NCBI GenBank assembly: GCA_003971905.1
Contig: RSEE01000065.1
Location: 310,001 to 374,000, forward strand
Direction of reading: 5' to 3'
Length of the DNA stretch: 64,000 bases
From: Moniliella sp. 'wahieum'
Lineage: Eukaryota
Of this stretch, positions 1-64,000 are shown one piece after another. The notes beneath the pieces were generated by a model. It was not told where the DNA came from. It searched no databases and saw only the letters and a program-made list of their open reading frames with translations. Positions within the stretch are counted from its first letter, which is position 1; each line of letters opens with the position of its first letter. A program made the translations under genes and the position numbers.

Positions 1-1128
1 CCCTAAAGTGCATTCGTTCCCTCATTCGGATACATCTGCTACAATTCAGCCTATCTTCTAGGTTCCACTTTTTTCCTTCTGTGAACAGCACTTCCTTTTA
101 CTTTCGTGTGGATAACCTTGTTCATCATTTTCGCTCCACTTTCTTCAATTACATCATGGAATAGATCCCTTTTTATACACACAGCTTTACATTGTTGGGG
201 ATGCTACAGTGTTTTGCGTTATAGGGGTATGTTGAGTATCGAGTTCATGTATAGACACAACTGTCATGCATATCCACCAAAATAATCAATATGCAACGTC
301 GAGGCAAGGCGTAATCGACAAGGCGCCACTCTTTCATTACTAGACACTTCCCTCTCAACGACAAGGTGTAGTGGCACGATAATGCTTGAAGAGTTGCGGC
401 AGATGCTCAAAAGAGGTACTGATAGCCAATATCTATACAGAGGACATCTGAAGGACTTTAATAATGAAGTCCCCCTTCCTCTCAGCGTGCTGATTTTGGT
501 CGTTTGCTTGTCAAATGGGGGACTCCCTTGATTCCCCCCTGATGGAGAAGATAGAGTCATTCAAACTGAGGGGTAGTGTATATGCCCTTTATAATCACAC
601 ACTTAGCAATGGAGTGTAGAATGATACTCTCTTTCGTCCTCATCCTCTTTCGATTGCTGGACTCTGGCCCATGTCCTCATCCCCTTAATATTAGGCGAAC
701 TTTTACTAGAAGTGAGACTCTCTACTGTTTTTTATGAACCCTCCCACAGTACTCATCTCCAGAACACACATTTCCTTCTGTAGCATTACTTTTCCCTCAC
801 GTCTGTGAGGAATGTGATATGAAGTAAGGGAAGTAGATGGATTGGATACATCTATGGACGGAATGACGGTCCAAGTTGCGTAACAGTTGTGGAATTCGAC
901 TGCTTCGAGCTGCCCCAAAGAACAAAAGCCATGCGCATGCATCATGCGGCCGCCTGTTCCAAAAACTGAAATTGAGAAATTTAAATGACATCGCGGAGGC
1001 GTTGCACCGATTCTTTTTTGCATCTGGCTGCAGGCCTGAGGTCTCCCCAGGCCCCAGCCCCACCCCGTCCTCCTGGGCCCCTTTCTTTTATCCATCCAAC
1101 TCCTTTCAGGTTCAGCTTCCCTGACCGC

Positions 1129-2562
1129 ATGGTAAATCAGGAAAACGTTCCGCCTCTCCATCTGTCTCCCAGGAGAAGAGCAAGCGTACTCGTATCGAGG
1201 CTACTCGGGGCTCCGACGCAGAGTACTCCGATACGAGGACATCCAGGGTCAAGTTCCTCTTGACCGCTTGGAGCGCAATGTGGTACGCACACCCTCCCCC
1301 ATGCCTACATTTCCTCCTTCGCGTTTGGTAGGCTGACAGCAGGATGAGAACGTTATGGTGCGCCGCGTGCGCTCGGATCTAAAAGCAGCCCGAAAGGGCG
1401 AAGTGTTACGTGCGATCAAGCGGCTCCAGGCAGCCAAGGAATCGGCCTCGACCGCCGGAGGGAAGGATATTGCCCTCCTTACCAAAGAACTGGATGCGAC
1501 GAAGCACATACCACTTGACCTCTTGGCTCAGAGAGTGGTGGGAAGGAAACTGATTCGCGCTCGTTTGCTGCCGAAGCTCAAGCACATTCAAAGTCAAGGG
1601 GGAGATTACCCCCTTGCGGGAACCACGTTGGTGACTGGCGGAGGACTGCGTGCATCCCTGGAGGAAGCAGGGGAAATGGAGGAGCGTGTATATGAGCGTA
1701 TCACATCTGCCAAAACAGGGCTGCGACTGCTACGATGGGCGTGGACAAGCTGAAAAGTCTCTTGAACAAGGGGACAGAGAGGGCACCCTCCCCTCCACCC
1801 CAGGAGAACAAGAACGAAGGCAATAAAGACAAGGGCAAGGGAAAGGAGAAGCCTGCGGCAGCAGAGGCAGAGTCGCCATCTGAATCGGAAGGGTCCGGGG
1901 ACGAGGAAATGGAGATACCTGAGTTTGGTACGGGAGGGATGCCCTCGTCGGATCCGGCTCTGAAGGGGAGGAAGAGGAGGATGCAGGCCCCCTCCCCGAG
2001 TCCGACTATGAGGGGAATACCAGAAGGACGAAGAGCAAAAGACCTCTGCATCCGCTGGGGACCATTCGGAAGAAGAAACATCCGATACAGAATCTGGGGA
2101 TGATGATGACGTTTCCGACAACTCATCCGAGGGGGGTCTCCCATCCTTGGCCGCTGGCTACGTGGACGCGGCATGAGGTTGTCGGGTTCTGGGGACGTTT
2201 CGGACTACAGCGAGACAGATGAGGAGGTGGGATGCACCGATACGCAAAAACCGAATGGGCCAACGGGCGCGTCGAGCGCTGTGGGAAAAGAAGTACGGAC
2301 GGGAGCGCAAAACACGTTCAGTCGGAAGCGCGTAAGCGCCAGGAGCAACGGGCTGAGCGAGCACGTGGGCGCACAGCCCGTCTGGGAACCAGCTCCAACG
2401 ACACCACTGGGCCCTCGGTCTAACGGGCCAACCAAGCCGGAGGCGAAAAGGGAAAAACCCAAGCCGAAGGACGACAAGCCTGTGCATCCTTCCTGGGGCC
2501 AAGCACAGCAGAAGAAACAGGCTGAGGCCAAGCCGCAGGGCAAGAAGGTCGTATTTGATTAA
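1129..2562 (+). CDS. BUD22: Bud22/SRFBP1-family ribosome biogenesis protein (1 intron about 1283-1343; several indel frameshifts)
   Basis: N-terminal 'LKAARKGEVLRAIKRL'; 'RKNRMGQRARRALWEKKYG' at about 2243-2300; C-terminal signature 'HPSW...KPQGKKVVFD*'; intron GTACGC...GCTGAC..CAG. Start position inferred. Confidence 0.88.
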
Positions 2563-3450
2563 TACACTCGAATTCCCACCTCTGGAGACAGTGTTCGCAT
2601 TCGAGTCCACTGTAGCTAAGGTGTAGTTACTTTATATGGCACCAGCGTATTAGTGTGCAATTGATGACGATACCTTTGGGGCTGTACATATGAAAGCGCA
2701 TACTAGAGGACTATAGTACCTTCGTCCGCGCGCTAGATCAAGTCATTTCCACGCACAACTCGATGACGAATCGTTTTGGCGCGACAGGACTGAGAGCTAA
2801 CATTGACACTTCTCTTTTTGGTCCCACATCCTGTATCTCTACTGTCGATGCGGGAGAGTCTCATGGAATGTAACTAACCACAAAGAGTTGAGAGCGAAAC
2901 AGACAGAAAGATGGTTGTTGTGAGCCATGCCTGCGGTAAAGGCGCTGGGAACTATGGATGCACCCGGATGTAGTTGTCGAGCCCCACAAAAGTATATATT
3001 GTGAGTGGGAGAAGAGAGTGAATAGCGTTACGTGTTGTTGAAGGGGTTGAAGCTGCTGATGAAGATGAAGAGTGGCCCAGTGTGTGAGTTACCCAAATCA
3101 CTGACGCCGCGCGGCTGGAGCTGAGGTAAGCCAACCGAGAGACGCGCGGAGCTGTTTAGGGTTAGTCGGGCGAAGTGCGGCTTCTGTTCGGTGCAACCGT
3201 GCAACGCGACGGTACGCCTTGCGCGCATTGGAGGGCGCTGATTAGGTAACCGGAGCCCCATCGCCGCCCCCATCGCACTGCGTCGCATCCCGCCCGCCCG
3301 CACTGCACCGCATCGCCGCGCCGCTGCTTTGGGCGCTGGGCGCCCTAGATTACTGACTACTCTAGCTGTGGCTGCGCCCGCCGCCGCCACCACCACCCCT
3401 GGCGCTCGTCTCCATCCGTCGCTGCGCCACCACCTTCTCTTCGCCCCCCC

Positions 3451-6400
3451 ATGGCCGCCCTCCCCCTCCCTCCGCCGACGCCGCGCCGCCACCCCACTTG
3501 GGAGGCTGCCGCCCCTTCCCTCTCCGGCTTCGACTTCTCTGCCCCACTCCAAGCGCTCGACGAGCCCCCCTGCCCAGCAGCGCCAGTGCCACTGGTAGCG
3601 TGTCCGAGTCCGGCGCCTCGACCACCGATACTGGAGAATCGACGGACGATGGCGATGCGCTCTCCCCCCCAGCGACGGTACTAGCCCAGAGCCCGCCATG
3701 GGCGGGTTTGCCTGCCCCACCTGTGGCCACCGCTTCCGGCGCAAGAACGGGCTCAGCCGCCACATGCGCTCCCACACGGGCGAGAAACCATTCGCATGCA
3801 CGCTATGCAAGTTCCGCTCCACCCGCACCGACAGCCTCCAACGGCACATGAAGCTTCATACCCAATCCGACACCCACAACCCGCAGCACCCCGGCTGGAT
3901 GTACCCTGCCTACTCCGTCGAGCCGCCGCGCGGGTTGACGCTTCCCACCCCACGCGCTACGGCTACAGTACCCACCCCTATGCGGCTGGGCGCGAGATGC
4001 GTCCAGCTCACGGCTACATCTCTGCTAGGGCCTTCCCCGACCCGCCCTTGCTCGGCACACGTATGACGACTTCTCTCGCCCCCGCTCGGCTACCCACCCA
4101 TGGAGACTGTCGTCCCTGGCCTGTCTGCGCCTCTGCCACAAGAGCCGCTGGGCCTCGGCATGTCCCCAATGGAGCCGGGAAGTACCATGTCTTCCATCCT
4201 GCGACCCTCGCCGGGGCCTTACGCCCATCCGAATGCTTCCACATCTTCTTTCGCGGCCGCAGCTCTACCAGCCTGCACAGCTCTATCAGTCTGCACGGGC
4301 AGTCCCACCCCGACATCGCCACTTCCTCAGCCGCAACGTGGACTAGCCCCGTTCCGTCGGTGGCACAGCACCCGTCTCCCTCGCCCTTGCTCTCTCAGTC
4401 TTCTTACCCTTTTGAGGGTAGCACTTTGCTCCAACCGCACCCATCGCAACCATCGCAACCATCGCAACCATCGCAACCATCGCACCACCGCGCCGTTTGG
4501 CATGCCCAACAACAGACAAGGGTGCCAGTCCCTTAATCATCCCCCCCCTTCGTCCGGCTCCTTCTCTGCTCCCGGCTTTGCACCGGCTGTGCCACAGATA
4601 CAAGTCACCGAAGGCTTCCCCACATCTCCCGATTTCGACTTTGGCCGGCTGTTTGGCGCAACGTTGGCGGACGAGTCGGCACTTGGGTTTGATGCCTACA
4701 TTGCCCAAGCTGCCAGCCTTTTTTCACCAATCAAGCCTGCCAGCATGGAGGAACAGCAACAGGGATCACTGAATGCTCTGCTTGGCGGCCTGGGCGGCGA
4801 AGCGCTCGACACGGGCTTTGCCTCCCATTTGACTTTGCCTCCCGATTCGGCCGATGCCCCTGCTCCGGCGGCCATTCCTGCCTCCAATCGGCATTTGTCC
4901 CAATTTGTGCTCAACTTTAATCGCCACATGCCATTCATCCATGTACCTACCATCCCGCAACTCTTCAGTGACATTCTCGACCATCAGGGCAAGGTCAAGC
5001 TTTCGATTGAAGCGAAGCAGATCGACTGCCTCAAGCCGTGCACCGAGGACGTATTGCGCGCTATGGCCATTGTGGGCGCGTCATACGATGGGATGGCCCC
5101 TTCGGGCGGCAGCTTTGTCCCCATCCCCTCCTCACTGGAGGGCACGGAGATGGATGCGACCCCGCTGCTGGTCGACTGGTATGGGGCCAACGAGCTGAAG
5201 AACAAGCTCTTGGCTGACTTTGCGGCAGATAACCCACCTTCCACTGTGAGGGCGACGTTTGCGCCCGCTGGCGGGCCCGACTCGCTCTTTAAGGACTTTT
5301 TGGAAGAACCCACACTGCTCCGTCGTGCGCAGGCTTTGATGCTGCTTCAGTTTGTCAGCCTTTTTAGTCAGTCGCGCGCACACCAGAACCACGCGCGTTT
5401 GCTGCATGGAGCCTTGATCACGATTGGGCGCGAACTGCTGACGGAGACGGTGCAGCGGCAAGCGCTGGAACGCAAGTTGACCCACCAACATCAACTCAGC
5501 GAGTATGAAAAATGGCGGCAATGGTCCCGGCGGATGGAACGCAAACGCACCATTTGGGCTATTGCCGTGTGTGATCAACTGCAATCGGTGCTCTTCCGTC
5601 TTCCTCCCTTTCTTCAGGCGAATGAGCTGGACTCGGTCGATCTTTCTGACTTGGGCAGCACCGAGATGTGGGAAGCGCCGTCGGCGGAAGCATGGACTGT
5701 CCTCCCTGCTCCGACACCGCCAACAGGCAAAGCGTCGATCCAGTCGGTGCTGACTATGCTGCTGGATCCTATGGCGGATATGGCGCCGATGGCGCAGTTG
5801 GGGCCGTGTGGGTACTTTGTTACCGCGCGCTCCTGTGAGAGCCAAACGACAGAGACGTTGCGCCAAGACACGGAGGCCCGAAAGCGTCTTCGGCAGTCGG
5901 CCGGCTTGGGTCCCGACGCGCCTGACGCGTCTGAGGCAGTAAGGCTGCAACGTGCTCAAACTGCCTTAGATGGTCTTGGGGCCGGAGAAAAGGCGGCGCT
6001 GATCAAAGAAGCGAACGAGACGGACCGGGCTCTATCTCAGGCCGTCGGGCAAATCGAAACGGCCCTAGCACGGTGGCGGGAACATGCCCGGGTCCCCGTC
6101 CCGGCCGCGGGCGATGGCACTGCGGCTTGGCCCGAAGAAAGCGTTGCCATCTCCTGTGCTACGGTGCATCTCATGGCGCAACTGCGGAGCCGGTGTCAAT
6201 CGGAGGACACCTGGACCGAATCTCCCGAACCGTCGTTGGTCCACTTGTTGGCCACCGCACCTCAGTCCCGGGCTACGCCCGACGAGACGGAATCTCTCTT
6301 GGTTCAGGTCCGGAGGGCCCTCCGTTCTCCCGACCCGATGGCCGCGTTGGTCTTGCTCGGTTTGGGGTACCTCTCCGCCACGCCTTGGCCCCACCCTCCC

Positions 6401-6466
6401 TGCTGGCCTGAAGGAGCCAAATGTGGAACCCACCTCGTTCCGTGGATTTTCCCTCGCTTACAGTAA
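3451..6466 (+). CDS. C2H2 zinc-finger transcription factor with fungal-specific TF (Fungal_trans-like) domain; frameshifted, start uncertain
   Basis: Two C2H2 fingers with TGEKP linker (FACPTCGHRFRRKNGLSRHMRSH-TGEKP-FACTLCKFRSTRTDSLQRHMKLH, about 3707-3860), followed by 'FNRHMPFIHVPT', 'W..W..RMERKRTIW' and 'WEAPSAEAW' motifs typical of fungal C2H2+Fungal_trans regulators. Confidence 0.85.
4432..4484 (+). repeat. 9-bp tandem repeat (CAACCATCG)n, coding (likely QPS repeats)
   Basis: About five consecutive or degenerate copies read directly. Confidence 0.8.
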
Positions 6467-6705
6467 CTGGAACTCTTTTGCCCCCTCCCCACCCTCCTTC
6501 CCAAGCTGCGGGCCCGCTTCTCCCTCTACCCTTCGCTGGCCCAGCTTCCCCCCCCCCCCCCTCCCCTCCCCTCCCTTCCGCCCCGTTGCCGCACACACAC
6601 TGCTTCTCCTCGTACCTACTACCTGCCTTTCCTTTTCGCTCTCATAATCAAATTCCATTCCTCCTCGATTCTTAGATCTCAGGTGCGCGTATACTGCGGC
6701 GGCCG

Positions 6706-9609
6706 TCACAGTTGCGTCGTTAGCCGGGGCTGAGTGGCCCTGTTCGTGCTGGCGCTGGTACTGCTCGACATCAGCCCGTGCACGCTCAACAACCGTCGCT
6801 TCTCCTCCTTGGGCACTTGCTCTTGGTGGGCAGCCGCAGAAGTCGGTGCGAGACCAGGAGCTCCAGGAACGGGGGCGCTGCTACTACTAGACCCACTGGC
6901 CCCACCCATGCCAGGATGGTAGCGTTGCTGGTACTGCTGCACGCCTGCCCGTGCTTGCTCAACAAGCGCCGCTTCTCCTCGTCTTGAGGAACCTGCTCTG
7001 CCGGCGCCGATGCTAGCCCAGGCGTGCCAGGAGTGGGAACGCCCACGTTCCCGGGCCGAGGAGCGTTGGCAACAACAGTCGGGGGAGGCGAAGCCGTGTC
7101 GGGCACTTGGCTCGTTGGTCCAGTTGATGTGCCTGCGCTTGGCCCGGCTGCGGGACCAGCCTGCGTGCCCGGCCGCCCAAAGACTGAGTAACCATTTCGC
7201 ATACGCAGGGTCCGACGGCTGCAAGCCCGGCGGCACTTGCGGTACAGCTTGCGAAGTGGGCACAGGCGTTGACGCTGTCTGGACTGGCATAGCTGCCACT
7301 GCACTAGGTGTGGCGCCAGATCCGGATCCCGACACGGCGGGTTCGCTCCAGCTCCAGCTCCGGAGCCTGAGCCTGAACCCGAGCCCGAGCCCGAAGCCGC
7401 CCGCTCCGGTCACAGTAGGAAGAGGACCGACATTGGCGGCGTACCACTCGGCGTAGGCGGGGTCGTTGGGACTCAGACCAGGAGGGGGCTGAGCAACAGC
7501 GAGTGGTGTACCCTTGGGCTGTCCTGCTGCTGCCATACCCAAACCCGGAGCAGCGGCAGCGCCCGGCACAACAGCCCCAGCACCAAGGAGCGGCGCAACG
7601 TTAGTTCATACCACTCGGCGTAGGCTGGGTCGCTTGGGCTCAGCCCCGGTGGCGGCTGAGGGATGGAAGTAGGGTAAGAAGTGCTCCCCGTTCGTTGATG
7701 GGCACTGACCGACGTCGACTGAGCTGGTGCTGTCCCCAAGAGAGGGAGAATAGTGGAATTGTACCAGTCGGCGTACCCTGGGTCTGCGGGGGTCAGCCCG
7801 GGAGGAGGGGACGGGTAGCGTGTATAACCCGGCCCAGCCACTTGCGCTTGCGCTTGAGCTGGCGCTGGAGTCGCGGCAACAGCAGCGGCGGTAGAGGTGG
7901 CTCTGCCCCAAGTTTTCTGTGCCGACGCATAATTGATGGCTTGCTGGTGCAGGGGGTTGCTGTGGTTGCAGCAATCGTGGCGGCGGCCGTAGCATTAGCA
8001 GTGGCAACAGTAGCAAAGGACTCGGGTCCTCCTTGCGTGTGTTCTTAGACATCACCTCACGGAACAGTGTGTCGGCCGTGTCAAACGTCTTTTGAGAGCT
8101 CGCATGGTGGCCAGCCGCGTCTCGTGTACATTGATCACGTCCACCAGGGTGATCCAGGCCGTAGACGAGGCAGCAACATACATGCTGCGCAACTCCTCAT
8201 CAGCCCTGGGATTGTACGACCGTGGGCTAGGTGGGTTGCGCAACCGGTCCAGCAGCGCGTACATCGTTGGCGCCATCGTCTCCACATCCATCTCCATACG
8301 CGCAGTGGCAAGCAAAGAGTCAAACGTGACCCCATCGAGCGGCTTGACATAATTCTTGGGAAAAATCCCGATCTTGCCCTTGGACTCGCCGCGCCACCAA
8401 TGTTCAAACTGTGCCTCGAGCACCGTGATCACATCGCCCCGCTTTAGAGGCAGTTCCCCCGTCTGACGGCACCAGATCGTGAATCGCCTGAACCCGACGA
8501 GGAGGGGGGCCGACAACCATACCCGCAATGTTCTTGGGGGCCCAGCCGGGGACCATCGGCGGTGCATCAGGGTCAGGAGCTTGCTCAATGGTGTCCTTCC
8601 TGGCTGTCGCAGGAACAGAAGCACCGCTTACGGCGCTGGCGGCAGCCGCTGGGCCGCTAGACCGCGTGGAAGGGACAGCTGCGTGGGTAGAAACGGGTAC
8701 GGGGGCAGGAATAGGATGGGTATCCGGTCCTTCGATGGCACTGTCCCATGTCTTATCGCTCCCTGCTGGGCTGGCCGGACGCGCGGCGGGTGCAGGCGCC
8801 GGGGCCCAACCGGGAGGCGGAACCGGGACCGGGGCTGGTGCAGCGGTTGGAACAGGAGGGGCGGGGGGGCACACGTGGAGGAAGCGCAGGCGGTGGTGGA
8901 GGCGGAGGCGGAGGCGGAGGCGCATGGAGGCACCTGGTGCTGCATGATGGGTTGGAGGAGGCACCGAATGAGCGATGGTTTGCGGCGGAGGCGGGGGGAC
9001 ACTAAGCGCTTGCCGCAAATCATCGGGCAGTTGGGTTCCCACACGTCCTGCCCCGCATCTTGAAGAGACATCTCGAGTGCCTTACGCAGGTCCTCATCTT
9101 CCTCCGCAACTCCTCGATCGACTGCTCCGGCGGGGGTGCCTCGACGTGATACCGCGCCAAACCCCGGCGACAGTGGCCCGAACGGCTTCCATGGCGGTGT
9201 GCATGGTATCTGCCTCGGCGGAGGCTGACTGTTCAAGAGTGGTGTACCAGCCTTCGATGAGCTCAAGGACGCGGGTGCGGTAGGCCTGCGACGTGTGCCG
9301 ATAGGTGGCGGATTGCACGAGCGCTTCGCAAAAGATGGGACTGGCCAGCGCTTCGAGCGCGTGCGCCTCGGGCCCAGAGTTCTCTCCAATGCCATGGGCG
9401 ACGCTGAGCGCAGTGCTGCGGACGTTGGGGTCACGGTGGAGGAGACGGGGCGCAAGTGCTTCGATCGCCGCCCGGGCGCCCGGTGGGCCATCAGCGCAGA
9501 CGCGATCGCTAACGGCAATGTTCAGCTCCCAGTTCTCGGTGCCATGGAGGTCTTCGCTGGTGGCGGCATTGATCAGGGTTTCATACGCCGAGGGCTGTAC
9601 CAACGCCAT
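6706..9609 (-). CDS. HSE1: ESCRT-0 subunit Hse1/STAM (VHS-UIM-SH3-GAT plus long Pro-rich tail); multiple indel frameshifts, 3' end approximate
   Basis: VHS '[26 protein letters not shown]...[12 protein letters not shown]'; UIM '[16 protein letters not shown]'; SH3 '[43 protein letters not shown]'; domain order matches Hse1/STAM. Confidence 0.88.
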
Positions 9610-11005
9610 TTGGGCACGTGAGCGTGGGCGTGGGCGTGGGCAGGAGGGGGTGGTGGAGGCAACGTTCAGGGGGTGGCGTGGGCGTGTCTGCCTGCCTCCG
9701 CAGCCAGGCGGCCGGGAGCAGCGCCCCATCGAACACCGGCACAGGCCGGCTAGGGTTAGCCCCCGCTGCGCCGCCGCGCGCAGCCACCGCCGCTGCTCCA
9801 CACTCGCCCTGTGCCACGTGACGTACGCCAGTCGCTGCAGCGCATGCAGCTGGTCACCTGACCTGGCCAGTCATCCTGTCATCGTAACCCCATCGCTGAG
9901 ACCATCGCCATAATCAATGGCCTTTGGCATGTGGCTTGTTATCGCCGACGCCAACATAACATGGGAACATGGGGCCAAAACACCCCACCACCCCCACGTG
10001 TCCCAGGTTGCTCATAGCGACGCCTGCCTAGCTGAATACTGGTATCCTGATCCGCCTGTGATCAGCCACAAATATGCCCGCCTGCGTCAGTATATTTGAG
10101 TACTGTGGGCATTCGGTTACTCGAGTACTGGTGCCTGAGGGTGCCTGAGTATACTACAATGGACAAGACCGGGAGTGAGGCTGTCCCTCAGATATTAGAC
10201 TTCAAGCAGGGGGCTCTGGGCGGTCTTAGGCCCAGGCTGCATTCGTGGTTCCCGTGCTTATTAGGCACTCACCTCAGCGCTCAGGCTGACCGGGCTGATA
10301 ATGATCGTCAGGCCGGCGTCAGGCACGTCAGGCCTCAGGCTGAGGCTTGACCTCAAGCTTCAAGCTTCAAGATCCATGTACATTTACATTGAAGTTCTGG
10401 GACGCCCAATACAGCCACATTTACTTGCCTCATTCGCGTCACTAACGGTTTTGTGCTGTGCACGTGTGCATTTTACCGAGTAACGGCGAGGCTATCGCCA
10501 TATCGATCTTCTCCTGTCCAGATTTTACTGCGCTTTTGGCCATTATATCTCCAAGGTGTTGTAGCACTCATCGAGACTACTGCGGCCTGGACCAAGGCAC
10601 CTGTTAGGGGACTGAGCCTCAGTAACTGAAGCGCTGAAGCGCTGAAGCTCTCGAAGCTTGAAACGGTGAACATCAGATCTCCGAGCACTGCATGTGGGCA
10701 TTCGTCTCGTAGGCGTGACACGTGACATGCCTAATGTGACACATGCGAGAGGCTTAAGGATTGAAACAAGAGGCCTTCGTACGCGAACGTGCCGCCTGCT
10801 TGATTAACCCGATTCCACATGGTTCGCTCTAGCAGCGCAGAAGGCCCGCATGGAGAGTCTGGGGGCATCCCTCAGGCCCTCGCATAGGCGTGATGATAGG
10901 ATTTACGATCTGCCCCTCACCAGTTCCTTATAAAACAAGCATGTCGCCTCCCCTTCCTCTCCTCTTTCCCCCACCCCCCTCTCTCTTCTCTCCTCCGTCT
11001 GCATC

Positions 11006-11639
11006 ATGTTCCCCACTGCGCTCTTCTCTCTTTTGCTTTTGGCCAGCTTGGTTCAAGCCGACAAGACCAAGGTTGACAACAAGGTGTACCTTATCCGGCA
11101 TGGCGAAAAGCCGGACAGTGGGATGGACTGTCGACCCAAGGCACCGAGCGGGCGCAGTGCCTTCCGTCGGTGTTCACCTCGTCGAACGGGTACAACCTGG
11201 GACTGATCATGGCGGAGCAGCCTCAATCGGATGGCTCGCAGCAGCGCCCCTACGACACGGTTAAGCCCCTTGCCGACTCGCTGGGGTTGACTGTGGACAC
11301 CAACTGCCAGCGCGACGATACATCGTGCGTGGCCAACGAGATCCAAAACTTTGCCGATTCGTCAAGCCAGGACATCCTGATTTGCTGGGACAAGGCGCTG
11401 TCGGACATCTCGGATCAGCTGGGAGACCAATTCAAGTACCCTTCCGACCACTTTGGTATGTCTCTGTCTGCCTCCCTTTTGTTGTTGCGCGTTTTGCGTT
11501 CTTTTGGGATTCTGTGGCGTATCTGATCGCTAACATGTGGGATGGGTGGATCGGCAATAGACTTGATCTACGAGATTATCGATGGCGACTTGACGTCCAA
11601 CTCGCCTGGTCTGAGGACTGCGCCGGGTTGGACTCGTAG
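11006..11639 (+). CDS. Small secreted histidine-phosphatase / phosphoglycerate-mutase-like protein (intron 11456-11560)
   Basis: Signal peptide MFPTALFSLLLLASLVQA, catalytic 'VYLIRHGEKP', 'RAQCL', 'RPYDTVKPLA', 'DILICW', terminal 'SEDCAGLDS*'; TATA-like TTATAAAA near 10928; intron GTATGT...GCTAAC...TAG. Confidence 0.85.
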
Positions 11640-12397
11640 TGCCAGGCGCAACTGCATCGACAACTTTTTGGACGAATGGTGGGCGGAGACTGGCTTTGGC
11701 TTTTGGCATTTGGGCTGGGCTGGGCGACTAGTAATGATTACGCGATGGTCCAAGTCAATCGAAGTCGATGAGGGTGTTGTGTCGTGATGGAACAGAGGGT
11801 ACTCTCCGACGAGCAGTCTACAGGAGAGGTGGGCAGGCGATTGGTCACAGAGAGCGGGAGCGAGATTACGAGTGCAGCGAAGAGCGGAGCGGTGGTGGAG
11901 AGGCAGGACACCACCAACTGTAGAGAAAACGGACAGGAAAGGCGAGCGCACACGCAGCGCGAGCTACGGTATGAACGGGTCTACAGTTCCCTGAGCCCTA
12001 CTGGCACCAGCCTAGGCGAGCTAGCATATATCGCCCCACGTCACAACAGGAGAGGCTGCGCAACAAAAGGCTACCTATTTATCTACTGTCATAACATTAG
12101 TCAGCGTGCTTGGCCGCTAACGCGTAACGTGCAACGCGTCGCCGTAATATAACGGCAACTGGAACCAGACTGGAAGCTTAAAGTAACGTTTAACCCCACC
12201 GACGTTTCAATGCACAATGCAGGAACATTGTGGGGAAGGATTGTGTCGCTGAGCCTCCGCACTGGGGCTGCGCGCGGATTGGGGCGACAAAGCAGCGGAG
12301 AAGGCAGGCGCGAGGGCAGTGTGAACCTACGCTCCCCTGCAGAGACGGTGCGGGGCTGCTGGGGCGCTGGGCCACCCCGGACAGAGCGGGGGCGGTG

Positions 12398-12440
12398 GGT
12401 GCGCTTGGGTGCGCTTGGTGCGCTTGGGTGCGCTGGGTGC
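12398..12440 (+). repeat. Imperfect 9-10 bp tandem repeat (GGGTGCGCTT)x4
   Basis: Read directly. Confidence 0.7.
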
Positions 12441-12743
12441 CCAGGCAAGCGTCGCATCTCAGATCTCAGCGCTCACCTCAATCAAGCTCAACGCACGGGG
12501 GCTGGTGGACTGGGCCAGTGCGCTCCGCCCTCGGCTATACGCTGCTCGTCCATACCACACGTCACAGCAGGACCATGTTCAATGGGCTGCGTGGCGCACG
12601 ATAGCACACTCACCAGCACCCAGCCGCAGCTGCAGCAGCACAGGCCCGACAGCTCACGCCAAGCCGCGTCGGCGGCATGCACAGCTGCTCGCAGCCACGC
12701 GTGTCTTCCCGCGTGCCTCTCCTCCTCCACCACCACCGCCACC

Positions 12744-14396
12744 ATGTCTACGTCACCCGCTCGGGCTTCCGAGGTATGTCAAGTGCTCTGCTCCACTGCC
12801 TGCCCGTCCGTCGCGCTCGCCTCTGACCACAGCGAGTCCCCTACAGACTGCCTAACCAGCCACCAGACCCAGCTCCTCGCCGACCTCTGGACTGCCTTCT
12901 TTGCCTCTTGCCGCATCGAACCTACCGCGGCCACGGCCAACACATCCTCCTCCCAACACCCTCGCTGAGTCGGCCGCAGCCCATTCGGGTCTCCATCCAC
13001 AGAGCCACAACATCCCCTCCGACGACCGTGCAAAGCAGCAGCTCAAGCGAGCTGAGGAAGCATCGGAGATGCACGCCTTTCTCGAGACGTATGGCGGCCC
13101 GCAGTTGCGTCGGATTTTTTGGACCGGCATCGTGCGAGGCGACCATCCAGACGCGGTCATGCTCCGCTTTCTCGGGCTAGGAAATGGGACGTGCAGGCGG
13201 CTGTGAACCAAATTGGCAGTGTGGCCCGCTTCCGCGTGGAAAACCAGTTGGAAGCACTCCTTCGCGGCGGGGAACCCGTGTTGGCGCGGACCAAGGGCGC
13301 CGCCTCGCTGATGCGTCGCGGGGTTTGCTACATTTGGGGGCCACGCAACAGGGAGAACCGATCTATTGGATTGAGGTGGCTCGTCATTTGTCTGCGAACC
13401 AGACGCAGCACGAACTGCTCCAACTCGTACACTACTACCAAGAGTGGCTCTCTCTGTTGACGGTGCCACCGGTGGAGAGGAAGCTGATCTGTTTTAATCT
13501 GACCAACTTTTCCCTGCGCCAGATGGACTGGTGGTGCGTGTTTGCGATTGTCAAGACGATCGATCGATACTACCCAGAAACAGTTTCGCGCTTTCTGGTG
13601 TGGAGCCCCCCGTGGATCTTCAAGCCGATCTGGATGATTTTGCGTCCGTTGCTCGATCCTGTGGTGCGGGAAAAGGTGGTAATTTTGTCCGACATTAATG
13701 AACTAGCCAAGTATATCCCGCTCCATCGTATACCAGCGGAGACGATGCAGGGGGGCCAGAGTCCATGGAATATACCTGGCCTGAACCCAAGGGAAGAGCC
13801 TGTGGATGGCCGACTGCAAGAACAAGAAAAGACCGACGAGTTCTTTGCATCGGTCCAAGCGTTTGAAGATGCCACCCGGACCTGGCTCATGACAATGGAG
13901 CGAGCTGAACCGCGGCCGCGTCGGATAGGAAGGGGAGTCAAGTCCGCCTCGGATCCCTACAATGGGTTCTTTGACGGAGAAGACCCCTTTTCCATCAGGA
14001 CTCCACAAGCACACAGCCTGTCATCATCCGCAACTCTTCCGCTTGTGGGACAGAGAACCCCATTGTTCAAGGTGCCAAAGCTGCGTGCAATGTAGCGGCC
14101 ACAAGGATGCGGATGCACTGGCTCGAACTGCTACCTCACCTCGTAGGGCAGAATATGTGGCTGTCATGGGGCGTTTCACCTCTTAATGGAAGTGTGACAT
14201 GGACCTATCCACCGCCTCTGGAAGAGAAAGCGAAAGCGTTGGAAGCACAACTTCCTTGCCAAATGGCCCCCCTCCCCCAGGGGAAGATGTCATGACGATT
14301 CACCGTGGACCCGATGGGAGCGAAACCCAGATTATTGGTGGCGTTAATGCGCTACCTCATCTCTCTGTTGTGCTCGATACTATTGAACATGCGTAA
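12744..14396 (+). CDS. CSR1: Sec14-family CRAL-TRIO phosphatidylinositol transfer protein, Csr1/Sfh2-like (intron about 12774-12832; frameshifts; 3' end 14295 or 14396)
   Basis: 'DHPDAVMLRFLRARKWDVQAA' (CRAL-TRIO N), 'FNLTNFSLRQMD', 'YYPETV', 'PWIFKPIWMILRPLLDPVVREKV', C-terminal 'HWLELLPHL...G...NGSVTWTYP'. Confidence 0.8.
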
Positions 14397-14835
14397 GCCT
14401 ATCAAGACGTTCTAGAGAAAGCTGGGCTTCCCGTCTCTACGTTCCGATATGTTTTCGAATCGGTTTTGTAGAGGGGGGGGGCGATTGCCTTTTTTCTTCC
14501 CTCTCCAGCACACCCTCACCATCGTGTGCTTGGCTCAACCATTTCGTGCGCTTGGCTCATGCCCCCCCCCCCTCCCTTCCTTCCTCTGGGACGGCGAGCA
14601 ACCCTTTTTTCCCTACGGAGGGGGCATCAATCTCGTCTGCGGTTAGCAATGAGTTTGAGTTCCATGACCCGTGACTGAGGCGAGCAAAAGAGAAGGCAAA
14701 ATGGTTGCTTCTGTTGTCATTGCCCAGACTCATGCGGGGAGGTGTTTTGGGGGGAGCAGTTCAACCGTTCTTTTTTCGCATTGGCCATTGGCCAACAGGT
14801 CTACGACCGAGTTTTCCCCCTTCAATATTAAGTCT

Positions 14836-14880
14836 GTGTACTTGTTTGTGTACTTGTGTGTGTACTTGTTTGTTTGCTTG
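14836..14880 (+). repeat. 12-bp tandem repeat (GTGTACTTGTkT)x3
   Basis: Read directly in the intergenic/3' region. Confidence 0.7.
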
Positions 14881-15455
14881 TTAGAATCGCATCTAAAGTG
14901 TCGTTGTGGACCCAATAGTGCGGGAGTGCACGGCGAGTGCCCCTCCCCCCAGCCATTGGCCACAGCCGTGTTTCTTTTATTTACTCCCCCCTTCCATGCA
15001 GGTTCGTGAGGGCTCAACATCGTATGTTATTCCCCTTCCTTTGTTGGTGAGCAGCATGCTGATTACCCTCGGACGAATGGGAATAGCAAGGTGCGCCACT
15101 GGGCCATGACAATGTATTGGTCGGCCGTGGTCCTTCCATCATTCCTTTCTTTCTGTCTTTCGCCTCCAGACCCTGCTGTCATGGAATCATTTCCATTCCA
15201 ACATAGCGATTTGCATGGTGTGAGCTCGTCCACCAGGTGCCCGATTTTCTTCGCGGTACTTTGACCACCTCATCACTCAAGTTTACGTGGACGCGACGAA
15301 GGTCTCGAAGGGTTTTTGAGAAGGATGAGTTGGCTTAGTTCAGACCAAGCATCGTTCATCATTCCACCAGGAACTATCCCTCCTACTCATGCTACACTTG
15401 GACAAGAATGGAAAGGGGATAACATCATTGAGAAGACAGGGTAGGCAACATGCAG

Positions 15456-16505
15456 TTACTTCCCGCTCTTCTTTTTGCGATTGACAGGTTTCTTGGTCTT
15501 GACCGCAGCGCTACCCGTCACAGTAGCTTCCGGCAAAGAAGGAGCTTCCTCTTGCTCCTCTCCCTTTTCGTCCGATTCCTTAGGGGGCGGGCGGAACTTC
15601 TGCACCAGGCGCATAGGCCAGGTGGTGGACCACGAGGGAGCTTCAAGCGCCTGCGGATCGATCACAAACCGCTCTCCGCCCGAGTTGGGCACAACGCCTT
15701 CCACCAACTCGGGGGATACCATGACATCAATGGTGCGGGACGATGCGGCGACTGGGGCAGCCAAGAGTCGCTTGAGCGCACCCTCATGTGCAGCCCAAGC
15801 TTCTTCCGACTCATCGGAGGGCAGGGGGGGGAGAGCTTCAAAGCCGCCCAAGGGCACTCGCACTTTGCGCACGCCAACCGCCTTCTTCCCCGCAGGTTGA
15901 AGATGAGCTGGGCTCTCGCATCCAGGGCCCAGGGCAACCAGCCGCGCAGTCCGCCACAGTGCCACCACTTTCTTCTGGTCTCGCACAAAGGTGTATTGCT
16001 TCAGCGCACGCTCCAATGCCACCGAGAGCACGAAGAGAAAGACCATGACCCCAACCAGACCGGGGCGATACCGGTGGTAAAAGTACCCTGTGCCCCTCCA
16101 TTGAGGGAACCCGTTCTTGAGGAATTCATCGTACCGGTCCCTTCGTCCGTCGCGGAGAATCTTGTTGATGCGGCCCAGCTGTTCAAACTGCTTGGCTGCC
16201 TGGGCAGAAGGGTTGCGGTCCGGATGCAAGGCCAGCGATTTCTTGCGGTACGCGCGCTTGATCTCGGGCATCGACGCATCGCGCTCCACACCAAGCGTCG
16301 TGTAGAAATCAGCCTGGGGGGAGGATGCGCGGAGCGCAGCCTGCAGCTCAAAGATCTGGGGGTAGGGGGCGCTAGGTCAGCAGGGAAGAGCAACACAGAG
16401 GAGAAGCGCAGGTACCTCAATGTCATCCTTGTCCCAGTGGTTTTGAGCGAGGGCGAAGCAGGCACCCATCAGCAGGGCAAAAACCCATGTCCAGCGGAGG
16501 TGCAT
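15456..16505 (-). CDS. ERJ5: ER membrane J-domain co-chaperone, Erj5-like (intron 16356-16415)
   Basis: Signal peptide MHLRWTWVFALLMGACFALA, 'WDKDDIE|IFEL', J domain 'DFYTTLGV...EIKRAYRKKSLALHPDRNP', 'FPQWRGTGYFYHRYRPG' plus TM segment. Confidence 0.88.
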
Positions 16506-19414
16506 CGCGCGTCGCACGTCGACTGTGCTGGGGCGTCACGTAGGGGGTGGTGGTGGGGGGGGTGAAGGCGAAGGCATGCGGCACGGACGCAGCCTGGCAG
16601 CTGCTGTCCTGCCCCCCTTCTTCCTGCCACGTGGAGCAGGCAGCTGATCGTGCCAGGCAGGCCAGGCAGGGCAGGCACCTGACTGGCCTGGGCAACCGCA
16701 GGTCACGTGCTCCTCACGCTGGCCCGGCTCTCCTCTGCCTTGCTGTTTCCCCCGAGGAGGCGCGCTAGAGGCACCAAGTGCAACTAGGGTTACGGTGCTC
16801 TGCAACCAGGCCGGGCTGCGGATTGCGCTGCTATTACTTAGCTGCAACATCAGCGCAATCAGCAGCTGCGTGGGAGTTATACCTGCTATGGCCTCGGTGG
16901 TATTGGATACGAAAACGTCGGGTATATAGCTAAGTCCCCACCACGGATAGTGCCGTGCGCAGCATAAAATAAGAGGGGTAAGGCTTCGCCAATACGGGTG
17001 TGCTATAGATTTGTTGGGAGGGAAGGGTTCTCGGTTTGGGTATTGGGCACGATTTACATCCCGCATGGAGTTGCTCGGCGGCACCCCATAGGACAGTTTC
17101 CATTTGACAAGGATGCTGGTTGCTGTTCCTCTTTCTTCCTCGAGAAGAAGCGTTGGATGTAGGCTGTGTTGCCCAGGACCAGTACTTACACTTATTGTAT
17201 AGCACGTGGGATAGTTATATAGCGGCGAAGAGAGGCATAAAGCGCATCATCCAGGGACAGATGCCAAGACGTTTCGTTTGATGCTCTCTCCCGACGAGGG
17301 ATGAATAGCAGAGAGAACAAAGGTGGCACATTACCACTTGTTTCCTTCTCGTGGAACGCCGCGCTCGATCCAGCCTCGAGATGCTTGTTCCTTCATGCAG
17401 TTGACAACATGACAGCGAAAACATGGCGGCAAAAGAGAGAGAGGGGGAGGGTAATGAATCTTATTATCGTGAAAGGCACAGACGTGCGTCTAGACGCCTT
17501 TTGCACAGCCAGCACTTCCGCATTTTCACACCCCACTTCTTGACTTCTTCTATCATTATTGTGGGTTCTTCTGATCCGTATCACTCTCTCGCTCCCTTGC
17601 TCTCTTGCTCTCTTGCTCTCTTCTCGACTGGGCTTCTGTTTCAATCCCTTAACATAAACAACATGATCTACAAGTCTCTCTCCTACTCTTCTCCAAATCG
17701 CTGTCCGTCTAAAACGCCAAACATAATGGTTCCGACTCAGTTTCTCTCCTCCTTCTCGCCCCGGGTCGCTTTTTCCCTTGACCCTTCAAGTTTCATCCTC
17801 GAGACTCGTTCTTTCGCTTTATTCTTTTAGTGCGTGGCCATCACTTCCTTCCCTTACGATTCGTTTCCCTTAGACCCTTTTCCATTTGGAGCGTTTTACC
17901 CTTCACTCTAATATCGACATCTTGTAACAGTCGGGGCTAGACAAGGGAGACCAAGGTCCTGTCAAAGATGGGCTGAGAAATGGCACGACCGTTCGGGAGG
18001 AAACAAGAGGCATCGGGGAGTAGGGAACAGAAGCAAAAGGGAAAGGGAAGAGCGAGATATGCGGGATGCAGAGAGCGTGCTTAGTCGATTGGTGACACCT
18101 CTCTTGGTTCTTTCTCCTTCTCTCTTCTTCTTATGTGCCTGTTCTTTGACGAGGTGGACGGGTGGGGAGATGATGCTAATGATGTTGATGAGGTCGACGA
18201 GTGGCAGTAAGTCTAGAGAGGGTAATGCATACACACCCCTTGTATTTTTTTTCTGTTTGTTGGGCATTGGTCAGAACCCCGTCCCTTCCGGTCATTACTC
18301 TAGCGATTATTTTCCCTCCAGCTTCCCGAACGCATGGATATCGCCTGCTGTTGCGGATAGGGCCAATGCAAGGCCTAGGCCTAGCCCCTATTTAGATAGA
18401 TCGGATGTGTGATGAGAGTGATATGCCTTGCAGCTTACTTGAAATTGAAAAGCTCAACGATTGAAGCCGGGACCAGAGGCTCTTCCCCCGCAAAGGTGTG
18501 CTCGAGCATCCAGGCGCTCAGCTCCCCACGAAGCCAAGCCTAGACTGGAGGCGCTGGGACACGGGGGTGTTGACTGTGATCCTCTGGCTCCCAGTCGGTA
18601 GACCAGGTTCGCCTCGGTTCCATCGGCTTCCACGCTGACGTCCCTGCGTGTCACTGTCCCTGTGCCCTGCACTCTCTCCTGTGTGACTCACTGGCCCTGT
18701 GCCTAGTCCAGCCTCCTATATAGATGCCTCTGTACCCAGACCCAACTCTGGCTCTAATCCATCACCTTCTCCTCATCCTTCTGCCCGTCCGGCTCCCTAG
18801 GCCAACAGGGGGCGCCAGGCTCAGGCGTGCGGAGGAATACTGAGATCATTTTGGGGTGTGAGAAAAGAGACCCGAGGTACTCACTATGAAGCGTGACATG
18901 TGACAGGGGATGCATGATGTGCAGCGACGAACGAGGCACGCATCCTCTGAACGTGATGGATTCCGCCTATTTCCGCCGCATCTGCCGTGCCGCGGACGAT
19001 GGATGATGGGCGTGATGGGTGAGCTGGGCGGACGACACTGGCGCTGCGCCAGCACACATGGAATGCCGCGTGGGGTGGGGGGCCGCATGGGGGCAGTGCG
19101 ACCTCTTTAGCAGGCGCTGCATTGGGCGGACGCCTGCGGCTGCTGCTCGGGCCTAGCTGGGCCCTCCCGCCCGGGCGGCCGCAGTGTCTGCCGCAGTGCA
19201 TCCATTGGCCTGGTCTCGATCAGCAATCGTCCCACCACGCTGTCGTCGCCGATTCTGTCCCCCTCGCCCCATCTCCAGCCTGCTGCCTCCACCTCTCTCG
19301 GCTGCGATCGGTCGTTGCTACTCGCACCCCCCCACCCCCCCACCCATCCCACCGTCTGCTGCCCTCGCCTCGCCCCCCACCCCCTCCCCCCCCTGAGGGA
19401 GTAAGGTGGACAAG

Positions 19415-20538
19415 ATGATGAGCACGCCATCGCCCTACCCGTCCGTGCTGACGGGGGCGCCTCTGCCCGACGACGCCCAGATCGAGCGCAGTCAGCCGTC
19501 GGTCTGCGTCGACTACCTTTCCCACAAGTGGACCGACGAGGATGTGTGGTCCAGTTGGAAGGCCATGACAAAGAAGAAGAACGAGATCGCCAATGGTGTG
19601 CGCCTCGAGAATGCCTCCTGGCGCACTTGGGCCAAGCAGCGCGGCAACCTGCCCACCGTTTCCCCCGAGACACTCAATTGGTACGTTTTGATCTGCCTGG
19701 CGAAACGTCTCTAATGTTTCTGGCTTGGTCGCACAACAGGTTGAAGGACAGCGATGTCACCTGGCTCTACGGCCCACTTCATGAGCATGCCGAACCGGTA
19801 CCCCCGCCTAAGGTAGCCAGTGTCTCGGAGCGCTTTGGCCTCGATCCGGGAACCCCCGCCCCCCTTATCGGTGGCACTCCCGAACTAGCCCCCTTTAGTT
19901 CGCAGCACCAACACGCCACAGCCTCCAGGTCGGACGGCATGACGCCTGAGGCATATCCTCCCGCCAAGCGGCGGATCGAGGAAACCCCGGAGAGTGGATT
20001 CCATGTCCACCCTGGCAATGCCGCCTTTGCCCACGCAGGGTTTGGGAGCTACGTCAATTCTTCGGGCCAGAAATCCATCCTCAAACACCGCACGCTTGGT
20101 GACATCCTCGCCCCTCACGACTCGAATGGGAACACTCTCACCCATGCCCACTCGCACGGCAGCCCTCACTCGCATGGCGAGGAGGACTCCAACTCGGACA
20201 AGGATGGGGGGCATAGACACATTACTTTCAACTCGACGGTGGAGCAGTGCATTGCCCTTGATGATCCAATGGAGGAGGAAGAGGAGCAGAATCCGACCAT
20301 TGCCAAGCTCGCCCCGACGCACCTGAAAGCCCAAGCAGAGCAAGAACCCCACGTGTCATTTGGCAACTTTGATTACAGCTATGCCCCCGAGTGGGAGGTG
20401 GTGGAAGACCCCGAGTATTACACCCCCGATTATGAGCCAGCTGCGGGCGAGACGCTAAGCAGCGATGATTATCTCGATGAGCGTGGGCGCGCTACGCAAC
20501 GGACGCCGGACGAGCGAACGAACCGGATTCATGAGTGA
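19415..20538 (+). CDS. REG1: Reg1-like protein phosphatase 1 regulatory subunit (DUF1752 domain; intron 19681-19739)
   Basis: 'CVDYLSHKW..EDVWSSWK...RLENASWRTWAK...VSPETLNW|LKDSDVTWLYGPL', SILK motif 'KSILKHR', RVxF-type 'RHITFN..VEQCIA'. Confidence 0.82.
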
Positions 20539-20656
20539 TCCTGTATCCAATCATCCTACATTAGCCCTGCCTTCTATTATAATTGCACGTTCCCAACCGG
20601 TTAACAGCGGTTTGTATTGCGCCTTAATGACAGGGCACACTCATAGTAGGCACTGC

Positions 20657-21442
20657 TTAGAGCTTCTTGGCCTGGACCAGCGCCTCCACCTCAGCAATGG
20701 CGTTGTCCAGAATCTGCTTCTGGAGCGAGGGGTCCTTCAGTGCGTCCTGCACTTGGCCCACCACAGTCTTCGCCAGTTCCTTCTGCTCTTCGTCACGGAC
20801 CTGAGCCTCGTACCGCACCCACGAGTCGAGCACCGTCTTCACCTCAGCCGCAAGAGCAGTCTTCTGCTGCAGCTCGAACACCTGAGCCTCAGTCTGAGCC
20901 GTGTCCTTAGCCAGGGCGTACAGGCCCTTGGTCACGTTCACAACGTCCTTCTGAGCCTCGACCGCAGTGATCCGGTCCTGGATCGACTGGGCGTGGCGCT
21001 CGCGCGCGTCCGTGAGCAATTGGGTAATACGCTACCATTCACAAGTTAGCTCTCTTCCTCCTCATTGCGCAACGGGAGTAACCCCCGAAAAGACAGGTAG
21101 GCACACGTACAGCAGCGCTCGAGTTGGCCCAATCGTTGAAGGGACCACCACCCTTCTTGACAATCGCCGTAAGGACAATCAAGAAGCCAGCCAAGATGAC
21201 AGTGTCATCGTTGAGGACGTAGATCTCGTTGGAAACGGCAGCAGCAAGCAGCCCGCTACCCAGGGTAAGCCAGCCGGTCTTGGCTACCACCGAGTCACCC
21301 GGGAGCAAGTCAATCAGGGCCGAGGCTTTGGTAGCCGGTGCGGGCTTGGACGAGGAAAACCGCACCTGGCCCAATTGGCTCACCGTAAGCACGGCAGATG
21401 CGAGACGGGGCGCCCGGAGAGCGTACGCGTAGCAATCGACAT
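20657..21442 (-). CDS. ATP4: Mitochondrial F1Fo ATP synthase subunit 4 (b) (intron 21032-21110)
   Basis: Presequence, then 'KASALIDLLPGDSVVAKTG...AVSNEIYVLNDDTV', 'VKTVLDSWVRYEAQVR..EQKELAKTVV'. Confidence 0.93.
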
Positions 21443-21669
21443 GGCGGTCAGCGGTGGAGAAGGAGCAGGAGCCAGTCCCACCCGACTGTGGCCGAGGTTC
21501 TGACAGGCAGCAGCGCCCGGGCGGGCTTGCCAGCTGGCGAATGGCGGCATGGGGGCAGTGCAAAGCCCCTCGCACAGGGGGAGTGTTGCGCTGACGAAGA
21601 TACAGCGGAATTGTGTTTCCGCCTCCCGGGTCGGCGCAACCCTACTACCGGACTCGTTCCCCACTTACA

Positions 21670-22450
21670 ATGGTACGACGGCAGCACTCGCCTCCGCATA
21701 TTGGGCAGAGCGATAATCGACAAGTACCCAAGTTGCGATACAACCTACGGATAGACATTTTGTCATCGTCCAGGCCATGGCGGCACCACCCAGCGGCACG
21801 ACGTTAGACGCTGTCTGGGCTGGCAGTACCCGTCACAATGAAGTGCAGCAGCGTCTGGATGTCCTGGGTACTCCCAATATCGGACCTGAAGAAGATTGAC
21901 GAACTGTTGGGTATGCCACACGCGATCGACTCGTAGTACCTCGCCGACTCAAATCACTCGATCAACAATCCAAGGCCGCTTTTGTCCAGACCAAGACCTG
22001 ACTGCATCCGCGCCTATTTATTCGCTTAACGGCCGGAAACTTGTTGACCACGTTCATGCATATCCCCGTGGGGAGCGGTGGAGTGACCAAGACGCTCAAG
22101 ACCGTTGGAAAAGTCTCAGCCTTCCCTCCCTCGAGCTGGTGTTGGAGGAGGACGAGGGTGCGCTCCCCTCGGTCGTGGGTGATCTTCCCTCAGCCCATAC
22201 AAGCGCACACGGCATGCTGAGGACTCTCTTGGCCTCTATTCGTGTAGAAGTGGACGAACATCTTCCTCCTCTGCAAAGCCGTGCTGCTTTTAAGAGCCAA
22301 CCTGTTGCTGATGCCGTCCCAGAATGGGTTCTCAATCCTAGGAGGGCTGGGTATGAGTACCTCCTGAGTTGGAGACAGCATTTGTTCGAAAGCAAAGTAC
22401 ACCTACCCTTCTCGTTCCTCTGTCGTCCCAAGTCATTTCTAAAGCGAACT
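21670..22450 (+). CDS. Possible hypothetical protein divergent from ATP4 (fragmented)
   Basis: Protein-like 239-aa ORF 21896-22615 followed by a pyrimidine-rich tail; no family recognised. Confidence 0.3.
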
Positions 22451-23064
22451 GGTCCCCTCCTTTTCGTACCCCCAACGGTCTACGCCCGCGCACACCACCC
22501 CCACCTCACCTCGACCACACTCACCTCTCTGCATAATCAGCTTAACATTTCCTTTCCGTTTTATCCATATAGCAGGTCTTTGATTCCATACCGTCCCTGC
22601 CTGTCGTTAAACTAAATACCTCCTTCATTGTTCCCTCCGCGCTTGTCACATCTCTTTTTGTTGCCGACTACAGTTCTCATCCCAGTCCAGTTCTATAACA
22701 GTCAATAGACCAAACCCAGTAATTCGCGGCCAATACGGTCAGTGCTAACCAAAAAGCATTAATCTCAAGCGGAAGCGGACCTGTGTTAGCGCCACCGTAC
22801 ATGCTCAACCCATTAATTTTCAGTGATTTGTCGGAATTGACCTAGATCGATGTCTATCAGCCTCGCCTCCCATTGCGTGTGGTAGGCTTTGTTCAATGTC
22901 GACGAAGACGCTTAAAGAGGTGTTTGCGGTTTCTGGTCGCATCTTCGTGTGGGAGCGCGATAATTGCGGGGTAAATTGGGCGGGCGGAATTGGCGGAACT
23001 TGCCGCCTGGGCGAGGTTTGTAATCAAGTGTGTCCGCCTTGTGGCCCTCCCCCACCTGACTACA

Positions 23065-23412
23065 ATGTTCGCTGCCCTTGGACGCGGTTGGCGCCACTTT
23101 CGCTGGTCCCTTTACGAGCGCCCGGGCTTCACTTCATGGTGGTCGCCTGTTTCTCCACCCCCTGGATCACCGCCGCCGGTGTCAGCATCCTGAACAGGTT
23201 CGATTACCAACGGCCCATCCCACTCCCGCGTTCTTACCCTCGTACGTCTCTGTTCTTCTCATGGGCTGTTCCTGCCCAGGACGCAGCACTCGGTCTTGCG
23301 TCCTCCTACCTTTGGACTGGAGGGGACGACCATGATGTCTAGAGACTGACCCATGTGGACAGTACCCGAGGGCCCGCGCCAGGAGGTGACGGGGTACGAC
23401 GATGAGGAGTAA
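23065..23412 (+). CDS. NADH:ubiquinone oxidoreductase 9.5 kDa subunit (NI9M/NDUFA3-like); intron 23242-23362; one indel near 23126
   Basis: Spliced product MFAALGRGWRHFRWSLYERP..HFMVVACFSTPWITAAGVSILNRFDYQRPIPLPRSYP|LPEGPRQEVTGYDDEE* matches the family pattern 'RW...E.P...P.SYPLP..PR....GYDD'; not represented intact in the ORF track. Confidence 0.82.
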
Positions 23413-23602
23413 GCCGCCCGTAGCTGGCTACATCTACTACTGCATTTCTCAAGCTCTACCTTCATCTCTTTCCCCAAGGGACACTGTTCCTTCGTGTTGC
23501 AAGGTTGGTTGCCTGTAGGGAGAATTCCAAGTAGCTTACTCATCTACTACGTTACTAGTCTACTATGCCTCTTCCCCCACCACACTTGCACTCCGACTGA
23601 AA

Positions 23603-25023
23603 TCACGTAGCATTTTCCATTTCACCCCCACTGACGCTGCGGCGGCGGGTCGTTATAGCCTCCTCCGTAAGAAGGGTAGCCCCCATACCCGCCCTGGTAG
23701 TTCCCCTGAGGAGCGGCAGGAGCGGGCGGACCTTGGGCCCAACCCGGTCGCCTGGCTGGAGGAGCGCCGGGCCCGGGAGCGGGGGCGGCCCAGTCACTCC
23801 GCTCGGGAACGGGGGGTAGTCGCAGGGCACGGAGGGCAACGTTCGGGTCCGGGGGGGCCAACGCAGCGGCTTGTGGGGTGAAGAGGGCGGCAAAGCCACT
23901 GTCTTGCGCGGACAGCAGCTGGCCTACCACCCACACACATTTCCACCATCGTGGCTGGCCGGCCATAGGAGAGTTGAAACCGGTACGCCAGCTGTGACAG
24001 ACAGGCCACATCCGACGGATCAAACTTGCTTCGGTCAAACCCTGCAAGACTCATGTCCCCTGGCGCCGGGGGCGGCGCATGTGCCCCCTGGACCAGCGAG
24101 GTGAGCATGGCTAGCTTGTTCGTGTCTAGGGCAGAAGCCGGCGCGGGGCCGGAGCAGGCGCAGCCGCAGGCGCTCCCGGTTTAATCAGGGCCGATAGATT
24201 GGCCAACACGCTGGCCGTGTTCTGTGAAGTGAGGGGAGCAGAAGCGGGAGCAGGGGCAGAGACTGACGCTGGAACAGGCGCCGGTAGAGGGTGGCCATAT
24301 GTAGGCGTCTTCTGAGCGGGAGGAGTGCCAGGGGGCGTCTTCCCACTCGCTTTAGCTAGCAGCGCAGCCACGCTGGCGGGCAACGCAGCACCTGATGCAG
24401 CTGGCGCAGCTGGCACAGGCGCAGGCGCAGTGACTGGGCCTCCTGTCGAAGGGGGCGGGAGCGAAGGGGTGGTGCTCCGTTCCTGGCTAGGCTCGCTATC
24501 CTTCACTGCTTGTTCTATCGCCGCCGTCGCCGACGGCGAGAACATATCTGCTTTTTCCCAGATCTCGAGCACCTTCTTAATCTTATCCTAAGGGAGAGGA
24601 AAAGGAGAATGTTAGTTAGAAACGGCAAGAATGGGGAGGGGACATAAAACGTACGTGTTGCGCGGGGTTGTTTTGTAGGGTAGCGCCGACCACCTTGGCA
24701 ACGACAGTCTCCAGGCGCTGAATCCAGGTGCGGGCCAACGCGGGAGGGCTGTTCGGCAGGGGCGAAGGCCCACCCTGCTTGGACAAGTTGGAAGCCTGAC
24801 GGGACACGGCGTCAAGCAGGTACAAGCCACTGACAGTGGCACGGGGTTTTTTCTTGTCGAGCTGAGGGCCGACGAGAACGGCGGTGAGCTCATCGGGCTG
24901 CACGTAGCAGGCCTGGCTTAGCTCCTTGGCACGTTCCGCTGTATTGGCAGACAGCTTATTGTTCGCCGCCGTCTCCTCGGCCAGCGTGGCCAGCTGCGTA
25001 AGCTTTTGATCGACCGACGACAT
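23603..25023 (-). CDS. CTD-interacting-domain (CID, Nrd1/Seb1-like N-terminus) protein with no obvious RRM (intron 24588-24654)
   Basis: 'GLYLLDAVSRQA', 'DKIKKVLEIWEKADMFS' CID helices; Pro/Ala linker; C-terminal 'FDRSKFDPSD...LAYRFQLSYGRPAT..EM' module and G/Y-rich end. Confidence 0.72.
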
Positions 25024-25414
25024 GCCTACACGTCCAGACTCTTAGCCTCGATCAGATGGATGGTGGCTGCCACTCAAGTTGGCGTTGTTGCAGACCGCGA
25101 GAAAGACCCGCAGTGCAAATCTAGCCTTGAACTGAAGGCCGGCTGGTTAACCCTACTGGTGCTCCATTCCGCTGGGCGGAACGCGCCCGCAGGATGATCG
25201 GTGTTAGCTTCATCCCTGTTTAGATCATCCATCACTTTGATCACTCCCCCATAAAATTAGGCCGGTCACGCGCACGCGCCACCTGTCACGCGTTCACGTT
25301 CAACATTGCCTTTGTACTTTGAATGTTGAAGGCCTGGAAGCGGAACCCATGTTCCGCCCGCGGCAGCTGGCTGAAGCCCTCTAATCTGGGGGTAATGGCC
25401 TGCTCATCTAGGCT

Positions 25415-26885
25415 ATGACCCACCGCGTCTCCGTCTCGCCCGCCCCGACCGAGCCGTTGGCCTACACCCCTCCTCCCATGCGCGAAGAAGGCGAGCTTGA
25501 GGAACCCAGCGGGCTCGATGCCCTCGCAGCCCTTGCCGCCGCTCCCCTCAGCCATGGCTCATCCGACATGAGTGAGGAAGGTCGCATCCCGGATGGCCGT
25601 GACGATTTGTCCGATAGCGACAACAACCCGGACGCCGACGAGCCGGACCAGGAGCCGGACCAGGAGCCGGACCAGGAACAAGAGGACGCTGAGAAGGATG
25701 ATGAGGGCAATGGGGACGCTACCCCAGCGGTATCTCCGATGCCTAGTCCTAACCCCATTGCAACTCTGGGCTCGCTTGGCATTGTGCCACCTTGATGCCT
25801 GATCCAGCTGCGAAACTCAAGACCTCACTTTTGTCAAACGCGACAGGTGTAGAAGACCTCGAGGACAGGAACAAGACGAGGACGAAGATGAGGAAACGAG
25901 GAAGAAGAAGAAGAGATGACGATGACGATGATGACGAAGAGGCGGTTAGCCCGGCGTGCGAAGGCCCGAGCGGAGCGGAGAGCATCGATGCTGCAGGCCA
26001 AGAAGGAGGCTGAGGAGCGGGCCGCCAAGGAGAAAGAGGAACAGGAAAAGGCTGATCAAGAAAAAGAGGCTAGTCTCAAGCGCGCGAGGGAAGAGGCGGA
26101 CGAGGAGGAAGGGCCCAATAAGCGCTTGGCCGTCGTACTGGAGGATGGGCGAACGTGGGACCCCGGCCACTGATACGCCCGCAGGAGAAGAGGGTAGGTG
26201 CCCCATCTTTTTTGCTGCTGGGTTGGCTTGTGCTGACCGATACAGATGCAGGCGCCGATGAACTGGCTGTCAAGCGGCAGGAAGCACTGGATACGCTGAC
26301 GGGATCGAGGTGGACTTTGCGGCTCTACGAGACCGACTGTATGAAGAACGCATGTCCGAGGCAGCGCAGGAGGCACTCTTGCTCTATGAGGGTACCCACC
26401 CAGAACTGGTGCGGATCGGGTCACTGATTGAGCAGCGCCGGGCCCATGCGCGCGAAGTTACGCTGGCTTGGCAAACGCTTGTTACCGCAGAGCTGGAACG
26501 AACACGTGCCGCCCACCAAGAACGATCTGGTCTTCCTGGCGTGCCGAATTGGCCGACCTGCGGACCAACATGCTGGACGCGACGATGCGCAAGCGGCGAC
26601 AGATCGAGCGCGAGCGACGAGCGCTCGATCGCGCCGCCGCGCTGCAGGCCAACCCTCCGGGGCAGGGCATGAGTACGAGCTGGCGATTGAACGGGAACCA
26701 GCGACCTGGCACGCGCATATGCAGCGGCCGCGGGCTTCCCGCAAGCGGGGCCAGCGGAGGAGAACGGGGCAGAAGGCGGGCTGCTGGCGTATCCTCTGCC
26801 GCGCGGGCTGGATGCAAATGTGGCGAACGACCTGGCGCAGGTGGGGCTGCTTCCGCCGCCAGAGCCGCTGCCGGAGATGGAGTAG
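25415..26885 (+). CDS. Sds3-family Rpd3L histone-deacetylase complex subunit (Dep1-like); intron about 26194-26246
   Basis: 'KRQEALDTL..IEVDFAALRDRLYEERM....EALLLYEGTHPEL', 'WSSW...LADLRTNML...RKRRQIERERRALD'; acidic N-terminus with (EPDQ)x3. Confidence 0.8.
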
Positions 26886-27642
26886 AGTATGCCCGCTTTG
26901 AACGCCGCTCGCCTCCTCGCGCATATGGGGGCGGTGCAGGCGGGTACAGCGAGGGCTACTGGGGCGCTTAGACGCGCAGGAATTGGATTGTTAGAACGCA
27001 CACGCAACGCACGCAGCTGCCGGCCATCTCGGCTGGGCCGCAGCCACCGGCTGGCACGCATTGTGCTTGTCGCGTGCTGATGCACCCGTGCAGCTCATGC
27101 ACTCATGCCCCGGTGCGACAGCGCGCAGGCGCTCCGGCGCTCAGGGCGCACGTAGGCATGGCGCATGACGCGTGACAGCTGTGCTTCCGGGATGCGTGAC
27201 AGACGCTACATGCTGTAGACTTATATATGCTTCAGGTAGCCTGTATGCCCCTCCTCCACCCCCCTTGCCTCCCTCCACCTCCACGCTCTTTCCGCGCCAC
27301 ACTCGCCTGCCCCTCGCCTGCCATGGACACCAAACCGACACCGACACCGACGCGCTCCTCCCATGCTCATCCGTCTGCCCACATCGTCCCCCACCCACCC
27401 GCCCCTCCCACCACTTCGTCCCACTGCCCCAGTACGCCTCACCATTGCGCTTCGCCTCAGCCCCCGCCCCATCCGTCGCGGCCCTGCTCCCTGCTGCCGT
27501 GGGATACCGGTCTGCATCACCTGTCTCCGTCTCCGTCTCCCCCACCCCCGCGTCACGCTTAGCCACCAACAATCTGCTCTTCGACCCGCCCCAGCACACT
27601 CCATGGTGCACCCCGCGACGTCCGGGGTTCCAATTCAGCACA

Positions 27643-29485
27643 ATGAGCGACGCACCATCGGGGGCATCCCCCCCTTTCTCGCCTTGCCTCTGACTGGGCC
27701 TTTTCTGATGGACGCTCAGACTTGATGGTTCCCTTCGGCAGCCCCCTCTTCCCCTGGAGCCGCACACCCCCTTCGACCCCCAATTAGCAGAGATCTGGCC
27801 AGCAGAATTGGCTGTCTCTCCCTCTGAAAAAGAGTAACCATAACCCCCTCAAGGATCTATATCGACGTATCTCCCGCGCCGCCGTCCCCCCCCTCCCCAA
27901 ACCACGGTGGAAATACTAACCACGGACCAGTTGGATGAGCAACATACGCCACGGAACGCTCTACTTGCCTCGCCCCCCTGGCAGGAACCATCCATCCTTC
28001 GCCCACCCAGCGGGGTCTCTCCAAAGTTCTCCGTTGTTGTCCCCATCGCTTCCAGAGGCCCCATTGTTCACGGAAGTTATACCTAAAACGCAAGAGCCTC
28101 CAACTGAATCGGTTGAGCGCGTTGTTCAGCAAGCTAGTTACTTTACCCGTTCACATGGCCGCGCTATCGCCCGTCTCATTGGTAGAGGGGGGGGCCGAAC
28201 AGAAGTGGCGAAAATCTTACTCGACATTGCGGCTGGCTCAATGGAACCAATGGAATCTAAACCGGAACGAATGTCTTCCTTTACACCGAGGCGGGCCGGA
28301 GCAAGGCCTCTGCCCAGAAGGTCAAGTCCGATTCGAGTGGGCGTAGCCCTCTAATGCGCGACGCAGCCATCCCATTCCACCCCCCCTTGTGTCTCCTGTG
28401 ACAATCGCCCCTGTACGCCACTGCAACGGAGAAAATCGATCTCTTTCCTGAACGGAAGGAGTGGATGCGGTTATTCCCTGATAACATGCCACTCTTGACA
28501 CTATGCCCCAAGTTTTACATACGGTACCCCGTTCCCACCATGCTCTCCACCTCTCCCGCATTGCCAGAACTCATGTTTCCCTCAGCGCCTCTGCGAGATA
28601 TATTTTACACGCTCCATCGTCACCCTGAACGGAGCGAGGCTTGGAAACGACCTCGTCATCTGTTCGATCTCTATACACCCCCGCCTTTTGCAAGGAAATG
28701 GACGCGAAAGGGCCGGACTCTGTCCCATTTGGTACGTGCCTCCTGTGGTGTGATAATTATGAGTATAACACGCAGATTGACGGTGGTGGTGTGTCTGTAG
28801 CTGAAGAAGGGGTCGAGCATTGGGCCAAAGTACGTTTTGCCCCCTTTGTGGATGGGATGGTGGGCAACGCTGATCTAGTGACGGGGGGATGGAATGGAGT
28901 GTAGACTAAAACGTCCAACTACAACTATCACATGTTGTATGTCCACGGCATCAACTCTGCGACTGGGTTACCCTTCTACCCTCCTACTGCCTTCCGCAAA
29001 TCGCCCCGCCCCTTCTCTCGTCGAGGGGACAAGGTTGAAGTTCTCCAAGGCCAATGTACGTTCTTTCTGATTCCCTTCACGTCTGCCAGCTCCTTAACCA
29101 CCGACCCCCCACATAACAATATGCTACTAGGCTCTACATGCAAGCAGTGTAAGTTCCTTCTCCCTTTTGGCTCTCCGTTAATGCGTCTGACATCCGCCCA
29201 ACAAGGGATCGACATTGAGAGCATTCGTCCTTGCCAGGTCAAGTACCGGAGATTTACTGGTGGAAACACGCTCACAATGCCAAGGAGTTTACAAGACCCT
29301 CACCTTGGTGGAAGCGGTACAAGAGCTACAAGTTTTTGATCCTGAAGATCAGGTCCGTTTTCCCTTCTCTCCTTCGGTATAGTATTGGTACGCGAAGACT
29401 GACATTGAGACGAAGCTCTATCTCGCTACCTCGGTTTATTCAGACCGCGGAGGACCCTTTTGAGGGGGAGGCCGTTGAGAGTTGA
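27643..29485 (+). CDS. Rua1-like transcription regulator (DUF4451 / Rua1 C-terminal domain); several short introns between 28730 and 29445; start uncertain
   Basis: 'DLYTP', 'GLCPI', 'KTSNYNYHMLYVHGINSATGLPFYPP', 'LQGQC', 'VPEIYWWKHAHNC'. Confidence 0.78.
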
Positions 29486-30487
29486 GAGGTGAGATGTGAG
29501 CATTGTAGTCATCTTCTCTCTCTCTCTCTCTCCTCTTTTCCAAAACCGCAACACGAAGGTTGATGATGTTTTGTTCGTCTCGTTTTTTATTCTTCCGTTC
29601 GTCCGCCATGGTTGAGCACGTTGAGTACAGTTGCGCCTCTTGATTTGGCTGTCTCCATTCTCCTTCATATACAGAGAGTTCCAACTGTTTCCCTAGCCGA
29701 TAATAATGTTAAATTGGTCACAGTCTAGTTTGCTATATAAGGTCGCCCTCCCTGTGTGCGGAGACATAATCGAGACACAATCGCAATAGATTGAGTGAAG
29801 TGTAGCGACGTCCTCTGGTATGAAGACCGCCCATAATTAACGCGTAACGTGATCAGAGGCCGGAGGGGGGCCGAGTCGAGACAAAGTCAGGGAATGTGGC
29901 ACGGTGTCGTCAGCGGGTGAAGAAGCAAGAGCCGAGGACATGGAACGAATCAGCAGAGCAAGGAAGGAACGAGACGCTCGAGACGAAGAAATTGGAAATG
30001 GGAACGGGAACAGCCAAACTATGACATCAAGATGCATATCACATGATGTGCTGCATGAGGCATATGCGAAGAGGACCTGCAAGACTCCGTTAGCTGATGA
30101 AGGTGTTTGTAGTCCCGGGAGTCAGAAGTGGAGGAGGGTAACTGTAAGACCAAGAGTCAGCGCGAGGAACAGAAGAAAAAGAGAGACAACTCGGGGTGGC
30201 ATGGAAAGGAAAGAATGCATGAATAGCTCCATCAAACGATATAGTATAGTATAGTATAGTTTGACACACTTCTGCCTGTGAGGGGCCGGTCACCTGATCG
30301 GCCACAACAGTAGGTGTATAGGGTTTGGAGCTTTTATATCGCCTCATACACACGGGAAAACGTCAGCTGTTCCCCTGATCTGTCAGTACGATGGCGGGAG
30401 TTCTATACACGAAGACACGAGAGCGCCAAACACCGTGTTTTGGAAATTTGGAAAAGCTGATGTCACATGTCAGGTCACATGACTGCA

Positions 30488-32094
30488 CAAGTGGAGACGA
30501 GAGGTTGCCTGTATTACTGAATCAATTTTGGCTGGAAACGTTCAGGAGTTGGACAGGAAAGGCGGGAAGGAGGGACGAGAACGGAAGGTGGGAAAGGATC
30601 CCCACCAATCGAGGATGCTGACTGTTGGTTGGCCCCTTTTCGGTAACCCCCTTCTGTCTAAGCCCCATCGCACTGGGATAGATGTTGACAGAGCGAAGCA
30701 GACGAACCTGCTATCGAGTGCGACTTGGGAGCACTCGCGATCCTATGGATCGCTGCAATGCAGCCTTCAGACAAGGCGTGAAGGCAAAGTTCAAGCAACA
30801 TCTGAATTGAAGGGACGGAGACAGGAGAGAGAGAAGGGAGATGAGGCGAGCAGGGCGCGCGCGCCCTGCGAGCGGAACTCTTCCGCCCGGGTAAGTGAGC
30901 GTCACCCATCCACGAGGGCCGTGCAAGGGAACCCCAGCACTACCCTCCAACAGAAGCAAGTGAAGACTGCGAAGGCACTAAGAATGTCATCCGATAGCAC
31001 TTCCTCGTCGAGCATATGACAGAGTCGCGTCGACGCGTCCCTCCACCCACTTAAAATGCCCCCTACCCGTACTCCCCGCCGGTGCCCCCATTGCGACACC
31101 GACGACCACACTCGCACGGGGTGCCCTTTGCATCCACGCCTACGGTTGTGCCGCCACTGCCGTCGCCCTGGCCACAAGGCTGCCGACTCCCCACAATGCT
31201 TATTTTCGAAGACGGATGACCACCCGACGCGTCTCTGACTGGCTCAAAGGGGGGCGGTGGTGCAAAGAGTAACCGAGGCACAAGGCGGAGTGGTCGAGAG
31301 CAATTGAGGGGGGAGGGGCAAGGGGGGACAAATCGGTGGAACATGGGAGGGGATGGAGCAGGATGATCGGTGGATGGCGGGCTCGATCCTTACCCTGGGC
31401 CCTGCCAGGAGGCTCTCACCCAGGTTGATGGGGTGCAATCCTTAGGTGGAGTACTCACGGTAGTTCAGGTTTGGGCTATTTGGTGGCGTGAATCCGAGGC
31501 GGCTGTACGCGTGCCAAGGCTGCGTATGCGCCGGCTTGGGGTAGTAACGTGTCTGAAGCCTCCGGGGCTTAGGGACGGGTAGGTGCAGTGGAGGGAAAAC
31601 ACTGCCAGAGCTGAAGCTGGGAAGGAGCGGCTGTCGACGTAGCTGTGAAAGGAACCCACGCGATATGCTGTGGTAGGGGGAATCGACGCCACTGAAGGAA
31701 AGTTCGCGCGACTGGGCGGATGAGGTTGGATGATGAACATGAGGCAGCTAAGTGGAGACGAGAGGTTGCCTGTATTACTCAATCAATTGGCTGGAAACGG
31801 TCAGGAGTGGACAAGAAATGTGGGAAGGGACGAGAATGGAAGGTGGGATAAAGGAGGATGCTGACTGTTGGATGACCGGTGACCCTGAGGCCTGATGAGA
31901 GAGAGAAGGGAGATAAAGCGAGCAGGGCGTGCGCGCCCTGCGAGCGGAACTCTTCCGCCCGGCTAAGTGAGCGTCACCGATCTACCGAGGGCCGTGCAGG
32001 GGAACCCCAGCGTTAGGCACTACTCTCCAACAGAAGCAAGCGAAGGCTGCGAAGGGCGAAGGCACTAAGAGTATCATCCGATAGCACTTCCTCG
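30488..32094. mobile_element. Unclassified 1.6-kb insertion with diverged direct terminal repeats (30489-31007, 31750-32094) and a 27-bp target-site duplication
   Basis: Identical TGTCACATGTCAGGTCACATGACTGCA at 30461-30487 and 32095-32121; both terminal repeats begin AAGTGGAGACGAGAGGTTGCCTGTATTACT and end CCGATAGCACTTCCTCG. Confidence 0.75.
31056..31238 (+). CDS. 60-aa ORF with two CCHC zinc knuckles (gag/ORF1-like remnant) inside the insertion
   Basis: CPHCDTDDHTRTGC (CX2CX4HX4C) and CRHCRRPGHKAADSPQC (CX2CX4HX7C). Confidence 0.55.
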   Translation: MPPTRTPRRCPHCDTDDHTRTGCPLHPRLRLCRHCRRPGHKAADSPQCLFSKTDDHPTRL

Positions 32095-33309
32095 TGTCAC
32101 ATGTCAGGTCACATGACTGCATGTGACCGTCAATGTTGAGCGTAAAGAGGAGTATTCGCACAGGTTATCCCTACTTACAACACCTAACAATGACCACTAG
32201 GGTGCATGCGGAAGCGACGAACAGCAGGGTCCACCACAGAGGGCGTGTGGGGAACCGTCCGTGGGAAGAAGAGCAAAAAGCCTCTGCCCGTGCTTTAGAT
32301 GTGCCGCTGCACCCCCTTTCCTTTTCTATGTGTGCCATGTATCAAAGCCATTATACCATCAGTGATCGATCGAATGATCCACTGACTGAGCCCTGCACCA
32401 GCGCATCAGCACCATCAACAATGCATCAGCGCTCAGGCTCTCAGCCTGGGCCTTCCATGCCACCCGGTCCGCGGCATATGCGCGGCGCCAACATGCGCTA
32501 TACCCACATCCCGTACTTTCCGCGGGGTTCCAGAGCCTCGTCCGTTCATTGATCATCTCGATCATTCCCGGTGTCAATTGTCCCCCAAAACAGGCGAGTG
32601 CGCCTCCGCTCGTTCTGGAATCCCATGCATCATGCACGTCACATCTTCCTTCCTGGATTGCCACAGCTAATATACATAGGCCAGTGCCCTATTATAGACC
32701 ACAGCGTGCATCAAGCATCGCGTGGTTTACCAGAGCCATCATCGATCATTGATCCTCCTTGGCTGTATATTCCTCAACCAACAGCTGTAGCACAAAACAT
32801 GTTGGAAGCTTGAAGGTTTTGATGTGTAGTAACAGGTAACAGGTAACCGATAACCGGTATCCGGTATCCGGTATAACATTCCAATCTCGTTCTTCTGCTG
32901 GTTCTGCCCTGTCCCGCCTCGACTACATGGAGGCTATTGATATACGATGACTAGCGAAAAGCTTGAAGCATATATGAAGACGCAGAGGCGAATGGCTGTG
33001 GCCGGCGGTGGCTGTTCGTGGATGAGTGCATGGTTGTGTGTGATGCGGGCTACGGGCTGCGCACGCGACCTGTGGTTTAAATGCCTTGGTGCATCAGCGG
33101 CTGAGCCCCTTATTGCTCCTAGTGGGATAGTCGATGGTAGGGTGTGGCAACTAGGTGTGGGCTTGCGGCACATGTCACATGTCACATGCAACACTGTTAC
33201 ATGTTGCAGTAGGTCGGAGTAGGCCGGATGAGTCCCACAGGCCAGGCGGCCGTTGTTTCGGGCCCAGCCTCAGCCTCGCGCTAGGCCGAGCAGGGAGCCT
33301 TGGAGCTCT

Positions 33310-33469
33310 TGTCGGCCTCGCTACTACCACAGAATGTGAGCATGAACGTCGTATTGGACTAAGAAGCTTCTGCGACTGACTCGTCCAGAAGACTGGTGCG
33401 AGCTCGGAAGGAAATGAAAGCTGACTCACGTGACTCAGGGTCCGCGCGGTCCTAGGACGGATGTCAACA
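33310..33469 (-). repeat. 3' LTR of the Copia element
   Basis: Matches 38192-38354 apart from small indels; preceded on the minus strand by a polypurine tract (33470-33477). Confidence 0.93.
33422..33437. promoter_or_regulatory. Two AP-1/Gcn4-type TGACTCA sites overlapping a CACGTG E-box in the LTR (also 38307-38322)
   Basis: TGACTCACGTGACTCA read in both LTRs. Confidence 0.5.
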
Positions 33470-33492
33470 CCCCCGCTGACCGGAGGGCCCAG

Positions 33493-36400
33493 TCATGTGG
33501 ACTGGATCATCTCCTCGACGCGGAGTTGAGCAAGATGGCTTGTCAGGGCGGGACGGCCGAGAGGCTTGGTGAGGACGTCCGCTGGGTTCCTTTCGCCGGG
33601 GATGTGTACAAGTATGGCCTCGCCCGAGTCCACGTGTTGCCGTACATTGTGGTACCGGATCTTCAGCTCTCGGAGCTTGCCGGTGCTGCCAAATTTGTGG
33701 GCGATCGACGACAGACTATTGTCGCAATACCAATGAATGGGGTGTACCCTCGCCGATGGCCCCAAGCTCGATCATGATGTTCTTGACATAGTTGGCGTCA
33801 ACCAGTCCATCATATCCTGCCGTATATTCGGCGGCGGCGGTACTGGTAACGCTCTTCGGCTGAAGAATGGATCGCCACGACACCGGCACACCGTACACAT
33901 CAGTAGGCATCCAGATGTGGAGCGTGCCTGGATGGGATCTCCCGCCAAGTCGGAATCTGTATACAGCGCAATGGCCGGTGCATGCATTGATGTTGGGGTA
34001 ACCTCAGGCCCTTTCCTCGAGTATGGTACAGGTAGCGAAGGAAGTCATCGACTGCTTGATGATGCTGCTGCGATGGGTCGGCAGCGGTCTGCTGAGGGCC
34101 GTTGATAGCGAAGAGGGAGTCAGGCCGGCCCATTCGTGCAGCCCACAGTCCCGACGATCTTCCCTGATATGCCTTGCGCAAGGCTGGGAGGATGGGGGTT
34201 CAGGGGTCGGCACGGGGCGGTATCATCCGTACGGGATGTGGGAGAGTCCGGATCCACGGGGCTTTGATGTGGTGCTTTGCCACCACTTCCTCGATGAACT
34301 TTGGTTGGCTCAGGTACAGCTCCCCACCGATCCGATCGTATTGGCATCCCAGGTGGTAGTGAAGGGGACCGTTACCACGAACATCAATGTGTGTGTTTAT
34401 CTCGGCCATAAACTCCTCGTACTTTTGGTGTGACTTGCATGCGAGGAGCAGATCGTCGGTGTGGACCGCCAGGAGGATCTGCTCACCCGGTGTGCAGCGC
34501 GCACGAACAAGCAGGGCTCGGTAAGCTTTGCGTGAAGCCGAGCTTGTCACGCAGCAGGTTCGGATGTATCGTGCCCAGTTTGCTCCGCTCTGATGTAGCC
34601 CGTATAGACTCTTCTTGAGACGCCACACGCGACCACCCGCTTCGGGGAAGTAGGGGGGTGGGCGGATGTAGACTGCTTCTTCGAGGGGGGCGTTCAGGTA
34701 CGCTGCATTGACGTCCGCCGAGAAGAGGCCAAACTTATACTTCTCGGCCAGCACGACGAGGGTCAGGATGGCAGGTGTGCGCACGATGGTGCGAACGTCT
34801 GGCCCCAAGTCTCGGCCGATTGTTGGTGTCCGCCCGCGACAAAGCGCGCGCGGTGGCGCAGGAACCGGCCCTCGGCGTCCGTCTTTGTGGTGATGCGCCA
34901 TAGTCCTATGAGGATTTGTGCACCGGTGGTGGGTACGTAGCCTCGTAGGTGCCGTATCGCGCGAGTGTGGCCACCTCGTCGGCCATAGCCTGCTTGACCA
35001 TGGCAAAGGAGGGGTGAGTCTCGAGACCCTTGAGCGTCTTGGGAGCGAGGGGTACGCCATCCTTGGTGAGCTGAACCGTGTCCGGGTGGATGGGTGCGCT
35101 GAGAGCAGTCATGGCGGCGTATTCGGGAGGTTGAACTGTGTCGGCAAACGGGGGGGCGGATGTGTCAGGTAGGGGGCGGGCGATGACGATCTCTGGTGCG
35201 GCGCAGTGGGGCGTGGCGGCTGCAGCACGAGCATGGTAGGTCGTGTCGGTGGGGTCGTCAGCGATTGGGAGTGTGTGCAGGTCGAGGGAGGTGCGGGTGG
35301 TGCGCTGGCGGAGGGGGTAGCGGCGGAGGGGGGTGGTGGTGGGAGCGGGTGTCTGGGGTGTGGCGGCGGTTCGGGGCATGGGTGCTGCCGCGGCTGGCGG
35401 AGTAGGGTTAGCGTCTTTTTCACTGTCGATTTTAATTTGAGGTGATTTGGAGATGTCGGTGGGAAGTGGTCGGGGTGGAGATGGGGGTAGATGGCGTTGC
35501 CCCTTTGTACGGTTTCGACCAGCGGTAGGTGAAGGTACCCAGGGATGGTTGGTATGTGGCGAAGAGCCATCCCTTTGATCCGCGCTGATGGTGGTATCCT
35601 ACCAGCATACCTTCCTCTGCCCGCGCGCTGAGCTTGTGCTCGCGGCGTGACTCGGGCAGATGGAGGTATGCAACGCGGCCAAAGGGTTGCATCGGTAACG
35701 AGTATGCGTGGCCTTTGTATCGCTCAAATCGCGATTTGTTGTCTTCCCCGGATGTTTGAGTGGCATTTGGTTTTGGGTGAAGCACGCAGCGTGGAGGCTG
35801 TGTTCCCACCAGTCCGACGTCGGAAGACCTGTACCCAAGAGCAACTGCCTTGCACGAGTCGTTATGGTTCGGATGGCACGCTCAGCCACACCGTTGCTAG
35901 CACTCTGCCCCGGGATTGTCCGTTCTGACGTGATGCCTTGCTCGTCAGAAAAGGTTGCAGTGCGCTTGTCAATTCGGGGGCGTTGTCCGTGCGCAAGTCC
36001 GCAGCAGTCTGTCCGGGCCGTAGCGTTGCTCCCGCAATATGAGGTTCCGCAGTTCCTTCGTTGCAGCGCCCTTTGTCGGGATCGCTGTGGTGAAGACGTA
36101 CCGCGTGAAGTCATCAACGGCGACGAGGGCGTATCCGTGCCCCATGCCGGTTACCCGGGGGAGGTCTACTACGTCGACGTGGAGGACCTCGAAAGGTCTT
36201 TTGGATCGGAGGCGGTCCCGGCTCGGATGGGGCGATGCTGTCGCTAGTGCCACCGCGCATGTTGGGCAATCCCACTCTGAACGACAGAGGGAGATATGCT
36301 TGGCTGTGACGCGGAGGCCTGCGGTTTCCGATCGTGTAAGCCAGGGGAGGAGGTCGATGGCTGCGTGGTTCCAGCGTTTGTGGGCTTTAGAGACGTGGTC

Positions 36401-36889
36401 CAGGGCCAGGGATGCTGCGAGGGAGTTTGGGGTTGAGGGTGGGTCGGCCGGTTTGATCGGTTTGGTCGCCATGGCCCGCAGGGGTGTGGGTGGCGTTCGC
36501 GGGTTGTGTAAGATCGTGAATTGATAGTCACTGCCGGTTACTTTTCGTAGGGTGGATCCTGGGTTACCAAGCCAGATACCCTTCTGGTGTGGGGCGAAGT
36601 ATGATGCGATTCCGGTGTTCGACAGGTGTGCTACACTGACGAGATTTCGGCTGAAACGGGGCATGTATAGGCTGTTGGGGAGTTTTATCTCCATTTGGTG
36701 TCCTCCTAAGCATCGGATACGGATTGTGGCCGTGCCTCGTCCTTCCGCCTTTACATGTGTCCCGTTAGCAACCTCTATCTCGTCGTCGCAAGGGGTCATG
36801 GATGTGAAGACGGATTTGTCTTTCCAAATGGATGGGAATGCCCCACTGTCATATAATGCCCGGATGATTCGCATTTCGCCCCCGAGTTC
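33493..36889 (-). CDS. pol: Copia pol: protease, integrase, reverse transcriptase, RNase H (broken by indels)
   Basis: PR 'LYDSGA'; IN 'HKRWNH...CPTC', 'LHVDVV', 'VDDFTRY', 'SNGVAER'; RT 'ADVNAAYLNA', 'LKKSLYGLHQSG', 'VHTDDLL'; RH 'YTDSDLAGD', 'AEY', 'NPADVLTKPL'. Confidence 0.93.
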
Positions 36890-38137
36890 CTAGTAGTCAG
36901 CTGTGCCCGCATCAACGTCAATCACTTCAGACTCGGGAGAGCTCGCTCTCTGAGCGACGTGAGCGTTGGCTCGGCCTGGGTTGCGCGGAGGGACAACAGG
37001 TTTATTAGACGTCGCGCTGCGCCAGGGTTGGTTGGTGCGGTCTTGCCCCTTGGTCTTTGTGTCCGCGAGGTTGTCGTCGCCGGCTTTGCCCCCGCTGGAG
37101 TTTTTTCCCCCGCTGGTGGGTCGTCCCCCGCTGTCGGGTCGAGTCCAAGGCGTTCCTCCGTTGACCGGCTTGCCTCCGTTTCTCTTCCTTTCTCCACCGG
37201 GATACGTGGCGGCTGGTATGTCCATCACGGCCTGCCGTAACTTGTCTAGACTCGAGCGCTCTTCACGCTGGCGAATGCTCATGTCGCGTAAGCCGAGTAG
37301 GATCCCAGTGCGTTCCTGCTCTTCCGTAAGTGGGATGCCCGCTCGCGTCAGGCTTGCACTGATCTCTTCCATGTAGTCGAGGTAGTCTCGACCCGATCGG
37401 TTTCCTTGGTCGGCCGAAAAGTAGCGAATGAGTAGAGGCCCTCTGTTTGCGGTAGGCGTATATCCATACCGCTGACGCAGCATGTTCAGCGTGTCCTGGG
37501 TGCATGATATTTCGTGGTGGGTGCGGATCGTCCGGAAGAGGGTTGACGGCATGGCTTCCCTAAGAAGGTTGTGCAAGCGTCTGTCGAGGTCCTCGGTGAA
37601 GTAGCGGGAGCTGCGACCATTCTGGACGACGTCGCTTGCGTGGGGGTGGGCATCTGTTATCGCGAAGAGAAATTCGTCTTCCCAAGCGCTGTAGGCGGAC
37701 GGGTCTTTGTTCAGATCAGGCCACTTGATATTCTTGGTGGGAGACTCGCGTAGTGATCTGTAAAGGTCGTACTCGGGTCGCGAGGCTGCGCCTGTAGGTG
37801 CCCCCAAAGTTGCGTTGGGTTGAGTTTCCATTTGGTGGATGTTTTGCACCACAAAATTCGTAGCCCGTCGAACCCAGTTTGTCGTGATAGACGTAGGTTC
37901 GTCCTTCCATCCAAGCCACTCGGCTCTGTCGTGTATAGCTCTGTTGATCTTCTCTTTAACGACATCGATGTCGTTCGTCTTCTTGAACCACAGGTGCGCT
38001 TCGGCGCAAAGCATCATGAGTTCCTCGTTGTCGGTGCCAATCGGTGGCGGATCGCGACCGGTTGGTGTCCAGTAATCGCGCTTGTTCACCATTGTGGTGT
38101 CGCTGACCGAGAGATCGGTGTTAGCGTTGGCGCCCAT
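36890..38137 (-). CDS. gag: Copia gag (no CCHC knuckle seen), ends at a UAG in frame with pol
   Basis: Uninterrupted ORF from ATG 38137 with 'YSAWEDEF', 'LNMLRQRYG', 'DYLDYMEEI...L..AG'; position between the 5' LTR and protease. Confidence 0.85.
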   Translation of the reverse strand: MGANANTDLSVSDTTMVNKRDYWTPTGRDPPPIGTDNEELMMLCAEAHLWFKKTNDIDVVKEKINRAIHDRAEWLGWKDEPTSITTNWVRRATNFVVQNIHQMETQPNATLGAPTGAASRPEYDLYRSLRESPTKNIKWPDLNKDPSAYSAWEDEFLFAITDAHPHASDVVQNGRSSRYFTEDLDRRLHNLLREAMPSTLFRTIRTHHEISCTQDTLNMLRQRYGYTPTANRGPLLIRYFSADQGNRSGRDYLDYMEEISASLTRAGIPLTEEQERTGILLGLRDMSIRQREERSSLDKLRQAVMDIPAATYPGGERKRNGGKPVNGGTPWTRPDSGGRPTSGGKNSSGGKAGDDNLADTKTKGQDRTNQPWRSATSNKPVVPPRNPGRANAHVAQRASSPESEVIDVDAGTADY

Positions 38138-38191
38138 GGTTGTGGGTGTAGTTTTGGCCAGCTCAGGGATGAGCAGATAAGGATGTAACTC

Positions 38192-38354
38192 TGTCGTCGG
38201 CCTCGCTACTACCACAGAATGTGAGCACTGAACGTCGTATTGGACTAAGAAGCTTCTGCGACTGACTCGTCCAGAAGACTGGTGCGAGCTCGGAAGGAAT
38301 GAAAGCTGACTCACGTGACTCAGGGTCCGCGCGGTCCTAGGACGGATGTCAACA
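38192..38354 (-). repeat. 5' LTR of the Copia element
   Basis: Direct repeat of 33310-33469, followed on the plus strand by the TSD GCTCT. Confidence 0.93.
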
Positions 38355-39689
38355 GCTCTTGAATCCTTGAAGCTTGAAACGTGCTTGATGCTTGATGCCC
38401 GGTGCCCTCCTCACAGGCCTGAGCCTCAGGAGTTTGAGAGGTTCTTAACAGCGAAATGATCCACACCATACTCCACCTCTTTTTTCCACCGTGCCGCTCG
38501 TTCCGACTACGATACCCCCGATTACCCTCCGTTTTGCTAACATCTGTCTCCTCTACCATGTACAAGTTCTTGGCATCCATGTGGAATATGAAGACCCCCC
38601 GCACCACGCATCGCGTGGACCCGTCACGCGCCGCGCATGTGAGTGAGATCTGTGAGAATCTGAGGAAAACACGATGCATATGATGCGAAAGGGGCAGATC
38701 GGCCTTCTTTAGTATATGCAGGTCCGTGCGGCGAGCGTGTAGGCAAGCGGAACGCGCGCGGACGCGCGAAACCAGTTTGATCCAGCATGAGGGCATGAGT
38801 AGTAGTGGGCTATAGTATGAGGCTGAGGAGGCTTTTGTGGGGACCTTGGTCGCAGGTCACCGGCCGGTCATCGGTCACCGGTCACCGGTCATCATCATCA
38901 TCATCACAGATGGGTCTAGGACTGTCTAAGGATGTGAGAGAGAAAGTCGCGCTGATTGCAACTGACGCGGGGGGCTCAGCGGCTCCACCGTTCGCAGGCG
39001 AACGGCCCCGTGGCGTGAGTAGGGCACATTTGGAGCTCTACTTCTAAGCCTGGCTGATCGCCAAGCAGGGGTCCGAGGAAACATCTGTAACTCATTGATG
39101 CGCTGCGCGCTCCGAAATTCACGTCAACGTTTTAACGTACGTTTAACGTTGATCGATGATCGTTGAACGTGAACGTTGAACGTTGATCATCGATCACTCG
39201 ATCACGTTGATCCAGCCGTCCGGAGCACTGGACCCTACCGCGAAATACTACGTGCACCAATCCATCATCATGCATCACAGTACTCAATTCGTTCGGTACG
39301 GTCAGTGCAATCCGTTCGCACGCCGGGGCAAATGTTCCGGCCGGGGTGCTTCGGCCGGGGTACTTCCAAAATTAAGCGATGCTACATGTCGCTGTCGGAG
39401 GCCTCAGCTGAGGCTTCTCTGCTGCAGTATACCATTGCAAGCTCTAGGCCTTTGGTATTAGATCTTGGACCTTATTGTTCGGTGCAGATGAGCGCTCTCT
39501 GAGATCTCAGGTCTCAGGGGCTAAGAAATCAATCAATTGTTACATGTGTGTGCATTCCATTGACAGAGCTTAAGGCTGGGACAGGGGAACCTACGTCTAA
39601 ACCGAACCGTTCATCTTGCGGGGGTTACTTGGAAGCGCCACCAGATTAAGGGACCAGGGGGATCGCCAGGATATCAGGACCCTCCGGCT

Positions 39690-41013
39690 CACGCCATCCG
39701 GTTCCCGTACCCTAGGAAGCGCGTGGGACACGGAAACGTGGTTGACATACGAGCGAGGAACCATTCACTGAGACTTAGTAGCCAACTCCTTCAATGCGCA
39801 AACAACTTGCCCGCCGTCTTGGTGCCGTAGTATCCTCGCGTCGTCAAAACCAGGGGGAAAAACGGTTCTTGAGTGCGTCCCTGGTACTTGGCGTTCTGTC
39901 GCATTCTGCTTGTTCAAGCAGCCGAAGCAGTTCCTTCTCCCGTTCCAAAGCGACGCAGTGCTCTCATGCAACCACCCGCCGGTACGCGCTCTGCGCCTCC
40001 TGCGATCCCGTGTCGCGCAGCGTGTGGTCTCCTCCATTCCGGTTCCTCCAGTGCTCCGGGCCCCATCACGCGGTAATCGGTGCGCTGTGCCTTCCGTCCG
40101 CGCCTCGTCCCATCCTCTTCCTCCACCATAGGTTCGTTGTGGACGTGGGTGTCGGGGATGGAGCGGAGGAGCTGGAGAATGGGCTCCCCACTGCCTCATG
40201 CAACGCACAAACTTGGCCTGGGGCGGGTGCAGGACATGATGTTTCCAGCGAGGACATGACGCCGCACTTGCACATGCTGCGCGTGGTGCGCACAGCGTGC
40301 GGAGCTGGAGACACCAACCTGGACCTGCTGGTCAGAGAGCTTGAGGTACGGGACGGATGGAAATAGCGGAGAGCCAGTTGTGGCTCAGCGGGTTGCTGTG
40401 CTCAACCACATGACGACCATCGCAGCGTCCAGCTTCTGGAGCAGCTCCTGTCGACTTTGCTCCCACATCTCGCGGCAGCGTGGCGTTGCTTCGTAAATGC
40501 GTTGGCCCTTGCCGTTTTGCGGTCCCGAACGGTCACATAAGTGGTAATAAGATAGTCGTTGACCGTTGGCCGCGGCACGGGCGTGGGGCGCAATATACGA
40601 GTAAAGCGGGCTGCACATCCTCCCAGCCGAAGAGGCAGGCTCATGAGCATGTCGAAGTGGTCGTCCTTGGCACCTTGGGGATCCTCGTCGCCCCGGATCC
40701 GTCTGAACTCCGTACAGATGAAGGCATCAATCTCGGCCAGCACGTCGTCTAGCTCTCCTTCCATCTGCATGGTGCGGAGCAGGTGGCGCAGCTTGGTCTG
40801 AGTGCTGAGCCGCCATAGTAGAGGCGTCCCTGGCGGGTGAGCCATCAACTTAGGCATGTTCTCCCTCAGATGGCCAGTTGGGCCCGGAGCCACGATCGAC
40901 GACAGTACCCCCACACAAGTGCCAGAACCTGCAGACCATCCACCCGAATCTGGTCCCGGTCCCGCTCGACACACTTGTGCAGGTTGAGCTTGAGGCCTGA
41001 CGCGTCGCTTCAA
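39690..41013 (-). mobile_element. Decayed, 5'-truncated non-LTR retrotransposon of RLE type (CRE/Cnl1/MoTeR-like), post-RT half only
   Basis: 'TKLRHLLRTM', 'LMSLPLRLGG', 'LSDQQV', 'CKCG...H' knuckle remnant, 'RTDYRV' and 'PLVLTTRG' across shifted frames, in the order expected for fungal RLE elements; no RT core seen. Confidence 0.62.
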
Positions 41014-41079
41014 AATATAAGCTTACGCCAAGGGTATTAAAGCTTTTTTGCAACAAAGAAATGACAGCACGCGCAAATG

Positions 41080-41330
41080 TTGTTAGAGGGTACTGCTAGG
41101 GTTCTCCTGCGCGGCCCTCAATGGATCGGTGACGCTCGCCTAGCCGAGCGGAAGCGTTCCGCTCGCAGGCCGCGCACGCCCTGCTCGCTCCATCTCCCTT
41201 CTCTCTCTCCTTTCTCCTTCCTTCAGACGTTGCTTGAAGACTTGTGGCTCACCACTTTGCCTTCACGCCTTGTCTGAAGGCTGCTTTGCAGCTGATCCAT
41301 AGGATCGCGAGTGCTCCCAAGTCGCACTCT
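41080..41330 (-). repeat. Third, inverted copy of part of the terminal repeat of the 30488-32094 insertion
   Basis: Reverse complement aligns to about 30716-30951 (GAGTGCGACTTGGGAGCACTCGCGATCCTATGGATC...GCAGCCTTCAGACAAGGCGTGAAGGCAAAGT...TACCCTC). Confidence 0.85.
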
Positions 41331-42053
41331 AGCAAATGTATGCAAATGTATGCAGAAAGTACACTTGAGGGTTGCGGGTTGCCTGATTCGACATGCTTCT
41401 TCCCTCTCTATACACCGCTTCTGCCCGATGCGCAGGAGTCCTTTTAAAGCCTTAGCCTGAGACCCCCCTTGCCTATTTCCCGAGGCTCCAAATCTTTCGA
41501 ACTTTGATCCACCTCTATAACCGCTTGTCCTACGTCTACAGGGCGGATTGAATCCCACAAACTATGTGTGGTCCCACCGCCAGGTATTCGGCCTTTAGGC
41601 CTGGCCACAGGCCTTACATGTTGAACGTTGATTCATGATTTGAGGGGCCTCGGCGCCTCAACTTGAGGCCGACCAGATCCCAGAGGGGAGTTGGGGGATT
41701 ATCGATCATCGATCATCTGATCGATGGTCATCGATTGGGCTCGTGACATGTGACAAATGACATCATGATGACACACACACAGGTAGGGGCAGGGTATGCT
41801 GTCTGTCGCAGCATACAGCCATATGCATACGCAGCCATATGACCCCGCAAGGATGGGGTGGGTACACTGAGTACTGGGGGACTCCGAGTACTGAGACGCA
41901 GGACTCCGTCCAGGGGGGCTGCGGGCGCGTATTGCCTATGCCAACCCAGGTGCTCCGACCAGCGTCGGCGACATGCGGCTGCCGGTTGCCGAGCGCCACG
42001 GTGTGTGAGACTGGTGCATATGCATCAACGATCGGGGCCAGCGCGCAGCAGCC

Positions 42054-45000
42054 ATGAATTTTGAAGCGTTAGTAACCCGACAACTGGCGATGCTGTCCGA
42101 GACACAGCAGGCAGCCGGCTGGGCGCTGGACCCAGGCGGTCGATCGTCGGACCAGCAGCTGGGCAGGGGGTGCGCAGCAGGCGCGTGTCGGACCCAATGC
42201 GTGCTGCAGCGGAGCGCGGCGCCTGAATGCGCCTCCCGGCCCCAGTGCTCCTTCCCAAGCCAGGACGCTGTCCAGGTCGGTGGGCAGCACGCCCAGGGTC
42301 TCCACATCCCCCGGAGCATCAGCCGCGCTCCTGTGTTCCGCGCCTCTAGGCCATTCCACCCAGCTTGCCTCTTCCCCTTCCTGCGCGTCTCGGTCGCCAT
42401 CTCTTTGCGGCACTGCAACCAACACCATGATTCTTCCTCTCTGGCGCTCACGCTCCCAACCGTTCTGGAGGAAACACGATGCTCCTTCCGCGGCCCCAGC
42501 TGCCACCCCACCCTCCACCCTCAGTCCACCTCCGACGACAGAGGTCCGCAAAGCGCCTACTAGGCGCAAAACGATGATGCGCCTAGGCAATCCGCACCCG
42601 ACTGAACCGTCGTCCTCATTGCAGTCTCCAACAGAGGGTGAGAAGAAGGAGCGCCGCCATTCCTTCTTCCCTCGCTCCATCCGATCTCGGTTCTCCCTAT
42701 CCACTGGCCAAACCTCCGTCGACGACAACCCTGCCGGGACCGATTCCCAACTTTGCCTCGACCGTAAGCGGGAAAGCTTGCCAGCATTGGACAGCCAACT
42801 GCCACCCGCTGACGTGGCCCCGGGTGGACTCGTGTCCGATACCCTGCCTTCCACCCCCAGCGATAGCGATAGCGGCAACGGCAGCGGTACCGGTAGTTGC
42901 ACTGACAACTGCAGTAACAGTGCCGATTCACCACCGCCTCGTATGAGGAGGGAAACGGTCTCCCCCATATATCTTCCCTATGCAGTGGTGTATGCCCATC
43001 TCTGCCCCCCTGGACCTGGCATCGAATTCAAACGCGCCACTAGTCGAACTTCCCCAAGCCATTTCTGTTGCCGCACCTCCCTCCGCACGCATGCCACATC
43101 CTGTGACGCCTCCACGGACCCATTTCGGGACTGAAGACACCAGGCCTACCGCTTTCATTGCTCCTGAACGGAGACATTTACCCCTTGCGTCTACCACAGC
43201 GTGGCCGACAACCCGATGTCTTCAAACTGGAGTTGCATCAATGAGGTGGCCAGTGGCCTTGTGCCATCCTCCCAGCACGATGCCGCCGAAACTACCCCCC
43301 CGGCCTCACCCAGATCGGGAACGACCACTGTAGGCGGACAGGCGGACTCATTCCCATCCGGCGCCCTCCAGCCCTTGTGAAACATTGTTTGCCCATGGAG
43401 TCGAACCCACCAAAGAGAATTCCTTGCCCGCCATGGCCTGGTGCGTCATGGAGTCAGCCCTGGGAAAGTTCCGTCACGCCACCCAGAGGCAAGATGCAGG
43501 GAAGCGCACCTTTGAGCGTGCTAAAATCCTGCGCATGGTGCTCGAACCGTTTTTGGAAATGGAGCAGCAGCGCCCCCTGGTGCGTCCCGATGCAAGCACC
43601 TCTGCCTCAGCTCCTGTCAGTGCCAGTGGCAGTACAAGTGATCTAAGCTCCGTATCCGTCTCACCCACTTTGTCGTCGGTCACGCTCGCTCCCATGACAC
43701 CGGTATCCCCTGCGCTCTCGCTTCCTCCGCTCACGCCGCTATCCAAGTCCCACTTACCGTTGGATGGGTTCCGTCGATTCAGAGAGGGAAGCACCCGACG
43801 TGATCTCCTCTTTGCCTGGATTGACGAGCTTATGGTTGCTGTGCAGGTGGCTCAAGTCCCAGCAGACCGGATCGCGATGCTGGATAATATCTGTCTGGTT
43901 CTCGAGGCACGCAACTTGAGCATTTTAGCGCTGGATGACCATGAATCGCAACGGTTCGTTGATACGCTCTTTACCTGCCTCGAATACGCCATCCATGAGA
44001 TCAACAAGAAGGGCGTCTACCACAGCAACATTGTCTTTGCAGGTCGATTGCTTGCCTTGGCTCTAGTTCGCATCCCTGGCGTAGCAGAAAAAATTCTCAC
44101 CAATTTGCCCATCACTCGGCAAGCGCTCCAACGCATGGCCAAGGAGGCCCAATGGGAAGATCTGCGTCCCCGGGGACAAGAATGGGACAAATTTCTCTCT
44201 CATTTCCCCCCCTACCTCCGCCCCTTCTGCTTCGATGACGTGCGTACATATCTCTCTCGTGTGCCCGCCCTGCGTCCACCACGGGACCCCGATGAAACAT
44301 GTGTTCGCTCGGAAGAGGTGTACTTGGTACGCAACAAGGGAAGGGGAATCGCCATGAAAGGAAATTGGCTCAAACGGTTCCAATCCGACGACTCTGAACT
44401 CATCTTTTCATTTTTCCGCAGCTTCCACCGCAATCTTGAGCGACTCGTTCGCACTCACCTCCACTGGGATCAACACCTTTTCTTTGGTGCACCCGGAATG
44501 GCTCATATCGAGTCTCTGATCCAAAGCAAATGCCTCGCTCTCGTACACCGTTCTCTTACCTCTGTTACTACTCAGCACATGGCCGACACTACCTTGTATG
44601 TTGTCCCTTCCCTTGTTCCTCGTTTTCAGCTGTGGACTACTATTGAGACTGACAAAAACATATAGCATTACGGGTGATACGGCCAATGTTCTGTTGGGCA
44701 GCACAAATGGCAAGCCAAAGGAGCTCGAGGCAGCGACACGCAGATGTGTGGCAGCGGTGTTGGACACGGTTACCTTTGGTGACCCGATCAGCAGTAAATC
44801 GCGCACCCCTCTTTTCATGCCCGCTATCCAATGGCACCTTGCTGCTTTGGTCCGTGGAACTTCCTTGTACGATGTGCAAGGTGTCTTTTGTTTCTTTGAC
44901 TGGGCCGATGTACTATTGGAAAACTTGATGGGGCTCCCGTTCCAAACGCGGGAAGTGCTGGACCTTTCGTTTGTCATCAGCATTGCGCGGCGTATCTTAC

Positions 45001-45985
45001 AAGAGACGGATCATACTGTTACCCTCATTCGCACTCTCGCTTTCCTCTACTCGCACTTTGGTCTCTTGGTCGCCACGCCTTGCTTACGGGAGGACCTTGC
45101 TGACCACACCCTTCTCCATCCCGACATCTTTTCCAAACTCCTCCTCTCCTGGTCTCCTACCGTCAGGGCCTATTTCCTTCACACCCTTGTCTTTCGTTTT
45201 GGCCATCTCACCGACTTCTCTCTCGGATCCAACAAGGGAAGCGACAAAACCAACTCTATGCCTTTTGCATCGACGCCTAGAAGAAGTACGCGTCCGCTAC
45301 CTATACTTGGCTACCTCGGCTGTGGAAAGCAGTACCAATAGCAACCCTGCCGTCTCCCAACCAACCACTACTCTCGCCAACTCACCCAACGAGAAGGAGG
45401 CCGTGCAGCGACGATCAGCCAAGTCCAGCCTGGCTTGGGCGCAGTTGAAGCGACGGGGCAGTGCAACGCTCTCGCCGCGTGCCGTGCGTGCGCGTCCCAC
45501 CACCCCCGTGCGGGAAGTGAAACGGTGGGTGCACGCGAGCACCTTGCGCCCAGCGCATTCGACCTGCAGACCCACACACCGCTTCCCCGCCCCCGGTCAG
45601 CACGCCTTTCCTCCACCGTACCACTCTCGTCCCCGGTCCGGCCGGCCGTAGCCTTCTCTCGCTTTTGGCCACTTCCCCTACCCCCCCGCCAAGGGGAGAA
45701 GAGGGGTACGCCACGTCCCTCCAGCCGTACGCGAGCAAATGTTTGCGCGAGTTGGAGGCAACGATTCGGGTATGTTGCATTGTCCTCGTGGTCTTCCTTT
45801 GGGACCGAGCGGCTGTGCTTGAATCTGGCTTGCAGAGTGCTGTATGCTGACCTCTGTCTGACTGGGCTTAGGAGGAGGAGGACCTGATCGTGTCGCGTCC
45901 TACGAATCAAGCGACCGAGGTACCAAACCTGATTGTTGCCTGGCCTGCCGTTTGGGGCGAGGGCTCCGGGCTGGGGACGGCTTAG
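42054..45985 (+). CDS. DUF1765 (UPF0592-like) fungal protein; introns 44596-44665 and about 45770-45871; start uncertain; frameshifts
   Basis: 'FAGRLLALA..RIPGVA.K', 'GNWLKRFQSDDSELIFSF', 'LYDVQGVFCFFDW', 'IRTLAFLYSHF', 'SWSPTVRAYF..LVFR'. Confidence 0.8.
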
Positions 45986-47003
45986 ATTGCAAAATACTCC
46001 ATTCTCCATCTAGCGCCTCATTGGAGATTCCAATATCTAACAAGTCACACAACTTTTCGACCCGTACGAAAGGCTTCCGCTTTGCTGCCCCCCCCCCCCC
46101 CCCCCCGTCTGTGTGGTGTTATGGCCCATATTTTTCGTTGACTTCTTTACCCTTATTTTGCTTTTTGACGACCCACACGCTTCAGCTTCACCCTAGGATC
46201 TCAGGTTTCGGAAGCCTGCCTATTAGTTAAGCCGAACCCGTGACGACCTTTTCAGTCCCTTTCATTCATAGTACTTTCTCTTTTTATTCGCTTCACCACT
46301 TTTTCTCCTCAATTACTCTCACACTACTACCCCTCCGCTATCGTTCTTCTCTATCACTTTCTGTTTGCCATATAACCATCCATCTCGCATCATTTTTGCC
46401 TTTTCCCCTCTCTGCTCCCCCCACATAGTTTTCCGATGATCTCCCGCAGACTTTTCTCTAGGTAACGGTGTGCTTTTATAAGTCACAGGCGATAATAGGT
46501 CTATCCCAATCTCCTTATGTGAGATTGATTCGTTCTGTTGGAGCCCATCCACCGTGTCGCCTTCCCCGGCCAAGAGTTTTATTGAGGACAAGCTCGAGGG
46601 CGGCACATCGAAACAGAGGACGCCTGTTGCTACGAAGATAAACACCAAGTCCTTAGATATGACATCAGGGAAAACGTTACGTGTTACACGTTAAAAAACG
46701 GAAGCAGGTACAAAAGGACCATTTGAGGCGGGGGGGCGGGGGTAGGGGGGAAGAGAGGGGACCGGGATCCTGACGGCTAGTTGAGCCCGATTCGTACAGT
46801 GAGAGAACGAGTCGCGGAACACAGAGAGAACGATTTACGGAAGAGAAGAGGGGTGTGGAGGAAAGGAAGGAAGGAACACCAGCAAACCCCTTAATGTGAC
46901 AAGCGAGAAAAGAAGTAGAGTGTTGAAACAGCAGAGAAAAGGAGAGAAGACTAGGAACAAGGGAAATGAAGACACAGCTAAGGTTTAGCAAAAGGTAGAG
47001 AGA

Positions 47004-48236
47004 CTAGGTCAGAGTCTCCACTCTTGAACCGGGAAAGACCGAGCCGGGCGGGATCGAGTCAGTAGGGTGGGACGGGTGGGTGGAGTGCACGCTGGGGGAT
47101 CGCGATCGGGACAGATAGGAAGAGAACCCATCGATCGAAGTACTGCGCTTAGGCTCTCCAGCTTGCCCAAATGAAGAAGGGGAAAGGTGGACCTCCTGCT
47201 TTTGCAAGGTAGTGATGCGCACCTCGGCTCCTGGGGTCTGAGGGTACACCGACAGAGACTTGTTGACCTGGGAGTTTTTGCGGATCCCAATTTCGGGAAA
47301 CATGGGCTTGGTGCCCGTCGAGGTTTGGACCCATGCGCCCCACAGGTTACTTTTGCCCGGCCCTTTGGATGGGTATTCATCGGATGTGGTACTGTCGGTC
47401 GTCGGCATCAATTCTGACCCACTCCGGCGTGTGTTGAGCGTAGACAAGAGCGAGTTTGTGTACATCTTGGGCATGATCACGCAGAAAAGGACGTGCAGCA
47501 GATTCCCCGGCTATGTTCCAGCCCATTCTCTGTTAGTTCCTACTGTCGAGCACAAACATGCTGGTGTGAGGAAATACATACTTCAATTGCTACAATGATG
47601 AGGTGAATCAGGTCGACGATCATGGTCAGGACCGAAGTTTGGAGAATGAGGTTTTTCAACCTAACCATCTGGGAGTCGTTGTTGCGGAGAGTATTGATGT
47701 CTTTACGCAACGTTACGACTAAGGTGGAGGTGGTGATCACGTCGCACAGTACGCTCCCGCAGCACCAACAAGCGTGACAGATTGAATCTCGCTCCACTTG
47801 CGGATATACTGCAAAATGGAGAGACCAATCATCGTCCCAATGCTGCCCAATAGTCCGGCCAATGACAATCCCACAATGGTCGCGGTGATCCACCATTGCC
47901 GACGGAGGCGTTGCACCCTCCATGCCAAGAAACATTGCACCAGGCACGCAGCCGCTGCACCCGCCTGCACGGCGCAAATGAAACTGGGCGTGACTTTTTC
48001 CAGATGCGACGGTTCTCCAAAATAACGTACCAGCCAGGTGAAGATGGCAACACAATCTGCCACACTGTTGATCACATCCAGACATACGAGGACGACCACC
48101 ACAAGTTTAAGAATCCAGGGATCCTTACGGTAGCGCGTATAGTACAGCCAGGTTTGGACCAGCGTTACCCGAAAAGGCCAAGGTTGATGTAGACCCCAAT
48201 AAGGACGTAGCCCACACCCTTCGCAGGGGAGCCCAT
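47004..48236 (-). CDS. DUF6534-family multi-pass membrane protein (intron 47511-47581)
   Basis: 'VQTWLYYTRYRKDPWILK', 'LVQCFLAWRV', 'DVITTSTLVVTLRK', 'LILQTSVLT', 'MPKMYTNSLLSTLNTR'; TATA-like element near 48310. Confidence 0.82.
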
Positions 48237-50166
48237 GTTGGACGAACGATTGAAGAGAGTCGGATGAAGATGAGGGGTTAGAAGGGAAGTAAACTCCCTG
48301 AAGGTGGTGTATAAGAGGGAAGAAGGAGAAGATGAAGGACTACTCGACAGGCTCCTGAAATTCAGCGTCTAGCTTTATGCTGTGGCTGTTAAGGTCCAGG
48401 ACTAAGGCCTATACGCTTATATCTCTCCGTTAGTCTATAGCCTCTAGAAGCGCCACACTCGGAGGCGTTATTACATGCTTGCATTAGAGCGAGAGTGCAA
48501 TAACCGGTAACTAGGTAACTCCTACAGAAGCACACAGGGTTCAGTGTTTTGCATACCGATATATACGCTCCCGCCGGCCCAGTGCCATAATCAGGTGCCA
48601 GCTGTTGCGTTTTCGGCATGAAAGACGCCGCGTACCGACAGGTCAATACGTGCTCAGCAAAACTTGAGGCTTGAAGACCTGCTCAAGGCGGCCTGAGGCC
48701 CCGGTAAAGGAAAGCCGCCCCGTAACGCGTATACGGTGATGCGTATATACGACGGCGGTAATCGCAACTGGTCTGCCCCTGGGATATTCATTCATTACCA
48801 GAAGACTTCCCTGATTTACTGGTTGCCTGATTAGGTTAACTCAGTTACCGGCCCCACAGTGGTTGTATTGGGTCAAGTGTTTGGAGTGACGAACTAGTGA
48901 CTTCATGATTGGCGAGACTATATGGTGTTGATCGATGATTACCGAGTATTACTTGGGTGTAACCACCGCCATGGCGATAATCGATAACAAGCGACAACTT
49001 GGCTCTGTTGGGTGGAAGTCGGAGAAGGCTTTTTGGATGACAGCCACAAGCAGGTGTGGGCTGGTGTGGCAGACATCGCAGGGGCTTTGCTTTGCGCAAG
49101 ATAGGAAGGGATGCGAGTATGCGACAGAGCTTCCAGCTTCCGCGGCTTCCAGCCCACAATGTGGCTGTTGTGTGGCGTTGACTTCAACCATCGATCACCG
49201 ATCGTGGAATGCCGACTAGGCCGAACTGTCTCACTAGCGCCGATTTTGCCGTGTTCGGCGAGTGTTAGATCTCCGATCATCGATCATCTGTCCCTTCTTG
49301 ACTGGTCCTGACTAGTGACTGCATCTCTCCTCTTTTGGCTACTATGGGCACGTTGTGGAAGACGAGAGAAACAAAGTAGACATAGCTGTTCTCTTCCAGA
49401 AGAAACGATTCTCAACAAAGGATACGGAGAGGAGAGTCGGACAAGAAGGCACGATTTACGAGAAATCTGTGGGCATGCCTTTGTGTACCAACTGTAACAG
49501 CGTTCTCGATCATTTTTGCCCATGCTTAATTGGGCTCTTCAACAGCTTCAACGTCCGTGAGTACTGAGTGAAAGAGGAAGAGTGCCCAATAGGAGTATAG
49601 GTGGGTTATGCCTTATTGTCCCGTATATTAGGTGTGCTGGCCGGATGCTATTGTCCCAAAGCACTGAGGCCGCGCTGAGGCTTGATGCACTTGATGCATG
49701 GTGCTTTTGCAGCACTGTGGTCTATAGCATGTGCGGAGACGACACAAAAGCACTCCATTGAGATATGGTCGTTTCTCGCAGACGTAATATAGTACGCTGC
49801 CTTCTCTTTTCATTGCATTTCCTTCTCTAACTTCATGCATCTACCATCGAGAACATCCCCACTACGGAGGCCGGCGCACTATATCCTTTTGTCGTGTGGG
49901 GCAGTACCACACGCATATAAAAAGGGTCGCATCTGTCTGCATCCGGACGATTATCTAGAGCCCATACAATGATACGGGCTTTCAGAGTCCGATACGACAG
50001 AATAGGTAGTGAATGAGGAGTGTGAGTTGGCTGTGACGCCGGATGCTACAATCGGAACGAACGTGGAGAGAAACAGATACAGCTGTGCCGGTCAAAAGAA
50101 CGAACAAATTGGCGACGTGTGAACGAGCGCAAACAAAATCCTCGCCTGAGGTCATCCACTCGCTCG

Positions 50167-52456
50167 TTACACTGAGTCAGAAAGGAGAGGGGAGATGCCC
50201 TCCAAGGATAACGGAAGCCCTTCCCCAAGGAAAGGGGAGGGGGCACGCTCGGTAGCAGCTTCCCCATCCACCAAAGACCAGAAGAACGAATCAAGCGAAT
50301 CAAGCGTGTTGAGCGAGCCGGGATCCCAGGCATCCGTCGTCACCCCCGTCGAGGGCCCCCTCGAGCCCCCGTTGACGGATCGGTAAGGGGAGGCTGTGAG
50401 AGAGAGGCGTTAGGGTAGGTCATTGATGGCGCATAGGGTGCCGGCAGCCAGGCAGTTGTCAGTTGCCCGTCGGGAAGAAGGTGGGTCAGCTGGCCAGGGT
50501 CCAGTTGTAGAAAGGAAGCGTTCGGTTCAAGTACTTTTTTTAGGCGACGGAGGAGATCAAGAAGGTCTTGGGCTTCTTGGGCTTGGATAGCACGTGCGCG
50601 TGCGTCGAGACAATGCGCGCGTCGCTACATAGTGCTGAAGTATAAGCGCCGAAGACAACACTTTGCGTGCCATTAAGAAACACCATCGTCCCATACCACT
50701 TGATTCATCTTCTCCCGGCTCTGGAGAGGCCCACGCAGTCGGGCCTACGCAGTCGAGAAACGCCTGCACAGCATACCGCGCCGCGGGAACACACCTCTCT
50801 TCCGCCTCGTGCTGGCGAGGATCATCCATCCACCACGTGAGGACAAACCGCCCATAGAGCGGGAGCATCAGCGCGTTCAGCCCTAACTCCACCCTTTCTT
50901 CCAGGGAAAACGTCAGCATCGCGTTTTCCCTACCTTGGTATTGAGCTTTGCGCCGCTTGATCCGTAAGTGTTGGTCTTGGCTGGCAAGTCGTAGGTCGGG
51001 TGGAACGTGCTCCAATAGACTGTCCACTTGCGCCTGAATCTTTTTCGTCTCGATCCAGGACGCATCGAGGGATAAATTTGCATGTTGCAAGTTGAGCATC
51101 ACGGCCTGATTCATGATCAGGCTCGTATCGAATGCGATCTGCAGAGAGCCGAGAGAAAGTTAGTTTTTTCACTTCTCTCAAAAGCAAATTGCCTCACCTT
51201 GAGAACGATGTTCCACCCTTCTCTTCCTTCCAACTGGAGGGCGAATAGAGGAAAGAAGGTGCACTGCGCGGTCCGCGCTCAAACACCATAGGATGACGGG
51301 TGCGGAAGTGGGAGCTGGTGAAGGAATCGAGGATGACTGCGAACGTCCATAAGCGCATACGGTCCAGCACTTGTTCCCGTGGCAGACCTGGAGGCGGATC
51401 AAGGTGGAGCCTGACGGAAAATGCATTGCCCATAGTTAGGAGTACCAGGGCCAAGCTCACCTTCTCCGAGCGGAAGATCAGCATGACAAACGCAAGCAGA
51501 ATCTGGCTGCGGACAGTATCGATAGTGACCACTTCAAACGTCTGGGAGGCGTCCAGGGCGTAGATGGCCATGTCGAGAAACGTGGGCAGATCGCAGTTGG
51601 CCAGAAAGGGGCTCGGCACCGAAGCAATCCCGGTCTCTACCATCACGATCACAGCCATGGCACAGATCAAGGCGCAAAAGTCAACGTAGTGGCATAACGT
51701 CTCCCGGGACATGTTGGACAGAAGAGGGCGCTGACGCACGTTATGTAGAGCCTCAAGACGTGCATCGAAGACTGATCGATCAATGATCCAAGAGTGTAGC
51801 GGGACGTCAGCAAAAAAGATGTGGGCAATGGTGACAATGGTAGGGGTCGGTGGCAAATGCTGCAATAGCTGGAGCAGCACATCAGCCTTGTTGTTAGTGG
51901 AAGGAGGGGACGTGGCCGAAAACTGGGCCATTTCAGGAGGGAAAGGGGACACATCAAGAGAGCGAGCGTGTGAGTGTGGGTGCGAGTGCAGATGGGGAGG
52001 GAAGGGGGAAGGAGAATGAGAATGAGAATGAGAATCGGGACCAGAATAGGGGGTAGTTTGTGGCTCGGCAATGTGTGTGTGTGTGTGTGGAAGCGGGGAG
52101 GCAGAGGCGGCGGCGGAGGACGAGGTAGATGGGGAGTCGTCGACGGTCCGAATGCCGAAGTGTCGGGCCAGAGAGGCGGCCAGACGCTCAAGTCGGTCGA
52201 GACGGGTCTGGACGGGGGGGGTGCAGACGGTGGCGGGTGGTTCGGGGCGTTCGATGGGGTGGGTACCGGGGGGCCAGACGCAGCGGTGCTCCTCATTGCG
52301 GCTGACGCAGCCCGAGCAGGGATGGTGGCGATCGCACTTGAGCTTGCGCACTCGGCAGTTCTCGCAGCTCTGGCGGTTGCTAGGGCGCTGAAGCGAGGGG
52401 ATGCGCTTGCGCTTGCTGGGCCGCCCAGCGCCGTCCAAGATGCCACTCGTACTCAT
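50167..52456 (-). CDS. Zn(II)2Cys6 transcription factor with middle-homology region (introns about 51138-51197 and near 50394-50500; 3' end inferred)
   Basis: 'SCENCRVRKLKCDRHHPCSGCVSRNEEHRCVW'; 'AFSVRLHLDP...DRMRLW....LD'. Confidence 0.88.
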
Positions 52457-54089
52457 CTGCTGGATCGACGGCGGCAGCGCTCAGCCCGAGCCACAAAAAC
52501 ACTCGCTTATCTGGAATGGCAAGCACCAGCCTGCTGAAGGAGTGGAAGCAGCGAGCGCCCGACTGCTGATGGGGTGGAGAATGGTTGATGGGATCGGATC
52601 GATCAGGCGGGGCAGGAATGGGCGTAAGCACGTAAGCGTTGAGAGCCCAAGTGCCTGTGGGTGTCAAGCCTCAGGGCCTCAGGCTGAACGCTGAACAGAC
52701 GCTGCGCCTGGAGGTGGAAGCGGGGATGGAAGCTTTGAAGGCCGACGCCAGCCGAGACCGCGCACGAAGAGCCTGAAGTCCGGGCGAGAGGCTGCGGACG
52801 GGGCTACCCACCATCCGAGCACAACCAACAAAACCACGGCCCATCGCCCTCCCCGTGCTGCTCCGCGGAGAGGATGAGGATGTGAATGCGCTTGGCGCGG
52901 GGCGCGGCACCCGTGCACTCAAGCCACCCGAGTGCGCATTGAATATTTTGTATTTCGTCCGATGACTTCCGTCATCGCAAGCCACTCCAGGCCCGGCGCT
53001 CGCCGCCTTCTCTTTCCCGCGGCTTTCTCGCCCACGCGAGCAAAGCGGGCTATGGATAAAACCACCAACGCATTCCCGGGCCTATCTTGGCCTTCTGTCA
53101 CTGCATAACCACTACTTACATTCAACGCAACTCCCATTCCCGCGGTAAACCAGGTGATGAACGTTGAACGTTGAACGTGCCCACACGAATATATTGGAAT
53201 GAGTATCGTACCCTCTGAAAATACTAATACTGGCTGCCCTCCCCGACGCATAACCCTCTCTCGTGAGAAGATCGAGGATAAGGATCCCTCTCTTGCTCTC
53301 GCCCTCTGAGTTCCTCCGAAAAGTCTGAGTTCCTCCGAAAAGGAGATGCTCCATGGTTATCCTGACGAGAGATACTGCAAATCCCGGCTTCGAACAATAA
53401 CCGTAACTCTGTCGTCGCGTGGCTGCGGCGGCGGGCGGCCGAGCCTGGCCGAGAGCCCCTGGCCAAGCCCATACGCTCCCTCCCTTTTCTTAGTCTTTGC
53501 CTTGGGTATAGGTCTACGCCGGTATGAACGTTTGAGAACGAACATTGAACAAACACACGTACTCCGGTCAATTCTTGACCCGCACCAGGTAACCCCCGGG
53601 CGTTTCTCCTAGTATACACCGACTGGAAGACCAACAGCGATCCCACCGACCACATCTTCCAGTGACCACTTCTGGGCCTTTTCCAATCGCCATCTCCAAG
53701 CGGGCACCCATTGCCGCCGATCTCCCGAATCCACCAGCCTCCTCGGTATTACGGATTCGGCGGCGATTCTACACGAGTTGAGTGACAGGACCTGTCCCAC
53801 TAGCCTTTTTTCTTTTTCGAAAGCCCTCACCCTTCGCAGCACCGCTTCCATAGACACTTTTTTGCAACTCCCTCTGAAAGGTTACATGCTGTTCCCACCC
53901 TCTCCCTCTGTACCCATCCTCTTAAACAGCTCCCCACAAACGAAGAGCTTCTCCGGTCGCGCACATATGCCACTTCATTCCTAGAACATGATGATTTAAC
54001 CCATTTTGTCTAGTAGAGACGAAGAACCGCCCTTCGCTTTCCTAAGGTAGAATGGAACATACACCTTGGCAGTACGGTGAAACGAATCC

Positions 54090-55624
54090 TTAAACGACTT
54101 TGTCGCTTCGGATGGCCGCCTGGCCATAATCCACCTTCTCGAGTCCTTCAGGCGTCGGGAGGATGCTGCGGTTGAAACAGGCCAGCGGAAGGCCCAGCGT
54201 CACAGCCGCATTAGGTGAGTCAACGATAGAACCCACGTGGATATCGATGGGCATCTGGAAGAGTCAAGGTGAGTTAGCAGTGCCCCTTTGTTCAACCCCA
54301 TGTGGCCCCAACAGAATTGATTCAGCAAGAACATACCGCCGAAAGAAGAAGGTAGGCTTGCTCGCGGGTGTATCCCACTTTCTCCAGATAGGCAATCGCC
54401 TCCCGCACAGCAACCTTTGTGGCGATCGTAGCGTCCATATTACCCTGGCGTCCATCATTGTAAATGTCAACTCCAATGCCCTCAAAGATCAGCTTGTCCG
54501 CGTACACCGGGTCGATCGGAGAGGGGAGGGAAGGCATTTTGGTTCCGAATTTCTCCACCCCGCCTTTGATCAGGTCGACTTGCAGTGTCACGACCCCAGC
54601 CATTTCAATGGCCCCGCAGAAGGAGATTTCGCCATCGCCCTGAGAGAAATGCAGGTCGCCGACTGAAATACACAAAGGTTAGCTCTTCCATCCAATGGAA
54701 AGGGAATTGGGTAGCCCAGCGTCCAAAAGAAAGTGACGACTCACGAGAGAGAGTTTTGCACCAGGCACGTAAACGGGAAAGTATCCTCGGCTCCCGCGGG
54801 ACAAGTTCTTGATGTCAAGGTTGCCCCCATTCTCCCGTCCAGGAATCGTACGAGCGCCCTCCGCTTGGATCGTTGCCTTGATTTGATCACTGAGAGCACC
54901 CGGCTTTGACCCAATGTACGCACCCTTGGGCTCGGGGGCAAGGCGACAGCTGGCACGCAGGCTGATTTCTTGCCTTCCGAGTCGATCTCGAGGTGCTGGT
55001 CAATCAGTCCTCTCTCGCGCTCGTTCCACTTTTCCAGCAGTTCCTGCGAGGGGGCAATCAGGCCCGGGTGAGGAATGCCCGCAAAACGAACGCCGGGGAT
55101 GTGCCGCGACTCGGCGTAAATGCCTTTGAAGTCCCAAATGGCCTATCGGTATCCCATCCCGTAGCATTGACAGTTAGACATTGTTCGATCAGAGGGGTAA
55201 GAGGAGGGAAGCGTACCTTGGAAGCATGCGAGTCAAACTCGCGCGCAAAGAGACCACCTCCATTCTCTTTTTCAAAGATGCCCGTGAAGCCCCAGGGCTG
55301 ATCCTCGTGGGGCCGTACATCCAGGAGATCCACAACAAGAAGGTCGCCAGGCTCAGCCCCCTCGACGGCGATAGGGCCGGAAAGGTAGTGGATTTGGGTG
55401 AGGTCGACATTGCGGATGTCGTCAGCGTTGTCGTCGTTGTGAATCTGTCCACCTGTCCACTCGTGAGTCTCCATCTTGAAGATGGTGCCTGGCTTAACAG
55501 TGGCATAGGTAGGCACGTCGGGGTGCCAGCGGTTGTGAAGGCCCTCTTGGGTGAAGGCGCGCTTGCTGACGTCGACCTTGACGAGCGTCGGGATGGGGCC
55601 CCCGGTCATCTTGCTGGCGTCCAT
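54090..55624 (-). CDS. fmdS: Formamidase / acetamidase (FmdA_AmdA family); about 4 introns
   Basis: 'LHNRWHPDVP', 'WTGGQIHNDDNADD', 'HYLSGPIAVEGAEPGD', 'WGFTGIF..ENGGG', 'SVGDLHFSQGDGEISFCGAIEMAG', 'GYTREQAYLLLS', 'VDSPNA.VTLGLP'. Confidence 0.93.
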
Positions 55625-58600
55625 GGTGGATGTGTAGGGAAGGGGAAGGGCAAGACGGGGAATGGGGGTGAGATGTAGTGTGGAGGAAAGGAGAGAGGGG
55701 GGGGGGTGGATGGCGATGGGAGAGAAAAGAGATGGGGTAGAGGCGCAGATTGAGGCGGCACGGTGTCGATGAGTGAGAAAGGGCAAGCAGGCACCATACG
55801 ACAGACAGGACGCGAAGCACGGACCAGGTCTCAGATTGCACAGTGGCAAGGAAGAGGACAGCAAAAGTGTCGCCTGCCACTCTGCCACCTCCCAAGAGAC
55901 ACTGCTCTCACGCTCTCCTTGGTTCTTATCGATTACCGAGATTATCTCGATTATCGCCAGTGGCGACCGGTGACTCTGGGGTTGGCGAGTACTCAGACTG
56001 AGTACCGAGTAAGTGTGCGATCCTGATTTCAAACACTGCCCCAGTGCGCCATCGGCTGATCCAACTTACATGGCTCTCTCCAAGCTCCACCTCGGGGCCA
56101 CCCATCCCCACAGACCACATGCCTGCCACAACCGACTGATCAAGCTTCAAAGTTCAAAGCTTCAAGCTTCAAGCAGCGAGTTGACGGCGGCCCCTTTTGG
56201 GCCCTTCGTTATACGCACCCGGATGCCGATTGTTGCATGTTACCGGTTACCGGTTATCCTTTCCCAGCGATGGGAAGCACGATGCACCGAGGCTACGCGT
56301 TGCGCGCAGCGTTGCACCTTGACGGCATCCGCCGGCCCTGGCGACGTGCACCTGGATGGCGATGACATAATTCTCGCTCGGTGCCCCATTTGTGATGATT
56401 GATGATCGATGGTCGATGATCGATGATCGATGATTCTACCTCTGAATATGAAATATGAAATTTGACCTCTTTGCTCCCATCCTGTGCAGATCCCCATGGT
56501 GAGCGCTTAGGCTAAGCGCTAAGCGCATTCAAGCTCGTTAGGCCTTAAAGTCCGTCTGGCCCCAGCACCCCTAGGCCTAGATGGTGTGCGCCCTGGCCAA
56601 ACGTAGCCAACTCACCACCACCGTCTCGACCTGCCACCTCGTCTTCACGCCCACGCCCGCTATAGCGCCTGTGAGAGTTATGCCCCCGCAACGTAGTACT
56701 CTCCCTCAGCGTGGCCCCATGCCATGCCCATGCAGGAGATGTGCTGGGCGTTCGGTTTTTGTCTGGAAGACCATCCGGCGTCATATACTTGAGCTCTACG
56801 GGATCAATCAAATGACCGATATTCATGACCCAGGCATGCTGGTGTGGCTCTACACTGGCACAAACTTGACTAAAAGGTTCTCTCACGGCGGGATAAGCCT
56901 GTTCTCGCTGCGGAAGTTGCGGGCCCCATTATCCAGCCTGGGCCTGCCAACCGGCAGCGTACGTTCCATCTTTCGGCGCATGTTGGACCTACAGGCAACT
57001 CACTCTGTTCCCCAGTACGTGCAGCACTGGAAACTTTGCAACCCGGTTTGCCCATTTCAGACGTGAATGGGGCGGCTGCGCCAATGCTCACGTCAAAGCC
57101 ACCCTCCGATGCCCAGGCCAGTCGGGTATTACCAACTCCTACGTCAACTCACGCCTTTGGAGACAAAGAGAATGCGGAACCTGATCTCCAGCGTGATGGG
57201 CAATGAATGTTTCCATGTGTCCGTGGGACAATGTTGAGGCGAGGCTTACAGACGACGACGTCAGCTTTTGCACCTATAGAGTGCTATGCGCTGCACCTTT
57301 GATCAATTTGAATGCCTCCTGTTCCGGAGTACATTTGTGGAAGGGTATACTAGTTGAAAAATGGGGGCGTATCCTCGTACTTGTTCATGATCAATCAGGA
57401 GAGTAGTGTTCCAGAAGGCAGCAACCAAGAGGAAAATGGCCAGGACAGTGCATACAACCCAGCATATATCAGCGTCTTGTTTTCTCGCTGACCTTGGGCA
57501 CCTCAAAGGGGCCCAAGCTGCGTGCACTGTGCCCGATTCTGAGCCTGCTTTGGAGTCAGGGACGGTGCGCGTCCGCGTCACTGCGTGCCCAACTATACTA
57601 TACTAATTCCTGTGTACTAGTACCGTTTCCGGCTGCAACGCGCCATTGCTGATGATCTTCGCGACACACTCCGCGTCTATGTCAGTGGGAACCACCGTCT
57701 GCCAACCCAGCTGGAGGGGAGCATCTTCGTCTATCGTGATCCGCGTCGAGAGCACGTCCTGCCTGAGTACCAGAATAAATGCACGGCCTCACTTCCATAT
57801 AACCCTAAGGACATAGCCGGGCTTTGGTACTCAAGTGTCGATGGAGTTGTGGTGCGGCTGTTACCGACATCGCGCATGCATTAGCTGACCACAGGAAGGA
57901 CAGTTGGATACACGCGGACTCCTCTCTGTTGGAATATATGCCACCCAACCCGTGCCTTTGTTGCCCACAGCTCATCGAGCGGTCATCATACGCGGGAGTG
58001 GTGCATTCCCCTCCCACACCGGTGTTGTTTCGCGACGCTGCTGTTCCTCTCTCTCTGCTCATGCCCACAGTGCTGGAGTTCTAGGATGCAAGATGTGAAG
58101 TGGGTGCTTATGATATAGGCGCCAAATCCAACTCCGACCCCGCGGGACATGCACCGCAGCCAACGGCTACCACAGGCCCCCCCAGGCACCCGCAACCGCG
58201 CACCTCCGACGCACACTGGCCTACGCCTACCCCCCACCAGCCCAAGGCGAACAGGGCCGTCTGCGTCTCGCTGTCCCCACAGAGAGCCAGTGCCCCCCCG
58301 CCACACACCTGTCGCCCGCTCCCGATCAGAGCGCGTCAGCCTCCACAGACCTCCACACGAGCTGCCCAAAGCACGGGGACGGGGGCGCTCTTTTCCAGCC
58401 GATGGTGACGTCACTGCAGTGGGAGGGCTTAGACTCGGCGGGCGCCTCCCCCGGACAAATGCCGCACCTGTCCAGCGCATTCCCTCGCAGCTGTGGCCTG
58501 CTGAGCGACGCTTACAAGTAGCTAATAGTAATGCTAACGACTCGGATCGATGCTTGGCTGCCCCGCGTGACCCGCATGACTGCAACATCAAGTGTCGCCA

Positions 58601-58716
58601 CAGGCCGTCGCTCTCTACTTCGTCCGCTATCCTCACCACCACCTCTTCCCTCACCCCTCACCAGGCCACCGCCTCTTCCTTCTCCTCTTCCCCTTTGCCG
58701 TGCCATTTGACACACG

Positions 58717-59469
58717 ATGCACCACTTTCGGCGTAGCTTCCATGAGGGAAAACGCATCGAGCAGTTCCCCTCGCCGCACCGTGTGTCGTTTGTTGGACCC
58801 CCTCCAGGTGCCAACCCGACCATCTGGTGAGTGCCAATCTCTGTCCGCTCTCTATTCAACGTGCTCCCTAAGCAGCTGACTTGTCTTGCCACCCCGTTCA
58901 CTCCGTGTGCAGGAAATATTTTGTTGCGGTGGATACCAATCGGTCGGGTGCGATCGATGCGCGCGAGCTGCAGCGTGCGCTTGTCAATGGCGACTTTACC
59001 CATTTTGATTTGCCACGATCACGATGCTTTGTTCCAGTTTTCGCGCCACCGGACGGGCGAGCTGGTGTACGAGGAGTTTGCAGCCTTGTACACTTACATT
59101 CTCCAATGGTCCGATTGCTTTCGCCAAGCGGACCGAGATGGGTCCGGGACGATTGATGAACAAGAGATGGGAATGGCGCTGCGCAACTTTGGTTTCAACC
59201 TCGATCCCTCTACGCTCCACATGATCATGGTCAGGTACAGAGGCGTGAGCTCCCAGCCAGGCATTACTTTTGACCGCTTTGTCCGGGCTTGTGTAGCGGT
59301 CAAGGCCTTGACTGAGGGGTTCCAGCGATTTGACACCCAGGGAAGAGGGTATGCGCAGATGTCCTACAAGGATTTTATGGAAATCCGTGAGTTTTCTTCT
59401 TCCCCCCCCCTTCTGCTGCTGGCGCTGTCGATTGACATGCATCTATACACAGACTTCAAGGCACCTTAA
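58717..59469 (+). CDS. PEF1: Penta-EF-hand calcium-binding protein (Pef1/peflin/ALG-2); introns 58827-58912 and 59387-59452
   Basis: 'PPPGANPTIW|KYFVAVDTNRSGAIDARELQRALVNG', 'EEFAALY.YI..W..CFRQADRDGSGTID..EM..AL..FGF', 'ITFDRFVRACV.VK.LTEGFQRFDT'. Confidence 0.9.
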
Positions 59470-59863
59470 AGCTGCATCCTCTTTTGTTTATTGGACCCCC
59501 GGTAACGAGGGTCTTGTTTGCTGATGGTGCCACATTTACAGGCTCATGCTTATCTGCCCCCGATCTGAATAGGTCTATGTATACTTGTGTCTGATCGTTT
59601 GCGACTGTGAATCCTCTGCTGTGCACATTATCTGTACCCAAAGTGCCACCGCATCATTCCCTGTTCTTGACCTGACCTCATCAGCTTCTAATCATTATCA
59701 TCATTTACTGGCACAAAAATGACACGGGGGTGCATTCGTCGATACCAGCCCCCCCTCCCCGAATTGTCTTGCAAAAGCGCAGCTGTAGAATGCAGAGGGG
59801 AGGGGGACGGAGTGCAGAGGCCGGAAGCTCAGCATACTTCTCGAGTTAGCGTTGAGAAGGCGC

Positions 59864-61595
59864 TCAATCGTAGCTACCTGCTTGGGCGTCCCCGCTGCGG
59901 CGTGTGACATGCGACGACCAGGGGGGTGCGAGGACCCAGCGAACCGAGGAGAGCCAACGGGCTAAGCACGTTGCCTCCCGTGGGCGATGAGGGCAGGCTG
60001 GTCCCACTAGGTGAGAGGGGCGACTTGTCCCCCTTAAGGCTAGGTTGTGGAGAGCCGGAGTCAGCAGATCGTCCAATCGTGCTTTGGTGGTCACATCGGC
60101 CAGGGTAAGAATGCGTTGCAATACGTAGTTGCCATACAAGTCGTGCAAAAGGATCAGAGCAATCACTTCCTCTTCTCTATCCTCGCCCGTCTGGTGCGCA
60201 GGAACAGACAATCGACAATCCATCGGAACAGGCACCTTTCCCCCCGTCTTCTTGCCCAGTCTCTCGCTTCACTGGGCGCAAAGGGGTTGCGACCCGAGCG
60301 AAGGAAATAAGGTGCTCCATTACGTTCGAAGCGTACTTATGCCGTGAAAGACGAAGAAACAGTCGTACCCCGTTTCGGGGCCAGAAGGAGAGATAGAACG
60401 ATTCTTTCTCTCTCTTCCTCGGGCACAGACCCATCGCGGCGTAACAGCCATTGAACCAAATAATTGCCGTATGCATCTGTGCACAGATCGAGGGCATAGT
60501 GTACAATCTGGGCAGCCAAAGACCTTGTTTGGGAGGGTGGGCAATGTTCCAATAATCGTTGGAGCACCCGACAAGCGTAGTGATGCTTCCCCGTCCACAA
60601 AACGTGTGGTTCAAAAGCTCCGATCAGGTGGGAGACCACTCTCTTGCGGCTTGCTCCGTTTCAACATGGGGGGCAGGGTAATGATGATCAACTGTAGAAC
60701 ATGGTTGGCATTTTGGTCGGCCGCCAGCAATCGACCTCCTCCTCGTTTGTGACTAGCGGGAGAGCAAGGTCTGCGACCTGGGGAATAGAGAGATAAGGCA
60801 ATGCTCGCTGGAGCACTCGACAAGCGTACTGGTTTTCGCAATTGACGGCACGTCCACACCCTTGGGATCAAAGAACCCCAGGACCCCAACAGTTGGGACG
60901 ATCTGCCGCCGAGCCATGTTCCAACAGTTTCTGCACTACCTGCATTTTTCAACGTCAGTGATTGCCGAAGGAGTTAGGATGGCGACCCACATAGTTTCCG
61001 TAGACGTCATACATCAGGTCTTGAGCGTGGTCACCCACTTCGGTCAAGACAAGGCCACGTTCTTCCTCGGTGGCGTGGTCCAAATAATGTTGTAGGCGTC
61101 TCGAACCCAGCTGGTCGCGAGAAAGACGTATGGCTTGGCCGTGTAGGTTTCCACCTGCGGCAAGAAGGGGCTCGGTCAGAGAGACGGAGGACCGATGAGA
61201 ACTGCCCTTTGGGAAGGACGTGCCCCCCTTGGCACCATCAATCAGCGAGAACGGCGACCAGGCGGAAGAGCGCGGGTGCCAACACCATAAGTGGCAACGG
61301 TAGGCGAGTGGGGATGAGGGTACCAAGGGTCATAGGTGTACTGCCACCCCCCCCCGTGCATTCGGGCATATCCCAGGGCTGGGACCAGTATCCTTGGGGA
61401 GTGTAAGGAAAGTAGGTGGGCGAAGTAGGCGTGGCGGGAGAAGCTCCTCCCTGTGGTGGAGCGTACCCATACCACACGGGATGCAGGGGATAGATGTCCC
61501 CGTGTGACTGGGGGGACTGAGAATTGGGGCAGGGGCGGTGGCGTCTTCTGTTCCTTGGCGCGGGGGCGCGGTGTTGATCTGGGGGGGAATGCCAT
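59864..61595 (-). CDS. Pumilio/PUF RNA-binding protein (Puf3-like repeat code); fragmented by introns and indels
   Basis: Successive PUF repeats 'DQLGSRRLQ', 'DVYGNYV', 'DQNANHVLQ', 'HHYACRVLQRLLEH', 'DAYGNYLVQ', 'HKYASNVMEH', 'DLYGNYVLQR'. Confidence 0.88.
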
Positions 61596-61999
61596 TTACC
61601 TTCTCTGTAGGGGTGTTATGGGCAGAGGGAGAGGATGGCTAGCAAGCGGTGGCACACTGAGGATGGCGAGGGTGGTGGCGGGAGTGAAAGCCAGCGGAGT
61701 AGCCGCGACTCTGAGGCGATAAGGTGTTAGGACTGGATTCCCCTAGCAACCGTGCGAGCCCGGGGGTAGTGGTCGCCGCAGCGTTACAGCAATGCTGATA
61801 AGATCGGCGATGATTAATTGATTAAAGCGTCTTGATTAATATGTTACCTTGATCACGATCATGGGGCATAGCGTAGACAGCAAACAACCAAAAGCTACTG
61901 ACCGTCCTGACCACCATCTCTACTACAACCCCGTTCCCAGCGATTGCTACTCTTTGCCCATCCTGTCAACAGCCACAGTGTGCTCGCAGGTCTCTCACC

Positions 62000-64000
62000 A
62001 CCAAGGGCCCTCTACCTTCAACATCAACGTCTCTGGCGCTGCAGATACATGGAGAAAGTATGTGAATACATAGGATGGCCCTCCAAAAGCCATGCCAGAG
62101 AAGGCCAACGGAAAGAGATGCATACTACGATGCGACCACTTTAGCCGTCTTGCGTTCCAGCTCCTCCAGCCGCACTTCAAGCTCGTCGGCTCGATCACGG
62201 ATGAGAAGCAGACGCTCCAAATCGCGTAGAAACGCACCTGTCGAATCACCCGAACAGGCCGCATTGCCCGGCGAAATTGGCGAGGCTGCCGCCACGCCCA
62301 AGGCCGAGTCCAGCGCCGAAAAGTCTTCATCCCAATCCAGGCCGGTTAACAGCGCTGCTGCTGCCTCTTGGCGACTGAGTTTGGTCTTGGAATTTTTGTC
62401 CATTGCTTTGGCCTTGGACGCTTTGGTAGTCTTGTGCGCCGACTTGTCCCGCCCAATCGTTCCTGGGGAGTGGGGGTAGGGTAGAAGAGGCGGTGGCCTC
62501 CTCAAACATCAGCACCATTCTCCGACTCACGGAACTGCCAATCCCCAAAAGTTGCTCGCTCTTTCTTTGGCCTCTTGAGGGAGAGAGGGCAGTACGAAAC
62601 GAATTTTGCCCAGGTGTCTGCGTCCATCCCATCGGGTTGGACGAGGGTAGACTCAGCACCAGGATAGGGGTTAGGCAGTTCACGCTGTTTCCCCTTGTAC
62701 ACAGCAAATTTAGGACGTTCCGACGCGGTCTTCCGCCTCTTTCCGGTACAGGGTCAAACGCACAATGGAAAGTAGAACTTTTTCCCAGTCCGAAATCAGG
62801 CCAAGCCGAGAAGGGATGAGGGGCCGGCGGAGAGGGGATGCCCATTCGCACCTTGTTTTGGGCATCGAAGCAAGGGTGAGGGAAGAGGTTGCGGTCTTGT
62901 CTGCTGGGATGCGGAACGAGGGCATCGGAAATGACTTGGTATGCGTCTTCCAGACCCGACTCAATCATTCGGACAGCCGTGGCTGGATCAAAGTTTTTCG
63001 GATCGGCCCGAGGCTTGGACAGGGCTAGGTAGTTTGGTTTGGTTTTGGGGGTTGGGGGATGGGGTTTCCCTCCCGGCTGATCCTCCTCTTACATCTTACC
63101 CATTGTGCAAGTCGAGGGGGAAGAGGCAGCAGACCATGTCGCCCACCATTGACATAACCCCGCTCCAGGTCTGCGTCCGACACAAATCCACAAGAACGCG
63201 ATACGTCGCGGCCCGTCTTGGCGGAGACGAGTTCGGCGAAGATCATGGCGAACGCGACTTGCTCGGTAACCTGTGATGGATTGGACGCAAAGCATTCTCC
63301 CTGGTAGGCAGGGGGAGCAGTGGCCGGGGACAAGTCTGTGCTTAAAGTGGGTTGAGGAGGTAATACAGGTTCAGGCTTGGGAAGGGGATGGGAAGATGAG
63401 CTCCCGACACCACGATCAACCGAGTCAGACAAAGAGCTGTTGAGGCATGTACCTTAGCCGTCGGGGTAAGACTACTCGGCGCTGGCGGAGAAAGTCTGTT
63501 TTTTGTCGTTGGAGTAAGGTGTTTGTAGGCATCGGTGAAGGACCGGGACCTTTGATACCGAAGATGGTGACAAGGGTTCTTCGCTCGTCCCCGGCGTTTC
63601 CAAAGACGCATTGACAGGGTTTAACTCAGGTTCATCCTCTTCCGACTCCCACTCCGCCTCGTCGTCATATTCCACCGACTCCTCGGAATCAGACTTGGGA
63701 GGAGGGCGGGGTGGGCGGAGCCCAATGTCGGGGTGAGACGCAGCTCGGTAAGTCGCATCCAGGTTATCATGAATCTCGAAGAGTTGATCCAGGGTATCGC
63801 GCATGCCCCTTAGTTGTCCCAGGCGTCGGCTGACGTCGGCAACCAATATATCGGAGACTTCGGCGGTAGCTGCGCCAAAGGGAGTGGAGGCCAGACCGGC
63901 TGTGGCCCGGGCGGCTTCCTCCGCATGCTTGGCCATGCGAGCAGTTGCTTCCGCCAGAACACACTGTTTCTTCATAAGCTCCACCTGCCGATTGGCTTGT
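62000..64000 (-). CDS. Hypothetical multi-exon protein, 5' end probably beyond the window; coiled-coil and acidic segments
   Basis: Chain of protein-like minus-strand ORFs (63472-63984, 63025-63432, 62327-62968, 62125-62505) with GT..AG intron candidates near 63090-63030 and 62845-62757; no family recognised. Confidence 0.5.

Follow-up and report, generated by a model that had tools for sequence, protein, structure and literature searches.

The 64,000-nucleotide window from Moniliella sp. 'wahieum' (the whole stretch of DNA analysed) carries short tandem arrays in its intergenic DNA, with a 7-bp period and units built from T-N-A plus a four-base palindrome, together with the remnant of a transposase gene. 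The assembly contains two haplotypes, and the second is mentioned below where it bears on a site. The relevant features are as follows, with strand given for the gene remnant.

10328..10337: single unit TCA-GGCC-TCA
10353..10371: (TCA-AGCT)x2-TCA-ag array between a VHS-domain gene and a gene starting near 11007; second haplotype identical
10633..10647: 8-bp variant in which one P-type base separates two full copies of the 7-mer GCTGAAG
12457..12475: mixed array tc-TCA-GATC-TCA-GCGC-TCA; the left core matches the left flank, the right core mismatches the right flank
32830..32871: degenerate period-7 run inside a 245-bp stretch unaligned to the second haplotype
33169..33188: (TCA-CATG)x2 array
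38868..38891: TCA-tcgg-(TCA-CCGG)x2-TCA array
39120..39212: mixed ACGT/TCGA cluster, exceeding the second haplotype by 12 and 23 bp
41699..41753: TTA/TCA-TCGA array and a TGA-CATG-TGA unit
48501..48520: TAA-CCGG-TAA unit, then an 8-bp variant with one P-type base between two copies of GGTAACT
49307..49320: before/after pair, cc-TGA-CTAG-TGA-ct in the window and cc-TGA-ct in the second haplotype
49681..49696: 9-bp variant with two P-type bases between two copies of CTTGATG
52961..52967: unscarred ga-TGA-ct, with ga-TGA-CTAG-TGA-ct in the second haplotype (exact rule, not plain duplication)
53158..53178: (TGA-ACGT)x3 array; second haplotype one unit shorter
56140..56174: TCA-AGCT array, some units degenerate
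56232..56256: (TTA-CCGG)x2-TTA after a degenerate CATG unit; second haplotype 14 bp shorter
56403..56433: (TGA-TCGA)x4 array, one unit degenerate
56513..56526: (TAA-GCGC)x2
56581..57791, forward strand: remnant of an EnSpm/Tnp2-type transposase gene, internally deleted, 71-76% identical to copies on C17 and C62, with no terminal inverted repeats (TIRs) seen

The existence of such intergenic arrays, proposed in the initial annotation, is borne out by counting. Strict runs of at least two TNA+palindrome units form 13 arrays in the window (starting at 10353, 12459, 33175, 38875, 39143, 39170, 40991, 41699, 48501, 53158, 56240, 56417, and 56513), and pairs of A-NNNN-T palindromes spaced 7 bp apart number 14, compared with 0.70 +/- 0.94 in 30 order-4 Markov simulations. 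Distances of 6 and 8 bp give 1 and 2 pairs, and outer bases C, G, and T at distance 7 give 1, 1, and 2. The single units named at 10328, 39489-39517, 41744, 41868, about 49690, and 56140-56174 were all recovered, and the strict array at 40991 is an addition to the earlier list. At 32830-32871, six units had been claimed; one perfect TAA-CCGG unit stands, while the TAT units violate the T-N-A rule and the claim was overstated. The palindromic cores are many, as had been said, although the estimate of about ten falls below the 13 distinct cores carried by the window's 47 TNA-palindrome-TNA 10-mers with identical N.

Across 464 kb, the core is palindromic in 544 of the 1,320 cases of T-N-A, four bases, and T-N-A (controls, 5-7%), and all 16 possible palindromic cores are represented, in keeping with the earlier view that the arrays cannot be put down to one transcription-factor motif. 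The enrichment is confined to TNA junctions, those of the ANT, CNG, and GNC types showing none. Exact counting across the genome found TNAACGTTNAACGTTNA 1,048 times (reversed control, 7) and (TNA-N4)x3-TNA 10,714 times versus 2,844. The period-7 TNA/palindrome pattern is confirmed as real and genome-wide. That it is an artefact of the library or assembly, such as fold-back chimeras, is improbable in the extreme: the assembly is unpolished, with 2,145 single-base indels in the 241 kb compared between haplotypes, but of 420 unit occurrences, 200 match exactly between separate haplotype contigs at orthologous positions, and the units avoid coding DNA.

Units with a palindromic core occur almost exclusively in non-coding DNA, and the scarcity in exons that had been remarked on is evident in a ranking by coding score, with 267 motifs in the 62.7 kb of the least coding class and a single motif in the 99 kb that make up the two most coding classes. 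This score comes from a crude, home-made Markov model and may itself be lowered by the motif. The long open reading frames used for training (119 kb) contain 14 motifs. Within tandem spacers, the arrays are skewed away from 3' ends (1, 8, 37, 28, and 35 by fifths). Such a distribution would suit binding sites or structural promoter elements maintained by selection, yet this explanation is very unlikely. Units mismatch between haplotypes at 3.8% (102/2,710 bases) and flanks at 3.9% (1,102/28,250), and therefore no selection is seen; moreover, an indel between haplotypes overlaps 149 of the 420 unit occurrences, and the sixteen cores are each predicted by their own flank. Some arrays could nevertheless have been co-opted later as regulatory elements.

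A single rule describes the units: duplication of a 7-bp site, ab-TNA-wx, with an inverted copy of one flank written over the joint, yielding abTNA-wxx'w'-TNAwx or abTNA-b'a'ab-TNAwx. Among 281 isolated units, 208 have a two-base flank that continues the core on one side or both, where about 12% would be expected by chance. Of 19 mixed junctions, 17 have at least one fitting flank and 10 have two. Full 7-mer repeats separated by one base carry a P-base in 30/32 cases (controls 2/8, 8/20, and 11/26), and those separated by two bases carry P-bases in 34/59 (controls 2/15, 5/42, and 7/57), 12 of the misses being a single 9-bp tandem repeat. When plain tandem duplications are excluded, the corresponding figures for the 2+TNA+2 geometry are 13/14 and 10/13; the duplicated block reaches 2 bp past TNA on both sides. 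Footprints of the Tc1 type, with a core derived from TIR ends, were rejected, as the core tracks the flank rather than a fixed element end. The odd-centred palindrome of hAT elements (Ac/Ds type) was also sought, and a palindromic five-base core was found in 29/307 cases, near controls, compared with 448/823 for the four-base core.

These features bear directly on the initial proposal of iterated fold-back about two symmetry centres. Plain fold-back fails because N repeats directly instead of being complemented: of 544 units, 448 have the same N on both sides of the core, 54 have complementary bases, and 42 differ in some other way. The inverted part is just 1-3 bases long and is embedded in a direct duplication of 7 bp that has TNA at its centre. 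The broader idea that a mutational or repair process writes the arrays is supported by the haplotype indels and the neutral divergence. The arrays were not recognised there as a described family, but target duplication with P-nucleotides is a described kind of scar, known from transposon excision footprints and V(D)J coding joints.

Indel lengths between the haplotypes peak at 7 bp (47, 53, 71, 32, and 18 indels of 5, 6, 7, 8, and 9 bp in 241 kb). Of the 71 indels of 7 bp, 28 fit the rule with at most one mismatch, compared with 3, 0, and 1 for other centres; the rule fits better than plain duplication in 15, duplication better in 7, both equally in 19, and neither in 30. Among 27 such indels with clean flanks, 13 fit the rule exactly, 9 of them as non-duplications. 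Of the indels polarised via multicopy repeats, none of the 13 overall fits the rule, nor does any of the 5 insertions private to single copies within one LTR family. Some of these indels are plain unit gains, and adjacent cores are identical in 86 cases and different in 24, as would be expected of ordinary slippage microsatellites favoured by hairpin-forming, near-palindromic heptamers. Slippage cannot, however, make a first unit such as the 9 exact non-duplications, cannot yield mixed cores that obey the flank rule, and gives no reason for an enrichment at TNA junctions alone. As the sole cause it is refuted, and as an overall account it is very unlikely; it probably acts only secondarily.

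An element with matching properties was found at G000:C20 (L224:9311-9688). This complete 378-bp, CACTA-like MITE has the termini CTCACTG..CAGTGAG and is flanked on both sides by GATGATG, a 7-bp nnTNAnn duplication. In all 29 other copies of the host repeat that were retrieved, the orthologous copy on C22 included, this site is present once or as a one-base variant. The MITE's partner allele is empty and bears no scar, giving no pair of filled and footprint alleles. The MITE is the sole complete element found, its target-site duplication (TSD) lies within a GAT run, and one flank is missing 10 bp. A preference for TNA was seen at 5/5 independent end sites, 3 of which were chosen by a pattern requiring TNA. 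Short subterminal repeats, which inside TIRs are a feature of CACTA/EnSpm elements, are present at both ends of the MITE. Its termini differ from the 5'-CA..TG-3' that defines CACTA/EnSpm (CMC/CMCT) in excerpts of PMC12730594, and its duplication exceeds both the 2-5 bp given there for the CMCT clade, Transib included, and the 3 bp of CNIRT6. A search for element ends gave 5 matches, none beside a transposase, and a TIR+TSD finder run over 464 kb gave 7 candidates, none convincing. No large haplotype insertion in 241 kb had TIRs plus a 7-bp TSD.

Scars exceed visible element ends by thousands to one, and this disparity between tens of thousands of scars and very few ends speaks for an element-free process, as does the lack in 241 kb of any site with a filled allele opposite a footprint allele. 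In such a process, either a host nuclease or a template-switching polymerase would make a 7-nt staggered lesion at TNA, and 1-3 nt of snap-back with realignment would write the same product; the minimal event can indeed be written as a 5-bp duplication plus two inverted bases. This amounts to a corrected form of the initial annotation's idea. We consider it unlikely: it leaves unexplained the exact 2+TNA+2 block, with P-bases from either side between full copies, and a TIR element with the same 7-bp duplication. Nor is any enzyme known to us that would cap filled blunt ends with a hairpin.

Transposase genes of the EnSpm type are present in the genome. The Tnp2 gene on C34 is full-length (profile positions 22-884) but frameshifted, with at least four frameshifts in this unpolished assembly, and retains the D, D, CxxC, and H motifs and E; no TIRs were found in its 10-kb locus or at the other Tnp2 genes examined. 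A structure model of a 968-aa Tnp2 relative (pLDDT 84.6) gave 47 PDB matches at E<=0.001, of which all those listed are RAG1, BbRAGL, or HzTransib, and a PDB sequence search gave one match, at E 1.6; according to the model, a relative of the genome's EnSpm-type transposase folds like RAG1/Transib. The C17/C62 copy was rejected as a domesticated source: its first D is replaced by H, and its divergence is neutral (25 synonymous versus 92 nonsynonymous differences; 44 versus 23 in host genes). To judge by its sequence, this copy is dead.

The same footprints might be left by a different agent whose target duplication is also 7 bp, for example Kyakuja (KDZ), which lacks TIRs, or hAT7; TSDs of this length are reported for both in basidiomycetes in excerpts of PMC12730594. 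We regard this as improbable. Ac/Ds (hAT) palindromes are odd-centred in the part of PMC5873905 consulted, while those described here are even-centred, and the CACTA-like MITE already shows the right duplication. Genome profile searches with PF10551 and PF13359 gave 0 matches each; PF05699 also gave 0, which is uninformative because no positive control matched. PIF/Harbinger elements (DDE_Tnp_4, 3-bp TSD) were rejected on the PF13359 result and on a duplication exceeding TNA by 2 bp on each side.

The explanation we favour, and think reasonably likely, is that the arrays are iterated transposon excision footprints with hairpin P-nucleotides. A cut-and-paste DNA transposon would enter 5'-ab-TNA-wx-3' and duplicate those 7 bp, a step demonstrated for the one complete MITE. 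Excision in the style of RAG and Transib would then seal each host flank as a hairpin exactly at the junction, as suggested by the even-centred palindromes and the RAG1 fold of the EnSpm family. Opening of the hairpins by host enzymes, for the most part 2-3 nt from the tip, and joining of the two overhangs with full overlap would give a net gain of 7 bp and a joint carrying one flank in inverted copy, while joins lacking overlap would give the 8- and 9-bp forms. The sequence rule is read directly from the DNA; the enzymology of opening and joining is our inference. Each scar would supply a new TNA target, and repeat visits would build arrays consisting of one block of left-flank cores and one block of right-flank cores. 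Mixed runs make up 14 of 61 two-unit runs (the iteration model predicts 23.6%), and 4/4 four-unit runs are homogeneous (57.5% in the model); one three-core run is disallowed by the model unless mutated. Slippage may extend long arrays. The scars would be near-neutral, purged from coding DNA, and concentrated upstream of genes. Their agent is probably the CACTA-like family with CTCACTG ends, which we infer to be mobilised by an EnSpm-type transposase. It is also conceivable, though rather doubtful, that the TIR-less C34 gene is a host-kept enzyme of RAG1 fold, a long-acting promoter mutator working via a few tiny MITEs or directly on host DNA. Its active sites would then be displaced outwards by 2 bp relative to CACTA enzymes, so that a TNA target of 3 bp becomes one of 7 bp and termini in CACTG become CT-CACTG.

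Should the excision account be correct, most period-7 tandem repeats here were built by a transposon repeatedly landing and leaving, and extrapolation from 448 units in 464 kb puts their units at about 65,000 for the assembly with its two haplotypes. The scars would form a natural library of basidiomycete hairpin-opening and end-joining events, and the process would place short palindromes upstream of genes, where regulatory change could draw on them. Indirectly, the scars would also speak for cleavage by an EnSpm-type transposase precisely at the junction, as with RAG; no direct test of such cleavage was found in the literature searched, seen mostly as titles and abstract openings. In addition, the 2-5 bp range of the clade would be broadened by a CACTA-like element whose target is 7 bp. 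The chemistry as such is already known; repeat-building by stacked scars is little recognised; the same search found no description of such arrays. A metagenome scan for one ACGT array returned at least 124 stretches, and none of the 123 loci scored had more than three cores; among these loci no other genome with the grammar came to light, which is a weak test.

Several known systems offer instructive comparisons. V(D)J coding joints and RAG1, BbRAGL, and HzTransib have in common with the present scars short, even-centred joint palindromes and flank hairpins (here presumed), the latter stated for Transib and RAG in excerpts of PMC5499845; in contrast to V(D)J joints, the joint here lies between two 7-bp target copies and is highly stereotyped (+7). 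Footprints of Ac/Ds (hAT) in plants, S. cerevisiae, and C. albicans likewise consist of a duplicated target and short P-nucleotide insertions, with few dominant footprints and with palindromes centred on the complement of the element-adjacent base (PMC5873905, in part). The usual hAT TSD is 8 bp, whereas the scars here have 7 bp, a TNA centre, and even-centred palindromes, and are fixed and stacked genome-wide. Muta1, a MULE of Aedes, shows flank hairpins of 43+43 nt that fit junction cleavage (PMC5499845, in part), an 8-9 bp TSD, and excision that is precise in about 90% of cases (PMC5225508, in part); it differs from the present case in TSD length, and PF10551 is unmatched in this genome. 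Stowaway elements in Triticeae reinsert beside an earlier footprint, as excerpts of PMC1925063 describe, but those footprints contain TIR fragments between TA duplications at a single locus, while here the core is flank-derived and the scars are genome-wide. Finally, the fungal CACTA/EnSpm elements (CNIRT6 and CNEST of Cryptococcus; EnSpm and ESTA of rusts) share the PF02992 transposase, CACTG within the terminus, and subterminal repeats. CNIRT6 starts with CACTG and has 3-bp TSDs, and CNEST has TA TSDs (PMC12810828, in part), whereas the element described here begins CT-CACTG and makes a 7-bp TSD, with two more bases at each end and two more target bases on each side of the 3-bp core.

The arrays, whose 7-bp units consist of T-N-A plus a 4-bp palindromic core and are followed by T-N-A again, are a real and strongly non-random feature of this genome. 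Every one of the units that the initial annotation cited in the window is present, with one cluster overstated, and enrichment over background is borne out: 14 pairs of A-NNNN-T palindromes spaced 7 bp apart occur in the window, relative to 0.7 expected, and the enrichment is specific to these palindromes at this spacing. Genome-wide, counts for two patterns reached 1,048 and 10,714, versus 7 and 2,844 for their own reversed controls. Across the 41 sequences used for detailed counts (the window plus positions 1-400,000 of contig C1), the core is palindromic in 544 of 1,320 T-N-A-core-T-N-A cases, versus 57/863, 168/2,927 and 166/3,271 at ANT, CNG and GNC control junctions, respectively. All 16 palindromic cores were found, four is the sole core length that stands out, and the rule is obeyed by all ten of the commonest exact period-7 repeat units. 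A crude gene model also supports the placement of arrays outside coding exons, since units are rare in coding-like DNA; the 3' side of tandem spacers is likewise poor in them.

The fungal assembly (G000; 69.5 Mb, 223 contigs) is unpolished. Pfam matches include Fungal_trans and Zn_clus, and one host transporter has its best matches in Ustilaginomycotina (identity at most 56%), suggesting from this single gene a deep-branching, smut-related basidiomycete. Apparent homopolymer frameshifts occur at window 11007-11430 and in other genes, as expected from unpolished long reads. Every tested region is present as two homologous copies, 83-98% identical by block and here termed haplotypes; the assembly is that of a hybrid or dikaryon.

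Haplotype pairs in the assembly
Window 1-64000: contig C17, about 352,000-417,200
Contig C1: contig C25
Contig C17, 552-562k: contig C62
Contig C20: contig C22

Such pairs are useful for before/after comparison of sites. Identity across haplotype contigs in 200 of 420 unit occurrences argues against an artefact, while divergence at the same rate as the flanks, together with the 149/420 occurrences that overlap an indel, argues against units as selected sites.

An origin by fold-back synthesis, as initially proposed, would complement N, yet N is identical in 448 of the 544 units. Around isolated units (n=198), periodicity tends to extend exactly two bases beyond TNA on one side only (classes 0/2, 31; 2/0, 30; 2/2, 9), suggesting that a site ab-TNA-wx becomes abTNA-wxx'w'-TNAwx or abTNA-b'a'ab-TNAwx, primes denoting complements. 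At least one flank fits the core in 208/281 isolated units, and both fit in 10 of 19 mixed junctions. Where full 7-mers are repeated across a spacer, the spacer consists of P-bases (inverted flank copies) in 30/32 cases at one base and 34/59 at two, both well above other centres. The class with the inner pair alone inverted is also enriched (25/95 vs 7/96, 20/157 and 16/171).

Alignment of 241 kb between haplotypes yielded 3,566 indels, whose size distribution has its main peak at 7 and a slight one at 14.

Examples of haplotype indels in the window (position)
49314
52963
25210
52881
56232

Among 27 clean-flank 7-bp indels, a count that leaves aside 44 with imperfect flanks, 13 obey the rule exactly with TNA as the centre, 9 of these not being duplications. 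Of the others, 2 fit at a different centre, 2 are simple duplications and 10 match neither pattern. With one mismatch allowed, 28 of all 71 fit, versus 3, 0 and 1 at control centres; 30/71 fit neither rule nor duplication at up to two mismatches. Clean 9-bp indels comprise a full duplication plus two P-bases in 3/7 cases, and a TNA-centred fit was seen in just 1/12 clean 8-bp indels. The pairwise alignment carries no direction of change, and polarising indels through multicopy repeats gave no informative case.

One scheme covers all unit classes: insertion of an element would duplicate its 7-bp target, hairpins would form on both inner ends, and these would be opened at varying distance before the ends are rejoined. 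A TIR family with CTCACTG ends and short subterminal repeats was found. Its one complete copy, a 378-bp MITE on contig C20 (L224:9311-9688) composed nearly throughout of subterminal repeats, has GATGATG on both sides as a 7-bp duplication. The host repeat has at least 39 other copies, and all 29 of those fetched, the orthologous copy included, carry one GATGATG or a version with one base changed. Similarity alone identified a solo end on C66, whose flank reads CATCACC in the right register. A further three end sites fit, under a selecting pattern that itself required TNA. In each of the two haplotypes (L223:310-354, L214:7727-7771), a gene weakly matching MRP-L47 (E 0.013) also has a solo TIR end of 45-60 bp immediately upstream.

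Matches to the transposase family PF02992 occur at two loci. The C17/C62 copy was rejected as a transposase source, being a pseudogene.

Tnp2-type features
Window 56581-57791: deleted relative of the C17/C62 copy
L167:3259-6872 (contig C34), minus strand: full-length EnSpm/Tnp2-type gene, spanning the family profile

The C34 gene retains the D, D, CxxC, H motifs and E, with at least four frameshifts in an error-rich assembly. No TIRs were found in its 10 kb, and it is flanked by two host genes, one triose-phosphate-transporter-like and one that we take to encode a HAD phosphatase. Its nearest representatives share about 26-47% identity over short stretches, and a structure predicted for a named relative, rather than for the C34 protein, matches RAG1, BbRAGL and HzTransib. 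It is a candidate immobile transposase source, and movement of the MITE by an EnSpm-type transposase is a plausible, putative pairing.

Scaling up the polymorphic 7-bp events, about 28 in 241 kb, gives roughly 4,000 since the haplotype split. Yeast-like mutation proceeds at about 3e-10 per base per generation; at some 4% neutral divergence, a few element copies, each making a jump roughly every 100,000 generations, would by this rough estimate suffice, so that scarcity of elements need not be fatal to excision footprints. An element-free process that would write the arrays is the main rival and appears improbable. When repeated events are simulated, 23.6% of two-unit runs come out mixed, relative to 14/61 observed. 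Longer runs are more uniform than simulated (four-unit runs, 4/4), which suggests that slippage adds units. Iterated transposon excision is distinctly likely for some family with a 7-bp duplication, and fairly probable for the CTCACTG-ended, CACTA-like family specifically.

Other repeats were also noted. A Copia-type LTR retrotransposon (window 33310-38354; RVT_2, rve; 5-bp duplication) is missing from the second haplotype and contains 0 units. A truncated multi-copy non-LTR retrotransposon, CRE/Cnl1-like by its motifs, occupies 39550-41015 on the minus strand. A 242-bp TG..CA solo repeat (18567-18808), missing from the second haplotype, shares its ends with a 1.39-kb insert on C25, and the two are perhaps a miniature LTR element. 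A 1.6-kb multi-copy insertion (30488-32094), also missing from the second haplotype, lies between the two copies of a duplicated 26-bp site that bears an array. Finally, a repeat family (L034:7202-7626, L017, L015, L018) that lacks a target duplication and terminates in a GC-rich hairpin plus CTAG is presumably Helitron-like.

Ascot-1 of Ascobolus is reportedly a fungal precedent. P-nucleotide footprints are well described for Ac/Ds (PMC5873905), as are the flank hairpins of hAT, Transib, RAG and Muta1 (PMC5499845). The even palindrome centre seen here groups with RAG/Transib, away from hAT. Fungal CACTA elements, according to PMC12810828, have CACTG or CACGG termini with duplications of 2-3 bp, and PMC12730594 gives the CMCT clade CA..TG ends with duplications of 2-5 bp; the present element has neither the termini nor the duplication length stated there for CMCT, and was therefore filed as CACTA-like rather than as a member. 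The literature searched, with most subscription papers outside its scope, yielded no account of stacked footprints like these across a whole genome. The arrays are a variant of an already known type of scar.
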